In this document: piece after piece, positions 1 to 64,000 of the stretch | How positions within the stretch are numbered: position 1 is the first letter of the stretch | Layout of the letters: each line of letters starts with the position of its first letter | From: Candidatus Thalassarchaeum betae | GTDB lineage: Archaea > Thermoplasmatota > Poseidoniia > Poseidoniales > Thalassarchaeaceae | Assembly (NCBI GenBank): GCA_003193925.1 | Contig: PSPG01000004.1 | Span: forward strand, 96,001 to 160,000 | Direction of reading: 5' to 3' | DNA: 64,000 bases | Translations under genes and position numbers: made by a program | Notes under the pieces: model-generated | Told to the model about the DNA's origin: nothing | The model's database searches: none | What the model saw: only the letters and a program-made list of their open reading frames with translations

Positions 1-1273
1 GGAGAACATCAACCTGCTCGAGATGGCGCCTCAGAACGTGGAGTCCGTTCAGAAGATGGCGGTATACTCGGATGAGTTCGAAGCAGGCCAGCCCGGATTC
101 CTCCTCGTGGAAGGGAATCTGGCGGCCAGTCCAAACTTATTCTCGCCGGTGTTAGACGACCCGTATGAGAATCTGAAGGGAATCGAAGCTCTGGAACAGA
201 ACTGCAATCGAGTGAACAGAACCACTGCAGTTTCCATAGTCTTCCTGATGAAAGCCGTGGCCGTAGGCGTGAACGTCTCGGGGCAACCGATAGCCGACCA
301 AGTGGATCAGTGGCCGCTGCCCGATCAGATCAAGGACGTTGTGGGCTTCATCTTCGGCAGGGAAGTTGCCGGGAACGGCTCGTTCTGGGAGACTCTGGCG
401 GCCTTGGACGGCTCTCCCTCCGGCGATGACCAAGCCCACAACTTCCTGATTTACGTATTCTACAACAGCATGACTGACGAGATGCGTGAATTATTCATCT
501 CATCCAACTACAGGCGCAGCCTCATCTATATCGATATGCCATTCATGGATGTCCAGGACACCAATGAGGCTGTCAACGGCAAGGGTGGCATCAACTACTG
601 GGCCGAGAACACCCCTGGCGTGGAGTCGTCGGCTCTGGTCGGGGTCGCATCGGTGACTATCGAGGTCAACAATCTGATTGTGGACTCCCAATGGACCTCG
701 TTGGGATTCGCTCTGCTGTTCTCGGTGCTCACCCTCGGCTTGGTCTTCCGAGACCTCAGGTTCGCCTTATTGACGACGATACCAGTCGGCTTCACCGTGG
801 GGATGCAATGGCTGGCGATGGATGCCCTCGGAGTCCCCCTATCACTAGTCACGGTGATGGTCGGATCGATACTGGTCGGCGTCGGAATCGACTTCTCCAT
901 TCACATCGCCAATCGCGTCAAAGAGCAAGGTGGGACGATGGAAGCCGTTAGGGTGGCTTGTGCCAGCACCGGAATGAGCCTGTTTGAGGCGACGGTGGTA
1001 ACAGCTGCCGGCCTAACTTGCGCTTACCGGATTCCCATAGTAGCAATCCACCCATTCGTGACCGTCATCATCATCCTACTGATTGTCGCGGCATTGTCTG
1101 CGCTTCTCCTGTTGCCGGCCATCTTCGCACTGCTGATTAAGTCCGGCATCGGATTGACCGGTGGCGTAGAGACTATGGTCAAGACCGCAGGATTACGCAG
1201 GGCAATCGCTCGGGACGAGGCTGACGTGATAGATGCCTCGCTGCTCATCGGCTCGTCCGACGATGCGTGGTGA
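1..1273 (+). CDS. MMPL/RND family transporter, C-terminal part (5'-truncated by window edge)
   Basis: Multiple TM helices and RND motif 'GVGIDFSIH'; the frame appears to continue off the left edge. Confidence 0.85.
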   Translation, partial: ENINLLEMAPQNVESVQKMAVYSDEFEAGQPGFLLVEGNLAASPNLFSPVLDDPYENLKGIEALEQNCNRVNRTTAVSIVFLMKAVAVGVNVSGQPIADQVDQWPLPDQIKDVVGFIFGREVAGNGSFWETLAALDGSPSGDDQAHNFLIYVFYNSMTDEMRELFISSNYRRSLIYIDMPFMDVQDTNEAVNGKGGINYWAENTPGVESSALVGVASVTIEVNNLIVDSQWTSLGFALLFSVLTLGLVFRDLRFALLTTIPVGFTVGMQWLAMDALGVPLSLVTVMVGSILVGVGIDFSIHIANRVKEQGGTMEAVRVACASTGMSLFEATVVTAAGLTCAYRIPIVAIHPFVTVIIILLIVAALSALLLLPAIFALLIKSGIGLTGGVETMVKTAGLRRAIARDEADVIDASLLIGSSDDAW

Positions 1274-1311
1274 TGCATCAGATTCATTCGCTTGACTCCA
1301 GTGGAGCGCGC

Positions 1312-1785
1312 ATGACCCGGTACTGGCTGATGAAGAGCGAGCCACACGTCTATCCGTGGGAGCTGCTGGTTGAGGACGGTTCGACTCACTGGGACGGGGT
1401 GAGGAACTACCAAGCGAGGAACCTGATGAGGGATGAGATGAAGATTGGGGACCTCGCTCTGTTTTATCACTCCAACTGCAAGCCACCACATGTCGCTGGA
1501 GTCGTTAGGGTCTGCAGAGAGGGCTACCCCGACCACACGGCCCAAGACCCTGAATCGAACTACTTCGATCCCAAAGCCACCCCGGAGAACCCCCGTTGGA
1601 TTATGGTTGACATAGAACCAGTGACGGAACTCGATACCGTCGAGCTGTCCGAGTTGAGGGCGAATCCAAAACTCGAAGGGATGCCGTTGCTCAGAAGGGG
1701 CCAGAGACTCTCAGTCCAGCCTGTTCCCAAAGAGCATTTCGAGATCGTGTGCCGGATGGGTGGCCTTGTGGGAATGCCCGGTTAG
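1312..1785 (+). CDS. EVE domain protein (PUA-like, thymocyte nuclear protein 1-like)
   Basis: 'YWLMKSEP', 'WDGVRNYQARN', 'FYHS', 'RLSVQPV'; ATG 1312 chosen because it starts the domain and has TTCAT 24 nt upstream. Confidence 0.93.
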   Translation: MTRYWLMKSEPHVYPWELLVEDGSTHWDGVRNYQARNLMRDEMKIGDLALFYHSNCKPPHVAGVVRVCREGYPDHTAQDPESNYFDPKATPENPRWIMVDIEPVTELDTVELSELRANPKLEGMPLLRRGQRLSVQPVPKEHFEIVCRMGGLVGMPG

Positions 1786-2092
1786 GTGGGCGCGTCCTCG
1801 GTGGACGCTCGTCACCAGAGGTGCAAGTTCACCGATCTCCTCCGCCCCGCTATCCCAAGGCATCCAGCATCCCCGGTCGGGCTGCTCGCTTCCGCGCCTG
1901 ACCTGGTTCCCGGGCGTGAGACGGTCCTCGCTTCCCTCCGGAAGCGGCTTCCGCCAACCTGGATCTCTTGGGGGCGAGGCATCGACGTCAACCGGTGGAA
2001 CACCAATGGCTCGTCTGCGCCGCCCTCGGACTTCGGGTCTCCATTTTCGACGATTTGAGAACAACAGAGCACGTCAACTCTCCCCCTAGCCC
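1780..2092 (-). ncRNA. ffs: Archaeal SRP (7S) RNA
   Basis: Minus strand carries helix-8 signature CAGGUCAGGCGCGGAAGCGAGCAGC; 5' GGGCUAGG can pair with 3' CCUAACC; ~310 nt; no credible protein here. Confidence 0.9.
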
Positions 2093-2153
2093 GATTATGG
2101 CGGGAAATCGCCCCATATCAACGAATCCCTGACCCGAAATGTGGGATAAGGCG

Positions 2154-2531
2154 CTATTCCGAGTATTTCGAAGGGCAACCTGTCTGAATCTCATGTGCCT
2201 TAAGCAGCCAACCTTCACTGCTGTCCATCAGGTTTCCCTTGACAGCTATTGTATGGCCCTCTTCGAAACCGTCGGGGATGGCAACCCCAGAGAAGTCAAT
2301 GTGGAGCGTGTGCGACGTCCCTGCGAGGTCAAACGAGGATGAGGCGGAATCGAGCGAGCCGGCGACTACTTGACCACGCAGATGCACATTGCCCTCATGT
2401 GACTGAGGCGAGGCCATGACCTCGTCTACAGAATACTGGGTCTCGGGCTTGACGCTAAGGAACATCAGCGCAACAAGCCCAGCTAGGGCGAGGCCGACTA
2501 CGATCAGACGCGAAGCCCGGGTCCCCGCCAT
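2154..2531 (-). CDS. ccmE: Cytochrome c maturation protein CcmE (CxxxY type)
   Basis: N-terminal TM, OB-fold 'LRGQVVAGS', 'PDGFEEG', C-terminal 'CPSKY'. Confidence 0.9.
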   Translation of the reverse strand: MAGTRASRLIVVGLALAGLVALMFLSVKPETQYSVDEVMASPQSHEGNVHLRGQVVAGSLDSASSSFDLAGTSHTLHIDFSGVAIPDGFEEGHTIAVKGNLMDSSEGWLLKAHEIQTGCPSKYSE

Positions 2532-2576
2532 GCTCACACCTCGATTCGGGTGTTGATGAGGGTTTTCACTGGCGAG

Positions 2577-3680
2577 TCAGCGATTGCCATAGCCAACTAC
2601 CTCTTCGATGCTCAGGAAACCGTTGTCCCTCATCCTCCTGCTGAGTCCCTTGACTATGAGAGACACTACGGACGGGCCCTTGAACACCATAGCCGAGTAC
2701 AACTGCAACAGAGATGCTCCCGATGTCATCGCCTCCCAAGCAGAGTCCGCCGAGTCGATCCCACCGACTCCGATTATCGGTACCTCGGAGCCGGCCTCCT
2801 CGTAGAGGAGTCTAATCACTTCGGCCGAACGCGATTGGAGTGGCCTTCCGGAGAGGCCCCCACGCTCGGCGAAGACGCTCCGCGACTTGGTATTGGAGGG
2901 AACGGGGCGGTGGAGGGTCGTGTTGGTGGCGACGAAACCGTCGATACCCCGCCTCATCGCCATTTGGGCTGATGCGAGCAGCTCGTCGTCCGTGCTATCT
3001 GGGGACAGTTTCAGCAACAGAGGTTTTCCCCCACCCCTCCTCTCACTGATTCTGCCGCACTCGGATAGAATCGAGGACAAGTGGTCGACCTCCTGCAGCT
3101 CCCTTAGGTCGGGGGTATTCGGTGAAGAGACATTGAGGACGAACATGTCAGCGTGATTCCACAGGATGTCCAATGTCTGCGAGTAGTCGCTGGGTGCGCT
3201 CTCGTTCGGGGTCTTCGTGGAACGGCCTATGTTGGCCGCGATGGGAACCTTGGGCCACTTGCCCGAAGCCCGGCGAGAAATCAGCCTGTCCCTCACAGCC
3301 GAGGCTCCGGGATTGTTGAAACCCATCCGATTCACCAAAGCGTGCTCCGACTCGGCCCTGAACATCCGGGGTTTGGGGTTGCCATCTTGGGGAAATCTGG
3401 TCACTCCGCCGTACTCGACCCATGAGAAGCCCAACGCTGGCCATGCAGAAAGCGCCTCTGCACCCTTGTCAAAGCCTGCTGCCAACCCCAATGGATGGTG
3501 AAAAAGGCGTCCAAGAACGTGAATTGGCAGTTCTGGGGCGTGATACATGGCACTGAGAGCTCGCTGGCCACCCGAACTCTGTCCGAATGACGACAGCCCC
3601 TGAATGACGAGGTCATGAGCCTTCTCGGAGTCGGCGAAGCGAAGGATTGGTCGCACGAAGAAGGAATACGGTAATCCCAT
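2577..3680 (-). CDS. pyrD: Quinone-dependent dihydroorotate dehydrogenase (class 2)
   Basis: 'GLAAGFDK', 'NRMGFNN', 'NVSSPNTP', 'GGLSG', 'IIGVGGI'. Confidence 0.95.
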   Translation of the reverse strand: MGLPYSFFVRPILRFADSEKAHDLVIQGLSSFGQSSGGQRALSAMYHAPELPIHVLGRLFHHPLGLAAGFDKGAEALSAWPALGFSWVEYGGVTRFPQDGNPKPRMFRAESEHALVNRMGFNNPGASAVRDRLISRRASGKWPKVPIAANIGRSTKTPNESAPSDYSQTLDILWNHADMFVLNVSSPNTPDLRELQEVDHLSSILSECGRISERRGGGKPLLLKLSPDSTDDELLASAQMAMRRGIDGFVATNTTLHRPVPSNTKSRSVFAERGGLSGRPLQSRSAEVIRLLYEEAGSEVPIIGVGGIDSADSAWEAMTSGASLLQLYSAMVFKGPSVVSLIVKGLSRRMRDNGFLSIEEVVGYGNR

Positions 3681-3733
3681 TGCTGCAGCCTGCCGAACGA
3701 TATTCTTCAAGCGTTGCGCAGCATCGCGGGTTC

Positions 3734-4144
3734 ATGAGCGCATCAAAGCAGGGTGCTGCTATCAGCGAACTCGCCCGCAGGACCCTCAGGTCCGGAGGGG
3801 TTACGGTTCGTACAAAGGATGCCGGACGGCTCAGTGTCGAGTCCCTCTCGGTTTTGATTTCTGATCTCGCGCCGTCTGTCATATCTGGGGCTGATGCCGT
3901 AGAGTCGGATGAAGAGGGCATCGAAATCGTGCTCGATGGCGAACCTGGAGGACTCATCGGTGGCCCCGAGCCGCGTACCCTGGAATGTGTTTGGATACCG
4001 GGGGTTCCAGATGACCTCTGGAGGAAGTACAGAAATTCCGTCTTGGATCTGGCTGCCGCTGGATACCCCGGCTGCATTGGTTGCGCCGGTCCGGCTGCTG
4101 AATTGCCATGGGATGAAGAGGGCTCGAGAGTGGTTCTGAGATAA
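3734..4144 (+). CDS. Hypothetical protein with C-terminal CxxC (GCIGC)
   Basis: Fills gap divergent from pyrD; 'GYPGCIGCAGP'; TTCAA 23 nt upstream of ATG. Confidence 0.65.
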   Translation: MSASKQGAAISELARRTLRSGGVTVRTKDAGRLSVESLSVLISDLAPSVISGADAVESDEEGIEIVLDGEPGGLIGGPEPRTLECVWIPGVPDDLWRKYRNSVLDLAAAGYPGCIGCAGPAAELPWDEEGSRVVLR

Positions 4145-4202
4145 CCCGCCTCGCGCGCCCCCCCGCTCGCGCACGCGTTGGAGAGTAATCGACCTGCTCA
4201 TG

Positions 4203-4208
4203 TTTATA
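4203..4208 (+). promoter_or_regulatory. Putative canonical TATA box (TTTATA) for topA
   Basis: TTTATA in the intergenic region; SD-like GGGGTGG just before the topA GTG. Confidence 0.45.
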
Positions 4209-4284
4209 CAGGGTCCATCCGGGCACACCAAAACGAGGTCAGCTAGTCTTTCTCGACAGACAGTGCTGGCAAAGGGGTGGAACT

Positions 4285-6543
4285 GTGAAGTTGATGATTC
4301 TCGAATCCGGAGCCAAAGCCCGCACCGTCAAGAAGTACCTTGGCAAGGACTGGATTGTCAATGCGTGCAAAGGGCATGTCCAGGACCTGCCCCCCTCCAA
4401 GGCGATGTGGGCCTCAGAGGATGGAAAGCTGCCAGAACCGCCCTGGGATTGGACAGAAGGGGCGGAGAGAGTCGTTGCTGGGATTCGCAGAAAGGCGGAA
4501 GACTCCGACGTTGAGGAGATCTATATCGCCACCGACCCCGATCGTGAGGGCGAATTCATCGCATGGCGTCTCAGCATACTGTTCTCTGACTTTCCCGAAG
4601 TGAAGCGTGTCACCTTCAATGAGATAACCAAGTCGGCTGTGAATGAGGCTATCGATAACTGCACGGACATCGACATGGACCTCGTCGATGCTGCGAAGGT
4701 TCGCCGGTTCACGGATAGACTGGTTGGCTTCCGTTGCTCTAAATTCAGCAAGTCGTGGAGGCTTCCCTCGATGGGGCGAGTCCAGACCCCGACGCTGGGA
4801 TTCATCGTTCAGAGGGAGCTCGAGAGGGAGGCCCATGTTCCAATAGAGTACCACAGCGTCCATGCTGAATCAGACGGAGTCAGGTTCAACGTCAGGTTCC
4901 ACGAGAAGGATGACTCCGATGCCTGGAAGGACGATTCTGGAAAGCACCGTGCTGACAGAACCTCTGACGGAGACCTTGCTGAGCATGCATTCCAAGCACT
5001 GCTGAAGGCTGGAGAGATGACCATCACCTCAGTGAAAGAAGGCAAGACGAATCGTAACCCTCAACCGCCATTCACCACAGACACGCTGCTCCAAGCAGCT
5101 AACTCCACCTTAAAGTGGTCCGTTTCCAAGACCGCCAGAGTCGCTCAATCACTGTATCAGTCTGGGCACATAACATACATCCGCACGGATTCGACCCGGA
5201 CCAATGCCGAAGCCCGAAACAAGGTCAGGGAGCACATCAAGGAGAAGTATGGGAAGGATCACCTCGGACCGGGAATGCTGGGATCCGATGTCAAAAAGGG
5301 TGCTTCAAATGTTCAAGACGCACACGAGGCAATTAGGCCTACTAGGCCCGAGAGCACCTCGATTACGACGGATAGGGCTGATGGGAAGAAGCTGTACGGC
5401 TTGATTTGGGCCCGCTTCGCAGCCAGTCAGATGTCCCAATCAGTCAGGGAGAGAAGGGACTTACAAGCCGGCTTGGATGAGTTGGATATACCTCTGAATG
5501 GGAGTGCTTCCTGGAGGATCCATGCTGGTTGGGAGGCCGTTTTCTCACAATATCTTGGTGATGTTAGAACCACTTCACCTGACTCCCCTCTCATCATTGG
5601 AGCGGTATGGTCCATAGACGCATCAGACGACAATCCACACATGACGACGGATGAGACCAAGCCTCCAAGGAGATTCTCGGAGAGCTCGATCGTCCAAGAG
5701 ATGAAGAGGGCCGGGATAGGCAGACCGTCGACCTATGTCTCGACCGTATCCAAATTGGGGGCCAGAGGCTATGTCGAGCTTGAGGGCAACTCGCTGATCC
5801 CAACCGATGATGGGCGGACGATGTGGCTTCAAGTAGTGCCATTCTACAATGCGCAGGATAAGGCAGAAGGACTGTTCACTCCGGAGTTCACCGCCAAGAT
5901 GGAGAAGGATCTGGATCGCGTTGAGCATGCCCAGACTAGTGGAGCGAGTGTTTGGGCCAGCTTCTTGGATGTATTCAGGGCGATGCACAACAGCGCTCTG
6001 GAGGATAGGCGGAAAGTGCCGACTCCTCGTCAGCTGGCCCTGCTGGAGAGCCGTCTGACTGTCCTCGATGAGGCCTATCGGGAAGAGTTGCTTGCCGGGA
6101 AGGCCATAGGAGATCTCAGCGGTGAAGAGGCCAGAGGACTCATCGGGACCCTAATGGAGGCGAATGGGCGCAATGGCCCCCTTCCGGCAAGCGAGAAGCA
6201 GACAGCACTCATAGTGAAGCTCTCTGACCGGATTGGCATTGGCCTGACAAAGGCCTTGGGGCTGGTGGATTCGACAGACATCAGTGAGCTTACCGGAGGC
6301 AGAGACGGATCAGCCAGCGCGCTGATCTCGACTCTGATTGAGCAGAGCGGGGCAATGCCGGCGACTCCAGCTCAGGTGGACCTGGTCAACAAACTGGCTG
6401 AGCAACACGAGGTTTCGCTCGATCGGGTTCTGGCCATCGCCGGACTGAAGGAAATTGATGAGATGTCAAAGACCGATGCTAGCGACATCATCGGCGAGAT
6501 GAAGAAACGGCGCGGAACTAGAAGGCGCCGGGGTAAAGCATAA
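4285..6543 (+). CDS. topA: DNA topoisomerase IA
   Basis: Toprim 'LES..KARTV', 'ATDPDREGE', 'MGRVQTP', catalytic 'ITYIRTDS', 'AHEAIRPT', 'GIGRPSTY'. Confidence 0.96.
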   Translation: MKLMILESGAKARTVKKYLGKDWIVNACKGHVQDLPPSKAMWASEDGKLPEPPWDWTEGAERVVAGIRRKAEDSDVEEIYIATDPDREGEFIAWRLSILFSDFPEVKRVTFNEITKSAVNEAIDNCTDIDMDLVDAAKVRRFTDRLVGFRCSKFSKSWRLPSMGRVQTPTLGFIVQRELEREAHVPIEYHSVHAESDGVRFNVRFHEKDDSDAWKDDSGKHRADRTSDGDLAEHAFQALLKAGEMTITSVKEGKTNRNPQPPFTTDTLLQAANSTLKWSVSKTARVAQSLYQSGHITYIRTDSTRTNAEARNKVREHIKEKYGKDHLGPGMLGSDVKKGASNVQDAHEAIRPTRPESTSITTDRADGKKLYGLIWARFAASQMSQSVRERRDLQAGLDELDIPLNGSASWRIHAGWEAVFSQYLGDVRTTSPDSPLIIGAVWSIDASDDNPHMTTDETKPPRRFSESSIVQEMKRAGIGRPSTYVSTVSKLGARGYVELEGNSLIPTDDGRTMWLQVVPFYNAQDKAEGLFTPEFTAKMEKDLDRVEHAQTSGASVWASFLDVFRAMHNSALEDRRKVPTPRQLALLESRLTVLDEAYREELLAGKAIGDLSGEEARGLIGTLMEANGRNGPLPASEKQTALIVKLSDRIGIGLTKALGLVDSTDISELTGGRDGSASALISTLIEQSGAMPATPAQVDLVNKLAEQHEVSLDRVLAIAGLKEIDEMSKTDASDIIGEMKKRRGTRRRRGKA

Positions 6544-6600
6544 CACGGCCACTTCGTGACAGCACTCAAGAACAAGCGCCCTGCAAGAGGTGACGTGGGA

Positions 6601-7803
6601 GTGTCCGAGTACGATGCTGTCGTCGTGGGTGCTGGGCCGATTGGTGGATATCTCGCCGCCGGGCTGGCAGAAGGAGGAGTCAGTGTTCTTCTTCTCGAAG
6701 AGCATTCAGAGATAGGGCGGCCATTCCAGTGCGCTGGTCTGGTTAATCCCCATGTCATGAATCTCACAGGCTTGCATCACACCGTTCTTTCACCAATCTG
6801 GGGCGCTAGGATACACAGCCCTTCGGGGACTCCAGTTGTGATTGGTGATGAGGGTCGCATCCGCACATGGTCCGTATGCCGCAAACTCTTCGATGAGGGG
6901 ATCGTCAGGCAGGCAATAGAGAAAGGCGCTCACATCTGGCTATCCAGCAAACCAATTTCGGCTGTAATTGAGGAAGGATCTGTCAATCTCCGCATACGCA
7001 CCCCGAAAGGAGTCAAGGATGTCCGATGCCGTCTACTATGCGGTGCAGATGGAGCCCACTCGTGGGTCCGACGTCATTTCAAGATGGGGCGGCCAAAGGA
7101 ACTTATGATCGGATTCCAAGTCGAGGTCACCGGATATCGGGGGCAAGAGGGTCGGCTGGACATGTACACCGGATCGCGCATAGCACCCGGCTTCTTTGCA
7201 TGGGCGATACCCTCTGGGGAGACTACTAGGATAGGGACATGGAGCAAACCAGGCCTCATGGGTGGCGAATCTTGCGAGCAGTTGCTGGATAGGTTACGAG
7301 AGGAACCGCTCTGGAGGAATCGGTTCTCGGGATGCAAGGAGATAGGCAGATTCTGTGGACCTATACCCAGTGGCATGGTGAAGCGTCCGATGATAGGCAG
7401 AGTTGCGTTGTTCGGGGACGCTGCAGGGCTATGCAAGCCCACTACTGGGGGAGGAATAGGACCGGGCTTCGCTCAGGTTGACCTAGTGACGCCCCACCTC
7501 TTAGATGCGCTCAAGTGCGATGACCTGTCAGACGGCAGGATGAGTGAAATTGCTGGCTTCATGGGGCCGATGAGGAGGAGTCAGAGGAGGTCAAAGGCGT
7601 TACGCGACGCATTCCTCACAGAATCCACAGACTCCGAGTTGGACGATATTTTCGCAGTATGGGCACGTCCCGAGGTCATCGAGTTAATCAACGATATAGG
7701 AGAAATCGAGCATCCCATCCCGCTGGGAATCAAGATGCTCAGGGAGATTCCCGAATTCCGCTCGCTGACTAAGCGGGCGGTCAAGGCCATCCTCTTGGGG
7801 TGA
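6601..7803 (+). CDS. Geranylgeranyl reductase family (digeranylgeranylglycerophospholipid reductase-like)
   Basis: 'VVVGAGPIG', 'PFQCAG', 'APGFFAW', 'GDAAGLCKPTTGGGI'. Confidence 0.88.
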   Translation: MSEYDAVVVGAGPIGGYLAAGLAEGGVSVLLLEEHSEIGRPFQCAGLVNPHVMNLTGLHHTVLSPIWGARIHSPSGTPVVIGDEGRIRTWSVCRKLFDEGIVRQAIEKGAHIWLSSKPISAVIEEGSVNLRIRTPKGVKDVRCRLLCGADGAHSWVRRHFKMGRPKELMIGFQVEVTGYRGQEGRLDMYTGSRIAPGFFAWAIPSGETTRIGTWSKPGLMGGESCEQLLDRLREEPLWRNRFSGCKEIGRFCGPIPSGMVKRPMIGRVALFGDAAGLCKPTTGGGIGPGFAQVDLVTPHLLDALKCDDLSDGRMSEIAGFMGPMRRSQRRSKALRDAFLTESTDSELDDIFAVWARPEVIELINDIGEIEHPIPLGIKMLREIPEFRSLTKRAVKAILLG

Positions 7804-7807
7804 TCCA

Positions 7808-8890
7808 GTGCACAAGTCAGTTCAGCGAATCAGATATCCCCCCTTCGAGTACTCACACATGAATGCAGGAGGGGTGCCGTTGGTCGAAGTGGTGATGGAA
7901 TCCGATAATCCTCCTCCGCCATCATTCAGGATCGGCATGGACGAAGATTGGATGGTGGAATGGAGGCGTTGCAAGGATGATGACCCGGAATGGCCGGTCA
8001 TACAATCCGATGTCTCCACTGACCCATTTCCCTTCCTGATGAGTACGAGGAATGGTTGGTACATCGAACCCGACCCATTGCACTCCCTAGCAAGGAGGCT
8101 GATCCCTCCGACGGCGTCCATCCTGATCCTCACGTTGTTGATTCACACGATGGAGCCAGGTCTTGTGAATATCGGGGTGCTCTCGGAGGCGATTGCAGGA
8201 TCCTACAGAATCGGCCCTTTGGACTACCCCAAGCTACTGGTAGTGGCCTTACCGATATTCCTGCTGCCCATCGTTTCGAGGATGGTTGCCAACCTGCGTG
8301 ACATACGAAGGCAGAACGCGTACATCGCATCGCCTCTGGACTCTCCGGAAATCTCTCTGGCGAACGAGGGAAATGGAATCAAGATCGTCAGGCTGGTAAT
8401 GCCGTTAGAGGTGATGGCTCGCCGAGCTCGGATTCAGGTCGGCATCGCCGTTCCCGAGAGGAGCAAGGTGCTAGAGGCGCTGTCGAGGGACGAGGGCGGG
8501 CAGCCAGCACCGGGAATGTCCACACAACTGCCTGAGCGCAGAATCACCACTGGGGAAGAACTCGGTACCGGGGTCGGCGAGGCAACTCCAATGCCTATCG
8601 CCCATCCTAGGGTGCTGCTGCTAGAGCCGATGAGGGTCCGAGAGGCTGGCGAGTGGGTCGATTTCAAGGGTGGCGAGACCAGCTATTACCTCAAAGGTCC
8701 GGAGGACTTGTGGCCCGGCTCAATCTACTCAGCTGTAATAGCAGTTCACTGGGAGCTCGTGATCGAAGCGATTAGGGACGATGGGACGAAGATGAAGTGG
8801 GTGAGGCCGCTGAAGATGCCTCCACGAGAGGGGCTGGAGCATATCCCGACGTTGCCCGTAAGGAGCGGTAGGACCGAACTGTCGACTTGA
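7808..8890 (+). CDS. Hypothetical membrane protein (two TM helices)
   Basis: 360-aa ORF coupled to the reductase gene; two hydrophobic segments. Confidence 0.75.
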   Translation: MHKSVQRIRYPPFEYSHMNAGGVPLVEVVMESDNPPPPSFRIGMDEDWMVEWRRCKDDDPEWPVIQSDVSTDPFPFLMSTRNGWYIEPDPLHSLARRLIPPTASILILTLLIHTMEPGLVNIGVLSEAIAGSYRIGPLDYPKLLVVALPIFLLPIVSRMVANLRDIRRQNAYIASPLDSPEISLANEGNGIKIVRLVMPLEVMARRARIQVGIAVPERSKVLEALSRDEGGQPAPGMSTQLPERRITTGEELGTGVGEATPMPIAHPRVLLLEPMRVREAGEWVDFKGGETSYYLKGPEDLWPGSIYSAVIAVHWELVIEAIRDDGTKMKWVRPLKMPPREGLEHIPTLPVRSGRTELST

Positions 8891-10024
8891 TCAGGCCGGC
8901 TGCAGCGGTACTGGTGCTACCAGAATCTCGTCTTCAATGACTGTGTCCAGGGAGACGTAGTCGGAATCGCGCTTGCGCGGTCGGAACCCGGCTCGGAGTA
9001 TCATTCTCTGCAGTTCATGCTCCGCTGCTTCGGTCTTGGTGGTTCCAGATGCTGAGACGACGTTTTCCTCCATCATGGTGGAGCCGGCGTCATCGGCCCC
9101 AGCGAGTAATGCCATCTGAGCGACGCCGACGCCCATTGTGGGCCAAGAAGCCTGAATGTGGTCGACGTTGTCGAAGAACAAGCGCGAGACAGCGACATGC
9201 CGGAGGTACTCCGTTGGACCTGCGCCCAACTCAATTCTGTTGTGACCCCTGTTCCTCGACCCAAAGCTGTTGTTCTCTAACATCACCGGCCATGCGATGA
9301 ACGAAGTGAATCCCGTCCTACCTGAAGCATGCGCCTCGTCCTGCATTGCCCTTATGCTGTCCATGTGCAGGATTCGGTGTCTGGGCGTCTCCCCGAATCC
9401 GAAGACGTTGGTCGCAGAGGTCGTCAGCCCCAGACTCTGAGCCTCCCCCATCACCCTGAGCCAATTGTCCGCAGAGCCCTTCTTCGGAGAGATGTCCAGT
9501 CTGACATCGTCCACCAGCATTTCTGCGCCGCCCCCCGGAAGGCCATGCATGCCCACTTCTTGCAATTCACGGAGGACCTCGAGGGTAGTCATCCCGCATA
9601 CTTCGGCGATACCCTCGATTTCAATGGGGGAGAAGCAGTCCAACGAAATTGAAGGGTGCCTTCTTCTCAAATCCCTGAGCAGGTCGAGGTACCAATCGAG
9701 GAGGAGTTCGGGGTGGACCCCTCCTTGCATCAGGACGCGTGAGCCTCCGATAGCCTCCAATTCGGCGATCCTCTCACTAATTTGGTCAACCGATTGGGTG
9801 TACGTCTCGGGATGATCGGGAGGGCGATAGAAAGAGCAGAACTGGCAGTTGATGGTGCAGACGTTGGTGTAGTTCACATTCCTGTCAATCAGATAAGTGA
9901 CCTCATTACCGGGAACCTGCAGCCTTCTGCGCATCATGGCGGCGTGCATCAGGTCGTTGAGATCCGCGGACTCGTAGAGCGTGACCGCGTCCTCGATGGT
10001 CAGCCTCTGGCAATCGGATGACAT
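8891..10024 (-). CDS. mqnC: Radical SAM enzyme, cyclic dehypoxanthine futalosine synthase-like (CofH/MqnC family)
   Basis: 'RNVNYTNVCTINCQFC', 'MQGGVHP', 'PGGGAE', MqnC-type tail 'GSTMMEENVVSASG'. Confidence 0.82.
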   Translation of the reverse strand: MSSDCQRLTIEDAVTLYESADLNDLMHAAMMRRRLQVPGNEVTYLIDRNVNYTNVCTINCQFCSFYRPPDHPETYTQSVDQISERIAELEAIGGSRVLMQGGVHPELLLDWYLDLLRDLRRRHPSISLDCFSPIEIEGIAEVCGMTTLEVLRELQEVGMHGLPGGGAEMLVDDVRLDISPKKGSADNWLRVMGEAQSLGLTTSATNVFGFGETPRHRILHMDSIRAMQDEAHASGRTGFTSFIAWPVMLENNSFGSRNRGHNRIELGAGPTEYLRHVAVSRLFFDNVDHIQASWPTMGVGVAQMALLAGADDAGSTMMEENVVSASGTTKTEAAEHELQRMILRAGFRPRKRDSDYVSLDTVIEDEILVAPVPLQPA

Positions 10025-10061
10025 CTGAGATGCCAGTATGACTCTCCAGTCTGACAGAATA

Positions 10062-11408
10062 TCACCTATCACTTCCAATGAGTGCTTCTATTTCATCAAT
10101 TGTCTTCGGACAATCCGAGGTCAGCACTACTGGACCGCCCTCGGTGATGAGTACGTCATCCTCTATACGCACCCCTATTCCGGAGTACCTCTCGGGAATC
10201 TCGACGTCCGTCCTCCAACTGCCGAAGTATAATCCCGGCTCGACGGTTAGGACCATGCCGGGCCCGAGGTCGCGCCCGGGCCCATCATCGCCTTGTCGGC
10301 CACCTCCGACATCGTGGACATCAAGTCCCAGCAAGTGCCCCGTACCGTGCATGAAGTAGTTCCTGTAGGGTCCGTCGAAGTCCTCCCCCAGAGCATCCTC
10401 TAGTGAGTAGTCTAGGATGCCGAGGTCAATCAATCCCTGAGCGAGTACGTTAGAAGTCGCATGGTGCATCGCGCTCCACGGTGAGCCTGCTTGGCATGCC
10501 TCAATTCCAGCCATTTGCGCCCTGAGGACGAGTTCGTAAATCTCTCGCTGTGCATCACTGAACCGCCCGTTCACCGGCCAGGTTCTCGTAATGTCGGATG
10601 CATATCCCTCGACCTCTGATCCGGCATCGACAAGGACGAGATCGCCGCCGGCGATAACAGCATTATTGGCATTGTAGTGGAGGATTGTGGCGTTATCACC
10701 GCCGCCAACTATTGTTGGGTAACTCCAACGGCTCTTGCTCGCGGTGAAATGTCTCTCGATGACGGCTTGTACCTGCCACTCTCCAATATCAGCATAAGCC
10801 GCTCGCATCGTCGCAACATGGGCCGCAGAGGCGATGTCTGCCGACTCCTGCATCAACTGGATCTCTCGATCGGACTTGCGTACCCGCATCTCATCGAGTA
10901 TCGAGGATGGGTCAGAAAGGCTCGTCGGGCCGATGTACTTGGTGTTGCTGTCACGCGACTTGGAGTTCACTGCGCTGTTCACCATCTCATCCAATATCGG
11001 ATTGAGGCCTGGGATTAGGTGAATCTGCTTGCAAGCCTCGAAGTGCTCTGCTACCGTTTTCTCCAGATCTTCCAGAGAATGAGCCTCATCGATGGGCCAC
11101 CCGGAGGCAGCGCCCTCTGTGCCAACCCTTCGACCCTCCCATATCTCGGTCTTGGTGTCTCGAGGTTGGACGAATAGCGAGGTCGTCCACGCGCCTGAGT
11201 CGTAATGAGACATCAGAACGGCTCCGGGCTCATTCCACCCACACAGATAGAGCATGTACGAACTGGCACGAAACGGGTAATGGACGTCATTGGAGCGATT
11301 CGCGTGGGGATTGGTGGGAATCAGCACCAAGCTGTCGGACGGAATCTGCCCTAGGAATTCAGACTGGCGCCCGCGATACTCGGCCTCGGAGAATGCAAGC
11401 TCAGCCAT
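10062..11408 (-). CDS. pepP: Xaa-Pro aminopeptidase (aminopeptidase P, M24B)
   Basis: 'NATILHY', 'DAGSE..GYASDITRT', 'HGTGHLLGLDVHD', 'TVEPG', 'GVRIEDD'. Confidence 0.94.
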   Translation of the reverse strand: MAELAFSEAEYRGRQSEFLGQIPSDSLVLIPTNPHANRSNDVHYPFRASSYMLYLCGWNEPGAVLMSHYDSGAWTTSLFVQPRDTKTEIWEGRRVGTEGAASGWPIDEAHSLEDLEKTVAEHFEACKQIHLIPGLNPILDEMVNSAVNSKSRDSNTKYIGPTSLSDPSSILDEMRVRKSDREIQLMQESADIASAAHVATMRAAYADIGEWQVQAVIERHFTASKSRWSYPTIVGGGDNATILHYNANNAVIAGGDLVLVDAGSEVEGYASDITRTWPVNGRFSDAQREIYELVLRAQMAGIEACQAGSPWSAMHHATSNVLAQGLIDLGILDYSLEDALGEDFDGPYRNYFMHGTGHLLGLDVHDVGGGRQGDDGPGRDLGPGMVLTVEPGLYFGSWRTDVEIPERYSGIGVRIEDDVLITEGGPVVLTSDCPKTIDEIEALIGSDR

Positions 11409-11467
11409 ACGTCTCGCCGGGCTGTCGACTAGAGGCCCGTTCTTAGGGGTGTGGGAAGTCGAAGACG

Positions 11468-12934
11468 TCAGTTTTCGTTGCCGGACTTCCATTTCGGAAT
11501 GGACGCGGAATCGTCCGAAGAACGGTACCTCAGCAATATGGCCGAGACCATGAAGATGGCTGAAATCGCAAGGGCGATTAGCGGGTAGGGCAGGGGCTCG
11601 CTCACGTCGGGGTTGACCAATTGTACAGAGACGGTGCCGTACTCATCATCATCGTCGATGACGTCCAAAGTGAGAATTAGTTCGTCTCCGGCGCCCGAAG
11701 GCCAGGAAAGAGTTCTCTGGCAGCCCTCATACATTGGAGCGTAATCAATCTTCCAAACGCACCTCAACCCGGCTTGATCGTTAGCTGAGTCGACCGAGGC
11801 GGAAGCGTCCAAAGCCCATTCGCCGCCTGGGCTCAACTTGATGCTGTCACCATCTGAGACAGGACTGCCATCCACATACATCTTGGCCGTGGGTATGACG
11901 TTCTCCACAGTGAATGTCTTGACTGATGTGCTTGAAACCCCACCGGCGTCCATCACGCGCAGAGTCAGAGTGTATTCGCCGGAGGTCTCGCTGCCCATAG
12001 AGTAAGTGCCGAGGCCGTCCCCCATGACGATGTCGAGCGGTGTCGAACCAGTGTGTGAGGGCCTTCTCAGCACCCACATGTAATGCATGTCCTCCCTGCC
12101 CCATACCGGGTCGTTGGAGGCACTGCCGTCGAACAACAGATCGCCACTGCCCTCCAGCACGCTGTCTGGCCCCGCCAGTGTGATTGCCGGAGCAAGATTG
12201 TTGACCCGGATGGGCACGCAGGTCTGAGCGAAGGTAACCCCGGAGGGATCGTAGTTCTCGGCGTAGAAGGAGTGCCATCCATCATAGAGCCCCGAAATGT
12301 CGATCCTGTTCGAGAAAGAGCCATCTGGAATAATCACCAATAGATGTGAACTGAAATCGGAATCGGCCTCGATCATGCACACATCTGCCGCGTTGGAAGC
12401 CGACTTCGCGAAGAATCGGAGCTCCGGAGAAGTCCATACCATAGGGTGCGAACTCCAGCCTGAAGCGGTGAGTGAGTTGGAAACCCAATCCCCCGAGGCC
12501 GGAGAGTGGAGCATGATTGCTGACTTAGCCGTATCTCCGAGGAACAAAACTTGTCGGGCCTGCGATGTCTCCCCGGAAGCGGACTCCACTGTGACTGTGA
12601 GGTAGCAGGTGCATGGGGAGTACTCTGCCACATCGAGTTCCAGCGACCAGATCCAGATGGGCCTTGAACCCGATGAGTCGGCTTCCTCCAAAGTCGTCGA
12701 CAGATCCCCGCTGCCGAGCTCTGCCTCCTCGCCAATGCTCCATGTCACGTGAGGGGGCCTCTCTTCGTCCTCGACGAAACCTGTGATTACAGTAGTTTCG
12801 TTCGTGGTGAAGCCATTCTCGAAATCGAATCCGATGAGAGGAACATCGTCGGAATCCTCCGCGCTGACAGGGGTAAGAGTGGGGGACCACGCCGCTATAA
12901 GCAGCAAGACGACGAACAACCTAGGGGACTTCAC
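11468..12934 (-). CDS. Secreted PKD/Ig-like domain protein with C-terminal membrane anchor
   Basis: Signal peptide from GTG 12934 (alternative ATG 12970); PKD-like 'FDGSASNDP', 'GEYTLTLRVMD'; C-terminal TM. Confidence 0.8.
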   Translation of the reverse strand: MKSPRLFVVLLLIAAWSPTLTPVSAEDSDDVPLIGFDFENGFTTNETTVITGFVEDEERPPHVTWSIGEEAELGSGDLSTTLEEADSSGSRPIWIWSLELDVAEYSPCTCYLTVTVESASGETSQARQVLFLGDTAKSAIMLHSPASGDWVSNSLTASGWSSHPMVWTSPELRFFAKSASNAADVCMIEADSDFSSHLLVIIPDGSFSNRIDISGLYDGWHSFYAENYDPSGVTFAQTCVPIRVNNLAPAITLAGPDSVLEGSGDLLFDGSASNDPVWGREDMHYMWVLRRPSHTGSTPLDIVMGDGLGTYSMGSETSGEYTLTLRVMDAGGVSSTSVKTFTVENVIPTAKMYVDGSPVSDGDSIKLSPGGEWALDASASVDSANDQAGLRCVWKIDYAPMYEGCQRTLSWPSGAGDELILTLDVIDDDDEYGTVSVQLVNPDVSEPLPYPLIALAISAIFMVSAILLRYRSSDDSASIPKWKSGNEN

Positions 12935-12992
12935 AGCGTATGGCCGGACCAATTCCGTAATGAATCTCATGCCTAAATGATGATTGTTCCAA

Positions 12993-14051
12993 TCATCTGT
13001 CTGAAATCTGTAATTGCCACGCCAGCTCATCCAGCCAAATGCCTAGAGTGGTACGGTTGACGAACTCATGGCTGGCCTCGGCAGACAGCACGCATTCGCA
13101 GGCTGCGGCGGCCAGAGTGGCAGCATCGGCCATAGAATGTCCGTTGCCAAGCGCGGCCGCCAGAGCGGTGGCGGCTGCGTCGTGGAGGCCAATCTGCTGA
13201 AGAGGGGCGTCAGTGGAGCAAGGCAGGTGCATCGGCTCGCCATCCGCTTGGTAGAGAGTGACTCCGTGGACGCCGCCAAGCACTAGCATGGCCCCCCAGT
13301 CGTAAGTTTTGATCAGGCTCCTGGCAGCCTCTGCTTGGTCCGATGCAGTCAACCGGCGGCGAAGCAGGTCGAGTCCTCGAATCTCGAACAAGACGGCGTC
13401 GGCCCCCCTGCTCCTGTCGAGTCCGGTCAACTTGGGATCCATTATCACCGGAACGCCCGCACCGCTGGCCACCTTAATGAGAGATTGCGCACCATCTGTG
13501 GTCAGAACCCCCCTATCATAGTCGGAGAGCACGATGGCGCAGCTGTCCGATAGGGAAGACAGTGCCGAGGCCGTCAACGAAGCACTGACGCCTTCAGGTA
13601 GATCGTCACGTGGGCCACGGTCGGCCTGCAGGAGAATCTGACTCTTGTCCAGAAGGCTCTCGCGGCTCCCATAGAAGCGAATCTTGGTCAGAGTGCTCCG
13701 GCCTGGGACGATATCTATCCCAGATGTCCCTATGCCATCTGCAGACAGCTTCTCGATGATGACCCGGCCCTCCCTGTCGTCTCCGACGCAGCAGTGAAGG
13801 CTTACGGAAAGGCCGAGGGAATTGAGCCCCATCGCGATGTGCGCGGCAGCACCGGGTGTCTCCTCGGAACTCAGAATCTTGAGCACTGGGACGGGGGCTG
13901 TCGAATCCAAGTTGTTGGCAAATCCGTGATGGTACCTGTCCAGCATGACGTCACCGATCAGCGTGACCTTAGAGGAACCCATGCTCTCAAGCAGAGACCT
14001 GAGTCTCTTGAGAGCCTCAGCGCGCTCATGAACGTCGCCTTCGTCGGTCAT
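12993..14051 (-). CDS. RfaE/HldE domain-I-like PfkB-family kinase (divergent)
   Basis: 'IGDVMLDRY', 'APVPV', 'GAAA.IA', 'LSDYDRGVL', 'DPK'; the PfkB signature is altered. Confidence 0.8.
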   Translation of the reverse strand: MTDEGDVHERAEALKRLRSLLESMGSSKVTLIGDVMLDRYHHGFANNLDSTAPVPVLKILSSEETPGAAAHIAMGLNSLGLSVSLHCCVGDDREGRVIIEKLSADGIGTSGIDIVPGRSTLTKIRFYGSRESLLDKSQILLQADRGPRDDLPEGVSASLTASALSSLSDSCAIVLSDYDRGVLTTDGAQSLIKVASGAGVPVIMDPKLTGLDRSRGADAVLFEIRGLDLLRRRLTASDQAEAARSLIKTYDWGAMLVLGGVHGVTLYQADGEPMHLPCSTDAPLQQIGLHDAAATALAAALGNGHSMADAATLAAAACECVLSAEASHEFVNRTTLGIWLDELAWQLQISDR

Positions 14052-14127
14052 CGTGTCTGCGTGGCAGGCTCGACGGATGATGTTTACGAGACCGGCGAAC
14101 TCAAAGCAGGAACCTTCTCGTCGGGGT

Positions 14128-15153
14128 GTGGTTCAGCACGACGAAGGCTGGTTCTACCAAGGTCAAGCGGCCCACAGGCTGTGGAACAAGTCGGCCATCG
14201 GGAGGTTGGTTGGAAGCGAGGGGCTACTACTCAGTTCCTCCGAAGTCATCTTCTGCCACGAGCACAGACACCTCGAGTGGCCGTTCGACTCATGGCTCTC
14301 CGAGCAACTGGGTGACAGACCCCGGCTGCTCGAAGAGGCAGCGATTCTCGAGGCTCTCAGAGTCCCGGGCAACAGGATTGTTGTGCATTCAAACTTCGAA
14401 GCCATGGGATTGTCCTCAGCGGCTGCGAGTTGGGGACTGAGATGGCCTTCAGAGGAACACCCGAGTACGAGCGAAGCGACATATGAGGTAAGATGGTACC
14501 ATGCGAGTGAGGAGCTGGACATTGAGGATCTGTTTGAATGGTCGGAGCAAGTCCGAGAAGGCGGCAGGATGGCCGAGGTGCTGGTGGTGGACGACGAGCA
14601 CGCGGTGGTGACCTACAGGGTCGGCGCTGTTGAGCCTGAAGGGGAGATGGGTGCTGTTCCAGATGATGACTTCGTGACTATCAGCGAACTAGGAGAGAGT
14701 TCCGGACTAGACAATGGAGGCAGTTTCATCCACTTCGAAGGAGATTGGCCAAATGACAGGGTCGGAATCCCATATCCCAGCGGCAGGATCATGGATCAAC
14801 AGGCCTCGGAATTGGTCGAGGCCATGGCTAACGGATCTGCTGGCAGTTTATCGATTGGGGCTAGCATCCTCGGTGACCTGCTGAACAGAGGGCTGCATCC
14901 GCGTCCCGGATTCAAGTACGGGACGAGATGGAGGTGCTACGACCGCCCGATGGGCGAGGACCACGCACCTTGGCTGGTCGTCCATCCCGCTGAAGGCCCT
15001 GTCGATTGGGAGGGTGCTTGCTTGGCCTCAAGACTCGCATCTGGGGTCAACAAGACCTGGTTGCATCCCCTGTTGGTGGAATCCGAATGGAGGTACCTAT
15101 CGATTACGAGGCCACCAGCTGACTCTCGCTGGAACAACCCTCACAGAAGGTGA
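14128..15153 (+). CDS. endA: tRNA-intron endonuclease (two-unit, homodimer type)
   Basis: Catalytic unit 'GFKYGTRWRCY...HAPWLV...RLASGVNK' with Tyr/His/Lys triad; start uncertain (14077-14128). Confidence 0.85.
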   Translation: MVQHDEGWFYQGQAAHRLWNKSAIGRLVGSEGLLLSSSEVIFCHEHRHLEWPFDSWLSEQLGDRPRLLEEAAILEALRVPGNRIVVHSNFEAMGLSSAAASWGLRWPSEEHPSTSEATYEVRWYHASEELDIEDLFEWSEQVREGGRMAEVLVVDDEHAVVTYRVGAVEPEGEMGAVPDDDFVTISELGESSGLDNGGSFIHFEGDWPNDRVGIPYPSGRIMDQQASELVEAMANGSAGSLSIGASILGDLLNRGLHPRPGFKYGTRWRCYDRPMGEDHAPWLVVHPAEGPVDWEGACLASRLASGVNKTWLHPLLVESEWRYLSITRPPADSRWNNPHRR

Positions 15154-17118
15154 CTATTCGGACGGAGGCGGTTTGAGAACGTCTGTTCGTCCGCCGCCCG
15201 CTATCGAAATTGCGACAAGCACGGAAATGACCAGCAGGCCATTTGATGGCTGTGCTAGCCAAGCCAGCCAGCCATCCCCCGAGAACGGCGATTCAGCCTC
15301 GAGGAGCAACGGGATGCGCTGCTCTATGCCGCTGCTGTCTAACAAGACGAGTTCCCCGCGAGCGAGCATCCCCGGCTCGAGCAACCCTGCTGGATCTATG
15401 TCGAGAGTTATCGAGTCGCCTGCGGACAAGGTTCCTTGCGTGGCGGCCGTGGCGATTCTCTCGGCAGCTCCTTCCACAGCTATCGAGTAGGTGCGCTCAC
15501 CATCCCCCTCGTATTCAGGGGTGACTTGGACGGTGGAGGGAGAGTCCCAAGCGACGATGATCTCGAGCTGTGAGGTGGAAAGGCGATGGCCGACTCGGAA
15601 CCAATCGAGGTCTATGTCCGTCAGAGCCTCGCCCTCGCATCCTATGGTGCCTCGCAGGTTGCCATGATCGCTGGGGCCGTCCGGGCTATACAGAATCACT
15701 ATCTCGTACTCGCCTGAGGGAATCTCAATGTAATCGGGCTGAATCTGCCCTCCGCTCTGCGTCCACGATAGCGACACCTCCAATGTACATGGCTGAGAGG
15801 CTGTCACCTGAGCGTAGGATGACTCACCCGGAATGAGTTGGATGGGGTTGTGGGGAGTCAGGACATCGACGCTTGACTGCCCCGAGGGCTGGATGGCCAC
15901 AGTGGCACTGTCATCACCCAATGACTCGACTGTAGCAGTCCACTGAACCATTCTACCGCGGTTGTCCCGGATAATCATCCCACTATCTCCGAAAACTCCC
16001 CCCTCTGAGAACACGTCCCCTGGACTGCCGGTGTCCCTGCCTCTCTCGAGGGCTGCATCACCGTCGGCCTCGATGATCTTCACCCAAGCAGTGTCGGGGT
16101 CTGTGTTGACGAGGTTATCGAAGGAATTTCCGTTGTTCTCGTCCTGATGCTCGACTAGTATCCCGTGTCCCGGAAGGGCGGCATCGAACCCGGCATCCCC
16201 ACGGAAGGTGACCCACAGGGTCTCTCCGGGAGCGAGTTCGATCGATAGGGGCCGACCACCGGCAGAAATCGGTGACATCTCAAAACTGCCCCCGACGAGG
16301 GGGTCGACTGCGGTGGAACGGTGAGCGCCTATCAGTTCGAGAGTGGCCGAACCGGGCAAAGCGGGAATGTTTCCGTTGCCGTTCCAGTTGCCGCTGGCCA
16401 TTATGTCCCAGTCGCCCAGTCCGTTCCAATTGGAGGATGGCAGAACGCTGTGCACGTCGTAGAGGTCGAGCGCTCCCATCTGGTGGAGCATCTCGTGGAC
16501 CACCGTACCGATGCCCGAGTCCAAAGATGCAATGGTGTAATGGTTCACCGACCAGTCATCGAAGGACAGAGGCTCATCCAGCCAAGACATGTGGCTCCAG
16601 AGTGTATTGGCACCTCCTCCGGTCTCCTGAGCCCTTCCTGAATGGAGGATCAGCAGCCTGTCTATCGCACCGTCCCCGTTGAAGTCCCACTTGGAGAGGT
16701 CTTGGCCCTCCAGCATCGCCTTGCAGGCCTCCTCGACGAGTGCGGTAGCTCCTATGTCACGCTCGTCGGAGCTGTCCGCACCCCAATGCCCCTCTGATTG
16801 GGGCGCGGTCCACACGTCACCGTACATGGTGACCATGAGGGTAGATGCTCCGCCGCTCATCTGCTCGATGTAGCTAGTCGCTGAGCCCTCGCCTAAGAGG
16901 ATCGATTCAGCCTTGTTCTGGGAAAACGCCCTGTCAGGGAACTGGACCATGAGAACCAACCACTGCTCATCGCTCTGCAACTCAACCAGATCGAACGATT
17001 CGTCCGTCGGTTCGGCTATCTCAGCCTCTATCCAATCGTCTATCACATCCGGATTGAGATTGGCCCAGACGCCCATCATCAGCACGGCTGCTACGATGGC
17101 TGCGCGTGCCGCGTTCAT
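15154..17118 (-). CDS. M6 family (immune inhibitor A-like) secreted metalloprotease, membrane anchored
   Basis: 'HEMLH...DLYD', 'GDWDIMASGNW', Ca-loop 'DFNGDGAID'; N- and C-terminal hydrophobic segments. Confidence 0.88.
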   Translation of the reverse strand: MNAARAAIVAAVLMMGVWANLNPDVIDDWIEAEIAEPTDESFDLVELQSDEQWLVLMVQFPDRAFSQNKAESILLGEGSATSYIEQMSGGASTLMVTMYGDVWTAPQSEGHWGADSSDERDIGATALVEEACKAMLEGQDLSKWDFNGDGAIDRLLILHSGRAQETGGGANTLWSHMSWLDEPLSFDDWSVNHYTIASLDSGIGTVVHEMLHQMGALDLYDVHSVLPSSNWNGLGDWDIMASGNWNGNGNIPALPGSATLELIGAHRSTAVDPLVGGSFEMSPISAGGRPLSIELAPGETLWVTFRGDAGFDAALPGHGILVEHQDENNGNSFDNLVNTDPDTAWVKIIEADGDAALERGRDTGSPGDVFSEGGVFGDSGMIIRDNRGRMVQWTATVESLGDDSATVAIQPSGQSSVDVLTPHNPIQLIPGESSYAQVTASQPCTLEVSLSWTQSGGQIQPDYIEIPSGEYEIVILYSPDGPSDHGNLRGTIGCEGEALTDIDLDWFRVGHRLSTSQLEIIVAWDSPSTVQVTPEYEGDGERTYSIAVEGAAERIATAATQGTLSAGDSITLDIDPAGLLEPGMLARGELVLLDSSGIEQRIPLLLEAESPFSGDGWLAWLAQPSNGLLVISVLVAISIAGGGRTDVLKPPPSE

Positions 17119-17143
17119 GGACCCACGTCCATGAATCACTCTT

Positions 17144-18268
17144 TCAATCCAATGCCGACAAGATTGGCTGATGCATCAAATCGCGGATGGAAGAGGCACG
17201 CCATGCCTCGTCAGAAGATTCTGGAGCGTCCAGCCAGCCCAATCCGCCATATTCGCAGCCCATGGAATCAAGCGAGGACCTGAGAGATGGAGGGAGGGGA
17301 GTCGCGTCGCATCCTGCGATGATAACATCCGAGAGTCTCTGATGCAGGACCAAGTCGGCCAACGCATCCTGCTCCGTCGGCTCTAGACAGAGGGCCGAGC
17401 ACCTGGGCGCGGCCACGCCCTCGTGAACGGTGCCTGATGGAAATCGTGGGCAAGCACCCTCGCAACCGCAGTCGATGAAGGCGACCCTGTGCACAGAGCC
17501 ATCCGAGGCGATCATGTCCTCGACATCGAACCTCCTGCGACCGAGCGGGGCTTCTGGCAAGGTGCGGGAGATTGCGTCAGCCACCGCCATGGATATGGCG
17601 GCGACTAGCAGCCTCAGGCCCTCGTACTCGACTGGGAGAGTGAGCAGCAAGAGTCCTCCGAAGATCAGCAGTATACGCACCCTGAGCCTCGCCTCACCGT
17701 GCTCCACGAGACCCAGCAAGCGAGCCATAGACAGAGAGAGGGTGGCGAGCATGACGGTTACGAGTAGCCAGGAGAACCCCAGAGCCAGTCTGAACAGAGC
17801 GCTGGCGTCGTATCTGGCTCCAACCCCCTCCAGAGCGTCAGCAGCCTCAGTTGCCTCGATGAACAGGGGAAGCAGGTAACCCCATGTCGCTAGGATCACC
17901 GCCGGGACCATGACCATACTCAGGCAAAGCAGGACTGAGAGCCAAGTGCGCTCACGGGGAAGCAGCCCTGGACGAGCGAATCGCTGCAACTGGAAAGACA
18001 GTACCGGCATCACAGTTAGGAGGGCGAGTAAGATGGCCAAGGACCAGCGTATCTCCAACCACTCGAAGGGAGAGTACACAGACAGGTCGAGCGAGGCGGC
18101 GCCCAATGGAAGCGAGTTCAGCCACGCTCGCATCAGCGAGTCGGTGCCATACGCCCATGCGATTGCTGCGATGGCAATCAGTATGGCGGATTTGCGTATT
18201 GAGCGATGCAACTCAGACAGATGCTCGGACAAGGGCCTACGCCTGTCGGAGGATACTGCGAGTGTCAT
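17144..18268 (-). CDS. tatC: TatC-family protein fused to a C-terminal Cys-rich domain
   Basis: 'PLSEHLSEL', 'SPFE', 'FARPGLLPRER', about 6 TMs; extra C-terminal CxCxxxC...CxxxC...GC domain. Confidence 0.78.
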   Translation of the reverse strand: MTLAVSSDRRRPLSEHLSELHRSIRKSAILIAIAAIAWAYGTDSLMRAWLNSLPLGAASLDLSVYSPFEWLEIRWSLAILLALLTVMPVLSFQLQRFARPGLLPRERTWLSVLLCLSMVMVPAVILATWGYLLPLFIEATEAADALEGVGARYDASALFRLALGFSWLLVTVMLATLSLSMARLLGLVEHGEARLRVRILLIFGGLLLLTLPVEYEGLRLLVAAISMAVADAISRTLPEAPLGRRRFDVEDMIASDGSVHRVAFIDCGCEGACPRFPSGTVHEGVAAPRCSALCLEPTEQDALADLVLHQRLSDVIIAGCDATPLPPSLRSSLDSMGCEYGGLGWLDAPESSDEAWRASSIRDLMHQPILSALD

Positions 18269-18269
18269 A

Positions 18270-19325
18270 TCAGAGGATGTCCTTGACCTGTGGCTCAGCT
18301 CTGGCTGCCAACACCGTCCTGTAGACGCCGTAAGCCGCCCAGACGCTGATGAAGAAGGCACAACCGATTGCGAACCCGGTAATGTCGGAGGTCCTAGTCC
18401 CCTCCTCGACGATAGTGGCCGGAGGGAATGCTATGGAAACATCGGAGGCCATCCAGCGGACCCCGATGGCGAATGCTGCAATGCAGAGCAAGCCTCTTCG
18501 GATGGCCTGGGGATAAGCAAGTTCGTTTGCCAGGAACTCAGGACCGTCGTCGTAGCGTCGGTCGAGGATCTCCTTCTGCACCACAGCTCCGACTATCAGA
18601 GCCACAAGACTGGTCCAGTATAGCAGGTTGCCCTGCTCGAATATCCTCAGTGACAGCGCCGCTTGGCGGTCTGCCTCCTTCTGGGCGTCGGACTCCTCGA
18701 TCAAGAACAGGGTGTCGTAGTCACCTACGGAGATGGTCCTAGTTTCGAGTGTTGCCGCATCGTCACCGGAAACTATGGATCCGGGCGGGCTGACAGTGAA
18801 TGAGAGTAGGTTCCAGTAGTCGTTCTCGTCAGGCACCCCGGAGCCGTCAACTGAGTTGCCTGCCAACCAAAAGTTAACTCCGCCGACATCTTCAGCGGGC
18901 GCGGTCCAGTTCAGGAACCAGATGCCATCGGAGTCGATGCCGGACTGCGATATGTCATCAAGGGCATCATCTACCTCGCGAATGTCCTGATCATTGGCCC
19001 AAGTAAAGACCCCCATGCCCTCCGAAGAGAGAAGGAAACCTGCCTTTGTGTTGCCACTGCCGCCCGAAAGCGTCAGCGAGTCTGCAACGGTGATGGTGTA
19101 CTGATAAGTCTCGTCGAGCCCATACATCACAGGGATGCCGGTGATCATTACCACCGATCTGTCCGAAGGGGCGCCGTTGTTGTGACAGGTGCAACCATAC
19201 TTGACAGTCGGATCTCCGTTGTTGTTCTCGACAGGCGGTCCACCGGACATTGCCATGACGGGCAGGGCTAGCAATCCCAGCAGCACCAGGCAGATGGCCG
19301 CTTTATCCACAATCGACCGCATCAT
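18270..19325 (-). CDS. Reeler/choice-of-anchor V-like secreted protein with CxCH motif and C-terminal TMs
   Basis: Signal peptide, 'GCTCH', 'WTAP....VNFWLAGNSVDG'; paralogue at 62719. Confidence 0.75.
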   Translation of the reverse strand: MMRSIVDKAAICLVLLGLLALPVMAMSGGPPVENNNGDPTVKYGCTCHNNGAPSDRSVVMITGIPVMYGLDETYQYTITVADSLTLSGGSGNTKAGFLLSSEGMGVFTWANDQDIREVDDALDDISQSGIDSDGIWFLNWTAPAEDVGGVNFWLAGNSVDGSGVPDENDYWNLLSFTVSPPGSIVSGDDAATLETRTISVGDYDTLFLIEESDAQKEADRQAALSLRIFEQGNLLYWTSLVALIVGAVVQKEILDRRYDDGPEFLANELAYPQAIRRGLLCIAAFAIGVRWMASDVSIAFPPATIVEEGTRTSDITGFAIGCAFFISVWAAYGVYRTVLAARAEPQVKDIL

Positions 19326-19374
19326 GTCACCCGTACCTCTGTCAGATGCCGGAGTCTCATAACCGTTGCTCGGT

Positions 19375-19398
19375 CGCATCCCCTAGAAAGGGGATGCG
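19375..19398 (-). terminator. 9-bp GC hairpin immediately downstream of pntB
   Basis: CGCATCCCC-6nt-GGGGATGCG perfect inverted repeat 6 nt past the stop; no U-tract. Confidence 0.4.
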
Positions 19399-19404
19399 GC
19401 ATCC

Positions 19405-20832
19405 TCACAGCTCCTTGATGGCCGAGTTGAGTTCGTTCATCATCTTCTTGCCGTCGCCGAACAGCATCATCGTCTTCTCCATGTAGAACAAGTCGTTGTC
19501 AACTCCAGCGTACCCCACGGACAGGCTTCGCTTGATAATCACTACCACCCTGGCCTTGTCTACGTCCAATATGGGCATCCCCGCCAGAGGGCCCTCACCC
19601 GTGCGAGCCACGGGATTCGTGGTGTCGTTGGCACCAATGACCAAGGCGACGTCGCAGTCAGTGAACTCCGAGTTGATGTCATCCATCTCGATCAGTTGCT
19701 CGTACGGGACGTTCGCCTCAGCCAGCAGGACGTTCATGTGACCGGGCATTCTGCCAGCGACCGGGTGGATGGCATAGGACACCTCGCAGTCAGCAGCCTC
19801 CATCATGTCGGCGAACTCCTTGACTGCGTGCTGGCTCTGACTGACCGCCATCCCGTAGCCCGGGACAACGATGACCTTCTGAGCCCCGTCCAGCACCATC
19901 GCGACCTCCTCGGGGTCGCTGCCTACCTTGGTGCGAGTCGGCTGATCCTTGTCGCCGGTCCCACCGAACGCCTTGAAAAGGACTTCTCGCAGGGTCCTGT
20001 TCATCGCCTTGCACATGATGAATGTGAGTATCAGACCGGCTGCGCCGACCATCGAACCGGCGATGATGAGGACGTTATTCCCAATCACGAAGCCAGTGAA
20101 CGCAGCGGCGATTCCGGACAGCGAATTCAGCATACTTACTACTACAGGCATGTCGGCCCCGCCAATCGGGATGACGAAGAGGATGCCGAGCAGGCTGGAA
20201 AATCCCACTATGCCCCAGATGTAGGCCTTGTTTGAGGGCTCTTGGATGGTCATCCAGATAAGATAAAGGGAGCCAATCAGAAGCAGGAGCTTCACGGCGT
20301 TGAGCCAAGGGGGGCCCCAAGTGGGGAATCTTAGCCACTTCTTGGTGAGAGGCACGACGAAACCGCCCTTGAGCTTCATCATCGCGACCAGTGAGCCGGT
20401 GAGGGTCATCCATCCGACCAATCCCGACAGGCCGATGGCTACCCAGACGGCGTAGAGTTCGACGCCGGGTTCCGGGACATTTCCCTCCTCGAGTCTACGC
20501 AGGACCTCGGACAGGGCTACGAGTGCTGACGCACCTCCTCCGAAGCCGTTGAACAGCGCCACTAGCTCGGGCATTCCAGTCATCTCGATGCGAGTCGCCA
20601 TCAGGGCACCGATCAGGGCCCCTATGGCCAGCCCCCCGACAATCAGCTCCCAGCCGATTATCCCCTCTGAGTACATCCTAGCCACTGTGACCAGTACAGC
20701 GAGGAACATACCCATTGCACCGATTCTGTTTCCCCGGGGGGCTGTCCTCGGACTGGAAAGCTGCTTGATCCCGAGGATGAAGAGGACGGCTGCCACCAGG
20801 TACCCGATATCCCACACCGCTGCGCTTACCAA
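19405..20832 (-). CDS. pntB: NAD(P) transhydrogenase subunit beta
   Basis: 'MPELVALFNGFGG', 'IGGADMPVVVS', 'PGYGMAV', 'HPVAGRMPGHMNVLLAEA'; TTG start. Confidence 0.97.
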   Translation of the reverse strand: MVSAAVWDIGYLVAAVLFILGIKQLSSPRTAPRGNRIGAMGMFLAVLVTVARMYSEGIIGWELIVGGLAIGALIGALMATRIEMTGMPELVALFNGFGGGASALVALSEVLRRLEEGNVPEPGVELYAVWVAIGLSGLVGWMTLTGSLVAMMKLKGGFVVPLTKKWLRFPTWGPPWLNAVKLLLLIGSLYLIWMTIQEPSNKAYIWGIVGFSSLLGILFVIPIGGADMPVVVSMLNSLSGIAAAFTGFVIGNNVLIIAGSMVGAAGLILTFIMCKAMNRTLREVLFKAFGGTGDKDQPTRTKVGSDPEEVAMVLDGAQKVIVVPGYGMAVSQSQHAVKEFADMMEAADCEVSYAIHPVAGRMPGHMNVLLAEANVPYEQLIEMDDINSEFTDCDVALVIGANDTTNPVARTGEGPLAGMPILDVDKARVVVIIKRSLSVGYAGVDNDLFYMEKTMMLFGDGKKMMNELNSAIKEL

Positions 20833-21153
20833 TCACCCACCACCCTTGCGTCTCTTACCGGCGATCATCTCCAGCATCCTGTTGGTGACCATGAAGCCGC
20901 CAACGGCGTTGATGGTGGCCATGACCAGTGCTGCGAAGGCCAACCAGGCTGCAGTTCCCGGATCGCCGTCGTTGAAGGCGGTGTTGGACAGAATCAGAGC
21001 GCCGACGATGGTGATGCCGGAGATCGCGTTGGCACCGGACATCAACGGAGTGTGCAGAGTCGATGGGACCTTGCTGATGAGCTCGAAGCCGAGGAAGATG
21101 GCCAGGACGAAGACGGTGATGCTTCCGACCAGTGCAGCGACAGTGAGGCTCAG
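20833..21153 (-). CDS. pntA: NAD(P) transhydrogenase subunit alpha part 2 (membrane), apparent CTG start
   Basis: Frame reads LSLTVAALVGSITVFVLAIFLGFELISKVPSTLHTPLMSGANAISG...; the only plausible start is CTG overlapping the pntA1 TGA. Confidence 0.9.
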   Translation of the reverse strand: MSLTVAALVGSITVFVLAIFLGFELISKVPSTLHTPLMSGANAISGITIVGALILSNTAFNDGDPGTAAWLAFAALVMATINAVGGFMVTNRMLEMIAGKRRKGGG

Positions 21154-22319
21154 TTGACCACCCCCGCCAGTCTGGACTGGTTCTCATGGATGACTCCGCC
21201 CATGCAGATTAGGACGCCACCCATCCCCGCCACGTAGAATTCGGAGCCCTCCGGGGCGCCGACGATTACGTCGTCGTCCAAGTCGAGTCGCAGTTCACCC
21301 CCCTCGACGAGTGTGATGGCGAAGTTCGTCAGGTTGTTCGAGTACAGCATGCTCGCTGTGGATGCGATCAACCCGGGCAGGTTCTCGATTCCGATGATTT
21401 TGATCCCGTGCTCAACCACGATCTTTCCAGGTCTGGTGAGCTCGCAGTTGCCGCCAACGTCAGCGTTCATGTCTACTATCACCGCGCCGTCCTTGAACGA
21501 CTTGACTGCGCTAGTGGGTACAGTGATTGGGGCGGGGCGGCCAAAGATGCGAGCGGTGGTAATGATGACATCAGCATTCTTGGCCACGTCGCAGACGGTA
21601 TCGTTGACCCTCTGGATGAACTCGGGAGTCAGGGGCTTAGCGTATCCCGACTCGTCCTCGAAGTCGTCCATGCCCTCGACCTCGATGAAACGTCCTCCGA
21701 CGGACTCGATCTCCTCGGCGGCCGACTTCCTGACATCGGATGCGTAGACGACGCCGCCGAGGCGCTTGGCAGTGGCGATGGCCTGCAGTCCTGCCACGCC
21801 GCTGCCCATGATGACGAACTTGGCGGGCTTGACGGTGCCCGCGCTCGTGGTCATCATAGGGATGACCTTCGAGATATGGGCAGCTCCCATCAGCACTGCT
21901 TTGTAGCCGGCGAGGTTATCCTGACTGGAGTTAACGTCCATGGATTGGGCCCTAGAGAGCCTCCTGGGAATCATGTCCATGCTGAGCAGGGTGACTCCAG
22001 CAGCCATTGCTTCCCTCACGCGCTCTGGGTGCCTGAACGGGTCTGCGACGCAAGCCAGCATCTGGCCTGGGCTCATCGAAGATGCGTCTGGCATGTGGAT
22101 GGCGACGAGCAGGTCGGCTGACATCACCTCGTCTCGTGATACGATCTTAGCGCCCTTGGACTCATATTTCGAGTCAGGGTAATTGGAGCGTACGCCAGCC
22201 CCCGACTGGACCAGTACCTCGAAGCCCTCCTTGCCCAGCTTCCTCAACGAATTCGGAACTATCGCGACACGGTTCTCGCCATCCGGCTCCAGCAATACTC
22301 CGAGTCGCATTTCAGACAC
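21150..22319 (-). CDS. pntA: NAD(P) transhydrogenase subunit alpha part 1 (dI, NAD(H)-binding)
   Basis: 'GENRVA', 'SRAQSMD', 'AGYKAV', 'GSGVAGLQAIATAKRLG', 'GGNCELT'. Confidence 0.96.
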   Translation of the reverse strand: MSEMRLGVLLEPDGENRVAIVPNSLRKLGKEGFEVLVQSGAGVRSNYPDSKYESKGAKIVSRDEVMSADLLVAIHMPDASSMSPGQMLACVADPFRHPERVREAMAAGVTLLSMDMIPRRLSRAQSMDVNSSQDNLAGYKAVLMGAAHISKVIPMMTTSAGTVKPAKFVIMGSGVAGLQAIATAKRLGGVVYASDVRKSAAEEIESVGGRFIEVEGMDDFEDESGYAKPLTPEFIQRVNDTVCDVAKNADVIITTARIFGRPAPITVPTSAVKSFKDGAVIVDMNADVGGNCELTRPGKIVVEHGIKIIGIENLPGLIASTASMLYSNNLTNFAITLVEGGELRLDLDDDVIVGAPEGSEFYVAGMGGVLICMGGVIHENQSRLAGVVN

Positions 22320-22516
22320 TTTCCAACTGGATGAGCCGTAGGCTCAACTTTCGACGGTTCTTTCGACTTGAGGGCGCTTATTGAAACCGTCGCCGAACCT
22401 TTCAGTCGAACAGCATCAGATTGCTGGCAGAACGCTGATTGCGATGCAGTACTTGCTAATTCATGCATCACTAAGGCTAAGTCTGACACCGGCGGCGCTC
22501 AGACCGAGGTCGCTAC

Positions 22517-23455
22517 GTGTCGAGAGGCGCTAGGAAGGTCGCAGTGATCGGAGCGGGCAACGTGGGCGCTACCTGCGCATTCGTGCTCGCTCAGATGAAT
22601 GTCGGTGAAATCGTGATGCTGGACATCTACGAGGGAGTTGCGAAGGGCAAGGCTCTCGACATGAGCCAGGGCGGGCAGATCCTCAACTACGACGGTAAGA
22701 TAACCGGTACCAAGGACTACATCGATATTGCCGGCGCCGATGTCGTGGTTGTCACCTCAGGCTTCCCGAGGCAGCCGGGCATGTCCAGAGAGGACCTGAT
22801 CGGCAAGAACGCTGACATCATCTCCGAGGTCGGAGACGGAATCAAGGGGCACGCACCTGACTCGGTGATCGTGATGGTGACCAATCCACTAGACCTGATG
22901 ACCTACCATATGCAGAGGGTCACGGGCTTCCCCCACCACCGAGTCGTCGGACAGGCAGGAATCCTCGACTCGGCCAGAATGACCCACTTCGTCGCTCAGG
23001 AACTCGGTTGCAGCAACGAGGACGTGCAGGCGATGGTGCTCGGCGGGCACGGTGACACGATGGTGCCGCTGCCGCGATACACCACTGCAGGGGGCATCTC
23101 GATCACCCACCTGATGGAAGAGGAGACCATCGACGCCATCTGCGCGCGTACCGCCGCAGGCGGCGGCGAGATAGTCAAGCTCCTCGAGCACGGCAGTGCG
23201 TTCTACGCGCCCGGCAGTGCTGCCGCCATCATGGCAGAGTCTATCATCAACGACAGGAAGAGAATGCTGCCCTGCAGCGCCTACCTGACTGGCCAGTACG
23301 GCATGGAGGACATCTACATCGGCGTGCCGGTAATTCTGGGCAGCGGCGGAGTAGAGCGAGTTGTCGAGTTGAAGCTAGAAGATTCGGAATTGTCGAGCCT
23401 GCAGGGCTCGGGCGCCTTCTACAAGGAGCAACTGAGTCAGATACTCGGATACTGA
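22517..23455 (+). CDS. mdh: Malate dehydrogenase (LDH-like)
   Basis: 'GAGNVG', 'GFPRQPGMSREDL', 'TNPLD', 'LDSAR', 'GGHGD'. Confidence 0.95.
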   Translation: MSRGARKVAVIGAGNVGATCAFVLAQMNVGEIVMLDIYEGVAKGKALDMSQGGQILNYDGKITGTKDYIDIAGADVVVVTSGFPRQPGMSREDLIGKNADIISEVGDGIKGHAPDSVIVMVTNPLDLMTYHMQRVTGFPHHRVVGQAGILDSARMTHFVAQELGCSNEDVQAMVLGGHGDTMVPLPRYTTAGGISITHLMEEETIDAICARTAAGGGEIVKLLEHGSAFYAPGSAAAIMAESIINDRKRMLPCSAYLTGQYGMEDIYIGVPVILGSGGVERVVELKLEDSELSSLQGSGAFYKEQLSQILGY

Positions 23456-23476
23456 GTCCGCTGGATTCATTCGGAC

Positions 23477-24262
23477 GTGTCATCTGGGCAGGCCGTGGAA
23501 CGACAGTGCGAGCACGTCCACCTGGAGCACGACGGCAAGCTGTTGCTCGTGGACATGGACGGCAGCGGTCCGGGCATCCCGAAGAAGGGACGCACCGAGT
23601 GGGACGGGGGCGAGTTCCTGCTGAGGCTGCCGACGCCCGACGAGGCTCGGTCGATGGGCCTGACTTGGAAGGAGAGGAGGGTCAATCACTTCCGGCTCGG
23701 CACCGATGACCATCAAGTGACTGTGGCCACGCCCGATATCATGTGGCCGGAGCACTGGGCATGGAAGGACGCGGTCATCAGCGACAGCGCGGTCGATCCG
23801 GTTGCTCGCGAGTCGGTCTACAGGACAATGCACAGGGTCGTCAGCAAGGTCGTCATCACTAATCCGGACGGATGCATCCTGATGGCCAAGGTCACGAGGG
23901 GCTTCTTCACTGGCTGCTGGACGCTACCTGGCGGCTTCGTGGACTACGGCGAGCACCCACGCAAGGGTGCGGAGCGCGAAGCGCTGGAAGAACTGGGGAT
24001 AAGCATCACGATCCCAGATCCCAAGGGGGAATCGGGAGAAGCGGTTTCGGGGGACGACGGCGCACTGATCCAAGAGGCGATATTCCTCCAGGACGGAATC
24101 AACTGGATCTCGTTCACCTATCGCTGCGAGGCCGATATCCCACCTGAAGACATAGTGCCGAAGGATGACGAAATCGAGGAAGCTCGCTGGTTCACGCCTG
24201 AGGAAGCGTTGGACAACGCGGTTTCTCTGTTCGACATCGAAGCGATACTGAGGATCAAATAA
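23477..24262 (+). CDS. NUDIX hydrolase with N-terminal extension
   Basis: Nudix box 'GGFVDYGEHPRKGAEREALEELG'. Confidence 0.88.
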   Translation: MSSGQAVERQCEHVHLEHDGKLLLVDMDGSGPGIPKKGRTEWDGGEFLLRLPTPDEARSMGLTWKERRVNHFRLGTDDHQVTVATPDIMWPEHWAWKDAVISDSAVDPVARESVYRTMHRVVSKVVITNPDGCILMAKVTRGFFTGCWTLPGGFVDYGEHPRKGAEREALEELGISITIPDPKGESGEAVSGDDGALIQEAIFLQDGINWISFTYRCEADIPPEDIVPKDDEIEEARWFTPEEALDNAVSLFDIEAILRIK

Positions 24263-24281
24263 TTGCAGGCGGTCAATCAAG

Positions 24282-24359
24282 TGGTGGGCCCGCCAGGATT
24301 TGAACCTGGGTCTATTGGTCCCAAACCAACAAGCATAAGCCAGACTAACCCACGGGCCC
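24282..24359 (-). tRNA. tRNA-Pro(TGG), CCA encoded
   Basis: GGGCCCG/CGGGCCC acceptor stem, anticodon loop TT-TGG-GA, T-loop TTCAAAT, 3' ACCA. Confidence 0.95.
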
Positions 24360-24396
24360 TGATGTCGTTCCACATGAAGGGCTCGCATGAAGGTTA

Positions 24397-24822
24397 CTAG
24401 AGCCATGACCAACTGTCGGCACTAGCGCGGATGAGCACTCCACCCAACTCGGCCTGACCGAGTATCTGCTCTGCTGAGGGCTCGTCGATGCCCTCCTTCC
24501 CGAGTTCTCTGGACAACGACTTCAGCGTCAGCGTGCCATCACTCCCGGTCGATTGCCGCATGATCCTCTTGATTACCTCCGGACCGCCTCTCGTCACCTC
24601 GGCCACGACACTTCGCCTGCTCTCCTCGGCGGCTGTGCGTGACTCAACCTCTTGGCTGATCTGACGAGGCAGGTTGGAGGCTGCCACAGCCTCGGCCAGC
24701 TGCTCGGTCGAGTGGAACTCCCTGAGGGTCTTGCCCGAACCTGAGGAGCCACAACGGGGGCAATTGGCTATGGCGACCTTTCGAGCGCCGAAGGAGTTGC
24801 CGCACGAGCATTTGACTAGCAC
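24397..24822 (-). CDS. Zn-ribbon hypothetical protein
   Basis: N-terminal 'CSCG...CPRCG'; start GTG 24822 or 24837. Confidence 0.75.
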   Translation of the reverse strand: MLVKCSCGNSFGARKVAIANCPRCGSSGSGKTLREFHSTEQLAEAVAASNLPRQISQEVESRTAAEESRRSVVAEVTRGGPEVIKRIMRQSTGSDGTLTLKSLSRELGKEGIDEPSAEQILGQAELGGVLIRASADSWSWL

Positions 24823-24931
24823 CCAAACCCGGTCCACGGAGGGTCTTGAAAATCCCGGTTCAAGAGGTTGTCTCGGTAGAAAGGCATCATTCCTAGGCCG
24901 ATTTGATGTATCATCGGCCTCTGCGAGGTCC

Positions 24932-25210
24932 ATGCGCAAGCTGCGAATCGCAATCGGATGGGTGCTCGCAGTGGTGCTGATCGGGCTCTCTGCCAACAGC
25001 TTTGCATCAGAGGGTGATCTGACGACTGAGGCATGGGGTTTCCTGCTTCTGACGCCGCTCGCGCTGGCGATAGCGCTCAGTCCTACGGCTCCATGGGAGA
25101 ACGATGCTACCGAGAGCGCTGAGCCCTGGGACGATGAGGATGAGAGTGAGAGCGGGGCGAAGGACGTGCCTGACCCTATCGAGGCTGGCTTCGACGTGCC
25201 GGTCCTGTAA
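24932..25210 (+). CDS. Small two-TM membrane protein with acidic tail
   Basis: 'MRKLRIAIGWVLAVVL', tail 'PDPIEAGFDVPVL'; TTGAT 24 nt upstream. Confidence 0.75.
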   Translation: MRKLRIAIGWVLAVVLIGLSANSFASEGDLTTEAWGFLLLTPLALAIALSPTAPWENDATESAEPWDDEDESESGAKDVPDPIEAGFDVPVL

Positions 25211-27127
25211 TCAGGACAACCGCAGGGTCTCTAGGTTCGCGGGTGCGTAGGTCTGGACCCTGAACTTCTCCCTCAGACCCTGTCGGAAGGCGTTGCAGGT
25301 TTGGGGATCTCCGTGGTGGCAGATTATCTTCCTCGGAGTCGGGTTCAGAGCGTCGACGTAGTCGAATAACTGGTTCCTGTCGGAGTGGCCGCTGAACCCG
25401 TCAATGGTGACCATGTTGCACCTGATGTCGATCATCAGCGTCTGACCCTTGTCCATGATCGGGACCTGTGCGTGACCCTGCTGCAAGCGCCTGCCTAGGG
25501 TTCCGGATGCCTGATAGCCGACGAAGCACAGGGTGTTGCCCGGTTCGGGCGCCCAGTGTTTGAAATACTCAACGATAGGGCCGCCCGTCATCATTCCGCT
25601 GGTCGCGAGGACGATGGACGGGTTGGGATCGAGGAGGAGGGAGTCGCGCTGCTCCCTCGAGTCAACCTGCTTGAACCACGAAGAATTGAACGGATTCTCG
25701 GCCCCCCCCTTGAGCATCTGCCTGCGAAGATCACGATTCAGGAAATTCGGGTGGCTCGTGTGAATCGCGGTGGCTTCGGATATCATCCCGTCCAGCCAGA
25801 CGGTGACAGGCTTCACTTTGCCCGACTTGAACAACTGGTCGATTGCTATCATTACCTCCTGTGAGCGGCCCACTGCGAAGACAGGGCAGAATATCTTGCC
25901 ACCCCGGCCGACTGCATCCTGAATCAGGTCATGCAGCTCGTGGGTCGCCTGCTGCCTAGTGGGCTGCACGTCCTGGGGTCCGCCGTATGTCGACTCTATC
26001 ACGAGCGTCTCGACCTTGGGGAACCTCACAGTTGCAGCGTCGAACAGCCACGATTTCTCGTACTTGATGTCACCGGAGAAGAGCAGCTTGTGCTCGCCCT
26101 TGCCCTCGCCTATCTGCATGTAAACGCTGGATGAACCGAGGATGTGCCCGGCGTTCTCCATGGTCATCTTGATGTCAGGGGCTATGTCTGTCTTGTCACC
26201 CCAGTTGACATCGATGACGTGCTTGATGCACTCCTGGATGTCGGCCTTGGAGTAGGGTGCCTCGTTGCCCTCTGCCTGTGCGACCTTGATGTAGTCTATC
26301 TGCAGGAGTGTCATCAGGTCCCTAGTCGGAGGGGTGCAGTACACCGGACCCGTGTAGCCATACTTGAACAGGACCGGGAGCATCCCAATGTGGTCGATGT
26401 GGGCATGGGTGATCACAACCGCGTCGAGATTCTCGAGCGGTAGCAACTCTGGCGCGGCGAAGAAGGGCTCGACCTCGCTACGATTGGTAGTGGGCTTGGC
26501 GCCGCAGTCGACCAGCACCTTGGACTCGTTCGTGGTCACCAGGTGCATGGACCTGCCAACTTCACGATAGGAGCCTAGAGCAGTGACTCGTACCCAAGGC
26601 TCGCCGAGTCGCTGGGTGCGGTATATCCGAGTCCCGAACTTCCTGAGCAGGGACTTCCTCTCGTCAGCCAGCTCCTTGCGATAGCGTCGGATGTCATGCT
26701 GGGTTCGGCTCCCTATAGCTGGAGCCCTGACGACATCGACCAACCAGCCTATCTGGTCCCTCAGGGCACGCACGTTAGAGCCCTTGGGGCCGACGGCAGA
26801 AGATGGATCGTCACACTCGAGTACAACTTGACTGAGAGCTGGGTCGAGCCAAATTTTGCGGACTTCTGCCTCGGCCGGAATCATCTGAGCGACAGCGTCG
26901 TGCACGGCCTTCTCGTCAGCTAGGATTTCACTGTGGGGCCTGATTACGACGCGTCGCTTGATTGTCTTGGCTATTCTCACGGTAAGATTGTTCCCTGAGC
27001 CTCCGAAGGCTGCGGGCTGCTTCGTCACGATGGCGATCGAACCCGCCTCGACATCGACCTCGTAGTCGACGTCGTCTGGTATCATCTTGGAGATCTTCTT
27101 CTTCAGCTCACTGAGCGTCAGGCGCAT
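25211..27127 (-). CDS. fttA: KH-domain beta-CASP ribonuclease aCPSF1 (transcription termination factor FttA)
   Basis: N-terminal KH domains, 'EVGRS', 'THAHIDH', 'AGHILGS', 'FAVGRSQE', 'FSGHSDR'; adjacent to psmB. Confidence 0.95.
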   Translation of the reverse strand: MRLTLSELKKKISKMIPDDVDYEVDVEAGSIAIVTKQPAAFGGSGNNLTVRIAKTIKRRVVIRPHSEILADEKAVHDAVAQMIPAEAEVRKIWLDPALSQVVLECDDPSSAVGPKGSNVRALRDQIGWLVDVVRAPAIGSRTQHDIRRYRKELADERKSLLRKFGTRIYRTQRLGEPWVRVTALGSYREVGRSMHLVTTNESKVLVDCGAKPTTNRSEVEPFFAAPELLPLENLDAVVITHAHIDHIGMLPVLFKYGYTGPVYCTPPTRDLMTLLQIDYIKVAQAEGNEAPYSKADIQECIKHVIDVNWGDKTDIAPDIKMTMENAGHILGSSSVYMQIGEGKGEHKLLFSGDIKYEKSWLFDAATVRFPKVETLVIESTYGGPQDVQPTRQQATHELHDLIQDAVGRGGKIFCPVFAVGRSQEVMIAIDQLFKSGKVKPVTVWLDGMISEATAIHTSHPNFLNRDLRRQMLKGGAENPFNSSWFKQVDSREQRDSLLLDPNPSIVLATSGMMTGGPIVEYFKHWAPEPGNTLCFVGYQASGTLGRRLQQGHAQVPIMDKGQTLMIDIRCNMVTIDGFSGHSDRNQLFDYVDALNPTPRKIICHHGDPQTCNAFRQGLREKFRVQTYAPANLETLRLS

Positions 27128-27205
27128 TCATTCACTTCCCTAGTAAACTCACGGCAGTACTTGTCTCCCCGAGAATGGGGGGCTGGCACTTGGCCGGGAG
27201 TGGAA

Positions 27206-27841
27206 TCAGATTCCGGATAAGAGGGCAGAGACCTCGTCTTCGGAGAGCAGGCAGAACCCGTCGCCGCTTGTGATGACGGCTAGGTCCATGCCATTGCCGC
27301 TCGCAGAGTCGCGCTGAGCGGATGCGAGCAGGGCCTTCGCTGCGACCTTGAGGGCCTCATCCCGGGACATTCCCTCGGAGAACTGGTCCTCAAGGACGCC
27401 GTACATGAAGGGGCTTCCCGAGCCAGTGGCGCAGTATATGTCTGGAATCGAGCCGCCGGCGGAGTCAATGCTGTACACGCTAGGCCCGGAGTCGTCGACT
27501 CCGACAATCAGGATCTGGACGTAGTGGGCGCGACCGGCAAGGATGTTAGCAGTCAGTGTAGCAGCCCCCTTGACAGTCATCGAAGTGCCGTGCTTGAGCT
27601 CGTAAAGGCGCAACTCGGCGACGAGTGTCCGCGAGAGTGACTGAGCGTGACCGACGAGGCCGGCGGTAGTCAGAGCGATCGAGTTGGAGATGCGAAACAG
27701 TTTCTGAACGCGCTTGTTGACGATGAAGTGGCCCATGGTGGCCCTGTGGTCGGCGCCAACTACGACTCCGCCATCGAAAGTGAGGCCTAAGGTGCTGGTG
27801 CCCGTCCTCACTACATCTGCGGTCTCGTTCATCGAAGTCAC
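27206..27841 (-). CDS. psmB: Proteasome subunit beta
   Basis: Short propeptide then 'G/TSTLG', 'ADHRAT', 'TGSGS', 'RDSASG'. Confidence 0.95.
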   Translation of the reverse strand: MTSMNETADVVRTGTSTLGLTFDGGVVVGADHRATMGHFIVNKRVQKLFRISNSIALTTAGLVGHAQSLSRTLVAELRLYELKHGTSMTVKGAATLTANILAGRAHYVQILIVGVDDSGPSVYSIDSAGGSIPDIYCATGSGSPFMYGVLEDQFSEGMSRDEALKVAAKALLASAQRDSASGNGMDLAVITSGDGFCLLSEDEVSALLSGI

Positions 27842-27997
27842 CTGCTGCGGCGAAGTCCCCAGCGAACCCGACTCGATTCGGGCCCCTTATCAATGCGACG
27901 GGGAAGGAGGCTGGATTATCATTCAAAGCGCCGCAAACCACTTTTCCTCGCCAGTGCGGACCGCAGAAGTCAAGGCACGTGGTTCAGGCGATTGGGC

Positions 27998-28411
27998 GTG
28001 GCCAAGGATGAGGACAGAGGCCCACGCTGGATAGAGATGCCCAGCGTGCCTGAGGATACCGGCACGGCCGTGGAGCCGGGACAGGACTACCACGACCTGG
28101 GCGTTCGGTACCCCGATGCACCCGTCTCGCGAGGCGTGGGCGACGCGATAGTCCACCGTGCCGTGCTTGACGATATCACCGGGGTTCCCATGGTGATGGA
28201 CTGGGTCTCCGACGGGGATCTCGTGATCGTCGAGATGAGCAGGCTCCTAAGCAGGGAGCTCGAGCTACAGACCGCGGTCGAGAGGATAAGGTGCTTCGTC
28301 GAGGACGACTTGTCAGGCGAGGTTGTCAGGCTGGGGGACTCGAGGCTGCTTCTGCTACCTGTGAACTTCAAGAGCACACGCAAGTCCGAGGACCGTCCCC
28401 TGTACCTCTGA
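27998..28411 (+). CDS. sepF: Cell division protein SepF (archaeal type)
   Basis: 'GDLVIVEM', 'GEVVRLGDSRLLLLP'; sepF-ZPR1 adjacency; start uncertain. Confidence 0.8.
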   Translation: MAKDEDRGPRWIEMPSVPEDTGTAVEPGQDYHDLGVRYPDAPVSRGVGDAIVHRAVLDDITGVPMVMDWVSDGDLVIVEMSRLLSRELELQTAVERIRCFVEDDLSGEVVRLGDSRLLLLPVNFKSTRKSEDRPLYL

Positions 28412-28420
28412 GGTGGCTCG

Positions 28421-29020
28421 ATGGAAAGCACGATCGAGCAGCCCTGCCCGGTTTGCTCCTCAGACGCTGGTCTGACGATGATCGCGCGCACATCTGAGAT
28501 TCCGTATTTCGGGGAGCATACCCAACTCACCATACTGTGCGACGCGTGTGGGTGGAAGCACACCGACTTCATCCCGGCAGAGGGCACGAAGCCGGGAGCC
28601 TGCACGATGCTCATCGACTCGCCCGGGCACATGACTGCTAGAGTCGTGCGCTCCCCCTCGTGCACTGTCAGGCTGGTGGAACTTGACCTCGAGGTCAAAC
28701 CGGGTGTCAGCTCCACCGGGTATATCTCTAACGTCGAGGGCGTGTTCAACAGGTTCGAAGATGCCATCAGCATGCTCCAGAGGCAGGCCATGAGCGAGCA
28801 CGAAGGCAGTCAGGCGGCCGCTGAATGCGCCGCTCTACTAAATGAGATGGCTCGCATCAAAGCCGGGCAATCGAGTGTCGAGCTCGTCCTGCTAGACCCC
28901 ATGGGGCACAGCCAGATACTGCATGAGGATGCGGTCTCCCGCGAGTTGAGAGAGGAGGAGATGGAAGTCCTGTCAACCGGGCCTTCGGTTCCAGTATTCG
29001 ACGCTGGAGACCTAGCCTAG
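28421..29020 (+). CDS. ZPR1 zinc finger domain protein
   Basis: 'CPVC...IPYFGE...CDACG', 'VVRS', 'GYISNVEG', 'DPMGHS'. Confidence 0.93.
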   Translation: MESTIEQPCPVCSSDAGLTMIARTSEIPYFGEHTQLTILCDACGWKHTDFIPAEGTKPGACTMLIDSPGHMTARVVRSPSCTVRLVELDLEVKPGVSSTGYISNVEGVFNRFEDAISMLQRQAMSEHEGSQAAAECAALLNEMARIKAGQSSVELVLLDPMGHSQILHEDAVSRELREEEMEVLSTGPSVPVFDAGDLA

Positions 29021-30396
29021 ACTGCGTCGGGAGCTAGGAACTCGTCCAGCCTGTCCGCCCACATCTCCCTGCGCTCAGCCAGCTCGGTCAGCCACTCGGC
29101 GGCACTGTCGATGCAGACCTGCTTGATCTCACCCGCGAGCATCCTGCCACTCTCGTACTCGCTCCTGATCTCGGCTAGAGTGCCGTCATCGGACTCGAAG
29201 AAGAACTGCAGATACTGGAAAGCGACGTCCTTGGAGCAGTCCCCACCGAGCCTGCGGTGCTCCTCTGTGGTGGGCTGACCGCCGCTTAACGACCTCTGTA
29301 CCTTCCTCTCCATGTCCTCGATGCTCTCGTCCATGAAGATGGTAGTCTCGGGTTGCGAGGACGACATTTTGTCGCCGGTCATCCCGACTGCGAAACGGTG
29401 GTAGGTCGAGCATGGCGGCATCAGGCCCATTCCGCCCATCTCGCGCTCCAGCGTGAGCATGCGCATGCGCACGCGGGCGCGATCATCAAGCGCGGCACCA
29501 GGGATGTCCAACGTGCCGTACTTGGGGTTGGAGATGATGTCAGCGTATCCGAGAGGGGCGAGGGCCTGTGCCATGCGCTCGAAGACCGAATCCCGGACTG
29601 CTGAGTCGACTTGGCCTCCGGAGACTCCGAGAGCCGTCTGATTGTCCTCCTGGACGGACAATGAGACGGTCAGACCACCTTCCGTTCGCTGCTTGACGTT
29701 GAACCAGTGTGTCTTGCCGGCTATCCCTCTAGTGAGCCTGAGGTGCGGGTCCTGGTCGATGCCGACCGGGACCACTATCGGGCGGAGCCCGCCGTAGTCG
29801 TCGAGCTGGGGATGAATGATATCACCGACTTGTACCAGCGGTGCCTGCACGTGCGCGAGGTTGGTCCCACCGCTGAATCCGTAGATGGCCTCGAACTCTG
29901 AGAGGTTGGTCCTCCTACCGAGTGTGAATGCGAGCCTCTGCACCGCTGGCCGGGAGCTCTGGAAGTAGACGTTGGTGACATCGGGGTCGAGGCCGAGAGC
30001 AGCGTAGTTGTGGACATACTCGTTGATGGCCGTATCCCGTCCGTCCTTCAGCGAGGTGCCCCTGGTAGCGAGCGCCTCCAAGTCGGCCACTGTGACAGTG
30101 ATGTCGGCCCCTTGCTCCTGAAACCACCTGACTTGGTCGATCACCATCGAGTGGCCGAGGTGCATCCTGCCGCTGGGCATCAGACCAGTCAGTACCCCGA
30201 AGGGTTCGCTCCTCTGCATGCAGCCGAGCACGACATCGAGGTCGCGGTGGGCGAAAACGATGCCTCGGCGATGCAGCATCCCGGGATTGGGCAGCACCGA
30301 GGGGTCAACTGTGCCGAGTCCGAACTGCTCGATTAACCTCGCATAGTCATGCGTCTGGTCGGACGACCAGGGGTCGATGCGTTCGCCACCCGCCAC
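29017..30396 (-). CDS. trpS: Tryptophan--tRNA ligase (archaeal type with insertion)
   Basis: 'IDPW', 'MPSGRMHLGH', 'GIDQDPH', 'KMSSS'. Confidence 0.96.
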   Translation of the reverse strand: MAGGERIDPWSSDQTHDYARLIEQFGLGTVDPSVLPNPGMLHRRGIVFAHRDLDVVLGCMQRSEPFGVLTGLMPSGRMHLGHSMVIDQVRWFQEQGADITVTVADLEALATRGTSLKDGRDTAINEYVHNYAALGLDPDVTNVYFQSSRPAVQRLAFTLGRRTNLSEFEAIYGFSGGTNLAHVQAPLVQVGDIIHPQLDDYGGLRPIVVPVGIDQDPHLRLTRGIAGKTHWFNVKQRTEGGLTVSLSVQEDNQTALGVSGGQVDSAVRDSVFERMAQALAPLGYADIISNPKYGTLDIPGAALDDRARVRMRMLTLEREMGGMGLMPPCSTYHRFAVGMTGDKMSSSQPETTIFMDESIEDMERKVQRSLSGGQPTTEEHRRLGGDCSKDVAFQYLQFFFESDDGTLAEIRSEYESGRMLAGEIKQVCIDSAAEWLTELAERREMWADRLDEFLAPDAV

Positions 30397-30494
30397 GGTT
30401 CGTGGCCTGCAATACCCTCAATCAAGGCATCGCCCCTCGAAGGTGCCAGGTGGCGAACCGTTAGACCGAAGACCTCAGCCGTCTTCGCAGCCCC

Positions 30495-31556
30495 GTGGCA
30501 TCGATTCACTGCCTCGGGGCCGGCCTCGTCGGATCCTATGTCGCATGCAGGCTCGCCGACAGGGGGCACGAAGTCCACGTTCACGACATGAACCCCCAAT
30601 CGAGCGTCGTCGTCCACAAGGACATCACTATCCACCACGGCGATGCGCTCGATCACTGCGGGGAATTGTACGAGTTCGGGCAGGTCGACATCGTCGTCAA
30701 CATGCTGCCCGGTGAGATAGGGAAAATCGCAATGAACACCCTCAACGAGCAGCGCTACCGGACGGTTGACCTCAGTTTCAGCGACGACACCCCCGACCGC
30801 CATGACGAGAAGGCCAGGGACTGGGGTGCGAGTATCCTGTGGGACGTCGGGATAGCACCCGGCCTGTCGAACATGCTACTGGCCGAGGCCTATCGCAAAC
30901 TCGGCCCCTTAGCCAAGGGCGAGGTCAGGGTCGGGGGCAATCCGACCGGGCCGACGCAGGGCTGGAACTACATGGCCCCGTTCTCGCCCAAGGATGTCAT
31001 AGCAGAGTACACGAGGCCGGCGAGAGTCATCAGGGACTCCGAGGAAGTTGTCCTTCCGCCGCTGTCTGAGCGTCACATGATCGAAGTCCCCGAGCACGGC
31101 CAGATGGAGGCCTTCCTGACCGATGGGCTGCGCAGCGTGCTAAGCTCGATCCCCGCGGTCGAGATGTCGGAGTACACCATCCGCTGGCCTGGGCACATAC
31201 AGAAGTTCATCGACCAGAGGGACGCGGGGACCCTCGATGAGAATGAACTGCTCCACCACTGGTGGTACGACCACAAGACACCTGAGTTTACCTGGATGGA
31301 AGTCCGAGCCGAGGGTCACGATGGTTCTGAGATGGTTTGGAGGGTTGCTGACTACGGCGGTGATGATGGCTCGTCGATGGCACGCAGCACCGGCATGGTG
31401 ACCGTGTGCTGCGTCGAGGAGTGGCTGGCCGACCCCGACATGCTTCCACTCGGAGTGCACGCGCCCGAGACCCTAGCTCCCGAGGTGGTCGGGCGCATCA
31501 TCGATACCATGCGCTCGGAGGGAGTGAGAATAGAGGGGCCCGAGATAGGTTCCTGA
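30495..31556 (+). CDS. Saccharopine dehydrogenase / lysine 6-dehydrogenase family
   Basis: 'LGAGLVG', 'DVGIAPGLSN', 'EYTRPAR', 'EAFLTDGLRS', 'TIRWPGH', 'MARSTG'. Confidence 0.88.
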   Translation: MASIHCLGAGLVGSYVACRLADRGHEVHVHDMNPQSSVVVHKDITIHHGDALDHCGELYEFGQVDIVVNMLPGEIGKIAMNTLNEQRYRTVDLSFSDDTPDRHDEKARDWGASILWDVGIAPGLSNMLLAEAYRKLGPLAKGEVRVGGNPTGPTQGWNYMAPFSPKDVIAEYTRPARVIRDSEEVVLPPLSERHMIEVPEHGQMEAFLTDGLRSVLSSIPAVEMSEYTIRWPGHIQKFIDQRDAGTLDENELLHHWWYDHKTPEFTWMEVRAEGHDGSEMVWRVADYGGDDGSSMARSTGMVTVCCVEEWLADPDMLPLGVHAPETLAPEVVGRIIDTMRSEGVRIEGPEIGS

Positions 31557-32675
31557 CTACCTCTCCTCGGCATCCCTCATCGTCCGGTCGCGATTGACCA
31601 GCCACCTGATAGTCACTGGGGTTGCCACCAAGACGCAGATTGCGATTACCGGCAGCGCCCAATTCATCTCGATCTCCGCCGGTCGCTCGATGAGCCATGT
31701 GAACACGAGATCGGAATCGTGGAAGTCGGAGGACCAGTGGAACAGGTTGGTAGTGTGGTGACCGACGACGGTGATGGCGTGATGCAGTCCGTTGAAGGTC
31801 GTCAGAGGCTGAATATCCAAGCGAGTGGGCTCGGATTCGAAGCTCACCTTCGCGGTATTGCCGGCGGACAAGGTCAGCAATATCCCACCCTCCACCGAAC
31901 GCCAGCCTTCGCGTAGCACCTTGTCGGAGGCATTAAGCTCAGGAAACGGAGTGTCGTCGAAGCGCGTCACAGAGGTGATCGGAGAGTCGCTCTGGATGTC
32001 GATGCTGCCGGGGACGAGCCAATCCCCGGAGACTGGTAAGGCGAGTTCGACGGAAAGCATCCCGCCCTCATGAGTGGTCGTGAATCTGGAGTTGGCCTCC
32101 GCGTGCTTGACCCACTCGCCCCAGGTGGTGAACCACACATCCTGCTGCTCTAGCCAAGATATGACGTCCTTGTCTTCTCTGAGCTTGAGGTCTTCGACCC
32201 TGGCTTTCCAGTAGATGCTGACTAGGCTGTCCTCCTCGGCCGACTCCAAGAGGTATTGGTCCGCTATGCCCAGCTCGAGGCTGCCCCCGTTGCGGACCAC
32301 GGAAGTCAGCCCCTCCGGCTGCTCTGTGAGCATGTCACCGACTATCTCGAAGCGGGCGCTGATCAAAGCGGCGATTGTCGAGGCATCGAGTTGCTCTCCG
32401 GGCACCCCGAATGAGATTGGATGCGTCCCCCAGCGCGAGGCATTGGTGAATTCAGTCAGGTAGCTGGAACAGTCCTGAACGACCCAGTCCTCCTCGCGAA
32501 TGTCGAGTCCTTCGTAGCCATGGCAGCCGAATTCGTCGCCGTGAGCCAGTCTCTCGGGGCCGATGATGTTCCGCAGCCAGTTGTCATCTCCCCACTCCCC
32601 AACCACCGCTGGAGCAGTGGTGGGGATGGCCAGCAATGCGACCATGAGCAAGCCTGCGATGCACCTTTTCCGCAC
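31557..32675 (-). CDS. Secreted, C-terminally anchored hypothetical protein
   Basis: Signal peptide 'MRKRCIAGLLMVALLAIP' from GTG 32675; 'VWFTTWGE' recalls deacetylase-like folds; C-terminal TM. Confidence 0.75.
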   Translation of the reverse strand: MRKRCIAGLLMVALLAIPTTAPAVVGEWGDDNWLRNIIGPERLAHGDEFGCHGYEGLDIREEDWVVQDCSSYLTEFTNASRWGTHPISFGVPGEQLDASTIAALISARFEIVGDMLTEQPEGLTSVVRNGGSLELGIADQYLLESAEEDSLVSIYWKARVEDLKLREDKDVISWLEQQDVWFTTWGEWVKHAEANSRFTTTHEGGMLSVELALPVSGDWLVPGSIDIQSDSPITSVTRFDDTPFPELNASDKVLREGWRSVEGGILLTLSAGNTAKVSFESEPTRLDIQPLTTFNGLHHAITVVGHHTTNLFHWSSDFHDSDLVFTWLIERPAEIEMNWALPVIAICVLVATPVTIRWLVNRDRTMRDAEER

Positions 32676-32757
32676 AATTACCGGTAATCGGAACTCACCA
32701 TCAAGTCTTGCGTCAGCGCGGGAAACCATCAAGCGCGTGACCTCCGGCCCGGTAGCG

Positions 32758-33534
32758 ATGGCATCGCTGTCCGAGGCTTCGCTCCAGTCCCTCTCTGGCG
32801 CTGTGGGCTTAGAGGGAACGGGCAGGCCATTCAAGACGCCGCTGCTTTACTACCTAGTCATAGGTGCCCTAGTCACCCCCATACGCAGCTTCACCGACGT
32901 CCGCTTCCATGGGCTTGGCAGAATCCCCAGCTCCGGTCCGGCCATCATCGTGTGCAACCACATCTCAATATTCGACGGGATATTCAAGACACAGGCCGTC
33001 CGCAGGCCCGTCCACTATCTCTCGAAGAAGGAAAACTTCGTCAACCCATTTTTACGCTTCGTGATGACCAGCACCGGCCAGATCAAGACCTCCAGGCAGA
33101 CGGGGGCCTCCGATGCTATGGCACGCGCAGTCGATGTCCTGGACGCCGGAATACCCATCGGAATCTTTCCCGAGGGTACGCGGAGCCGCAAGACGGAGCC
33201 GCCCTACCTCCAGCGGGGCAAGACTGGTGCAGCCCGACTGGCAGCTCGCTTCCCTCACGTTCCGATAGTCCCAATGGTCATGATTGGCACAAGGGAGATG
33301 ATGATACCGGAAAAGAAGCTAATCAAGCCATGGAAGAGGGTGGAAGTCAACATAGACGAGCCGATCACCTTCGCCCAGTGGGTCGCAGACCCGGAAGGCG
33401 GTGGCCTCTCCGACGATGATGTCGCCACGTTGATGCTGCTCGGCGAGGATGAGCGGAGAGACAGGATGGGCGCGTTGTACCGCCGGTTCACCGACCAGTT
33501 GATGGAGACCCTGCGTCGGATGGGCGCGCCTTAG
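32758..33534 (+). CDS. plsC: Lysophospholipid/1-acyl-glycerol-3-phosphate acyltransferase (PlsC family)
   Basis: HX4D motif 'NHISIFD' and 'IFPEGTRS'. Confidence 0.9.
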   Translation: MASLSEASLQSLSGAVGLEGTGRPFKTPLLYYLVIGALVTPIRSFTDVRFHGLGRIPSSGPAIIVCNHISIFDGIFKTQAVRRPVHYLSKKENFVNPFLRFVMTSTGQIKTSRQTGASDAMARAVDVLDAGIPIGIFPEGTRSRKTEPPYLQRGKTGAARLAARFPHVPIVPMVMIGTREMMIPEKKLIKPWKRVEVNIDEPITFAQWVADPEGGGLSDDDVATLMLLGEDERRDRMGALYRRFTDQLMETLRRMGAP

Positions 33535-33587
33535 TGGAAACGTTGCCGCATTCTTGATGGACTACCGACGCACAGGTCGGATAGCCT

Positions 33588-34382
33588 ATGCAGCAGTATC
33601 TCGATTTCCTGCGTCGCATCCTCAGTGAGGGAGAGGAGAAGGGCGACCGGACCGGTACTGGGACAATCTCCGTTTTCGGCCACCAGATGCGCTTCGACCT
33701 CTCTGACGGCTTCCCTGCCGTGACCACGAAGAGGCTGCACTGGCCGAGTATCATACACGAGCTCCTGTGGTTCCTCTCGGGAGACACCAACGTGGGCTAC
33801 CTACAGGACAACAAGGTCAGGATCTGGAACGAGTGGGCCGACGAGGAGGGTGATTTGGGACCCGTCTACGGTAAGCAGTGGCGCAAATGGGAGACCGACG
33901 ATGGGGGGGTGGTCGACCAGATCGAGAACGCTATCGATCTGATCTGCAACGAGCCCGACAGCCGGCGCATCATCGTCTCCGCCTGGAACGTGGGCGAGCT
34001 CGACGAGATGGCGCTGATGCCGTGCCACGCCTTCTTCCAGTTCTACGTCAACGACGGCAGGCTGTCGTGCCAGCTCTACCAGAGGAGTGCCGACGCCTTC
34101 CTAGGCGTGCCGTTCAACATCTCCTCTTACAGCCTGCTGACCTGCCTGATGGCGCAGGTATGCGGCCTCGAGCCGGGCGAGTTCGTCTGGACCGGGGGCG
34201 ACTGCCACCTCTACCTCAATCACCTCGAGCAGGCGAGGCTGCAGATCACACGAGTGCCTCTCGAACTGCCCAGACTCAGGCTCGACCCCATCGTGACCTC
34301 GATAGACGACTTCCGCTCCGAGCACATCGAGATCGAGGGCTACGACCACCATCCCCACATTTCTGCTCCGATTTCTGTCTGA
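33588..34382 (+). CDS. thyA: Thymidylate synthase (bacterial type)
   Basis: 'DRTGTGT', 'ELLWF', 'GPVYGKQWR', 'MALMPCH', 'YQRSAD', 264 aa. Confidence 0.97.
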
Positions 34383-34391
34383 GGTGAGCAG

Positions 34392-34901
34392 GTGAGGATG
34401 GCGATGGTCGTTGCGATGGACGAGGAGGGTTTCATCGGCAGGGGCAATCGGCTTCCCTGGCGCCTAACCAGCGACATGGCCCGGTTCAAGCGGCTCACAG
34501 AAGGTGACGGCTTCAACTCGGTCATCATGGGAAGGAAGACCTGGGACTCCCTGTCCGAGGGGTACAGGCCACTGCCCGAGCGCGTCAACATCGTCATGTC
34601 GCGCGACACACAATGGCAGGCTGAGGGAGCTGAGACAGCCCTCTACGTCGGCCGCGCGATTGAGCTCGCCTTCGCCGAGGGCAGCGATGAGTGCTGGATC
34701 ATCGGTGGGGCGCAGGTCTACGAGATGTTCCTCGACAGGGTGGATGAGATCCACGTGACCACCGTGCACACCAGCGGCAGTGGCGAGGTGCGTTTCCCGG
34801 ATTGGGATCGCAGCGGGTGGTCTGCGGAGGTCGTCGAGCGGCAGGAAGCAGACGGTGACAACGAACACTCAACGACGTACTCGGTCTGGACCAAGTCCTG
34901 A
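34392..34901 (+). CDS. folA: Dihydrofolate reductase
   Basis: 'IG....LPW', 'MGRKTWDS', 'PLPERVNIV', 'IIGGAQVY'. Confidence 0.96.
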   Translation: MRMAMVVAMDEEGFIGRGNRLPWRLTSDMARFKRLTEGDGFNSVIMGRKTWDSLSEGYRPLPERVNIVMSRDTQWQAEGAETALYVGRAIELAFAEGSDECWIIGGAQVYEMFLDRVDEIHVTTVHTSGSGEVRFPDWDRSGWSAEVVERQEADGDNEHSTTYSVWTKS

Positions 34902-34963
34902 ATCAGTCCCTACCAATGCAACTGACAGGAGTTGGAAGGGGGGGGCCTTTGAAACAGAATATC

Positions 34964-35410
34964 TCATTGATGCTGCTTTTGATACAAATCAATCCACTCT
35001 TGAACAGACATCTTGGAGCACAACTCCCCCACCAATTCATAGGGAATATTGGACGTGTTTTTGAATCGAATGCAACTCTTACCCATGTCAAGTTTAGTCT
35101 TGCAGTGATTAGGATATTCCTGCGTGAACCATTCTAATAGAGCAGGACTAGCATAGATGCCCATGTGGTAAAGCCCAATGTGTCGCCGCTGAGATGCAAT
35201 ACTCAGGAATGGTAGCGGCAATTCTGGGTCAACGTGATAACCTTCTGGGAATAGAGAATGAGGGACAACCCAACTTGGCATATTGTAGTTGATCATCTCT
35301 TCAAAGCCATCTGGCAAGTTCGAACGAATTGTGTCTCTCAGTTTCTCCATGGCTTCCTTCCTATCTGCAGGTAGGGTGCTGAAATACTCTTCAAAGGCAG
35401 TCACAATCAT
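34964..35410 (-). CDS. DUF1801/YdhG-like protein
   Basis: 'PDGFEE.INYNMP', 'GYHVDP..PLPF', 'DMGKSCIRFK'; AT-richer than flanks. Confidence 0.85.
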   Translation of the reverse strand: MIVTAFEEYFSTLPADRKEAMEKLRDTIRSNLPDGFEEMINYNMPSWVVPHSLFPEGYHVDPELPLPFLSIASQRRHIGLYHMGIYASPALLEWFTQEYPNHCKTKLDMGKSCIRFKNTSNIPYELVGELCSKMSVQEWIDLYQKQHQ

Positions 35411-35583
35411 TTCTAGAAGTCATAGGATATAATCCGTGAACTATCGACATTGGTCAGTTCACAAGGGTTCATCCGAAAACCCATGCGAATGGAATTGCTG
35501 TCCGAATGGGCTTTGCGTGGGCCAGTCTAGACACTAGCGTATGACGCGTCCCTCCCCGCCGCGTACTGAATTATCTCGTGTGA

Positions 35584-36030
35584 TTAGGAATATTGACGGT
35601 TAATTCTGATGAACTCGGCCAGCACAGTATCCCATCCCTCGTCGTACCTATCTCGGACCTCCGCTGCTCCATCTCCTAGTCTCTCCCAATTATCGTGAGA
35701 TAGGCTGACTTCGGTACCACCTTCCCTCTGGGTGAAGTGGACGCTTATGACAGTCGGTCCGGATGCCTCTGGATTGACCTTCCATTCCATCCCAAAGCGA
35801 TTCGGCGGCTCCCATATAGACACAACTCCCCAATCCGCCTCGGTCCCATCGTAATGAATCTCGTAGATCCTCCCCCCCAAGTGCCCCTCTACCGTTGCAG
35901 CCTTCGTGATGCTGTTCCCGATGGAGTGTGTGGCAAGAGGCCACCATTCGGATAGTCTAGCGGTGAATATCTCGAAGGCTTGGCCGATTTGCGTATCCAC
36001 GGAAATCGATTTGCGGACTGGTTCGATCAT
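35584..36030 (-). CDS. SRPBCC/AHSA1 domain protein
   Basis: 'AFEIFT..LSEWWP', 'WEPPNR', 'GTEVSLSH', 'GWDTVL'. Confidence 0.88.
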   Translation of the reverse strand: MIEPVRKSISVDTQIGQAFEIFTARLSEWWPLATHSIGNSITKAATVEGHLGGRIYEIHYDGTEADWGVVSIWEPPNRFGMEWKVNPEASGPTVISVHFTQREGGTEVSLSHDNWERLGDGAAEVRDRYDEGWDTVLAEFIRINRQYS

Positions 36031-36205
36031 GAGCGCACATCGGACGGAGTATCATCAACATTGCTCCGCTATTCCAATTCCTAGTTGATCTAACCCCTGA
36101 GCTTCCGGACTCACAAGCAACTGACCTAGGACTGGAGGAGACCGGGGACGCCCTCGGTCTAATATAGCCGATTAACCAGTGAGATACAAACAGAGGAAAT
36201 GCATC

Positions 36206-36574
36206 ATGACGAGCCAGACCGTCGTCTATACGGTTTCCGCGACGATTTTCGCAATATTGTTCGGTGAACTGATATTACCAGCATCAATTGGTAATTCTCC
36301 GCCAATACTGAGCAATCCTGTGACGTTCGTGGCAATGTCGTTCTATTATGTGGCGATCTCATTCATATTTTCAATAATACTCGGAAAATACGGTACGAAA
36401 ATGGCACTCGCCGCGTTTTTCGTGTACGGGGGCATCGTCGAGTTGATTCTTTTCGGCAATGCAGGAGATGTAGTAGGATTCTTGTTTTTCGGAGGCCTGT
36501 ACATTTTCCTGTTCGGAGTTCCGATCTGGATCACGGATAAATTGACGGTGAGAGGGCAACATTCCGAAACTTGA
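36206..36574 (+). CDS. Small four-TM hypothetical membrane protein
   Basis: Hydrophobic ORF, SD-like GAGGA before ATG 36206; AT-rich. Confidence 0.7.
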   Translation: MTSQTVVYTVSATIFAILFGELILPASIGNSPPILSNPVTFVAMSFYYVAISFIFSIILGKYGTKMALAAFFVYGGIVELILFGNAGDVVGFLFFGGLYIFLFGVPIWITDKLTVRGQHSET

Positions 36575-36613
36575 GTGCATGGGTACCCTTGAGATTGCGG
36601 AATGGTTTCCTGA

Positions 36614-36654
36614 ATGTAATACTTTTATCTGTTCGTTCACTCAGAGTATTACAT
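36614..36654. promoter_or_regulatory. 10-bp inverted repeat straddling the TATA box of the microprotein gene
   Basis: ATGTAATACT (36614-36623) / AGTATTACAT (36645-36654). Confidence 0.5.
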
Positions 36655-36814
36655 GCGCTGGCCCCCCCACCATAGTGAATACGAAGAGGGAGACGGTTTC
36701 GGTGACGAGGAGGGTGCTTATTGTAGTGAACTAGGTTGCATGAATAAGGCTGCATACCACTATAGAACAAATGGGGGCCAGCGTTTCCTCTGTAAGGAAC
36801 ATTACCGCGGATGA
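36653..36814 (+). CDS. 53-aa putative zinc-finger microprotein (absent from ORF track)
   Basis: MRWPPHHSEYEEGDGFGDEEGAYCSELGCMNKAAYHYRTNGGQRFLCKEHYRG; C-x4-C-x17-C-x2-H; TTTAT exactly 24 nt upstream of ATG. Confidence 0.7.
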   Translation: MRWPPHHSEYEEGDGFGDEEGAYCSELGCMNKAAYHYRTNGGQRFLCKEHYRG

Positions 36815-36858
36815 GTGGGCCCTCTATTACAACCTCATCAACAAGGGTACCCATCGAT

Positions 36859-37248
36859 TCACTGGTCGGTATACTCAGTGACTCGAATTCCGAGATTCCC
36901 CCTACGCGCCTTCCTCTGCATTATCCGGTCCATCTTGCGGTGGAACTCAGACTCGAGGTCTACCTTCATCGCGAGTGAGTGGCCCATAAGCAGAATCAGC
37001 AGGTCGGCCAGCTCCTCGGCAGCCTCCTCGAGTGGTTTGCCCTTGGTAATAGCCGCTGCGAACTCCCCCAGTTCCTCGACGGTGAGCGCAATGCGATAGC
37101 CCATGTCGTGACCGTTGTTCTCGGGGTCGGCGAAGGCGTGCTTGTGGTGGAACGCCGCCACTCGGGACATCATCGTCATCCAAGAGCCGTCAGGGCTATC
37201 CTGCGCCTCGATCTCAATCCAGTCGTCCACGGTAACGAGTCGTTCCAT
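36859..37248 (-). CDS. MazG-like nucleotide pyrophosphohydrolase
   Basis: 'VEELGEF...EELADL'. Confidence 0.88.
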   Translation of the reverse strand: MERLVTVDDWIEIEAQDSPDGSWMTMMSRVAAFHHKHAFADPENNGHDMGYRIALTVEELGEFAAAITKGKPLEEAAEELADLLILLMGHSLAMKVDLESEFHRKMDRIMQRKARRGNLGIRVTEYTDQ

Positions 37249-37273
37249 GAATCATGCTACGCGAGGAGCCCCA

Positions 37274-37606
37274 TCAACGTAGTTCCCTGCCCGGTGGCGG
37301 CTGCTTGGGATCCCTGGCCTCATATGGCAGCACCATGACCAGTCCGCCTACTCCGGCTACCACGAACAAGCCCAGTGACCCTAGAAAGTTCGTCGTCTTG
37401 CGCGCTTTTTCCCCCTCCAACTCCCCGCACAACACTGGATCGGGAGACTCAACGGTATTCAGGACCAGTAGCCTGTACCCCATGTCACACTCACGCTCGT
37501 GCTCCCTGACCGCGTCGTCGTGCTCCTGCATCAGATCCATCGTCATAGGGAACAGAAACAAGGCGCACCCAATCAGGACGAAGCCGATCTTTGGATCCCT
37601 GTCCAA
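37274..37606 (-). CDS. Small two-TM membrane protein with a Cys pair in the loop
   Basis: Two hydrophobic segments; abuts the upstream MTAP stop; TTG start. Confidence 0.65.
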   Translation of the reverse strand: MDRDPKIGFVLIGCALFLFPMTMDLMQEHDDAVREHERECDMGYRLLVLNTVESPDPVLCGELEGEKARKTTNFLGSLGLFVVAGVGGLVMVLPYEARDPKQPPPGRELR

Positions 37607-38380
37607 CTAATCACCTAACTCGGCTAGAAGCGCTATCATGCAATTGCCGAGGCGCTCACTCATGGTGGCCGCTACAGCATCGACCGCTTCATGGTCGATG
37701 GCAGAATCAGGAGAGCCCGGGTTTCTTCCAGCGGCCCAGTTGGAGCAACACGAAAGTGCGACATGAGGAATTCCCCGTTCGGACATCAATCGTGATTCGG
37801 GGCCGAGAGTCATGCCGACCGCGTCCGCACCGAGCCGCTCGAGGGCGTCGATCTCCGAAGGTGACTCGAACTGTGGACCGATGCACTGCGCCACGACTAT
37901 CCCGCTCGGCACTATTCCTTGACTTACCTCAATGGTCCTCACACAAGCTTCGGAGGCGGCTGAGTCAAAGGGTGATGTCCTGTCGGCATGTGACGCATTA
38001 TCGTCATGGAACGTCCAAGGCCTCTCAGCGAGGTCAAGTACGTCGCCCGCGACTGCAATGGTCCCAGGCGGCATGTCCTCGCGCATGGTGCCAACCGAGT
38101 TGATGCTCACCACCAGGTCTGGCTGACAGCTCGCGGCTGCGTGAACGTTGGCGCGATGCTCGATCATGTGAGGCGGAGTCCTGCTGCCGTCGTCGGAGTG
38201 GTGGCGGTCGATCAGCAGAAGCTCCCCCTCTGGGAGCCCAACCAGAGTGGCAGGCACCTGGCCCCAGTTTGAGTCGATACGGAGTGCATCCGAAGTTGCC
38301 CCTTGCATCAAAGCGAGTTCGGATGTAAACGCACTCATTCCAGTACCACAGAGCACCGCGATGCGGGCCACAGTACTCAC
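37607..38380 (-). CDS. MTAP-family purine nucleoside phosphorylase
   Basis: 'GTG', 'RH...PPH.I.HRAN', 'GPQFESPSE', 'VGMT..PE', 'NWAAG'. Confidence 0.9.
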   Translation of the reverse strand: MSTVARIAVLCGTGMSAFTSELALMQGATSDALRIDSNWGQVPATLVGLPEGELLLIDRHHSDDGSRTPPHMIEHRANVHAAASCQPDLVVSINSVGTMREDMPPGTIAVAGDVLDLAERPWTFHDDNASHADRTSPFDSAASEACVRTIEVSQGIVPSGIVVAQCIGPQFESPSEIDALERLGADAVGMTLGPESRLMSERGIPHVALSCCSNWAAGRNPGSPDSAIDHEAVDAVAATMSERLGNCMIALLAELGD

Positions 38381-39279
38381 TCCTTCAAGCGCTCGATGAG
38401 TTCGGCCTTGTTGCCGGATACGGGCTTGCCGGCCTCCCTCAGGAGGTCCTTCAGTTGGACCACGGTCATCGATGGGTAGTCGGGAGCATCCTCGGCCGCC
38501 TCGGGCTCCTCGGCAGCCTCCCGCTCGGCTTCGCTCTCTGGCTCATCTTCCTCCTCGCTCGGCTCTTCCGCTTCCTCGTCGAACTCCGAGTCCTCGGACT
38601 CGAAAACAGTTGAGGCCTCGCTCTCGGCCCTCTCCTGCTCGCGAATCTCATCGAGCGTCGGGCCATCCTGGGTTACGACGCCGGCCTGAATCAGTTGGGT
38701 GCGTCGGATCATTACGCCCCTCACCGGCTGAATCTTGGAGACCGTTTCCTTGATCTTGCTCTCCATAGTGCCGTCCAGAGATGCCTTCTGCAGGTCTATC
38801 CAAGTGCTGGTAGCACCAATCTTGAGTATCACGTCACGCGCCAGTGCGCGCATCTCCTGCTTCTGGCTGGCCTTGATGCGGTTCCTCGATATCATTAGTG
38901 GCTTGATTCGCACATAGAAGCCATCGTCGGTGACGACATCGACCGTATCGTCGATCTTGCCCCTGTCGCGTCGGACCTGTCGGCGGATGTGGTCCTTCAG
39001 CATCTCGTGTCCAATGAACTCGGTCAGAGCGTCGTCGCCGACTACAGCAGTGATTCGGAACTGTACCTTCACGTGCATCTTCGAGAAATCGCCGTCGAGC
39101 TCGTACTGCAGGATCTCGTAGTGCCTGCCGATCAGCACCGACTCCTCCTCGGCCATCGTCTCGCCGATTACTTTGAAGAACCAGGGGTTGCGGGGTGCCC
39201 GGATTGTGTACCAGCGCTTGGACTTCCATTTGTCCCGCTGCTTACGTGCCGCCGCCCGTGCTGCTGCTCCCTTCGCCAT
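38377..39279 (-). CDS. rps3ae: 30S ribosomal protein S3Ae (eS1) with acidic linker and C-terminal SAP domain
   Basis: 'RDKWKSKRWYTIRAP', 'RRQVRR...KIDD'; tail 'MTVVQLKDLLREAGKPVSGNKAELIERL'. Confidence 0.95.
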   Translation of the reverse strand: MAKGAAARAAARKQRDKWKSKRWYTIRAPRNPWFFKVIGETMAEEESVLIGRHYEILQYELDGDFSKMHVKVQFRITAVVGDDALTEFIGHEMLKDHIRRQVRRDRGKIDDTVDVVTDDGFYVRIKPLMISRNRIKASQKQEMRALARDVILKIGATSTWIDLQKASLDGTMESKIKETVSKIQPVRGVMIRRTQLIQAGVVTQDGPTLDEIREQERAESEASTVFESEDSEFDEEAEEPSEEEDEPESEAEREAAEEPEAAEDAPDYPSMTVVQLKDLLREAGKPVSGNKAELIERLKE

Positions 39280-39419
39280 GGCAACGACCTCGTCTATCGG
39301 GGGCTACCCCGTTCGCGACCGTGCGACCTACCCCGAGTATTTGAATCAAAGCCCACGTGGGGAGACTTTGACGATGTCGCAATCGTCGGATTCAAAGATG
39401 AGTCTTCCATGCCGGTGGC

Positions 39420-39860
39420 ATGGGACTGCACAGCGCGACCTGGAGGATCCATGCCAGCGCTGTGGACGATCTTGGGCTGCTCGAGGGCAGCCTCAGGTGG
39501 CTGGCCGGGGACGGTTGCGAGCTGACCACGGAGAGGGGGAAGTCGTGGCATGGCTCACCGCAGACCATCATACAGGCCCGAGTCAGTCGGAAGAAGGCTG
39601 CTAGGGAGTCACTGGCGAGGCTGGGCGGGGCTGCGTTGGCGAGTCTTGTCGAAGATGGGCTCGCCAAGCGCATTGACGAAGACAAGGTGATGCACGTCAG
39701 AGTCGAATTGGCGAAGTTGGTTCAGGGGGAAGTCAGGCTCTCGCCCGATGGACACAGCGGGGCTACAGCCAAGGGCCAGTTCAAGATCGAGGCCTATCCG
39801 GGGAGCGATCCGGCGGATGTCATGAACGATACGATACGTTCCCTCCTAAGTGTCGAGTAG
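39420..39860 (+). CDS. Archaeal RNA-binding domain protein (DUF54/COG1325-like)
   Basis: 'SWHGSP', 'RIDEDKVMHVRV', 'KIEAYP'. Confidence 0.75.
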   Translation: MGLHSATWRIHASAVDDLGLLEGSLRWLAGDGCELTTERGKSWHGSPQTIIQARVSRKKAARESLARLGGAALASLVEDGLAKRIDEDKVMHVRVELAKLVQGEVRLSPDGHSGATAKGQFKIEAYPGSDPADVMNDTIRSLLSVE

Positions 39861-39927
39861 GGTCGTAGCGCTTCGTTTCTGAGCAAGTTTATTACTCGGA
39901 TTCACATCGCCAATGACGAGGAGCGGC

Positions 39928-40206
39928 ATGACTCATGTAGTCACCAGCGCATGCGTGCGATGCAAGTACCAAGATTGCGTCGCAGTCTGCCCTGTAGAGT
40001 GCTTCAGGGAGGCCGATGAGTATCTCGTCATCGACCCCGATGAGTGCATCGACTGTGCGGCCTGCATACCCGAATGTCCGGTTGGCGCGATCTACGCCGA
40101 TACCGATCTGCCCGACGAGGAGATGGAGTGGCTGGAGCGCAACGAAATCGAGGCTCCCGACCTGCCCCTCGCGGAGGGCGACTCGCCGGTCCTCGCCGAT
40201 TCGTGA
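39928..40206 (+). CDS. Ferredoxin (Azotobacter FdI-like dicluster type)
   Basis: '[18 protein letters not shown]...[21 protein letters not shown]'. Confidence 0.93.
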
Positions 40207-40270
40207 GCGGCCTGGGACGCGTCTCTCGGGCTGGACATAGGTTCATGAGGACATGCCGGGAGGATGGGAC

Positions 40271-41260
40271 ATGTCTCGGCTCGACCTCGAGAAGATGCGT
40301 CACGGGACGGAGCTGCTCAAACGCGGCCTCGCTAAGATGCAGGAAGGCGGCGTCATCATGGATGTCGTGACGCCCGAGCAGGCGCACATAGCCGAGGACG
40401 CCGCAGCGACTGCGGTGATGGCCCTCGAAAGGGTACCTGCGGACATTCGATCAGATGGAGGAGTGGCCAGGATGAGCCATCCCGACCTGATACGCGGCAT
40501 CATCGACACGACCAGCATCCCAGTGATGGCCAAGGCGCGGATAGGGCACGACGAGGAGGCCCGGGTGCTGCAGGCGCTTGGAGTCGACATGATCGACGAA
40601 AGTGAGGTCCTAACACCTGCTGACCCATTCTACCATATCGCAAAGAACGACTTTACCATCCCCTTCGTATGCGGATGCATCAGCCTCGGTGAGGCGTGCC
40701 GGCGCATCATGGAGGGCGCGGCGATGATTCGGACCAAGGGCGAAGCGGGGACAGGTAACGTGGTCAGCGCTGTGCAGCACGCGCGCGTGGTGGCTGAGGA
40801 GATCAGGCTTCTGCAGAGCGCGAATGATGCCGAGTTCGAGGTCATCGCCCGTACCATCTCGGATGGGTGGCGCCGCATCGAATCGGCTTCCGAGCACAAC
40901 TTGGTGGTTCAGAACACCCCGTTCGGAAGCATGGACGCCTGCCATGACTCGATAGTGGAAATCATGGGCGAGGTGCGGGAGATGAGCAGGCTTCCAGTCG
41001 TTACTTTCTCCGCTGGAGGAATCGCGACACCGGCCGATGCGGCTCTGCTGATGAGACACGGAATGGACGGGGTCTTCGTCGGCTCTGGGATCTTCAAGTC
41101 GGAGCATCCGGCGACAACCGCCTCCGCCATAGTGATGGCGACTCACCACTTCAACGACCCGGAGCGGGTGATGGAGGCCAGCTCCATGATGGCTGGAAAG
41201 GCGATGGATGGGCTCGAACTCGACAAGCTGGACGTCCGCATGGAAGAGCGCGGCTGGTAG
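40271..41260 (+). CDS. pdxS: Pyridoxal 5'-phosphate synthase lyase subunit
   Basis: 'GGVIMDV', '[11 protein letters not shown]', 'RTKGEAGTG', '[12 protein letters not shown]', 'ERGW'. Confidence 0.96.
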
Positions 41261-41261
41261 C

Positions 41262-42248
41262 CTAGCTCTTGTTGCCCCTAGTCGTCCCGAGTCGTCGTGA
41301 CTTCTTCTTCGCCTTGCTCAAGCGTCGAGAGGAGGACCTGTCCTCCTTCCTAGCCCCGCCGAGAGTAATCGAGCCCTGCTCAAGGAGCTGGTCGGCCAGC
41401 GAGTTTGCGAGCTCCTCGTCCTCGTCAGGAGTCTTCAAGGCGTCTCTGACCGACTGGTTGTGCTCCCTGATGATGCGTTCCTGCTCCTCGTGCTGGGCCT
41501 TGATCTCGTTGCGGATCTCATTGACCTGGTCGAGCAGGACCTTCATGTCCGAGTGAACCTTGTCCGCAGCCTCTCGGGAGGCCACGAAGGCGTTGTGGAG
41601 CCTGTCGCCCTCGGCTCGGAGGAAGTCCCTCTCCTCCAGCATGGGCTTGACCTCCTCCCATATCTCATCCGCCTCCACATTGGCTTCCAACATGGCCTTG
41701 TGCTGGGCGTCGGCCTCGGCCTTCAGGAGCTGGATTGAGCCTTCCATATCGCCGAGGTCGATTTCGATGACCTGAAACTCCTCTGCTATCGGCATGAGCT
41801 CCTCGCGCTTGGCTATGAGCGCCTTGAGACGCTTGAGCATGGCGTTCTCCTTGCTGAGCGACAGGGAACCGTCGGTCATTATACGGTTCTCGATGCGGTC
41901 GATCTCCCCTATCGTCTCAGACAGTTGGATGACGATGGGTTTCGTACCACCTTCGCCCCTCTTTCCGCGCCGCTGGGTAATCAGTTCGCGCATCTGAGAC
42001 TGGATCTCGTCTCGCTTCGCCTGATGAATCTTGGCCCTGTTCCTGACCTCCTTCTGATCCTCCATGCGCTCCTTGATTCGCTCCCTCAACTCACGCGCCT
42101 GCTCTTGGACTGAATTACGGGAATCGGCTGCGCGTCGGCCGTTCTCGTTGTGCCTGTTCCTCTGCTCCCGCATCCTCCTGAGTCGAGTCTCCATCGCATG
42201 GAGTCGGGTCCTGAGTTCATCCTCAGGCTTGTCTGTTTCTCCTAGCAC
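41262..42248 (-). CDS. Archaeal coiled-coil protein (COG1340-like), paralogue A
   Basis: Long coiled coil, hinge 'IDRIENRIMTDGSLSLSKEN', repeated A-D/E-x-x-H motifs. Confidence 0.8.
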   Translation of the reverse strand: MLGETDKPEDELRTRLHAMETRLRRMREQRNRHNENGRRAADSRNSVQEQARELRERIKERMEDQKEVRNRAKIHQAKRDEIQSQMRELITQRRGKRGEGGTKPIVIQLSETIGEIDRIENRIMTDGSLSLSKENAMLKRLKALIAKREELMPIAEEFQVIEIDLGDMEGSIQLLKAEADAQHKAMLEANVEADEIWEEVKPMLEERDFLRAEGDRLHNAFVASREAADKVHSDMKVLLDQVNEIRNEIKAQHEEQERIIREHNQSVRDALKTPDEDEELANSLADQLLEQGSITLGGARKEDRSSSRRLSKAKKKSRRLGTTRGNKS

Positions 42249-42290
42249 GGCACGACCACACTGGCCTCCCCTTTCAATAGACCTGAGTCG

Positions 42291-43865
42291 TTACAGACCC
42301 AGCAGTGTGAGCGTGAAGGGTACGAGGGGGGATAGTACCACTATCGCCGCCCCAACCATGAACAGGGCCCCCAATGTCATCCTGATTCGGGTGAACAGGT
42401 CAGACCTGACTTGGACTGTGAGGACCCTCCCGGAAATCAGGTTTCCAGCCTTGTCCTCAAGCCTAACGGTGACCGTCGCCTCGCCCATGGTCGAGGGCAG
42501 GAGGCTCTGCCAGACTATCCTCGTAGCAGACAGCGCGTTAGGCAGGGACGCGCTGAGTGGGATTGGCATGAGTGATTCCGATTCCGGAGAGTATGGGTCC
42601 ACCTTCAGGCGGTAGACGCATTCCTGGGGCCTGAAGTCGGGCGTCTGTACCCTCAGGACCAGATTCTTCGACTCATGGCCCTCGTTGAGCACGAAGGCGA
42701 ACAGGTTGGCCTGACCTACTACCAGATTCTCCATGCCCACATCGAACCACACACCGTCGTCAGTGCGCCCGGACTGCCTGCGCATGCGCATCCTGTCGTG
42801 GAGCCTGAAGAAGGGAGCGCACTTGGTGCGCGCGCGAGAGAGTAGCCTGTCCCAAGTCTCCTCCCCCAACTCGGGATGGCGGAACAGTCCCTCGACTGTC
42901 GCCGAGTCGACCATCGGCTCCAGCGCCGTTCTGAACTCGTCCTCGTCAATCAGAGAAGAGCGTCTTAGATACAGCATGTGCAGCAGCATCTCCTGGAGCT
43001 CGCGCCTGCTGCTACCCCGGTGTATCTTGGACTCGACAGAGCGAAGGTACTCGGATATCCTGACAGCGAGCAGGGGGTCTATGTGAGCGCGAATCACATC
43101 AGTGAAGGGACGGCTCAGCAGAGCTGGGTGGATTGGGGGGGAGAAGGCCTCCAGCATGCCCCAGGGCTCAGCGGTGTTGAAGCGCGAGCGCTCGGAGACC
43201 ATGTGGACTCCGTGGCCGGACAGCAGTGCACCGGTGGAGAACGCGAAGAGGAAGGGCGCGTCTGCGACCTCCTCGGAGAACCACAGGCTGCTTGCAAGCA
43301 GGACGGCCGCGAGAACCATCAGGGTAATCGTGATCACGAGTTGTCGCGTGGCACCGTCCATGGTAGCCCTCATCTCGGTGTAACCGTGAGCGCTGTTGAA
43401 AGTCAGGCCCGCAGTGGTCAGCGCCTCTGCCTCGAGCCGAAAAATCGTCCTAGTGACCACCATCAGCCTCAGCAGGATGAGCAGCAAGGTGATGTCAGCG
43501 ACAAGCATGAGCAGCGACATGACGTAGATTCCCGTCGACATCGGCAGGCCGCCAGCGGCACCCTCGACATGATCGGCCCACCACTGCGGGTTCGAGTTGC
43601 TGAAAGACTGTGCCAGTCCGTAAAGCACGATTACCAGCAACGGCAAGTACAACACCAGTCTAGCACCGTCGCTTATCAGGAGCCTGTCAACCCTGATCAG
43701 CGTGAGCTCCTGGCCCCTGAGCCTCTCAATCCTCTCGCCTGTCTCCCCCGACTGAGTCGCTTGGGAGATTGGAGAAGGTGGCATATCGGGAGCGGGTGGG
43801 ACTGATTCATCCAAAGCATCGGCGAGGCTATCCAAATCGTTAGCATCGCCGTCGTCATCCACCAT
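42291..43865 (-). CDS. Hypothetical multi-pass membrane protein with large soluble domain
   Basis: About 4 N-terminal TMs, soluble region with a beta-rich part, C-terminal TM. Confidence 0.8.
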   Translation of the reverse strand: MVDDDGDANDLDSLADALDESVPPAPDMPPSPISQATQSGETGERIERLRGQELTLIRVDRLLISDGARLVLYLPLLVIVLYGLAQSFSNSNPQWWADHVEGAAGGLPMSTGIYVMSLLMLVADITLLLILLRLMVVTRTIFRLEAEALTTAGLTFNSAHGYTEMRATMDGATRQLVITITLMVLAAVLLASSLWFSEEVADAPFLFAFSTGALLSGHGVHMVSERSRFNTAEPWGMLEAFSPPIHPALLSRPFTDVIRAHIDPLLAVRISEYLRSVESKIHRGSSRRELQEMLLHMLYLRRSSLIDEDEFRTALEPMVDSATVEGLFRHPELGEETWDRLLSRARTKCAPFFRLHDRMRMRRQSGRTDDGVWFDVGMENLVVGQANLFAFVLNEGHESKNLVLRVQTPDFRPQECVYRLKVDPYSPESESLMPIPLSASLPNALSATRIVWQSLLPSTMGEATVTVRLEDKAGNLISGRVLTVQVRSDLFTRIRMTLGALFMVGAAIVVLSPLVPFTLTLLGL

Positions 43866-43867
43866 GG

Positions 43868-44521
43868 TCACACCTCCTCGGTCCTGGCCAGTATGCGCAG
43901 TGACAGTGGTTTGGACATCTGCAATCGATAGCCGCCACAGAATAACCCGTCCTCAGTAGATTGCACCTTGGTGCCGATGCCGAGACCGGCTACCTCCAGT
44001 GTGCGCGCGTCGGTGGCGTCCATGACAATCAACTCGACAGTTGCCGAGGAGCCCGACGGCAATGCCGAGATAGGCAGGAGGAATCCGCTCCTGATAGGCT
44101 CCACCCTCCTCTCTATCAGCGGGATCCTCTCACCACTGGGGGTACTCTCGGGATAGCCGAGCATCCTATCGAGTGCTGCCTCGAGCTCATCGTCTATGCC
44201 GTGCTCCAACCTGCATGCGGCCTCAGAGACGTCACCGGTGAACCCTATGACCTCGGTGAGTAGTATCTCTATCAGCCCCTCTCGGCGTTTTATCCTAGCA
44301 GCTCGCTGGAATCCCTCCGGCGTCAGGCGGCATCCCTTGTATGGGATGTGGGTGACTAGGTCGCGGCCCGCCAGACGCTGGATCATCTCTGAGGTGGATG
44401 CGGGGCTCACATCCATCATCTCAGCGAGCTGGGTCGTCTTGACAATGGCGTCAGGCTTGTCGACATGTGCCTCGAAGAGGCGCTTGAGGTACATCTCCTC
44501 GAACTCGCTCAACTCAGCCAT
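43868..44521 (-). CDS. DtxR/MntR family metal-dependent transcriptional regulator
   Basis: 'EMYLK', 'VSPAS.SEMIQRL', 'PYKG..LT..G', 'ACRLEH', FeoA-like C-terminus. Confidence 0.92.
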   Translation of the reverse strand: MAELSEFEEMYLKRLFEAHVDKPDAIVKTTQLAEMMDVSPASTSEMIQRLAGRDLVTHIPYKGCRLTPEGFQRAARIKRREGLIEILLTEVIGFTGDVSEAACRLEHGIDDELEAALDRMLGYPESTPSGERIPLIERRVEPIRSGFLLPISALPSGSSATVELIVMDATDARTLEVAGLGIGTKVQSTEDGLFCGGYRLQMSKPLSLRILARTEEV

Positions 44522-44532
44522 AATTCACCACG

Positions 44533-46083
44533 TCACCCCACCTCGGCCATGAATTCGGTCCTGCATGCCGGGCATCTGGAGCGGACGGGTCTGCGCTCCA
44601 GCGGAACCCGCAGCTTCTGGTCGCACTCCGGGCAAGATAGAATCTCCTCATTGGATGTTGCTACTGGCCACCAAGGAGCAGGCTCGGGCTCCGCTGTGCC
44701 CCCCTCAGAAGGCCCTTGACCCTGCGGACGGGGCTCAGTAGGGGACTGGACTGCCGGTTCCTCCTGAGCGGGCCGGGCGGAGAATTGCGACATGCAGGCA
44801 GGGCAGCGGACCGTCCCGGTGTGCTCGGAGGGAATGTTCAGGCGCTGCTCGCAGTTCGGGCACTGTATCTCTCGCTTCGCGGGCGCCTTCTCGAACCTGC
44901 GAGTGATTCTTGAGTCCCTGAGCACCTTTCCTCTACCTTCCTCGGTGCCAGGTGTCCTCTCCGATACGGTCCGCCAAGCGATGATGCCGACCAGCACTAC
45001 CGCGAAGCCCGACAGGGCTCCGTAGAAAGCCGCCATGAGATCGAATGGTAGTTCAGTCCCCCCACCGGAATCGGTGGACTCGACCGACAGGAACTCTGAG
45101 ACTACGGTGCCTTCCATGAACCAAGTGACCTCGAGCTCCACGATCTGCGAATCCGGCCACGGGCTGATATCCATAGTGCCCGACGACGTCCCCCCCGAGG
45201 AGACGGAAGACACGATCCTCTCAGCCAGCAGCATGCCGTCAGAGGTTCGGACAACCCTGAGTTCCCCCGATAGTGTAACGGCATCCCCGGAGTTGTTCAG
45301 CCAGTATGGCAGGCTCACTGAGTCACCGGGACTTGGTTTGTTAGGTGAGTGCGGGCCGAGTTCGACGGAGGGGGATATCGAAGGTGCATCCAAGTCGACC
45401 TGCCAAGTCAGGTTGACGGCCGAGTTGCTGGTCGTCCATCCTCGTGGCTCAAGGGTCACAGAGAGGTAATCTGCTTCCGGTTCCCCCAAGGCAAGTGACA
45501 ATGTCCTGAGGCCAGGCTCGAGAGTGACTGAGAACCCCTGCACCTCATGCTTGACTCCTTGGTAACCCAAGGCGATGGAGATGTTGACGTCTCTGGACTC
45601 CCCTTCGGACAGCACCACTGAAATCTGCGAATCCAGGCCATCGGCCAAGGTCCAATCGACCTCGTCGAAACTCAGGTCCAGAGACTGAGCCTCGTAGACA
45701 TGGATCTCCAGAGAGCCTTGAAGCAGCGAAGAGACTCCTCCATCGTCGCTCCCGACCTCCCAACTCATGTTCAGAACTCCGGCCGAGCTGGGAGTCATTG
45801 AGGCTGAGACCTCACGGCTCGAGCCGGGGTTGATAGCCACGTCGTCGCCGATAGAGAGATTGGTTCCCTCAGAATCGGTAAGTACCAATCTTACCGAACC
45901 GGTCTCCGAACCTTGGTTGTGAACCAGGATAGACGCTGTGATTTCGTCGCCGACATGCACTGGCTCCCCGACTACCGCCACATCAGCCGCGCCTGCGGAA
46001 GTGAACATCTTCTCATTGTCCTCGGCGAAGGCTGCCGGGGACAGAAGGGCCGATGCAAGCATGATAACCGCGATTTTTCGCAT
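44533..46083 (-). CDS. Secreted Ig/CARDB-like protein with TM and two cytoplasmic Zn ribbons
   Basis: Signal peptide, CARDB-like 'VHNQGS', TM, 'CPNC..CPAC' and 'CPEC..CPAC'. Confidence 0.8.
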   Translation of the reverse strand: MRKIAVIMLASALLSPAAFAEDNEKMFTSAGAADVAVVGEPVHVGDEITASILVHNQGSETGSVRLVLTDSEGTNLSIGDDVAINPGSSREVSASMTPSSAGVLNMSWEVGSDDGGVSSLLQGSLEIHVYEAQSLDLSFDEVDWTLADGLDSQISVVLSEGESRDVNISIALGYQGVKHEVQGFSVTLEPGLRTLSLALGEPEADYLSVTLEPRGWTTSNSAVNLTWQVDLDAPSISPSVELGPHSPNKPSPGDSVSLPYWLNNSGDAVTLSGELRVVRTSDGMLLAERIVSSVSSGGTSSGTMDISPWPDSQIVELEVTWFMEGTVVSEFLSVESTDSGGGTELPFDLMAAFYGALSGFAVVLVGIIAWRTVSERTPGTEEGRGKVLRDSRITRRFEKAPAKREIQCPNCEQRLNIPSEHTGTVRCPACMSQFSARPAQEEPAVQSPTEPRPQGQGPSEGGTAEPEPAPWWPVATSNEEILSCPECDQKLRVPLERRPVRSRCPACRTEFMAEVG

Positions 46084-46203
46084 TACTGCCACAGCAGCGC
46101 CTAGGCCCATTGGCAATGCCTCGGAATAGGTGCCCGTATGAATCAAACGCCTGGCAAGGTCACATAGTGACCTTTAATGCGGGCTCTCTCGTGCCCCGGA
46201 GCC

Positions 46204-47034
46204 ATGGATACCGAGGCACTGCTGGCAGTGACGCCAGAGGAGTTGGCGCAAGCACTGCTGGTGAGGAGGCAGGTTCTGAAGGAGCAGTTGCCTAACGTCA
46301 TCCGCAACCTCGAGGCTGAGGAGGACTCAATGCAGCCGCGAGTACAGAGGGCAGTCAATTCCCACCGTACGGCCAATGACAAGGTAGCCCAGCTCAAGGA
46401 GCGGCGCAACGCGGCTCAGAAGAGGGCCGGAGCGACCCTGCGCGATGTCAAGCAGGCCCGTGACAGCCTAGCCGATAGCGATGGGATGGTCAACCTCGAT
46501 CCCAACTGGAAGAAGGAGAAGCTGTTCGAGGAACTGGAGGAGATCGAGGATGTGATTCAGACCTCGGCCCTCGACCATCGTGCGGAGAGGAAGATGCTCG
46601 ACCGTCGCAAGAGGTTGCTCGAAGCCAATGAGAGATGGCTGAAGTCCAGGCGCGATTCCAATCCCGAGATGGCGAACTACATTGACACCCGAGGAGAGAT
46701 GAGTTCCCTCTACAGAGAGGCGGACAAGGCCCACCGAGAGATGCTGGTGATAGTTGAGAAGGCTCAGCCGCTGCATGAGAAGAAGCTGGTCATGGGGGCT
46801 GAACTGCGTGAGCTCCGCAGGCAGTTGGATCGAGCCAAGGAGCTCTTTGCCAAGTCTGACTCGGCGATTGCTCACTGGGAGAGGAGGATCTCTGACGGAT
46901 TCGATGGACTCGGTGGGGGGTTTCCCGATCTGTTGGCTGCGAACCGCAGGGTCTCCGAAGGCGGTCGCTCCTCGTTCGCTCGGAAGTCCAAGGCTAGATC
47001 CAAAGGCGCTTCAAATAGGAGTGAGGAGGAATGA
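46204..47034 (+). CDS. Archaeal coiled-coil protein (COG1340-like), paralogue B
   Basis: 'LEEIEDVIQTSALDHRAERKML', 'EADKAH', 'AQPLHE'. Confidence 0.8.
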   Translation: MDTEALLAVTPEELAQALLVRRQVLKEQLPNVIRNLEAEEDSMQPRVQRAVNSHRTANDKVAQLKERRNAAQKRAGATLRDVKQARDSLADSDGMVNLDPNWKKEKLFEELEEIEDVIQTSALDHRAERKMLDRRKRLLEANERWLKSRRDSNPEMANYIDTRGEMSSLYREADKAHREMLVIVEKAQPLHEKKLVMGAELRELRRQLDRAKELFAKSDSAIAHWERRISDGFDGLGGGFPDLLAANRRVSEGGRSSFARKSKARSKGASNRSEEE

Positions 47035-48005
47035 GCGAAGGCAAGGACTCGGGCCTATTCGAGGATCTGGAGGCGATGGATCACAAGGACATCGAAGAAC
47101 TCAGGGGAGATCTGGAGAGAGACCTGAGGTCCGTCGATCAGCAGCACAGGGAACTGAGGGACGAGAGGCGAAACCAAGTCGACATCGTCCGCTCGATGAG
47201 ATCTGCTGTAGGGGAGATCGAGTCCGCCGACGGAGAGAGGAAGGGTCTTCTCAAGAAATTCCACGCTACCAGGAAGTCCGCCGACGAAGCTCGCAAGCAA
47301 AGGGACTCCGTCAACAACTGCATCCCCCCTCCCGCTGATGTCCTGTCCGAGTGGCTGGCAGAGACCCATCGTCGACTGATTACCATCGACAACGACCTTA
47401 CCTGCGTGCCGACCCTTGCCCGAGAACTCGATACCTTCAGTCGCTTCTTCGAGCTTCAGGCCGCCATCGTCAGGAAGAGGGAGTCCGAGGTCGCGCACGG
47501 GAAATACGTGAAGCATGTCCAGGACATGAGGGCGATAACCTCGAGGCTAGACGCCACTCGCAAGACCAAGAAGGACAGTGCGGAGAACGCGTCGGCGAAG
47601 TCGGACATAGAGCCCGGAAAAATCTCTCGCTCGGAAGTTCGTAAGACTAGTCGGGGAATCGACAAGATAGACAAGAAACTCGATGTCCTCAGTTCCGAGC
47701 GCAAGTCCCTGCGCAAGAGCCTGGGACGAATCAAAGCCTATCAGAAAGTCACTATGCGAGGCGGTCGGCATATTCGCCTGTCCGATGTCAAGGACCGGGC
47801 CCAGAGCGGAGGCTCGCTCGATGCGAGTGAGCTTGAGGTCCTGCTGAATTCGGGAGCACTGTCCGAATTGGCCGGTTCGGAGCCCGCCAAGGAGTCCAAG
47901 CCGAAGACCCGACAAGGTGGCAAGAAGAAGCGCATGAGGCTGGGTGTGACCAGAGGCGGCTCGAGGAAGGGGACTATGGCTGCTCGCAGGGAGAATGACG
48001 GCTGA
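47031..48005 (+). CDS. Archaeal coiled-coil protein (COG1340-like), paralogue C
   Basis: Coiled coil, 'SGGSLDASEL', basic tail 'KKKRMRLGVTRG'; ATGA overlap with B. Confidence 0.75.
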   Translation: MSEGKDSGLFEDLEAMDHKDIEELRGDLERDLRSVDQQHRELRDERRNQVDIVRSMRSAVGEIESADGERKGLLKKFHATRKSADEARKQRDSVNNCIPPPADVLSEWLAETHRRLITIDNDLTCVPTLARELDTFSRFFELQAAIVRKRESEVAHGKYVKHVQDMRAITSRLDATRKTKKDSAENASAKSDIEPGKISRSEVRKTSRGIDKIDKKLDVLSSERKSLRKSLGRIKAYQKVTMRGGRHIRLSDVKDRAQSGGSLDASELEVLLNSGALSELAGSEPAKESKPKTRQGGKKKRMRLGVTRGGSRKGTMAARRENDG

Positions 48006-48073
48006 GCAGATTCTTTGGCTTCCGCCACTCCTAAATGGGGGTCCAAGTTCCGAAAATGCGCAGAGGCTTTTAG

Positions 48074-48964
48074 ATGGCAGTGGAATTCAGCGAAGTTCGT
48101 GGTGTCCTCCAGCCCCTGTGCGAATCAATTGATGGGAAGTCATCCGTCCAACGCGACAATCGTGATGAGTGGAATGGTAAAGTCAGGGAGTACCTCGACG
48201 AGAGAAACGAGATCAACCGGCAAGTCAAGGGGCTCATCAACGAAGTCCAAACCCAAAAGGCCATTCGCGACGAGCTCAACCTCAGGGTCAGGGGGCTCAA
48301 AGAGGTCAGGGCCGAGCGTTCCGACCACCTGAAGGACATCAGAACGAAACTTCGAGCGAAACTGACTGCGCAGGAGGAGGAGCAGGGGGCCCAGGAGCGC
48401 AGGGGGGACAAGCGTCCCTCCGCAGGTAAGATCAGGGCTGATATGGAAAGGCTCGAGAAGAGGTACAATACAGGGCAGTTCCTCGGCAAGAAGGAACGAG
48501 ATTACCACAAGAAGGCGAAGCAGCTCTCTGAGGCTCTGAAGGAGGCTTCCAAGAGAAAGGGCGCCGGAACGATGCGCGAGCTCAAGGACTCGGTCAGGGA
48601 TGCTGAGCGCCTCCAGGAGGAGGCACACAAGTCGGTCGAGAGGGCAGTGAAGAGTGCACAAGAGGCCCACGACCTGATGGTAGAGTTGTCCGAGGAGGTA
48701 GACCGCCTAAGGGAGAAAGCTAACTCCGCTCACTCGAGTCTGACTCGCTCCAAGCGCGAGGCAGATACCATGCACAGCCGGTACATCGTCTCACTGCGAT
48801 GCATACACTCTATTCGGGACATGATGAAGGCGATGGATTCGCGAGAGAAGAGGGAAGAGGAGTCACCCGACACCGAGAGGCTGGAGGTCGCCGACTTGAT
48901 GTCCAAGCTGATGGCCGGAGACACGCTGTCAACCGATGAGTTGATGGCCCTCAGGCGATACTGA
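48074..48964 (+). CDS. Archaeal coiled-coil protein (COG1340-like), paralogue D
   Basis: 'RDEWN..V...ERNEIN', 'AQEAHDLM', 'EADTMH', C-terminal 'KLMAGDTLSTDEL'. Confidence 0.85.
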   Translation: MAVEFSEVRGVLQPLCESIDGKSSVQRDNRDEWNGKVREYLDERNEINRQVKGLINEVQTQKAIRDELNLRVRGLKEVRAERSDHLKDIRTKLRAKLTAQEEEQGAQERRGDKRPSAGKIRADMERLEKRYNTGQFLGKKERDYHKKAKQLSEALKEASKRKGAGTMRELKDSVRDAERLQEEAHKSVERAVKSAQEAHDLMVELSEEVDRLREKANSAHSSLTRSKREADTMHSRYIVSLRCIHSIRDMMKAMDSREKREEESPDTERLEVADLMSKLMAGDTLSTDELMALRRY

Positions 48965-48967
48965 CCG

Positions 48968-49915
48968 TCACTCGTACTCGTACCGCCTTCCATTGCGGCC
49001 GTGCAGAATCTGGGTTGGTGCACCCTCTACGTCTATGATCCAGCCCGGTATTGTCACAGGGGACTCACTGAGCTCTGCCGTTTCCGGGTCGAACCTCCAC
49101 CACTCCAGCATCACGCTGCTCACCGGACCTTCATCGGAATCCGGCTCGCCCTGCTTACGCGAATCCAGAAGTCTGAGGAGTTCTGGGGGGAAGTCCCACA
49201 TATCCGTCCAACTCCCCTCCGAGGGGCCCACCGCCCTGAGTCTGGGAGGATAGCTGAGTTCCTCGTCCGAATCGTAGATCGCAAGGCTGGAAGACCAAGG
49301 GTCCTCCAGCACCTGCCACGCTCCCCACTCCCTCTCGTCATCGGGGCCTACGAGCGAGCCTGAGACGAGCCATAGTTTCGCAGACAGCAGGACAGGAGTG
49401 GTATTGACTCCCTCCCATCCGCGTTGTACCAGCCAGGAGTCAAGATCCACGAGTGGCCTCAGAGTCCTGCGCTGACCGAGAGATTCTCTGGCAGGGGGGG
49501 TATGGGCACCGTGTTCAGCGTCCAACCCAGACTGCGAGTATGGAGAGTGCGCAACGAGGTCGCCGGAGAGCACGGCCTCACCGATCCATCGCCCCATTCG
49601 CTCAGGCCCCCATATGACTACATCCACTGCAGAGTCGATGGAATCCAGTATCCCGTCCGGGAAGGGGCGCTCGCTGAGTATCCAATGCCTGCCTCCTGGA
49701 GCGTCGACGCTCCACCTCTCGATCTCCGTCGGCGAGATAGGAAGGAGATCTGCGGGGACATGCCACACATGAACCGAGGAGCCCCGCCCCTCGCCTAGTT
49801 CCGGCACCCTCTCAGCAACACCCATACACCTGAACCCATGGACCTTCGGCACGTTGTCCGCTGAGTGAAGTTGTACGGCCCGCAATGCGAGTAGGTCACG
49901 TACTGCCTCATCCAC
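48968..49915 (-). CDS. Hypothetical protein (possible degenerate restriction-endonuclease-like N-terminus)
   Basis: 315-aa ORF with own TTCAA element; fold guess is weak. Confidence 0.7.
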   Translation of the reverse strand: MDEAVRDLLALRAVQLHSADNVPKVHGFRCMGVAERVPELGEGRGSSVHVWHVPADLLPISPTEIERWSVDAPGGRHWILSERPFPDGILDSIDSAVDVVIWGPERMGRWIGEAVLSGDLVAHSPYSQSGLDAEHGAHTPPARESLGQRRTLRPLVDLDSWLVQRGWEGVNTTPVLLSAKLWLVSGSLVGPDDEREWGAWQVLEDPWSSSLAIYDSDEELSYPPRLRAVGPSEGSWTDMWDFPPELLRLLDSRKQGEPDSDEGPVSSVMLEWWRFDPETAELSESPVTIPGWIIDVEGAPTQILHGRNGRRYEYE

Positions 49916-49997
49916 AGCGCGAGCGACAGAGGAGAGGCCTTGAAACGAACGCCTCGGAAGCGATTCGGAAGCGGATTAGCCCGGAGGCCGCGGCACG

Positions 49998-50294
49998 TCA
50001 GACGTTGGTGGTCAGAGAGAGCAGGTCGCTCTGACCGGGTTCCAAAATGCACAGTGCGCTCACCGGAAACGGCTTTGCGCATGCCGCCCCCAGTTGGCGA
50101 TTGACCAGCTCGACCCTGTGGACGGTGACGTCAGGGTGACGCTCGGTCAGGTCAGAGATGTAGCCTTCGGGGCAGTTCGCGGCGACCAGCACCAATCTGG
50201 CATCGCCCTTGGCGCATGCGCTCATGGTCTGCCTCTGGCCAAACAGGACGCTGCCCGTGTTCATCCCCTGCTTGAGTTGCCGTGCTATATCCAT
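49998..50294 (-). CDS. rpl30e: 50S ribosomal protein L30e
   Basis: 'TGSVLFG', 'AANCP', 'LGAACAKPFPVS', 'PGQS'; follows rpoA2. Confidence 0.95.
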   Translation of the reverse strand: MDIARQLKQGMNTGSVLFGQRQTMSACAKGDARLVLVAANCPEGYISDLTERHPDVTVHRVELVNRQLGAACAKPFPVSALCILEPGQSDLLSLTTNV

Positions 50295-50307
50295 AGTCAG
50301 CCCTCGG

Positions 50308-51879
50308 TCAAACGTTCTCGGGAATGTAGAACAGGTCGACGCTTCCAGTGCCCAGTGCCACGGGTTGTCCGACGATGATGTTCTCGGTCACCCCCCTGAG
50401 CTCGTCTCGCTCTCCGATGACCCCAGCCTGGAGCAGATGGGTGACCGTGACCTCGAAGGCGGAGCGTGCGAGGATGCTGTGCTTGGTGCCGCTGACGCCG
50501 TGCCTGCCTATCGCTCGGACCGCGCCTTCGCTGGTCATTACGTCCGACACGGTCAGAAGATGGCGGATGTCGACCTCGAGTCCGGCTCCCTCAAGCGTGT
50601 CCGACATCTCGTTGATTATCGCTTGCCTGGCAGCCTCGATACCGAGATACCCATTGATCTCGGTAATGTTGTTGGTGTAGGTCCTCGACCTGTCGACCCC
50701 GGCGAACTCGCTGACCTTGGCCAGGTTGGAGCCGATGGTAGAGATGTAGTACTCCCCGGTCTCCCTGCTGGGGCCCTGTACATTGGCACGGACGACGTCG
50801 GGCAGTCCCTTCAGACGCAGTTTCTTGATCTTATCTTCGAGCTGTAGGAGCGCGGTGTAGGTCGGCGGATCGTTGGCCAGACTGGCGAGGTCCTCCTCCT
50901 TGGTGACTCCCGGGATAATCTTCAGGACCTTTGGGCGGTCCTCGTTGTCAGCCTGGATGTGGAGTCGGAGAGCCCGGGACAACTTGTCCCTGACTTCGGC
51001 CCCAGTCATGCCCTTGCGCCTGAGATTGGAAACGATGAGATGCAAGCTGATGTGGCGTTGCGTGATCTCGACGTCGATCTTGGCGATATCGAGCGTGGTG
51101 GTCATCTCGACTCCAGCGGCGATTTTCAGGACCGCCTTCTCATTGGTGTTCAGCGGCTTGCCCTTCGAATCGAGCTCTTCGAGATATATCAGCATGGTCG
51201 GGGTCTTGGGGACCTTGCGTGCGTCCACTATCTCGATGACTCTTGGCAGCCCCTGGGTCACGTTCACAGTGGCGACTCCTGCATAGTGGAAGGTTCGCAT
51301 TGTCATCTGAGTACCCGGCTCCCCTATGGACTGGGCTGTGGTGATGCCGACGGCCTCGTGCGGGTCGGCCCTGGCGCTGGATAGGGCTGACCAAGTGGAC
51401 TCAATCACCTTCCTCGCCTTCGGCTTGGTTAGTTTCTTGATACCTCTGGCGCGGACGCCATCGACCAAGTCACCGATCATGCGCGGAGTCAGATTGATGT
51501 TCATCCCGATCGAGAGCTCGCGGAGCTGCTGATAGATCTCGTCGTCGGTGTCCACGTCCCGGAGAATCTGCTTCATCTTGGCATCTGGGTCGTAGTCCTG
51601 CAATGGCAGGGACTTCTTCTTGCGGCGCCTGGAGACAGCCCTGCGTCGCACGATGGTCTTCTCGGCCTGAGCTGCGGCCCTAGACGGCTTGGTGGAGGTC
51701 TCCATCACTCTGTGGATCTCTTGAGCCGACCCCGAATCGATTCCGCAGATCTGCGCGATCTGCCCCGAGGTGAGGATCTTCACATCATCCCACTTGCGAT
51801 CATCGGCGAGCTTGTGAGAGTACTCCTCGGCTATGCCGAGATCCATGAGTTTCTTCTTAGTGGCGCTCTTGACTACCAT
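50308..51879 (-). CDS. rpoA2: RNA polymerase subunit A'' (Rpo1C) with N-terminal extension
   Basis: '[17 protein letters not shown]', '[12 protein letters not shown]', 'DIRHL', 'ARSAFE', '[10 protein letters not shown]'. Confidence 0.97.
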
Positions 51880-54800
51880 CAGTCCTCACCTCCAAGAGCG
51901 TCATCGAGGACCTGTACGACATCAAAGGGGGAGCCCTTGCGGCTGCGGGCGGGGTCTATGCCGTCCTCGCCGTACTCGAACTGGATGATGCGGCCCGCCG
52001 TGTTGCGCACCGAGTTCATCCCGTCGTCGGAGACCTTGAGGTCATCCATCGCGTTGATCAGGCGGCGCTGCATGTAGCCGGACTTACTGGTTCTGACTGC
52101 GGTGTCCACGAGGGACTCGCGGCCGGACACGGAGAGCATGAAGAACTCGGTCGGCTCGAGGCCGCGCTTGAACGAGGAGGAGACGAATCCCTTCTCCTTG
52201 GCGCCCTTGACCCCCCGTGGAAAGTGGGCTAGCACGCGATCCTGGTAGCCACGCTCGAGGCGCTTGCCGCGGACCTTGGGCTGGCCGATGGAGCCGGCCA
52301 TCATCGCGAGGTTGTCCATCGAGCCGCGAGCGCCGGAGACGGCCATCAGAACGGCCGGGTTGTCATCAGGCAGGTGGGCCTTGGCCACCTCTCCGGACTC
52401 GGCCTTGCCCTGGTCGAGGATTTGGAGGATATTCTCCTCGAGCGTCTCGAGGGGGGTCCTTCCGGGTCGGGCCTCGTAATGGCGGCCATCCTTGCCGAAG
52501 TTCGCCAGCTCGGCGTCGACCTCGTCGCTGGCCCTGCGGTTGATCTCGGCGATCTCGACCTTGGCCTCGGGGGGCAGGTCCTCGTCGTCGATGCCTGTGG
52601 TGAATCCCATGGCGGTGCATATGGCGATCGTCATCTTGGTCATCCTGTTCAGGAACTCTGCTCCGACATCGGAGCCGTGAGTCTGGACCACGGCGTCGAG
52701 CAAGCGTCCGTCCTCGGCGCCGATGCCGCGCTTGTCTATGGTGCCGCTGACCTGCCCTCCGGAGACAATGACCTCATCACCCGAGCGGCTGGTGTATTGC
52801 AGTTTGAATCCCCCTGGGACGATCAGGCTCAGTATGTCGGTTCCGCGGTATCCCACAGCCCCGTCCACCTGGACCTCCTCGGGGAGGTCGCCGTCCCAGC
52901 CGATGGCACCGAGGATCTCCAAGACGAGGTTCTTGGGCAGGATCCTGTCACCGTGTGTGAGCAGGTAGGCTCCTGAGATGTGGTCGTGGATGCCCCCGAT
53001 CACACTGCCTCCGTAGCGGGGAGTGATGATGTGCTCCTGCACGCGCATGAGTATCTTGGCCTCTGCGCGTGCCTCCTCGCTCTGGATGATGTGCAGGTTC
53101 ATCTCGTCGCCGTCGAAGTCGGCATTGTACGGAGTGCAGTCGGCCAGGTTGAATCTGAAGGTCTTGCCCTGCATTACTCGGATCTCGTGGACCAGCATGG
53201 ACATCCTGTGAAGTGACGGCTGTCGGTTGAATATGGCGACGTCGCCGTCGATCAAGTGCCTCTCCACGATGACGCCTGGCTGCGGGTTGCCGTCCCTGTC
53301 GAGGGTGCTCAGCCTGTCCTCGATCTCGGTGGAGTAAGCATTGCCGTACTCATCCTCGATCTCGGGGCTGCCGCAGTGTGGGCAGATGACCTCCAGATGC
53401 TCTGGGAAGTACTCACCCGGGTTGGAATGCTCCCACTTCCATCTGTTGTGGATGATCCCCTTGTGGTCTTTCTCGGGAAGCGGCTGGCCGCGCTCGTCCT
53501 CTCCCTTGAGATTTGAAATCGTCGCCTCCAGGTCGACTCCCCACTCCTCCTCGAGCTCACCGATGGAGTTCCTGCGCATCTGGCGCTTGAGCGCCAAGCC
53601 GGGCAGGAAGTTCGGGGCGGGCAGGACCTCGTTGAGGTCAGGCCTGTAGCCGGTGTAGGGCTCGTCCTCGCTGTCAGCGACGCCAGGGAGGCACTCTGGG
53701 TTCAGGCAGCGGAAGCCCGCCCAGATGTACTTGGTGCGGTCTGTGATCCGGACTCTGAAGTGGTCCCCGCGCACGATGTAATTGACACCCGGATGCACAT
53801 CGGGTCCACGCAGGACCATCTGTCGCAGCTGCTCGCGATTGCGGCTGGTCACCCTGATTGGCACGGTGAGCTCCTTCGCCGTCTTTTCGGGCACGCCGAC
53901 CTCGTTGATGCCGAGGTTGGGATCGGGGCTGATCACCGTGCGTGCGCAGAAGTTGACGCGCTTTCCGGAGAGGTTGCTTCGGAATCTGCCCTCCTTGCCC
54001 TTCAGGCGCTGGGCGAGGGTCTTGAGGGGTCGGCCGGAGCGGTGTCGGGCCGGCGGGATCCCACTGGTCTGATTGTCGAAGTAGGTGGTGCAGTGGTACT
54101 GCAGCAACTCCCACAGATCCTCCACGATGAGTTGGGGAGCGCCGGCGTCGCGGTTCTCGCGCAGCCGCTGGTTGATTCTGAGGACGTCCACCAGCTTGTG
54201 GGTGAGGTCATCCTCGGAGCGGTCACCGCTGTCGAGGGTGATCGAGGGGCGGACCGTGATTGGGGGTACTGGAAGAACCTTCATGATTACCCACTCGGGA
54301 CGGCTGGAGTCCTTGTCCATCCCGAGGAATATCAGGTGCTCGTCGGGAATCCTCTCTAGCCACTCGCGGATATCCCTGGCGTTGAGTTTGTGCTCCCCCT
54401 TGTCGGCCTTCTTCTCCTTGAATGTAGAAGGCTTGTCGAGGATGATCTTGCCCTGCTCGGAACCACAGTGCATGCAGATGACCCTCCTCTTATGGGCGCA
54501 CTCCTTCTCTATGTCCTTGATGATCTTCTTGAACTCGCGGGAGCCGACTCCGTGCTTGATCATGATGTCATGAATGCGGTCCCTGTAGAAGTCCTGCTCG
54601 GACTTCTCTGGATCTAGGGGGTGGGTCTCAGCGGAACTGTGCAGAAGCACCTTGCTACATTTGTTGCAGGTCGACTTCAGCGCTGTTTTGAGGAGATTCG
54701 TGAAGCCGATGTGGATGATCGGCAACTCCAGCGCGATGTGTCCGAAGTGGCTTGGGCACTCCTCGTGTTTGTTGCCGCAGGTCTCACAGCGGATCCCGGG

Positions 54801-54980
54801 GTCGATAACGCCCATCTTTGGGTCCATCAGCCCCTGCTTGTACGCGTGCCCGTCGTCCTTGTAGGTGTCAGCGGTCTTGATTTCGACAGCGGACATCTTA
54901 CGAATCTCGTTGGGATCCATCAAACCGAACTTGATCGACTCGATCCTCTTCGGGATCTTGGCTGCGTCGCGCGCACTCAT
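51879..54980 (-). CDS. rpoA1: RNA polymerase subunit A' (Rpo1N)
   Basis: '[11 protein letters not shown]', '[14 protein letters not shown]', 'FNRQPSLH'; ATG overlaps rpoB stop (ATGA). Confidence 0.97.
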
Positions 54981-57900
54981 CTTCGGTCCCCCAGCTCCAG
55001 CCTCATAGCCACGCCGAGACTCTTCATCTCGTCGAGCAGCAACTTGAATGCGTAGGAAGTCTGCACGGTGTGGACGTCTGAGCGATCGCCGCAATACGGG
55101 CAGACCGTGGTCCTCCTCTTCCAGTCGTAGTAGGCGATGTGCCCGCAGCCTTTTGTGTTGCAGACCATCAGGTTCCAGCCGTCAGATTCGTCCAGCAGCC
55201 TGTCCTTGATGACCATTGACGCACCGTGGGATATCAGGCAGTCACGCTCCATCTCGCCGAACCTCAGTCCACCCTGGCGGGCACGGCCCTCAGTCGGTTG
55301 GCGTGTCAGGATCTGGACGCGTCCGCGGCTGCGGGCGTGCAGCTTGCTGCTGACCAAGTGGTGCAGCCTCTGGTAATAGATGACGCCGACGAACACCTCG
55401 GCGGAGTAGGCCTCACCGGTCTCTCCGTTGATCATGGGCTCGCGACCGGTGTGGTTGAAGCCGTTTCGCAGGAGTCCCGACCGCAGAGAGTCCTCCTTCT
55501 CTCCTGTGAAGGCGGTTCCGTCGACCTTGCGACCCTCCAGCGAGCCGACCTTGCCGCCGACCATCTCGAGTACGTGCGCGACTGTCATCCTCGAGGGAAT
55601 CGCGTGGGGATTGATCAGGAGGTCGGGTATGATACCATCGGCAGTGAAAGGCATGTCCTCCTCATCGACGAGTCGCCCAATCACGCCCTTCTGCCCGTGA
55701 CGGCTGGCGAACTTGTCCCCCAGCTCTGGGATCTTGTTGGTCCTGAGGGTGATTCTCACGAGTCGTCCCGAGTCGAGGGACTCGGTGACGAACACATTGT
55801 CGACCCAGCCTTCCTCGCCGTGTCGAACCAGCATCGACGACTCCCTCCTCTCCTGGGCTTGTAGGAAGGCACCGTGAGCCTCCTCCAGGAAGCGTGGCGG
55901 ACTGGTCTTCCCGACCAGAACTACTCTGTCGGACTTGTCAAGGGTGGATAGGTATTCCTCGGGCACGGGCAGACCGTCCCTCTCGAGGTGGGAATAGCTC
56001 TCCCAGGACCTCAGTCCCTTGACCTCGTCGAGACCGGTTCCGGGCACTTCTATGCGCTCCTCCTGCCCGCCCGGGAAGCGTTTGTTCTCGGCGTTGTACG
56101 TGCGCACGAACGTCGAGCGTGCCAGAGCGCGCTCGACGGATGCGCGATTCATGATCACAGCGTCTTGCATATTGTAGCCGTGCTGGCTCATGATGGCTAC
56201 GACGAAGTTCTGGCCGCCTGGCCGTTTGTTGAAGTTGGTCGACTCCATCGCACGGGTACCCACGATGGCCTGCTGCGGGTAGTGCATGATGTGAGCGCGT
56301 GTGTCGGGACGGAGTCGGAAGTTGGCACTGGGCAGGCCCAAGCTCTGCTTGACCATCGCCGTCCCGCCGGTGACGCGGGGCGTCGAGTTGTGCTCTGGGT
56401 ATGGGACCAGGGAAGCGCACACTCCCAGAATGAGCTGGGGGTCTATCTCGACGTGAGTGTAGACGAGGACGGTGTTATTCTTGTTCTGCTTCCTCCTGAG
56501 AGCGTCGATACCCTCCTGATAGTAATTGAGGGGTTGACTGAACTCCTCGTAGACGGAATCGCCGTTAGGCAACTGGACCTCGACGCCCAGTTTAGCCTCG
56601 GATATCTCTTCCTCACCGAGGTTCAACCACTCCACCTTGGTGGGGTTGATCGGCCTGCCGTGCTTAGGTGAGATCAACGGTAGGTCGTATGGGCGAGGGG
56701 CAATCAACAGGTCCTCCTCCTCCTCTGCGTCAACCCACTCTACGACGCCTGTGGAAACCAAGTCGGAAAAAGTCAAATCGCCTGATCTCAGTCCATACAG
56801 ATGCGTCTTGGAGAGATTCAGGCTGCCGTGCTCGATAACCAGTAAAGGACGCAGCATCCTGCCTCTGTCAGTGTTGATGTAGACATCGCGGTTGGCCGAA
56901 TCATGGCGGATGCTGACCTCCGGTCGGATTCTTCCCGAACGCCTGCGTCGCTTGAACTGGGCAACCAGCTTGTTGGGCCTCTTGTGCAGGCCGAAGATGT
57001 CGCCGTTGACGTGGATTCTAGAGCCGACGGCCCACTGGATGGGGGATGAGTCCACGCCCGCCTCAATCAGGAGCTCTTTGACATCATCCTCTGGTACCTC
57101 CTCGGAGACGTCGATCATCTGGGCCGCGTTCTTCACCAGACCACAGTTCTGACCCTCCGGAGTCTCGTTGGGACACAGTCTGCCCCAATGGGTCGGGTGT
57201 AGATCACGTGCCTCGAAGTGCGGCTGGCTGCGAACCAGCGGGCTTGTGACCCTGCGCATGTGGGAAAGTGCTGCGATGTAGGTGGTTCGGTCAAGCAACT
57301 GGCTCACTCCGGAGCGGCCGCCTACCCAGTTTCCAGTAGCGAGAGCGTGCATAATCTTGGAAGTTAGGACGTCAGGACGCAGACAGGAGTTGATCTTCAA
57401 CTCGCGCTTGCGGTTGTGGTGTCGCTCCAACTGGTACTTGAGGTCCCGAGCGAGTTGCTGCATACTGACTCGGAACAGGTCCTCCATGAGGTCGCCGGCC
57501 AACCGGACTCGCTTGTTGGCGTAGTGGTCCTTGTCGTTCGGGTCTCGGTTGGTGATGGCCATCTCGAGTACCTGTCGAACGATTCGGCCGAGGAAGATTG
57601 ATTTCTTATGACGGTGATCCGGCGAAGAGCCCAAGTGGGGCAGGAGTTCCTTGTCCAGCAGGTTCTGGATGCGGGACTCGCGGTACTCCTTCTGCTGGCC
57701 GGCGGCGAACTTCTTCTCCAGCCATGATACGGCCTCTTCCTCCGTCTCGACTCCGTACTCCTCGTTGTCCTTGACATCGTTGAGGTTGGCCACAGTGTAC
57801 TTCATCGCCTGTACCGGCCCTGCGATCGAGGCGAATATCTCCTTGTCGTTCTCCATCCCGAGAGCGCGCATGAGGAGGACGACCGGGATGGCTGTCGTAC

Positions 57901-58690
57901 CAGCGCTGGGAATCTTGACCATCAGCATGCCGTCGCGTCGCTTCTCGACGTTGAGTGGCTTACGAACGCCGTCCCTCTGTGAGAATATCTTGGCGACCTC
58001 GGTCTCATGGGCGTACTTCTTGTTCTTCTCGACGGTGACTCGGTTGGGAGCCAGATCCTCCATCGAGATGAGCACGCGCTCGGTGCCGTTGATAATGAAG
58101 TAGCCACCGGGGTCCAGCGGGTCTTCACCAGCCTTGCGCAGCAATTGGGTGAGGTACTCCGCGTCCTCGGCGGAGGTCTCGGGCGAGAGTTTCCTGTTCT
58201 CGTCGATGTGGTCAGCGTGCACATTGCATCTGGCAGAGCGGACCATGATGGGTAGGTTCCCGATGTGCACGCCCTCCTCGTTGATGTATCCGAGGTCGCC
58301 GTCGGGTGTATCCGGTGGTATGTCGTCGCGGTAGATGCGGAAGTCGAGGTACACAGGGGAGAAGTAAGTCAACTTGCGAATGCGGCACTCTAGCGGGGTG
58401 GCCGGGTGCTCGGCTCCGTTGGCCTCACGAATGGTAGGTTGGCCCAGCCTGATGTTCTTCAGGCGGACTAAGATCTCCTTGTCGAGGACGTCGAGTTTGA
58501 TGCATCCGCCTTCCCCCTCTCCTCCAGGGAGATCCTCGACGGGCTCGTCGGTGCCTATGCGGATGGCGCGTACTATCTTCTCCATCCTGCTGAGGCGACC
58601 GTCACCAGCAGGGATGCAGTCATTGTAGGACATCAACTGGTGGTTGACGAGGCTCCGCTGCTTGAAGTAGCTCGAAACTATCTCCTTCAT
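54977..58690 (-). CDS. rpoB: RNA polymerase subunit B (Rpo2, unsplit)
   Basis: 'GGYFIINGTER', 'ETPEGQNCGL', 'GDKFASRHGQKG', 'GGLRFGEMERD'. Confidence 0.98.
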   Translation of the reverse strand: MKEIVSSYFKQRSLVNHQLMSYNDCIPAGDGRLSRMEKIVRAIRIGTDEPVEDLPGGEGEGGCIKLDVLDKEILVRLKNIRLGQPTIREANGAEHPATPLECRIRKLTYFSPVYLDFRIYRDDIPPDTPDGDLGYINEEGVHIGNLPIMVRSARCNVHADHIDENRKLSPETSAEDAEYLTQLLRKAGEDPLDPGGYFIINGTERVLISMEDLAPNRVTVEKNKKYAHETEVAKIFSQRDGVRKPLNVEKRRDGMLMVKIPSAGTTAIPVVLLMRALGMENDKEIFASIAGPVQAMKYTVANLNDVKDNEEYGVETEEEAVSWLEKKFAAGQQKEYRESRIQNLLDKELLPHLGSSPDHRHKKSIFLGRIVRQVLEMAITNRDPNDKDHYANKRVRLAGDLMEDLFRVSMQQLARDLKYQLERHHNRKRELKINSCLRPDVLTSKIMHALATGNWVGGRSGVSQLLDRTTYIAALSHMRRVTSPLVRSQPHFEARDLHPTHWGRLCPNETPEGQNCGLVKNAAQMIDVSEEVPEDDVKELLIEAGVDSSPIQWAVGSRIHVNGDIFGLHKRPNKLVAQFKRRRRSGRIRPEVSIRHDSANRDVYINTDRGRMLRPLLVIEHGSLNLSKTHLYGLRSGDLTFSDLVSTGVVEWVDAEEEEDLLIAPRPYDLPLISPKHGRPINPTKVEWLNLGEEEISEAKLGVEVQLPNGDSVYEEFSQPLNYYQEGIDALRRKQNKNNTVLVYTHVEIDPQLILGVCASLVPYPEHNSTPRVTGGTAMVKQSLGLPSANFRLRPDTRAHIMHYPQQAIVGTRAMESTNFNKRPGGQNFVVAIMSQHGYNMQDAVIMNRASVERALARSTFVRTYNAENKRFPGGQEERIEVPGTGLDEVKGLRSWESYSHLERDGLPVPEEYLSTLDKSDRVVLVGKTSPPRFLEEAHGAFLQAQERRESSMLVRHGEEGWVDNVFVTESLDSGRLVRITLRTNKIPELGDKFASRHGQKGVIGRLVDEEDMPFTADGIIPDLLINPHAIPSRMTVAHVLEMVGGKVGSLEGRKVDGTAFTGEKEDSLRSGLLRNGFNHTGREPMINGETGEAYSAEVFVGVIYYQRLHHLVSSKLHARSRGRVQILTRQPTEGRARQGGLRFGEMERDCLISHGASMVIKDRLLDESDGWNLMVCNTKGCGHIAYYDWKRRTTVCPYCGDRSDVHTVQTSYAFKLLLDEMKSLGVAMRLELGDRR

Positions 58691-58699
58691 CTTCTCACC

Positions 58700-59287
58700 T
58701 CAAGCGGTCTCGACTATCAGCCTGTAAGCGGTACTCGAACCGGCCGAGCGGCTGTGACGGACGATACGTACGATTCTGTTTGCAAGCCAGCCTGCTGGAA
58801 GTTCGTCATCCTCGATCTCCACCGCCTCCTTGATAGCCTGGACTGCTGGGTCGGTGATCAGAATCTTCGGCAGAAGCTCCTTGGCAAGACGCGTACCTCC
58901 GTCGGATTGCTCCTCCAGCAGACGCCAGGGGGCCAAGGCCTGCTCCTCCTCCTCGACCGGGAGCAACTCATGATGCGGGACGAGAATGTGATTCAGGACG
59001 TTGAAGCGGTCATCCCCGGTCGGGATGTCCATGTCCAAGAGGGCTTTGCGGGAGATGGTGATCCTACCAGAGCGGCTCCTCTTGCGCGAAGCCATCTGCT
59101 CCCTGATGACGGCCATCACGTTCTCGAGATCGGCATCGCCAGTCTCGAGTTCAAGCTTCTTGGCGACCTGGTCGACCGTCATCCGCTTGATGGCGTCCAT
59201 GTTGGCATCGTCGGCCAATCTGTGGGCGTGCTTCTCGGAGATTCCGAGTTCCATCAGACGCTTTTTTGTGGAACTCTTCACTGCCAT
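58700..59287 (-). CDS. rpoH: RNA polymerase subunit H (Rpo5) with N-terminal extension
   Basis: C-terminal 'HILVPHHELL', 'LPKILITDP', 'IVR.S.SAG...YRLI'; first gene of the rpo operon. Confidence 0.93.
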   Translation of the reverse strand: MAVKSSTKKRLMELGISEKHAHRLADDANMDAIKRMTVDQVAKKLELETGDADLENVMAVIREQMASRKRSRSGRITISRKALLDMDIPTGDDRFNVLNHILVPHHELLPVEEEEQALAPWRLLEEQSDGGTRLAKELLPKILITDPAVQAIKEAVEIEDDELPAGWLANRIVRIVRHSRSAGSSTAYRLIVETA

Positions 59288-59335
59288 ATTGCGCCCCCTA
59301 CCCAACCAAAACCGTGGGCCTGAGGCGCTGTCAGG

Positions 59336-59409
59336 CGGGCCTGATGGGATTCGAACCCACGGCCACCGGGTTAAAAGCCCGGCGCTCTACCTGACTAAGC
59401 TACAGGCCC
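59336..59409 (-). tRNA. tRNA-Lys(TTT)
   Basis: GGGCCTG/CAGGCCC acceptor stem, anticodon loop CT-TTT-AA, T-loop TTCGAAT. Confidence 0.95.
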
Positions 59410-59582
59410 ATAGCACGTGCTGGGCTGTTGGCGGACCGGGGGTGTGTTGAAAAACGTTTCGGTTAAGTCAACGCCGCGGCTACGCTGGGCCTCTATCCCC
59501 CCAGGGGGCCGGGGAGACAAGCCACTCACCCCGGGTGTTCACGAATAAAGGTTTTCAGAATCCCGATGGAGTGTGATGACAG

Positions 59583-60965
59583 ATGACGCGAGGAAGGGGT
59601 GAGCGTTTGGAAAGGGTCGGCTCCGATTCGGACGTCACCAGGTTCGGGGTCGAGGGTGTTGGCTCATGGGAGTTGGACGTTCCCAACACTGTCTACCCTC
59701 CTCGTGAGGACACCCATCTTCTCGCTGGAGCTCTGCTCGAGCTCTCACGACACGATGGCCTGGCCACGGAGATCGGCTGTGGGTCTGGTGCCATCTCCAT
59801 CCTACTAGCCGCACTGGGGTGGAAGGTCGAGTCCTGTGACATCAACCCTTTTGCAGTAGCCGCGACCAGGGGTAATGCCAGCAAGGCTGGATTGGCCGAT
59901 GTCGTGAACGTCAGAGAAGGCGGACTGGGGGAGGATGACTGGTCAATTCCAGAAGCCTCTGACCTGATAGTCTGGAACCTGCCTTACTTGAGCCCGCCCG
60001 GGGAGGGTGAAGCAGTGCTCGAAGCCATCGAGGAGGCATCAATGAGCGACCTCACTGATGGCGGTTGGTCAGATCGGCTGCTGGAGGAACTGGAGTCTTC
60101 CGATGGGTTGAGAGATGACTGCCTGGTGTTGATGCTCCACAGAACCGATCCGCGCAGCCCGAGCGGCCCTGAAAGATGGAAGTCCAGGGGTTGGTCCTCG
60201 AGATGCCTCGCGAGTTTGAGGCTCGCGGACGAGAGGCTCGAAGTTATCTGCTACTGGAGGCCTGGTTCTGGGAATCCACCTACCGTGCTCGAAGAGTGCG
60301 AGTCGACCATGGACGAGGCCGAGGGGATCTCCTCGGAGCCAGGTTGGCAGAGGGTGTTTTCGTCCTCTCAGAAATCGGGCAGGGGGAGGAGGGGCAGGTC
60401 ATGGCAATCCGAGAGTGGCGATATGGCGTGCACTTGGCTAATCCCATCCAGCATGGTCGAAGAATGCTCACCAGGGCTCATCCAGACTGCAATCGGGGCC
60501 GTTGTGTCCGATGCCATCCGATGCAATGTGAAGTGGCCCAATGACATCGTGACCGAGGATGGTACGAAACTCGGGGGCGTTCTGCTGGAAGGAGGCTCCG
60601 GGGGCCCCCGAGTCAAGGTCGGAATCGGCCTGAACAGGAAGGGCGGCTCAGTGGACGGCATGGCCATCGCCGGTTGGGAGGACACCGTCGGGGCTTCGCG
60701 GGCCTTGGAGGTCTTCGGGATGGTGGATACCGCTCTGGCCTCGCTCTTCGAGGAGCACGTCCTCATCCCTCGCGTCAGCCGCGAGGAGTTACTGCGAATC
60801 TCGTGGCGTGGGCTGTCGGAGTCGCTGTCCACTGGGACTCCGGTCACAAGGTCGGGCTCGTCAGTCCGGCCCATCGGCCTCACTGAGGACGGAAACCTGA
60901 TGCTCCATTCCGAAATCGGGTTGGAGACGGTAGACGGAGTGGGGTCGCTGAGATGGGGGGCCTAG
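59583..60965 (+). CDS. Fusion: HemK2/Mtq2-like methyltransferase + biotin-protein ligase (BirA catalytic domain)
   Basis: 'YPPREDT', 'EIGCGSG', 'NLPY'; then 'STM', 'QKSGRGRRGRSW', 'KWPND', 'KLGGVL'. Confidence 0.88.
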   Translation: MTRGRGERLERVGSDSDVTRFGVEGVGSWELDVPNTVYPPREDTHLLAGALLELSRHDGLATEIGCGSGAISILLAALGWKVESCDINPFAVAATRGNASKAGLADVVNVREGGLGEDDWSIPEASDLIVWNLPYLSPPGEGEAVLEAIEEASMSDLTDGGWSDRLLEELESSDGLRDDCLVLMLHRTDPRSPSGPERWKSRGWSSRCLASLRLADERLEVICYWRPGSGNPPTVLEECESTMDEAEGISSEPGWQRVFSSSQKSGRGRRGRSWQSESGDMACTWLIPSSMVEECSPGLIQTAIGAVVSDAIRCNVKWPNDIVTEDGTKLGGVLLEGGSGGPRVKVGIGLNRKGGSVDGMAIAGWEDTVGASRALEVFGMVDTALASLFEEHVLIPRVSREELLRISWRGLSESLSTGTPVTRSGSSVRPIGLTEDGNLMLHSEIGLETVDGVGSLRWGA

Positions 60966-61280
60966 TCACCTTGGGCGCGAGGGACGTGAGATCCCGAGGC
61001 GCTCGCGGACGAGTCTGATTTTCCCCGAAGTTGTGACAGTCTCGCAGAACTCTTGCGAATTGAGCCTGCTGATGGCCTCCTCGCAATCTGCCAAACCGAT
61101 TCTGACGATTGCCCTGATTGGGTCGGCGGTCCCGGGAACGTGGTCATACAGCTTCCAGTCGAGGTTTCCCAGTAACTCGCCCAGGATAGTCTCGCAATCA
61201 CTGCGTGACGCAGTCCCTGAGACGAGCGAAATCCCCACCCAACGGCGCTTGCCTCTAGCCGCCTTGTTCAGTCTCGGCAC
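60966..61280 (-). CDS. RNase P protein component Pop5/Rpp14 (Rnp2)
   Basis: 'RGKRRW', 'AIVRI', C-terminal 'TSGKIR'. Confidence 0.75.
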   Translation of the reverse strand: MPRLNKAARGKRRWVGISLVSGTASRSDCETILGELLGNLDWKLYDHVPGTADPIRAIVRIGLADCEEAISRLNSQEFCETVTTSGKIRLVRERLGISRPSRPR

Positions 61281-61318
61281 GCCCTCAGGAGGGGGTTTCC
61301 CTTAATCGAGTTGGCTTG

Positions 61319-62224
61319 TCACAATCCACTGACCACGGCTACCAGCCTGATTCTGCCCACCATCTCGTCACTCGCCCTTGCACCTAGAATCACCTGGCAG
61401 TCGGGGTCGAGAGTCGAGACGAAGGCTTCGGTCACGTCATTCAGATGCGCCAGCGTCATGTCAGGCCCGCCTTCGACTTGAATCATGCAGCCCTTGGCGC
61501 CATCCACACTGAGATCCGACAGGGGCGATCTCCTCGCCTTGCTGACCACCTGCTCGGGCTTCTCCGTAGTCCCAGTCCCGACAATCAGTGTGGCGTTGCC
61601 GGGCCTGTTGATGACCGCCCTCAAATCCATCAGGTCGAGGTTAATCTTGCCTACCCTAGCAAGGGTCGTCACCAAGCCCTCGACGAGTTCCTCTATCCAA
61701 CCGGAGCCGGCCCTCCAGTCAGTCTCCCTGTAGCGGGCCTGCCAAGCCAGCCTCTCCATGCTCACCCTGATGCACACGTGGGAGTTATACTCGAGAGCCG
61801 GCAGGGCGGCTTCTGCGATCGAGGACCTCAGGGGCTGCTCTGCGAAGGGCAGCCCGGCGATGCTGAGGACCAGACAGTCAGCCTCCTTTGCCAGAGTGGC
61901 GAGCTCGGATGATGCGCCCGAGCCCATTCCGCCGCCCAGCCCGGTCATGATGATGACGAGTTCGGCCTGCTCTAGAAGCGGGCTGATCGAGTTGAAACCG
62001 TCCCTCAGGCGATGAGCAGCCAGTGCGGGCAGAGCGGCGGTGCCCCTGCCGTCACCGCCCGCGTCGAGATGGAGGCAATGGGCTGCGGGGACTCCGGCGA
62101 ACGAATCCTCATCGGCGTCGATGAGAAGCAGGTCTGCGAGCTCTCGGCACTTTGAATGGGCCCTCTCTGCCCAAGTGCAACCGACGCCGCCGACACCTAC
62201 TATCAGTATGGACCCCTCGTCCAT
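61319..62224 (-). CDS. Divergent FtsZ/tubulin-family GTPase (core only)
   Basis: 'VGVGGVG', 'GLGGGMGSG', 'PFAE', T7-like 'INLDLMD', 'GGPDMTL', 'ILGA'. Confidence 0.88.
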   Translation of the reverse strand: MDEGSILIVGVGGVGCTWAERAHSKCRELADLLLIDADEDSFAGVPAAHCLHLDAGGDGRGTAALPALAAHRLRDGFNSISPLLEQAELVIIMTGLGGGMGSGASSELATLAKEADCLVLSIAGLPFAEQPLRSSIAEAALPALEYNSHVCIRVSMERLAWQARYRETDWRAGSGWIEELVEGLVTTLARVGKINLDLMDLRAVINRPGNATLIVGTGTTEKPEQVVSKARRSPLSDLSVDGAKGCMIQVEGGPDMTLAHLNDVTEAFVSTLDPDCQVILGARASDEMVGRIRLVAVVSGL

Positions 62225-62262
62225 GGGGCACCTCTCGCAGCGGTGGCCGTTTAGAATGTGCT

Positions 62263-62568
62263 TCAGTCATAAGTGAGATATCGCTGATATCGGCGCCTCT
62301 CGTCACGAGCCCAGGCGTTGTCGGGCTCGATCTCCAACACCCGGTCGTAGTACTCGACCGCCTTCTCGAAATCGGAGAGGTAGCGACCGTACATGTGTCC
62401 CAGATTGTTCAGCACCGGAACGCAATCAGCGTCCTCCTCCAGCATTGACATCAGTATCGATTCTGCCCTGTTTATGTCTATCATCTCCATGCACTGCTCG
62501 GCCTGTTCGAGCTGTCCCAGTTGCTCGTCCGAGAGCCGGTATACATTGCGCCATTCAGGACCTGCCAC
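62263..62568 (-). CDS. Small tetratricopeptide repeat protein
   Basis: 'VLNNLGHMY...FEKAVEYYDRVLEIEPDN'. Confidence 0.88.
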   Translation of the reverse strand: MAGPEWRNVYRLSDEQLGQLEQAEQCMEMIDINRAESILMSMLEEDADCVPVLNNLGHMYGRYLSDFEKAVEYYDRVLEIEPDNAWARDERRRYQRYLTYD

Positions 62569-62610
62569 GATTATGCCTGAGCCCGGTCCCGTTTGAGGTT
62601 TCGCAAAATA

Positions 62611-62628
62611 CTAATGATTACTCATTAG
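62611..62628. promoter_or_regulatory. AT-rich palindromic operator candidate
   Basis: CTAATGA-TTAC-TCATTAG between divergent genes. Confidence 0.5.
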
Positions 62629-62718
62629 GGGGGTCGTTCCGAGACCCCACGAAGGGGCCAAACTGGAACGTTAATATCCCTATTCAAAGTGGGTAGACGC
62701 GTCCCTTGAGGTCTTAGT

Positions 62719-63534
62719 GTGAGCAGGTCAAGTGCATACTCGAACAGACTGCTCGTGTTGGGCGTAATCGTCCTGCTAGCAGCAGGTGGCACGCAGGGTA
62801 GGCCCGGCGGCGTAGGAGGTGATGCCAATGGCGATGGAGAAGTTCCTCTGGCAGGGTGCACCTGCCACAGTGGACAGCCCGACAATTCGGTCACGCTACT
62901 CATCGATGGGCTTCCCTACCACTACGAGGCGGGGGTTGTATACACACTGAGGGTCCAACTCATCGGAGGCCCCGATATCGATACGGCCTCTCATACCGGT
63001 GGGTTCTCGATGCGCGTCAGCGCCGGCACGCTGGGCGCCGGGGATGGCTTTGAGAACATGGTCCAGAATTGGGAGGACGACTCGGCGACTCTGACTCACA
63101 CCGATGCTGGCTCGAAGACCGAAGACAGGTCGTGGCTCATCGTCTGGACCGCCCCATCCACGGACGAGGAGGTGGTGACCTTCTGGCTTGCTGGGAACTC
63201 CGTCAACGGTGACTTGGCGAACTCAGGCCTCGACAGGTGGAACAGGCTCGCCGCATCGGTTGACGGGGGTGAGGACGACGGTCGGACCAGGACGGTGTTC
63301 TCGGGAGACGGGGGCATCGAGCCTCCAGCCCCCGTCAGCCATGGAGTAGACATCCACCTCATGGGAGCAGGGCTCTGGGCCCATTGGCTGGGACTGCTTG
63401 GTTTCGCTGCAGTAATAATCGTCCTGCTGTTCTGCGGTCTCTTCCTGCGCTACGGCTTCTCTCGGCACTACGCCGGACGCAGCAACCTGCTGCGCCTCCG
63501 CATCAAGCATCTCCGCAGAGGTGATCAACTGTGA
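62719..63534 (+). CDS. Reeler/choice-of-anchor V-like secreted protein with CxCH motif, C-terminal TM
   Basis: Signal peptide, 'GCTCH', 'WTAP....VTFWLAGNSVNG'; paralogue of 18270-19325. Confidence 0.78.
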   Translation: MSRSSAYSNRLLVLGVIVLLAAGGTQGRPGGVGGDANGDGEVPLAGCTCHSGQPDNSVTLLIDGLPYHYEAGVVYTLRVQLIGGPDIDTASHTGGFSMRVSAGTLGAGDGFENMVQNWEDDSATLTHTDAGSKTEDRSWLIVWTAPSTDEEVVTFWLAGNSVNGDLANSGLDRWNRLAASVDGGEDDGRTRTVFSGDGGIEPPAPVSHGVDIHLMGAGLWAHWLGLLGFAAVIIVLLFCGLFLRYGFSRHYAGRSNLLRLRIKHLRRGDQL

Positions 63535-63980
63535 AGGACGACATCGTGATGAGGCTGCTCAAGCAGGTAAAGTCTGGTGAGGTCAGCCTGGACGACGCTC
63601 GCACTGCCCTCGAGGACGTCAGCCTCTCAGAGGACGCATACAACGTGGCCTTGGACCACGGGGTCTTCAACTACCCCCAGTCGGGTACGATCGTCCGCGC
63701 TACTATTTCCCCCTCCGGCGAGTCGATGCTGGTGGTGCTACTCGCCTTGTGGGGGGTCCTGTGGACCCTCTTCTGGGCTGGCGCACTGTCTTATGGGCTG
63801 TTCAAGGGATGGGACCAGCAACTCCTGTCATTCAACATGGGGATGACCCTGCTGACTATCATCATCATGGGAATAGTCTACCTCAAGTTCGTCTTGCCCG
63901 ATGTCGTGATCGTCAAGCACAGGGGCAACAAATACATCACTCTGAACGACCCTGAGGGATGGAAGGATTACGAGGTGTGA
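63531..63980 (+). CDS. Two-TM hypothetical membrane protein with short helical N-terminal module
   Basis: GTGA overlap with upstream gene; 'LLKQVKSGEVSLDDA' then two TMs. Confidence 0.72.
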   Translation: MKDDIVMRLLKQVKSGEVSLDDARTALEDVSLSEDAYNVALDHGVFNYPQSGTIVRATISPSGESMLVVLLALWGVLWTLFWAGALSYGLFKGWDQQLLSFNMGMTLLTIIIMGIVYLKFVLPDVVIVKHRGNKYITLNDPEGWKDYEV

Positions 63981-64000
63981 ACATGGCGAGGAGATTCAGA

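Follow-up and report, generated by a model that had tools for sequence, protein, structure and literature searches.

In its canonical form, the archaeal core promoter consists of a BRE, an A/T-rich TATA box about 25–30 bp upstream of the start and an Inr. For Haloferax volcanii, dRNA-seq revealed a BRE of the form CGAAA, a TATA motif TTWT and mostly leaderless first genes, with GUG making up 6% of the leaderless starts (PMC4983044). In the 'group D' archaea of GeneMarkS-2, leaderless first genes are preceded by a promoter box at about 26 nt (for H. salinarum, 22–24 nt), and the remaining genes by an RBS; a C/G-containing box and Marine Group II were not found in the consulted part of this preprint (bioRxiv 10.1101/193490). 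In the surface ocean, Marine Group II is described as the most abundant group of planktonic archaea, and also as lacking cultured representatives, so that its gene starts and transcription units are known only by prediction. In the literature outside subscription journals and supplements, no report was found of a C/G-containing TATA box across Poseidoniales, of leaderless transcription in this order or of non-canonical archaeal TATA boxes of this type. By titles and abstracts, no Marine Group II promoter study was found among papers on TATA boxes of Marine Group II or Poseidoniales, and the term 'TATA-binding protein' was absent from the top-ranked papers on Marine Group II and marine archaeal communities.

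Here, a stretch of 64,000 nt from Candidatus Thalassarchaeum betae (the window) was analyzed together with the 1.48 Mb genome and those of its relatives. The pentamer TT[C/G]A[A/T] (TTSAW) is very probably the TATA-position core-promoter element of Poseidoniales (Marine Group II). Its position, composition, lineage distribution, start-codon specificity and conservation were observed directly, and from these we infer binding by TBP and TFB, the exact transcription start and leaderless translation. The element resembles the canonical archaeal core promoter in its probable position, its purine-rich BRE-like flank, the pyrimidine/purine step at the presumed -1/+1 and its use by mRNA, tRNA and SRP RNA genes, and genes for TBP (one) and TFB (two) are present; it differs in that its third position is C/G in about 93% of sites, whereas relatives outside the order keep A/T. 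With H. volcanii it shares a high-GC genome, a similar BRE (C G n A R here) and GUG leaderless starts, but the box there is TTWT, and GUG accounts for 6% of leaderless starts as compared to about 22% here (38.5/175.7 net). The dual start model of 'group D' is likewise found, with about 175 box-type and about 420 Shine-Dalgarno (SD)-type starts.

Box sites in the window

The first-pass annotation had listed ten TTSAW sites, each separated by exactly 24 nt from a start codon or from the SRP RNA, and four further cases. All ten were found in the sequence with this spacing, as were the four others (23 nt for 3734+, 24822- and 36030-; 25 nt for 3680-). The exact value of 24 nt is valid for the listed sites but not genome-wide, where the spacing is 24–25 nt. 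The sites in the window, including two that were absent from that list, are as follows:

1283..1287, plus strand: TTCAT box, 24 nt before ATG 1312, EVE-domain protein (1312-1785)
2117..2121, minus strand: TTGAT(ATG) box, 24 nt before G 2092 of the conserved GGGCTAGG, SRP RNA (Rfam match 1784-2096)
3706..3710, both directions: palindromic TTCAA/TTGAA box, 25 nt before ATG 3680 (minus), dihydroorotate dehydrogenase, and 23 nt before ATG 3734 (plus)
12960..12964, minus strand: TTCAT box, 25 nt before GTG 12934
17143..17147, minus strand: TTGAA box, not listed previously, 24 nt before ATG 17118, peptidase M6-like, 654 aa
23466..23470, plus strand: TTCAT box, not listed previously, 24 nt before GTG 23495, NUDIX protein
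24387..24391, minus strand: TTCAT box, 27 nt before the mature 5' end (24359) of tRNA-Pro(TGG)
24846..24850, minus strand: TTCAA box, 23 nt before GTG 24822
24903..24907, plus strand: TTGAT box, 24 nt before ATG 24932, 92-aa ORF, no family
30421..30425, minus strand: TTGAT box, 24 nt before GTG 30396, class I aaRS, W/Y type
32700..32704, minus strand: TTGAT box, 24 nt before GTG 32675
33554..33558, plus strand: TTGAT box, 29 nt before ATG 33588, thymidylate synthase
36054..36058, minus strand: TTGAT box, 23 nt before ATG 36030
37273..37277, minus strand: TTGAT box, 24 nt before ATG 37248, MazG-like
39341..39349, minus strand: TTGATTCAAATA box, about 62 nt before ATG 39279, ribosomal protein S3Ae
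39391..39395, plus strand: TTCAA box, 24 nt before ATG 39420
40242..40246, plus strand: TTCAT box, 24 nt before ATG 40271, PdxS/SNZ
42273..42277, minus strand: TTGAA box, 24 nt before GTG 42248
49940..49944, minus strand: TTCAA box, 24 nt before GTG 49915

The box at 3706..3710 is a candidate for a shared bidirectional element serving 3680- and 3734+. The latter opens an ORF of 136 aa that stays unproven, since a Pfam search of both strands of 3734-4174 gave no match. Genome-wide, seven boxes are positioned to serve both directions as compared to 0, 1 and 0 at control spacings. The S3Ae gene is leadered, with GAGGT 8 nt ahead of its start, and the thymidylate synthase mRNA probably carries a 5-nt leader.

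When the window was scanned independently of any gene caller, 12 of the 404 TTSAW sites on both strands lay at spacing 24 from an ATG or GTG opening at least 90 codons, as compared to a mean of 2.9 (sd 2.1) at spacings outside 22–27. One of these 12, at 29460 on the minus strand, falls within the aaRS gene, probably by chance.

Genome-wide position and composition of the box

A crude gene set of our own, comprising 1218 genes and 3841 candidate ATG/GTG starts, served for a genome-wide positional motif analysis, a kind of test proposed in the first-pass annotation, with a lack of enrichment at -29..-25 as the outcome that would count against the element. TTSAW was enriched: it occurred 100 times at 24 nt (background 19.4) and 75 times at 25 nt (background 18.9) before candidate starts, with 34 occurrences each at 23 and 26 nt. 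Among 15795 internal ATG/GTG decoys no excess was detected (14 at 24 nt, background 14.4; 55 at 25 nt, background 75.9). When all 1024 pentamers were ranked at 24 and 25 nt combined, the first four places were taken by TTCAT, TTCAA, TTGAA and TTGAT, and offset-free EM from 150 random seeds on 404 upstream regions converged on gGTTGAAg, with TTGAA at -29..-25. A position-constrained EM was discarded, as it drifted onto coding periodicity and scored decoys above candidates.

The net excess amounted to 137 for ATG, 38.5 for GTG and 4.8 for TTG, and was zero or below for the non-start codons CTG, ATT, ATC, ATA, ACG, AAG, GAG and GCG. The idea that the pattern reflects chance or a circular choice of start codons draws on the admission that the motif had guided some start assignments, and on the probable chance match at 29460-; the decoy, pentamer, codon, spacing, orthologue and RNA-gene controls refute it, so that it can practically be dismissed. 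The caller-free scan of the window, the RNA genes and the orthologue comparison are independent of our gene caller.

The box composition was determined by a leave-one-out procedure pooled from four Poseidoniales genomes. Position 1 is T in 71%, position 2 T in 100%, position 4 A in 93%, and position 5 A in 54% or T in 41% of sites, while position 3 is C in 53%, G in 40%, T in 6% and A in 1%; the preference of this lineage for C/G at the third TATA position, as had been suggested, is thus the dominant state (93% net). Only these five positions are informative in most genes. With C/G at position 3, and with G at the following base (position 6) in about half of the sites, the box does not conform to an A/T-rich, TTTAWA-like consensus. 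Calculated per occurrence, TTWAW is enriched about 3.5-fold at 24 nt and TTSAW about 5-fold. Two bases upstream of the box a weak purine-rich signal of the form C G n A R was found, as expected of a BRE: the 7th base upstream is C in 46%, the 6th G in 52%, the 4th A in 42% and the 3rd R in 71% of sites (controls: 32, 38, 23 and 55%). The 24th base after the box is C in 67% of 175 sites as compared to 37% in controls. Counted from the start codon or, for the SRP RNA, from its conserved 5' G, the box occupies -29..-25. About 37 canonical-type boxes are also present in the genome, with no common theme obvious by eye.

Leaderless initiation

Widespread leaderless initiation, including initiation from GTG, had been proposed for this lineage, and the net excesses for ATG and GTG fit this proposal, leaderlessness being deduced from the spacing. 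The fixed distance between box and start is specific for purine-initial start codons. An upstream neighbour was available for 176 leaderless-class genes; 49% of these are divergent, 40% follow a gap of at least 30 nt and 11% are tightly packed, as compared to 50% tightly packed among 329 SD-class genes. The 89% that are divergent or separated in this way are placed as expected of genes heading a transcription unit. SD-like 4-mers precede 18% of the leaderless starts and 16% of random positions.

Since a spacing of 25 nt accounts for half of the peak, some transcripts may carry a 1-nt leader. It might further be argued that transcription starts a few bases up- or downstream and that the fixed spacing reflects very short leaders, as would be in line with the 75 sites at 25 nt, the shoulders at 23 and 26 nt, the conserved 29-nt case at 33588 and the tRNA boxes, which lie 26–27 nt ahead of the mature end. 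This explanation appears improbable given that the peak is tied to in-frame ATG and GTG, with no counterpart at TTG or at purine-initial codons that are not starts, that C prevails at -1 and that there is no SD excess.

With respect to transcripts, 6% of the words of positions 36001-46000 occur in one RNA run. Against 30001-50000, this run yielded 20 short contigs of relatives, one of them at least 99% alike; these are assembled contigs in which neither starts nor ends of transcripts can be read. One assembled RNA contig ends about 2 nt short of 37248, which was not counted as evidence.

Conservation in orthologous promoters and RNA genes

Comparison of orthologous promoters revealed that the box is kept while the spacers have diverged, with switches between G and C at position 3. 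Upstream of 30396, both the box and the GTG start are retained in 5/5 same-genus orthologues although the spacer varies, and at 42248 the box is found at 24 nt and GTG as start in all eight orthologues, with a G/C switch at position 3. The box is likewise kept at 32675 (3/3 orthologues, starting with GTG in one and ATG in two), at 33588 (6/6) and, at 24 nt, at 37248 (7/7); GTG and ATG starts are also exchanged at 30495. At 39420, six of ten orthologues have TTCAA and the other four ATTAAG in the same place. For PdxS/SNZ, 3 of 12 same-genus orthologues have TTCAT and 9 have TTCTT; ATG 40271 is conserved and the in-frame upstream ATG 40253 is not.

The 5' ends of SRP RNA and tRNAs do not depend on the choice of start codons. 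TTSAW was found 24–25 nt before GGG[CA]TAGG of the SRP RNA in 22/22 relatives from three families, position 3 never being A/T. In 18 of 42 tRNAs the box lies 23–32 nt upstream, with 19 occurrences in this 10-nt bin as compared to 0–3 in others. In strong promoters the box is extended to TTSAWATA, which is the archaeal 8-mer except for position 3; the S3Ae promoter has this form in 10/10 orthologues.

Taken together, the positional, RNA-gene, orthologue and lineage evidence indicates that the box very probably serves leaderless genes as their TATA-position element and that C/G is under selection at its third position. Following this, we propose that TFB and TBP would assemble on the weak BRE and the box, with its first T at -29, and that RNA polymerase would initiate at a purine that follows C, 24–25 nt beyond the box. 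In about 175 genes of this genome the purine would coincide with the first base (A or G) of the start codon, giving an mRNA without leader that would be translated from its 5'-terminal AUG or GUG, whereas the extended TTSAWATA would drive the SRP RNA, tRNAs and leadered SD genes such as S3Ae. C/G at position 3 would be the selected state in Poseidoniales, with A/T still functional but rare.

Lineage distribution

The box is present in sampled genomes of all three Poseidoniales families, at 47–62% GC. TTSAW at 24 nt was observed 48 times against a background of 7.5 in G020, 16 against 3.5 in G072 and 11 against 2.5 in G021. The corresponding outgroup values were 0 against 2.2 in the class outgroup (61% GC), 2 against 1.9 in G114 and 1 against 3.5 in G110. 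Same-class genomes outside Poseidoniales and two other Thermoplasmatota have ordinary TTWAW peaks at this position, and the same-class outgroups at 61% GC have TTTTA/TTATA in place of TTSAW; the box is therefore not a by-product of G+C content. In Poseidoniales T peaks at -29/-28 and A at -26/-25, as compared to T followed by W runs at -29..-23, with W at -27, in the outgroups. A 46%-GC contig (C22) was considered as a virus of Poseidoniales and rejected, as it gave one 4% match and carries cellular genes.

Alternatively, the polymerase might be positioned not by TBP but by a different DNA-binding factor, abundant and specific to the lineage, that occupies the box. Such a factor would be compatible with a motif of merely 5 informative bp, with the perfect palindrome TTSAA and with the seven boxes that serve both sides; a pseudo-symmetric TBP, however, would equally give a palindromic box used in both directions. 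Moreover, the box shares its position with the A/T box of the relatives and is accompanied by a BRE-like flank, TTCAAG is exchanged for TTAAG among the orthologues at 39420, and the strong promoters differ from the archaeal 8-mer at position 3 alone. A factor other than TBP is accordingly very improbable.

TBP, TpA depletion and the origin of C/G at position 3

The first-pass annotation had taken the C/G preference to imply an altered TBP/TFB read-out and had suggested inspecting the DNA-contact residues of TBP. This reading was not supported as worded: the contact residues known from solved complexes (Asn, Val, two Phe, Leu, Val and Thr per repeat) are canonical and the same as in the M. jannaschii TBP, and the promoter of the TBP gene itself has a canonical TTTATAAG box, as is the case in 77/80 relatives' loci. 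Taken with the canonical-type boxes elsewhere in the genome, this TTTATAAG box indicates that C/G at position 3 is not obligatory.

Two order-specific features co-occur with the box. Every Poseidoniales TBP examined, from f1, f2 and f3, carries an insertion that follows strand S1' in repeat 2, and no comparable gap between the TBP repeats was found in 20 same-class outgroup genomes (f4/f5) or 41 other Thermoplasmatota. The insertion, which is predicted to fold into three strands and a helix (pLDDT 76–90), has a net acidic composition (about 15 D/E vs 9 K/R) and no counterpart in solved TBPs; in the comparison with these, 172–180 of 242 residues align (Z 18–20). The second feature is genome-wide TpA depletion: observed/expected TpA is 0.38–0.59 in four Poseidoniales genomes as compared to 0.74–0.84 in three outgroup sets (intergenic: 0.51–0.70 vs 0.87–0.96), and that of TTWAW is 0.20–0.41 vs 0.78–1.10. 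Box, insertion and TpA depletion lie on one branch of the tree and hence count as one observation; TpA depletion and the box change could have a shared cause or be unrelated.

In our view, the likelier origin of S in place of W is order-wide TpA avoidance acting on a tolerant, otherwise canonical TBP, because a single transition turns TTTAW into TTCAW and TTAAW into TTGAW, in each case removing the TA. Less likely, TBP itself changed its base preference. In that case the Poseidoniales TBP, through its insertion, through subtle changes or together with TFB, would favour G:C at position 3 and the genome would have followed. A degeneracy of S and W is what minor-groove reading is expected to produce, G and C are exchanged freely at position 3 with almost no W, the shift is independent of G+C content, and the insertion, which is predicted to be folded, was found in this order alone among the genomes sampled. 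Nevertheless, this scenario appears somewhat unlikely: the DNA-facing residues are canonical, the acidity of the insertion argues against direct reading of DNA, the TBP gene retains its canonical box, the per-occurrence enrichment of TTWAW is near that of TTSAW, and the co-occurrence represents a single evolutionary event. It is rather unlikely that basal transcription was re-tuned as a whole, in such a way that a TBP with a folded insertion of 20–60 residues, unique among the Thermoplasmatota sampled, prefers G:C at position 3, and that canonical TATA words (TTWAW being five-fold under-represented) were purged and retained only at particular promoters, among them the one of the TBP gene itself. 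Were this true, it would imply a two-tier promoter code and possibly TBP autoregulation.

With regard to described cases of G:C in a TATA box, we presume that the AdMLP variant numbers C(-25) and G(-26) map onto box positions in such a way that none of these variants has C/G at the third position. The titles of the entries for A. thaliana TBP2 on AdMLP variants (1qn3-1qna) show that an ordinary TBP can be crystallized on a box with one G:C pair; unlike the box described here, these are crystallographic constructs and not a natural consensus.

Poseidoniales thus offer a natural case in which a near-universal A/T requirement at one TATA position was replaced order-wide, along with a TBP insertion and TpA avoidance; two recombinant proteins and a few oligonucleotides would suffice to test what sets the sequence preference of TBP. 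The fixed distance of the box furthermore provides a direct rule for start calling and helps in reading metatranscriptomes. In the window, this rule moved two starts, from 40253 to 40271 and from 32834 to 32675, and fixed the GTG starts.

Occurrence of the Box at Putative Leaderless Starts

The first-pass annotation of the window, which holds about 60 genes (among them those for RNA polymerase subunits, FttA, a proteasome subunit, S3Ae and L7Ae), one archaeal SRP RNA and two tRNAs, had claimed a non-canonical TATA-position element, TT[C/G]A[A/T] (TTSAW), 24 nt upstream of leaderless starts. All ten boxes of the list were located in the sequence, each at a spacing of exactly 24 bases, and so were the four cases given at looser spacing; the observation is confirmed here and widened to the whole order Poseidoniales. 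A gene-model-free count in the window, requiring ATG or GTG to open at least 90 codons and taking spacings outside 22-27 as background, yielded 12 cases at spacing 24 as compared to a mean of 2.9 (sd 2.1): the nine protein sites already listed and three others.

Starts with TTSAW at spacing 24 added by the count
17118, minus strand: absent from the first-pass list
23495, plus strand: absent from the first-pass list
29460, minus strand: inside a gene, probably a chance match

The same element emerged from the whole genome (1.48 Mb, 23 contigs, about 61% G+C), using a crude, self-trained set of 1218 genes covering 91% of it. Among 3841 candidate starts, i.e., every in-frame ATG or GTG between the preceding stop and a point 90 nt beyond the coding-score start of each gene, TTSAW ended 24 nt upstream in 100 cases (same-phase background 19.4) and 25 nt upstream in 75 (18.9), while 15795 internal ATG/GTG decoys showed no excess (14 against 14.4 at 24 nt, 55 against 75.9 at 25 nt); the expected genome-wide positional enrichment was thus found. 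A blind search over every k-mer and offset returned two signals only, the Shine-Dalgarno (SD) word GGAGGTGA at 3-8 nt and the box at 23-25 nt. TTCAT, TTCAA, TTGAA and TTGAT took places 1-4 of 1024 pentamers in net excess at 24 plus 25 nt, and expectation maximization (EM) without fixed offset, from 150 random seeds, arrived at gGTTGAAg with the box at -29..-25. The net excess was 137 for ATG, 38.5 for GTG and 4.8 for TTG, and zero or negative for CTG, ATT, ATC, ATA, ACG, AAG, GAG and GCG; the box peak is restricted to purine-initial start codons, and the SD signal is common to ATG, GTG and TTG. It is well supported at the sequence level that TTSAW is a TATA-position element with C or G at position 3, serving putative leaderless ATG/GTG starts.

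Box Anatomy and Gene Context

Box composition (leave-one-out net counts, four genomes of the order pooled)
Position 1: T 71%, C 17%, A 11%
Position 2: T 100%
Position 3: C 53%, G 40%, T 6%, A 1%
Position 4: A 93%
Position 5: A 54%, T 41%

About half of the sites have G at position 6, and a weak BRE-like motif, C G n A R, ends two bases upstream of the box. In 67% of 175 sites, as compared to 37% of controls, C occupies the 24th base downstream of the box, which points to a pyrimidine/purine initiator at the start codon. Relative to the upstream neighbour, 49% of box genes are divergent, 40% have a gap of at least 30 nt and 11% are tightly packed (50% in SD-class genes); box genes are heads of transcription units, and their starts lack an SD excess (18% as compared to 16% at random). 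In about 37 genes the box at the usual distance is of canonical type (TTAWN, TTTAW). Haloarchaeal promoters are described with BRE CGAAA and TATA TTWT, GUG making up 6% of leaderless starts in that account (PMC4983044), and for archaeal group D genomes GeneMarkS-2 describes a promoter box whose distance to leaderless starts is about 26 nt (10.1101/193490). Searches of the open-access literature returned no account of the promoters of Marine Group II or of the group's TBP.

Seven palindromic TTSAA boxes genome-wide are flanked on either side by a start codon at 23-26 nt (0, 1 and 0 at control spacings). By their sequence, such single boxes are candidate bidirectional core promoters, with a start-to-start gap of about 53 nt.

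Palindromic boxes, both strands
Source genome: C1:61651, C4:15767, C4:34871, C5:48736, C9:63181, C18:11049, C21:82120 (shared TTSAA)
Window 3706-3710: would serve 3680 (minus strand) and the unproven ORF 3734 (plus strand)

Conservation and Evidence Independent of Start Choice

In same-genus relatives (67-82% identity across the region), the box is held at 24 nt, with diverged spacers, in all orthologues of 30396 (5/5), 32675 (3/3), 37248 (7/7) and 42248 (8/8, with a switch between TTGAA and TTCAA). At 39420, TTCAA occurs in 6/10 orthologues and ATTAAG at the same place in the other four; at 40271, TTCAT occurs in 3/12 and TTCTT in 9/12. The GTG start is kept at 30396 and 42248; at 32675 and 30495 some relatives have GTG and others ATG. 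The first-pass choice of 40271 is supported by the finding that the in-frame upstream ATG 40253 is unconserved.

Non-coding RNA genes provide evidence independent of start-codon choice. TTSAW lies 24-25 nt before the conserved GGG(C/A)TAGG of SRP RNA in 22/22 relatives from three families, none with A/T at position 3, and is usually lengthened to TTGATATG, TTCAAATA, TTGAAATA or TTCATATA; one relative (locus L011) has two overlapping boxes, one of them at 24 nt. Of 42 tRNA genes for which 80 nt upstream were available, 18 have the box 23-32 nt before the mature 5' end, this 10-nt bin holding 19 occurrences as compared to 0-3 elsewhere; the remainder mostly show sTTAW words at 23-32 nt, as judged by eye. 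At the S3Ae gene, GAGGT precedes the ATG and TTGATTCAAATA lies about 62 nt upstream, so leadered genes are probably driven by the same box as well. At the thymidylate synthase gene (window 33554-33588), TTGAT lies 29 nt before ATG 33588 and is kept in 6/6 orthologues, which suggests a transcript with a 5-nt leader lacking an SD.

Lineage Distribution and Avoidance of TpA

Samples of other genomes were analyzed with the identical pipeline.

Boxes before starts by lineage (background in brackets; TTWAW is the counterpart with A/T at position 3; f1-f3 are families of the order)
G020 (f3), 51% G+C: TTSAW at 24 nt 48 (7.5); TTWAW 5 (1.4)
G072 (another genus of f1), 52% G+C: TTSAW at 24 nt 16 (3.5); TTWAW 0
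G021 (f2), 47% G+C: TTSAW at 24 nt 11 (2.5); TTWAW without clear peak
Same class outside the order (G031, G036, G042, G049), 61% G+C: TTSAW at 24 nt 0 (2.2); TTTTA, TTATA, TTTTT at 22-24 nt
G114 (other Thermoplasmatota), 55% G+C: TTSAW at 24 nt 2 (1.9); TTWAW 5, 8, 11, 6 at 22-25 nt (2.0)
G110 (other Thermoplasmatota), 38% G+C: TTSAW at 24 nt 1 (3.5); TTWAW 18, 14, 16, 21 at 22-25 nt (about 8.5)

Motif-blind average profiles of the order have T at -29/-28, no A/T preference at -27 and A at -26/-25; those of outgroups have T followed by W runs. Taken together, counts and profiles indicate that C/G at position 3 characterizes the order and does not follow from G+C content, and positional homology with the outgroup profiles upholds the equation with the third TATA position.

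Observed/expected frequencies (four genomes of the order; three outgroup sets)
TTWAW: order 0.20-0.41, outgroups 0.78-1.10
TTATA/TATAA: order 0.07-0.19
TTAAA/TTTAA: order 0.08-0.29
TA dinucleotide, whole sequence: order 0.38-0.59, outgroups 0.74-0.84
TA dinucleotide, intergenic: order 0.51-0.70, outgroups 0.87-0.96

TpA and TATA-like words are thus strongly under-represented in all four genomes of the order, intergenic DNA included. Intergenic DNA of the order is not richer in A/T than coding DNA, a trait absent from the three outgroup sets. TTCAW/TTGAW correspond to TTTAW/TTAAW minus TA, one transition apart. The change of the box fits a genome-wide pressure against TpA, which would have reshaped it on a tolerant TBP.

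TBP and TFB

An altered TBP read-out, as proposed in the first-pass annotation, is possible, but was not borne out by the DNA-contact residues: both TBP repeats keep Asn, Val, Phe, Phe, Leu, Val and Thr, which face DNA in solved yeast and archaeal complexes. Repeat 2 is nearly identical to that of M. jannaschii TBP. The source genome encodes two TFBs and a single TBP (L024:1465-2208 on contig C18, outside the window), the latter with an insertion after strand S1' of repeat 2 (..ATYALHYPEDY...GEPxAxxPRKLNLNNL..). All three families of the order have the insertion, with a length of about 20 residues in f3 and one f1 genus and of about 50-60 in most of f1 and in f2; none of the 20 sampled same-class outgroup genomes (f4/f5) or of 41 other Thermoplasmatota genomes of 20 families has it. 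The insertion is predicted to be folded: the AlphaFold2 model (pLDDT 87) gives residues ~111-172 values of 76-90, with three strands and a short helix, and solved TBPs align to only 172-180 of 242 residues (Z 18-20). Since the insertion is net acidic, DNA reading by it is doubted. The TBP of one relative (L169, G034:C35:5300-7800) has a 588-aa frame with about 350 further residues between the repeats, before S1', beyond the order-wide insertion.

The TBP gene itself has a canonical TTTATAAG-type box in 77 of the 80 closest Thalassarchaeaceae loci (L024:1435-1482; around 560-600 in L070-L149), contig ends cutting the promoter in the other three. Its distance to the conserved ATG of MLSDEE is 24 nt in 58 loci, 25 nt in 17 and 23 nt in 2, and by this spacing the source genome probably uses the second ATG (L024:1480), and not the first (L024:1465), as the start. 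A canonical box here, the opposite of the genome's usual one, may reflect autoregulation.

The same-class outgroup genomes (L160-L165) possess a second, divergent TBP paralogue, and their main TBP has MVCVG for the MV(I/L)TG of other TBPs, thereby losing the otherwise conserved DNA-facing Thr of repeat 2.

Other Observations

Contigs C2, C15 and C22 of the source genome (L242-L244) are short and have 45-46% G+C as compared to about 61% elsewhere; C22 carries cellular archaeal genes (PAN-like ATPase, histidine-utilisation enzymes), and the probable origin of all three is mis-binning from another archaeon, not a virus. Within the 36030/36179 intergenic region, a stretch of about 35-45 nt (window 36079-36117) is a dispersed short repeat, found at 82-92% identity at five further places in the genome (two on C20, one each on C18, C13 and C6) and in the relative G009.

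What the first reader, a model, noticed from the sequence alone, without database searches (positions are those of the whole stretch)
41262..48964. Four divergent COG1340-like coiled-coil paralogues arranged around a divergent operon pair
Seen: three tandem coiled-coil genes (46204-48964, +) and a fourth (41262-42248, -) that closes the oppositely oriented run CARDB-TM-double-Zn-ribbon -> DtxR -> multi-TM protein. Shared features: a central hinge (A 'IENRIMTDGSLSLSKE', B 'IEDVIQTSALDHRAE', D 'LEKRYNTGQFLGKKE'), periodic A-x-x-x-H motifs, and a C-terminal 'G.SL/TL' cap. A and C share the basic tail KKKSRRLGTTRG / KKKRMRLGVTRG. From memory, archaea usually carry one or two such genes and the hinge resembles yeast Bfr1 (an mRNP/ER-polysome protein); both points are unverified. 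Inference: a hetero-oligomeric filament or scaffold, possibly membrane-tethered and RNA-binding through the basic tails.
Basis: partly seen in the sequence, partly recalled or inferred. Interest (0 to 1): 0.75.

Follow-up and report, generated by a model that had tools for sequence, protein, structure and literature searches.

The report
Four diverged archaeal coiled-coil paralogues, clustered
A marine Group II archaeon keeps four very diverged copies of a widespread but unstudied archaeal coiled-coil protein in one conserved gene cluster, and fusions in relatives hint that they form a scaffold that works on RNA.

Summary
Four real genes, A 41262-42248(-), B 46204-47034(+), C 47031-48005(+) and D 48074-48964(+), flank a tight minus-strand operon: CARDB/TM/2 Zn-ribbon protein, DtxR-type regulator, multi-TM protein, then A.

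All four are homologous at profile level. A-D scores 99.9%. B and C score 93-97% against A or D. Reversed-sequence controls give E>0.05. D passes Pfam DUF7121 (the COG1340 family). A, B and C do not pass it on their own.

A and D are the two ancient paralogues found across the phylum. B and C turn up almost only in this order, where the whole cluster is conserved in both families.

Function is inferred only.
- In the sister family, C is fused to a Cid1/TUTase-type nucleotidyltransferase. This enzyme was not found in this genome or its family.
- An MGIII D-type copy carries a SAP domain.
- D-type genes elsewhere often sit beside tRNA or ribosome genes.
- A complex prediction supports B binding C, with B's base and cap on C's hairpin tip (0.68 against 0.00 for controls).

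My best reading is a cap-to-tip hetero-oligomeric, RNA-linked scaffold, perhaps under DtxR control.

The Bfr1 resemblance could not be tested.

This scan has already reported the same cluster on at least 13 other genomes.

The parts
41262..42248 (-). A: 328-aa coiled-coil hairpin protein. It is the 'A-type' ancient DUF7121 paralogue, with cap ...GSITLGG and a basic tail (13 K/R in the last 30 aa). Last gene of the minus operon.
   Evidence: Pfam DUF7121 at E 0.0014, 18.6 bits, below the 29-bit cut-off. hhalign to D 99.9%, E 8.7e-37. Found in 56 of 60 other genomes of the family. A-type orthologs occur outside the order. Tail composition.
42291..43871 (-). 526-aa membrane protein. Hydrophobic segments lie at about 64-196, then a soluble region of about 300 aa, then a C-terminal segment at 499-517. 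No known family.
   Evidence: No Pfam or NCBIfam match. Hydropathy. Conserved in 15 of 20 fetched regions of the family and 10 of 11 of the sister family. Its start overlaps the DtxR stop by 4 nt.
43868..44521 (-). DtxR/MntR-family metal-dependent transcription regulator, 217 aa.
   Evidence: Fe_dep_repress at E 2.2e-13 and Fe_dep_repr_C at E 6.1e-18, both above their cut-offs. Nearest NCBIfam model is MntR of the Thermococcus type, E 1.5e-26, below its cut-off.
44533..46146 (-). Surface protein: N-terminal hydrophobic segment, CARDB/Ig-like domains, one TM segment (371-389), and a cytoplasmic tail with two zinc ribbons (about 427-455 and 504-532). The true start is probably downstream of 46146.
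   Evidence: CARDB at 28.1 bits, above the 22.7-bit cut-off. Zn_ribbon_4 at E 1.4e-06 with 2 stretches, below its cut-off. DZR also matches. Hydropathy. Present in 20 of 20 and 11 of 11 fetched regions.
46156..46174 (.). Perfect palindrome AAGGTCAC-ATA-GTGACCTT. Its right arm runs into a TATA-like TTTAAT (46173-46178), 26 nt upstream of B's ATG. Candidate operator of the DtxR-type regulator (inference).
   Evidence: It is the only match in the window, though 26 of 100 shuffles give at least one match with up to 2 mismatches. Identical arms sit at the same place in 3 of 29 evaluated orthologous loci (L048, L049, L052; two other genera). The other 26 have 5 or more mismatches.
46204..47034 (+). 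B: 276-aa coiled-coil hairpin (285 aa if read from 46177). Found almost only in this order; a divergent DUF7121 relative. Cap is DLL..V..GG.SSFARK, with a short basic stretch and an acidic EEE end.
   Evidence: The window's B has no DUF7121 hit. 7 of 30 orthologs do, best E 2.3e-08. hhalign to broad D-type 97.5%, E 7e-12, 190 columns. Profile found in f1 24/25, f2 43/50, f3 1/43, f4 0/2.
47031..48005 (+). C: 324-aa coiled-coil hairpin, the most diverged copy. Its tip carries IPPP...NDLT.VPTL. Cap is SGGSLDASELEVLLNSGALSEL. The disordered basic tail has 14 K/R and 7 G in 42 aa. Translationally coupled to B.
   Evidence: DUF7121 is not among the families listed for the 32 orthologs. hhalign to A 92.7-96.2% over 277-278 columns, and to broad D-type 95.8%. 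AF2 model has pLDDT 81.6 and a hairpin architecture. Profile found in f1 25/25, f2 48/50, f3 1/43, f4 0/2. Only 161 hits among 1.84 billion representatives.
48074..48964 (+). D: 296-aa canonical DUF7121 protein, the 'D-type' ancient paralogue. Cap is DLMSKLMAGDTLSTDELMALRRY. No basic tail.
   Evidence: DUF7121 at E 4.5e-11, 43.1 bits, above the 29-bit cut-off. AF2 pLDDT 84.2: helix 5-109, tip helices 117-132 and 139-161, helix 166-263, then two short cap helices. D-type orthologs occur across the phylum.

Best explanation
A, B, C and D are four homologous proteins of about 300 aa. Each is a long antiparallel coiled-coil hairpin with a conserved tip and a small C-terminal cap, and all belong to the DUF7121/COG1340 superfamily.

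Shown:
- A and D are the two ancient paralogues that most members of the phylum carry.
- B and C are extra, strongly diverged copies. Outside this order their profiles matched only one genome, G081.
- The eight-gene arrangement [CARDB/Zn-ribbon protein, DtxR, membrane protein, A] <-> [B, C, D] is conserved in both families of the order.

Inferred:
- The four proteins assemble into a hetero-oligomer.
- This scaffold binds or organises RNA, such as ribosomes, mRNPs or RNA 3' ends, through the K/R/G-rich tails of A and C.
- In the sister family the same scaffold carries an RNA-tailing enzyme fused to C. In this genome it does not.
- The DtxR-type regulator probably controls the B-C-D promoter through the palindrome that overlaps its TATA-like box.
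For: Homology:
- hhalign of ortholog alignments with reversed-sequence controls, repeated with the comparison tool.
- 7 of 30 B orthologs hit DUF7121.
- The C profile picks up A orthologs at E 1.5e-06 to 1e-03 in whole-genome scans.
- The C profile also finds about 300-aa outgroup proteins. 9 of these 11 also hit the A or D models.
- Atlas look-alikes of C: 21 of 30 hits fall in the set of clusters that carry DUF7121 (on 21% of the members of the best-ranked one).

Ancient against order-specific copies:
- 22 DUF7121 genes from 12 genomes outside the order split into 11 D-type and 11 A-type.
- B and C profiles match in f1 and f2, but in only 1 of 43 genomes of f3 and 0 of 2 of f4.

Conservation:
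- B-C-D is in tandem in 28 of 29 other-genome loci. The 29th ends at its contig end.
- The whole block is present in 20 regions of the family and 11 of the sister family.

Assembly:
- B's stop overlaps C's start, here and in the sister family.
- Complex prediction B+C scored 0.68 against 0.00 for the best of 3 controls. That mark was reached by 116 of 157 solved complexes and 2 of 215 mismatched pairs.
- The runs agree in at least 73% of contacts, and the partner's pLDDT is at least 67. My own alignments were used, so the calibration counts hold only roughly.
- The interface is B 9-41 plus 215-269 (including the cap) against C 94-148 (the tip).

RNA link:
- In 8 of 11 sister-family regions C is a protein of about 700 aa. 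In the one I scanned, its N-terminus is MTPAP-like_central (E 4.8e-30) plus PAP_assoc (E 3.3e-11).
- PF22600 was found in 26 of 34 sister-family genomes, always in ORFs of 673-763 aa or one cut by a contig end.
- An MGIII D-type protein has an N-terminal SAP domain (E 1.4e-11).
- 7 of 11 D-type loci outside the order adjoin tRNA, ribosome or SRP genes. These are CCA-adding enzyme plus LigT in 3, MBF1-like HTH plus Sua5 plus MetAP in 2, ribosomal P0/P1 in 1, and SRP54 in 1. Related genomes are not independent.
- The tails of A and C are basic and predicted disordered.

Regulation:
- The palindrome at 46156-46174 overlaps the TATA-like box.
- It is identical in three orthologous loci of two other genera.

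Expression:
- Short contigs of a marine metatranscriptome library, mostly 95-99% alike, lie on A, DtxR, B and C. This is weak, because an RNA library can hold DNA.
Against: - No RNA-binding domain is present in A-D of this window.
- The nucleotidyltransferase was not found in this genome or in 34 genomes of its family. The fusion is therefore evidence by homology of the C module only.
- Neighbours of D-type genes outside the order vary, and several pairs are convergent rather than co-transcribed.
- Neighbours of A-type genes are metabolic: adenylosuccinate synthetase and thiolase.
- Half of the cluster encodes membrane proteins, which an RNA role does not explain.
- The conserved polar residues may only lock the hairpin register. 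By position, R44 lies opposite D231, and R79 opposite A195/Q196 in D. This is my inference and the alignments.
- The complex prediction is one pair. Its controls were unrelated natural proteins of unknown fold, so they do not exclude generic coiled-coil pairing.
- B-C direct profile similarity is weak (6.3%).
- The palindrome is absent from most genera: 26 of 29 loci have 5 or more mismatches.
- Synteny within one order of small genomes can be inherited without functional linkage.
Confidence: 0.42

Rival explanations
1. Membrane-attached scaffold. The coiled-coil proteins dock on the cytoplasmic zinc-ribbon tail of the CARDB surface protein and/or on the 526-aa membrane protein. They would form a sub-envelope structure for cell shape, surface-layer anchoring or signalling, with no role on RNA.
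For: - A is the last gene of a tightly packed operon with both membrane proteins.
- This arrangement is conserved in both families.
- The surface protein's tail carries two zinc ribbons on the cytoplasmic side of its TM segment.
- Long hairpins that bind head to tail would suit a lattice.
Against: - A-D have no hydrophobic or recognisable membrane-targeting segment.
- Outside the order, the A-type and D-type genes examined are not linked to such an operon.
- The 526-aa membrane protein is missing from 5 of 20 fetched regions of the family.
- The nucleotidyltransferase and SAP fusions are not explained.
- No contact between the tail and A-D was tested.
Confidence: 0.25
2. No joint machine. A and D do the unknown ancestral jobs of the two pan-phylum paralogues, and B and C have new separate jobs. 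The clustering is inherited gene order in small, syntenic genomes.
For: - A-type and D-type genes lie apart in 10 of the 12 outside genomes sampled. The exceptions are G212 and G258, where they are 1-8 kb apart.
- The flanking genes are syntenic too (PdxS, and L30e within the family), so order-wide synteny is general.
- D is separated from C by 1.7-4.7 kb in 11 of 20 regions of the family. It is inverted in 3 of them.
Against: - B-C translational coupling is conserved across the order.
- The B-C complex prediction passes its controls.
- B and C always occur together next to the divergent operon.
Confidence: 0.2
3. Metal-linked function. The invariant histidines of the A[DE]xxH motifs bind a metal. 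The cluster would then be a DtxR-controlled metal storage or sensing system.
For: - A DtxR/MntR-type regulator sits in the cluster.
- A palindrome lies at the B promoter.
- Several His residues are invariant in A and D.
Against: - The His motifs are equally conserved in D-type proteins outside the order. In the loci examined there, no DtxR gene was seen beside the D-type or A-type genes.
- The His residues are spread along a 15-nm helix and do not form a cluster. By position they face conserved residues of the opposite helix (my inference).
- No known metal-binding family matched.
Confidence: 0.05

Closest known systems
Pfam DUF7121 (PF23435). JGI labels these proteins 'uncharacterized coiled-coil DUF342 family protein', which I recall as the COG1340 name. 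They are sometimes mislabelled 'putative phosphoserine phosphatase'.
   Same: - D passes the model, and A is an unambiguous homolog.
- Same length, hairpin architecture, tip motif and cap.
- The family is nearly universal in the phylum (147 of 151 genomes).
- It is archaeal in the Atlas clusters.
- Its function is unknown. [quoted passage not shown]
   Different: - Four copies instead of one or two.
- B and C are too diverged for the Pfam model, and their profiles matched only one genome outside this order.
- A and C carry long basic tails, and B ends in an acidic EEE.
- The copies are clustered with a regulator and two membrane proteins.
Yeast Bfr1 / plant proton-pump interactor PPI1
   Same: Only as a lead. 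These are said to be a coiled-coil, polysome/mRNP-associated protein with a similar hairpin-tip motif. That would fit the RNA-linked reading.
   Different: Not tested. No eukaryotic sequence could be reached. One search listed only archaeal DUF7121 proteins, and one search found nothing among longer proteins. No paper holds the terms searched. What Bfr1 does is recalled, not taken from any call.
Antiparallel coiled-coil arms and hairpins of known structure (SMC/Rad50 arms, PrgA, chemoreceptor, dynein stalk, CT398/HP0958)
   Same: Fold level only.
- Best VIA-align rows: PrgA Z 14.2 (rmsd 3.0, 196 aligned) and Smc arm 5xg2 Z 13.7 (rmsd 6.8, 234 aligned).
- Best Foldseek row: E 8.7e-03.
   Different: - No ATPase heads, hinge or receptor domains.
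- The Z values are in the range the tool gives for unrelated long helical proteins.
- NCBIfam SMC/Rad50 hits score 8-18 bits against cut-offs of 567-1087.
Cid1/TUTase-family terminal nucleotidyltransferases (MTPAP-like_central + PAP_assoc)
   Same: In the sister family, the ortholog of C carries this enzyme as its N-terminal half.
   Different: The window's C has no such domain. The domain was not found in this genome (about 92% complete) or in 34 genomes of its family.

Membership tests
DUF7121 (PF23435) / COG1340 | Match to the Pfam model above its gathering score (29 bits) | tested here: inconclusive
   - D: met, 43.1 bits.
- A: 18.6 bits, not met on its own.
- B and C of the window: no hit.
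- B orthologs: 7 of 30 hit at E <= 0.1, best 2.3e-08.
- C orthologs: DUF7121 is not among the 25 listed families.
- So D is a member. A is a member by profile comparison (99.9%). B and C are remote relatives outside the model's reach.
DUF7121 (PF23435) / COG1340 | Profile-level homology over most of the length, above a control for coiled-coil bias | tested here: met
   - A-D E 8.7e-37.
- A-B E 2.6e-08.
- A-C E 2.2e-09.
- B-D E 1.2e-09.
- Reversed-sequence controls E 0.055-0.61.
- Repeated.
- B-C direct comparison is weak (E 0.0059).
DUF7121 (PF23435) / COG1340 | Hairpin of about 300 aa: two long antiparallel helices, a short helical tip and a small C-terminal cap | tested here: met
   AF2 models of D (pLDDT 84.2) and C (pLDDT 81.6) show this. 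A and B were not folded.
DUF7121 (PF23435) / COG1340 | Conserved tip motif and C-terminal cap motif (G-E/D-x-L-S-T-E/D-x-L in D-type) | tested here: met
   - The tip aligns in A, B and D, and with changes in C.
- The cap of C aligns to the cap of D-type.
- A and B carry variant caps (GSxTLGG; GG.SSFA). The cap of A-type proteins outside the order reads LKK.GKI.L.
Bfr1 / PPI1 family (eukaryotes) | Sequence or profile homology to Bfr1 or PPI1 | not testable with these tools
   No eukaryotic sequence or profile was available. Searches reached none, and searches found no paper.
SMC/Rad50-type proteins | ABC ATPase head domains at both ends of the coiled coil | tested here: not met
   The proteins are about 300 aa and almost wholly helical. 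NCBIfam SMC/Rad50 models score 8-18 bits against cut-offs of 567-1087.
DtxR/MntR regulators (for the 217-aa protein) | N-terminal DNA-binding domain plus metal-binding/dimerisation domain | tested here: met
   PF01325 at 50.6 bits (cut-off 26) and PF02742 at 65 bits (cut-off 27). Which metal it senses was not tested.
Cid1/TUTase-type nucleotidyltransferase | Palm domain (PF22600) and PAP_assoc (PF03828) in or near C | tested here: not met
   - Window C: no such domain.
- Own genome: no match.
- The family: 0 of 34.
- Sister family: 26 of 34, in the same ORFs as the C matches.

The most novel reading that the evidence does not exclude
The four paralogues form a defined heteromeric chain in which each subunit's cap grips the next subunit's tip. 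This chain links the zinc-ribbon tail of a surface protein to ribosomes or mRNA, and in the sister family to an RNA-tailing enzyme. That would be an archaeal counterpart of a membrane-associated polysome/mRNP scaffold. It would also give the pan-archaeal DUF7121/COG1340 family its first function.
Probability: 0.12. Interest if true: 0.8.

Novelty: new variant of a known kind. Interest (0 to 1): 0.55.

Why it matters
DUF7121/COG1340 is one of the most widespread archaeal protein families without a function. It was in 147 of 151 genomes of this phylum, and in Haloferax, Sulfolobus and Methanosarcina among the control genomes.

Marine Group II archaea are abundant in the surface ocean (recalled, not from a call). 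Their fourfold, clustered expansion offers concrete handles for experiments:
- a predicted cap-to-tip contact;
- basic tails;
- a nucleotidyltransferase fusion and a SAP fusion in relatives;
- a candidate operator.

If the RNA-scaffold reading holds, it would assign a role to the whole family. It would also show that archaea use eukaryote-type RNA-tailing enzymes.

I found no description of the cluster in print. The library does not cover most subscription journals.

Tried and rejected
- **Solved structures by sequence.** Nothing beyond chance: best E 0.034 for D alone, 0.057 for the D profile and 0.04 for the C profile.
- **Fold searches with the D model.** Only generic coiled-coil hairpins came back. 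I rejected them as evidence of function. The CT398/HP0958 rows (Z 11.0 and 9.8) are within the noise for helical models.
- **Pfam on the isolated caps and tails of A-D.** No known small domain such as SAP or HeH matched. Only the canonical D-type cap matched, to DUF7121's own C-terminus.
- **Bfr1/PPI1.** The 'near' search was filled by Poseidoniales D orthologs: 120 listed of 432 hits among 8000 scored candidates. The 'longer' search found none, which is weak evidence, as the tool itself says. The paper searches were empty.
- **Neighbours of A-type genes outside the order.** They gave no functional lead.
- **The palindrome as an order-wide operator.** Rejected, because it is present in only 3 of 29 evaluated loci. 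Other genera show other small inverted repeats at other distances, and I did not pursue them.
- **Sequencing runs.** Three metatranscriptome runs of one study held next to none of the words. No run held half of them.
- **Laid contigs.** They cannot show transcript ends, strand or level.
- **G081.** A genome of family f3 matched B and C at E 3.3e-86 and 3.1e-120 on one contig. I take this as a misplaced contig, not as presence in that family. I did not test it.

Full report
**What is there**

The region holds eight tightly packed genes on two diverging strands.

Minus strand:
- A 537-aa protein, 44533-46146. It has an N-terminal hydrophobic segment, CARDB/Ig-like domains, one TM segment at 371-389, and two cytoplasmic zinc ribbons.
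- A DtxR/MntR-family regulator, 43868-44521. Both Pfam domains are above their cut-offs.
- A 526-aa multi-TM protein of no known family, 42291-43871.
- Coiled-coil protein A, 41262-42248.
- The gaps between these genes are 11 nt, a 4-nt overlap, and 42 nt.

Plus strand:
- B. The ORF opens at 46177.
- C, 47031-48005. Its start overlaps B's stop by 4 nt.
- D, 48074-48964.

None of A-D has a hydrophobic segment.

**Are the four really paralogues?**

Pairwise similarity is weak:
- A-D are 25% identical over 249 aa.
- A-C match only in the tails.
- B and C are near noise against everything else.

Pfam calls only D as DUF7121 (43.1 bits, cut-off 29). A scores 18.6 bits, and B and C score nothing. 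In the window's own genome only D and A ring that model.

I therefore collected orthologs of each protein from related genomes and compared the four alignments profile against profile. As a control for coiled-coil bias, I reversed every sequence of the second alignment.

| Pair | Probability | E-value | Columns |
|---|---|---|---|
| A-D | 99.9% | 8.7e-37 | 278 |
| A-C | 96.2% | 2.2e-09 | 277 |
| B-D | 96.4% | 1.2e-09 | 187 |
| A-B | 95.2% | 2.6e-08 | 192 |
| C-D | 93.5% | 2.2e-07 | 26 (the cap only) |
| B-C | 6.3% | 0.0059 | 141 |

All six reversed controls gave E between 0.055 and 0.61.

With registered alignments, the comparison tool gave:
- C-A: 92.7%, E 4.4e-07, 278 columns.
- C against a broad D-type alignment: 95.8%, E 6.7e-09, 179 columns, including tip and cap.
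- B against the broad D-type alignment: 97.5%, E 7e-12, 190 columns, with the tips aligned.

Further evidence for homology:
- 7 of 30 B orthologs hit DUF7121 directly, best E 2.3e-08.
- The C profile picks up A orthologs as secondary matches in whole-genome scans, at E 1.5e-06 to 1e-03.
- The C profile found only 161 proteins among 1.84 billion cluster representatives.
- Eleven of those are proteins of about 300 aa from outside the C family. Nine of the eleven also hit my A or D models, and three weakly hit DUF7121.
- Language-model look-alikes of C: 21 of 30 hits fall in the set of clusters that carry DUF7121, on 21% of the members of the best-ranked one.
- Those of D are DUF7121 clusters in 29 of 30 hits, all archaeal.

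AF2 models show the same architecture for D and C:
- D has pLDDT 84.2. Its parts are helix 5-109, tip helices 117-132 and 139-161, return helix 166-263, and two short cap helices.
- C has pLDDT 81.6. Its parts are helix 18-97, tip helix 102-117, return helices 129-190 and 200-241, a small cap, and a disordered tail from 283.

That covers the hinge, the A[DE]xxH motifs, the cap and the shared A/C tail.

C is the most remote copy, and the direct B-C relation rests on their common relation to A and D.

**Where the copies come from**

DUF7121 is almost universal in the phylum: 147 of 151 genomes, and 102 of 102 high-quality ones.

Outside this order, my hand tally of that table covers 126 genomes. 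It gives 37 with one match, 78 with two, 7 with three and 4 with none. Matches are not exact copy numbers.

I fetched 22 such genes from 12 genomes outside the order. They split cleanly into two types:
- Eleven score best with my D model (E 1e-23 to 3e-51). They end in GEKLSTEDLM.LQKAGLL.
- Eleven score best with my A model (E 7e-27 to 5e-38). They end in LKK.GKI.L.

Against these 22 genes, the B model gave only weak hits (14 of 22, E 8e-05 to 7e-11). The C model gave one (E 5e-04).

Profiles of B and C find orthologs in both families of the order, and almost nowhere else in the class:

| Profile | f1 | f2 | f3 | f4 |
|---|---|---|---|---|
| C | 25/25 | 48/50 | 1/43 | 0/2 |
| B (E <= 1e-05) | 24/25 | 43/50 | 1/43 | 0/2 |

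The single f3 genome is the same in both searches. It matches on one contig at E 3.3e-86 (B) and 3.1e-120 (C), and I take that contig to be misplaced.

So A and D are the two ancient paralogues. B and C are extra copies that were found, apart from that one genome, only in this order.

Names attached to close D relatives are 'uncharacterized coiled-coil DUF342 family protein' (JGI), which I recall as the COG1340 label. NCBI names include 'coiled-coil protein [Candidatus Poseidoniales archaeon]' and '[Candidatus Thalassarchaeum sp.]'.

**Conservation of the cluster**

- B-C-D lie in tandem in 28 of 29 loci from other genomes of the family. The 29th is cut by its contig end.
- In 20 longer regions of the family, A, DtxR, the CARDB protein, B and C are present in all 20, in the same order and orientation.
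- The 526-aa membrane protein is present in 15 of those 20.
- D directly follows C in 9 of the 20. It is separated by 1.7-4.7 kb in the other 11, and inverted in 3 of them.
- In the 11 regions of the sister family, the same block is present.
- In two regions that I inspected, one from each family, the inserted genes between C and D are a GNAT acetyltransferase and a small protein. That small protein matches Roadblock/LC7 weakly in L034 and matches no family in L065. In L034 a KaiC-like ATPase lies on the other strand.
- The flanks are syntenic too (PdxS, and L30e within the family). Order-wide synteny alone is therefore weak evidence of functional linkage. The overlapping stop and start codons are stronger evidence.

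**Clues to function**

1. In 8 of the 11 sister-family regions, C is a protein of 695-730 aa. I scanned one of them. Its N-terminal ~370 aa hold MTPAP-like_central (E 4.8e-30) plus PAP_assoc (E 3.3e-11). This is a Cid1/TUTase-type terminal nucleotidyltransferase.
2. Across the order, this palm domain was found in 26 of 34 sister-family genomes, in the same ORFs as the C matches. It was not found in 0 of 34 genomes of the window's family, in 0 of 2 of a third family, or in the window's genome.
3. The D-type protein of an MGIII genome carries an N-terminal SAP domain (E 1.4e-11). In this window, ribosomal protein S3Ae also carries a SAP domain.
4. Of 11 D-type loci outside the order, 7 adjoin tRNA, ribosome or SRP genes. 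Three adjoin the CCA-adding enzyme and a LigT-like phosphoesterase. Two are followed on the same strand by an MBF1-like HTH protein, Sua5 and methionine aminopeptidase. One follows ribosomal P0/P1. One precedes SRP54. Some of these genomes are close kin. A-type neighbours are metabolic.
5. A and C end in K/R/G-rich tails, with 13 K/R in 30 aa and 14 K/R plus 7 G in 42 aa. The tail of C is predicted disordered. B ends in EEE.
6. A complex prediction of B with C, each given with its own alignment, scored 0.68. The best of 3 controls scored 0.00. The mark was reached by 116 of 157 solved complexes and 2 of 215 mismatched pairs. The runs agree in at least 73% of contacts, and the partner's pLDDT is at least 67. 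Because my own alignments were used, the counts hold only roughly.
7. The confident contacts join B's N-terminal helix start (9-41) and C-terminal region (215-269, including the cap DLL..V..GG.SSFA) to C's hairpin tip (94-148). The prediction supports binding and does not show it. The controls were unrelated natural proteins, so generic coiled-coil pairing is not excluded.

**Regulation**

Upstream of B lies a perfect palindrome, AAGGTCAC-ATA-GTGACCTT (46156-46174). Its right arm runs into a TATA-like TTTAAT, 26 nt before the ATG at 46204.

It is the only match in the window. However, 26 of 100 shuffles give at least one match when 2 mismatches are allowed.

Identical arms occur at the same place in three orthologous loci from two other genera. 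The other 26 of 29 evaluated loci differ by 5 or more of 16 arm positions. All the loci keep a CCTTTAT-like box about 27 nt upstream of B.

So this is a candidate operator for the adjacent DtxR-type regulator in a subset of genera. It is inference only.

**Expression**

One marine metatranscriptome library holds short contigs, mostly 95-99% alike, on PdxS, A, DtxR, B and C. This is compatible with transcription in a close relative. It is not proof, because an RNA library can contain DNA and contigs give no strand or ends.

**Structure comparison**

No solved relative was found by sequence.

By fold, only generic antiparallel coiled coils came back:
- Foldseek best E 8.7e-03, an Smc arm.
- VIA-align PrgA Z 14.2 and Smc arm Z 13.7. 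This is the range the tool reports for unrelated helical models.

**Reading**

The best-supported account is that A-D form a hetero-oligomeric, cap-to-tip scaffold of coiled-coil hairpins that acts on or organises RNA. Its expression may be tied to a metal-sensing repressor.

The steps that are shown:
- homology of the four proteins;
- the ancient origin of A and D against the order-specific origin of B and C;
- conservation of the cluster;
- the fusions in relatives.

Assembly is supported by one prediction and by translational coupling. RNA binding, membrane attachment and regulation are inferred.

The main rival is a membrane-attached scaffold docked on the zinc-ribbon tail of the surface protein. 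The two readings are not exclusive, and their combination is my most novel reading.

**Comparison with what is known, and novelty**

The family is Pfam DUF7121. [quoted passage not shown] The three other papers that hold the term use it in passing. I read a passage of one (PMC11433780) and saw only the search listing of the other two.

My searches for the Bfr1 link, the PPI1 link and the cluster itself found nothing relevant.

Earlier notes of this scan describe the same cluster on at least 13 other genomes, with the same main reading. I reached the homology, the conservation and the fusion independently before reading them. I took from them the lead to look for an operator, and the untested PPI1/Bfr1 lead.

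I rate this a new variant of a known, uncharacterised kind.

Noticed in passing
window 38377-39279 (-): Ribosomal protein S3Ae carries a C-terminal acidic linker and a SAP domain (PF02037, E 7.5e-13). I recall that as unusual for an archaeal ribosomal protein. An MGIII D-type coiled-coil protein also has a SAP domain (L092).
   Followed up: partly
L065:9823-12015 (-) and 7 other sister-family loci: The ortholog of C is fused to a eukaryote-type Cid1/TUTase nucleotidyltransferase: MTPAP-like_central plus PAP_assoc in L065. The palm domain was found in 26 of 34 sister-family genomes and 0 of 34 of the window's family.
   Followed up: yes
L065:8954-9863 (-); L034:6870-8766: In L065 and L034, a GNAT acetyltransferase and a small protein lie between C and D. 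The small protein matches Roadblock/LC7 weakly in L034 and matches no family in L065. In L034 there is also a KaiC-like ATPase on the other strand. All are absent from this window, where C and D are 68 nt apart.
   Followed up: partly
window 48968-49915 (-): A 315-aa protein with no Pfam or NCBIfam match lies convergent with D, with a 3-nt gap. It is conserved beside D in 9 of 20 regions of the family, at 23-46% identity. It was not seen in the sister-family regions.
   Followed up: no
The other 42 genomes of that family have none, so this is probably a misplaced contig.
   Followed up: no
L080, L082, L090 (genomes G157, G219, G234): In three genomes of two other families of the phylum, the D-type DUF7121 gene abuts the CCA-adding enzyme gene, tail to tail. 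A LigT-like 2',5' RNA ligase/phosphoesterase lies next to it, and Trm5 is nearby in one.
   Followed up: partly
window 46177-46203: The longest ORF of B starts at an ATG inside the TATA-like box. Orthologs show the real start is the ATG at 46204. The TTG start at 46146 of the CARDB protein is likewise probably too far upstream, since a signal-like segment begins at residue 17.
   Followed up: partly
window 50308-58690 (-), 25211-27127 (-), 61319-62224 (-): Context genes near the cluster: RNA polymerase subunits A'', A' and B, with L30e just before them; an FttA/aCPSF1-type beta-CASP nuclease; and an FtsZ family protein.
   Followed up: no
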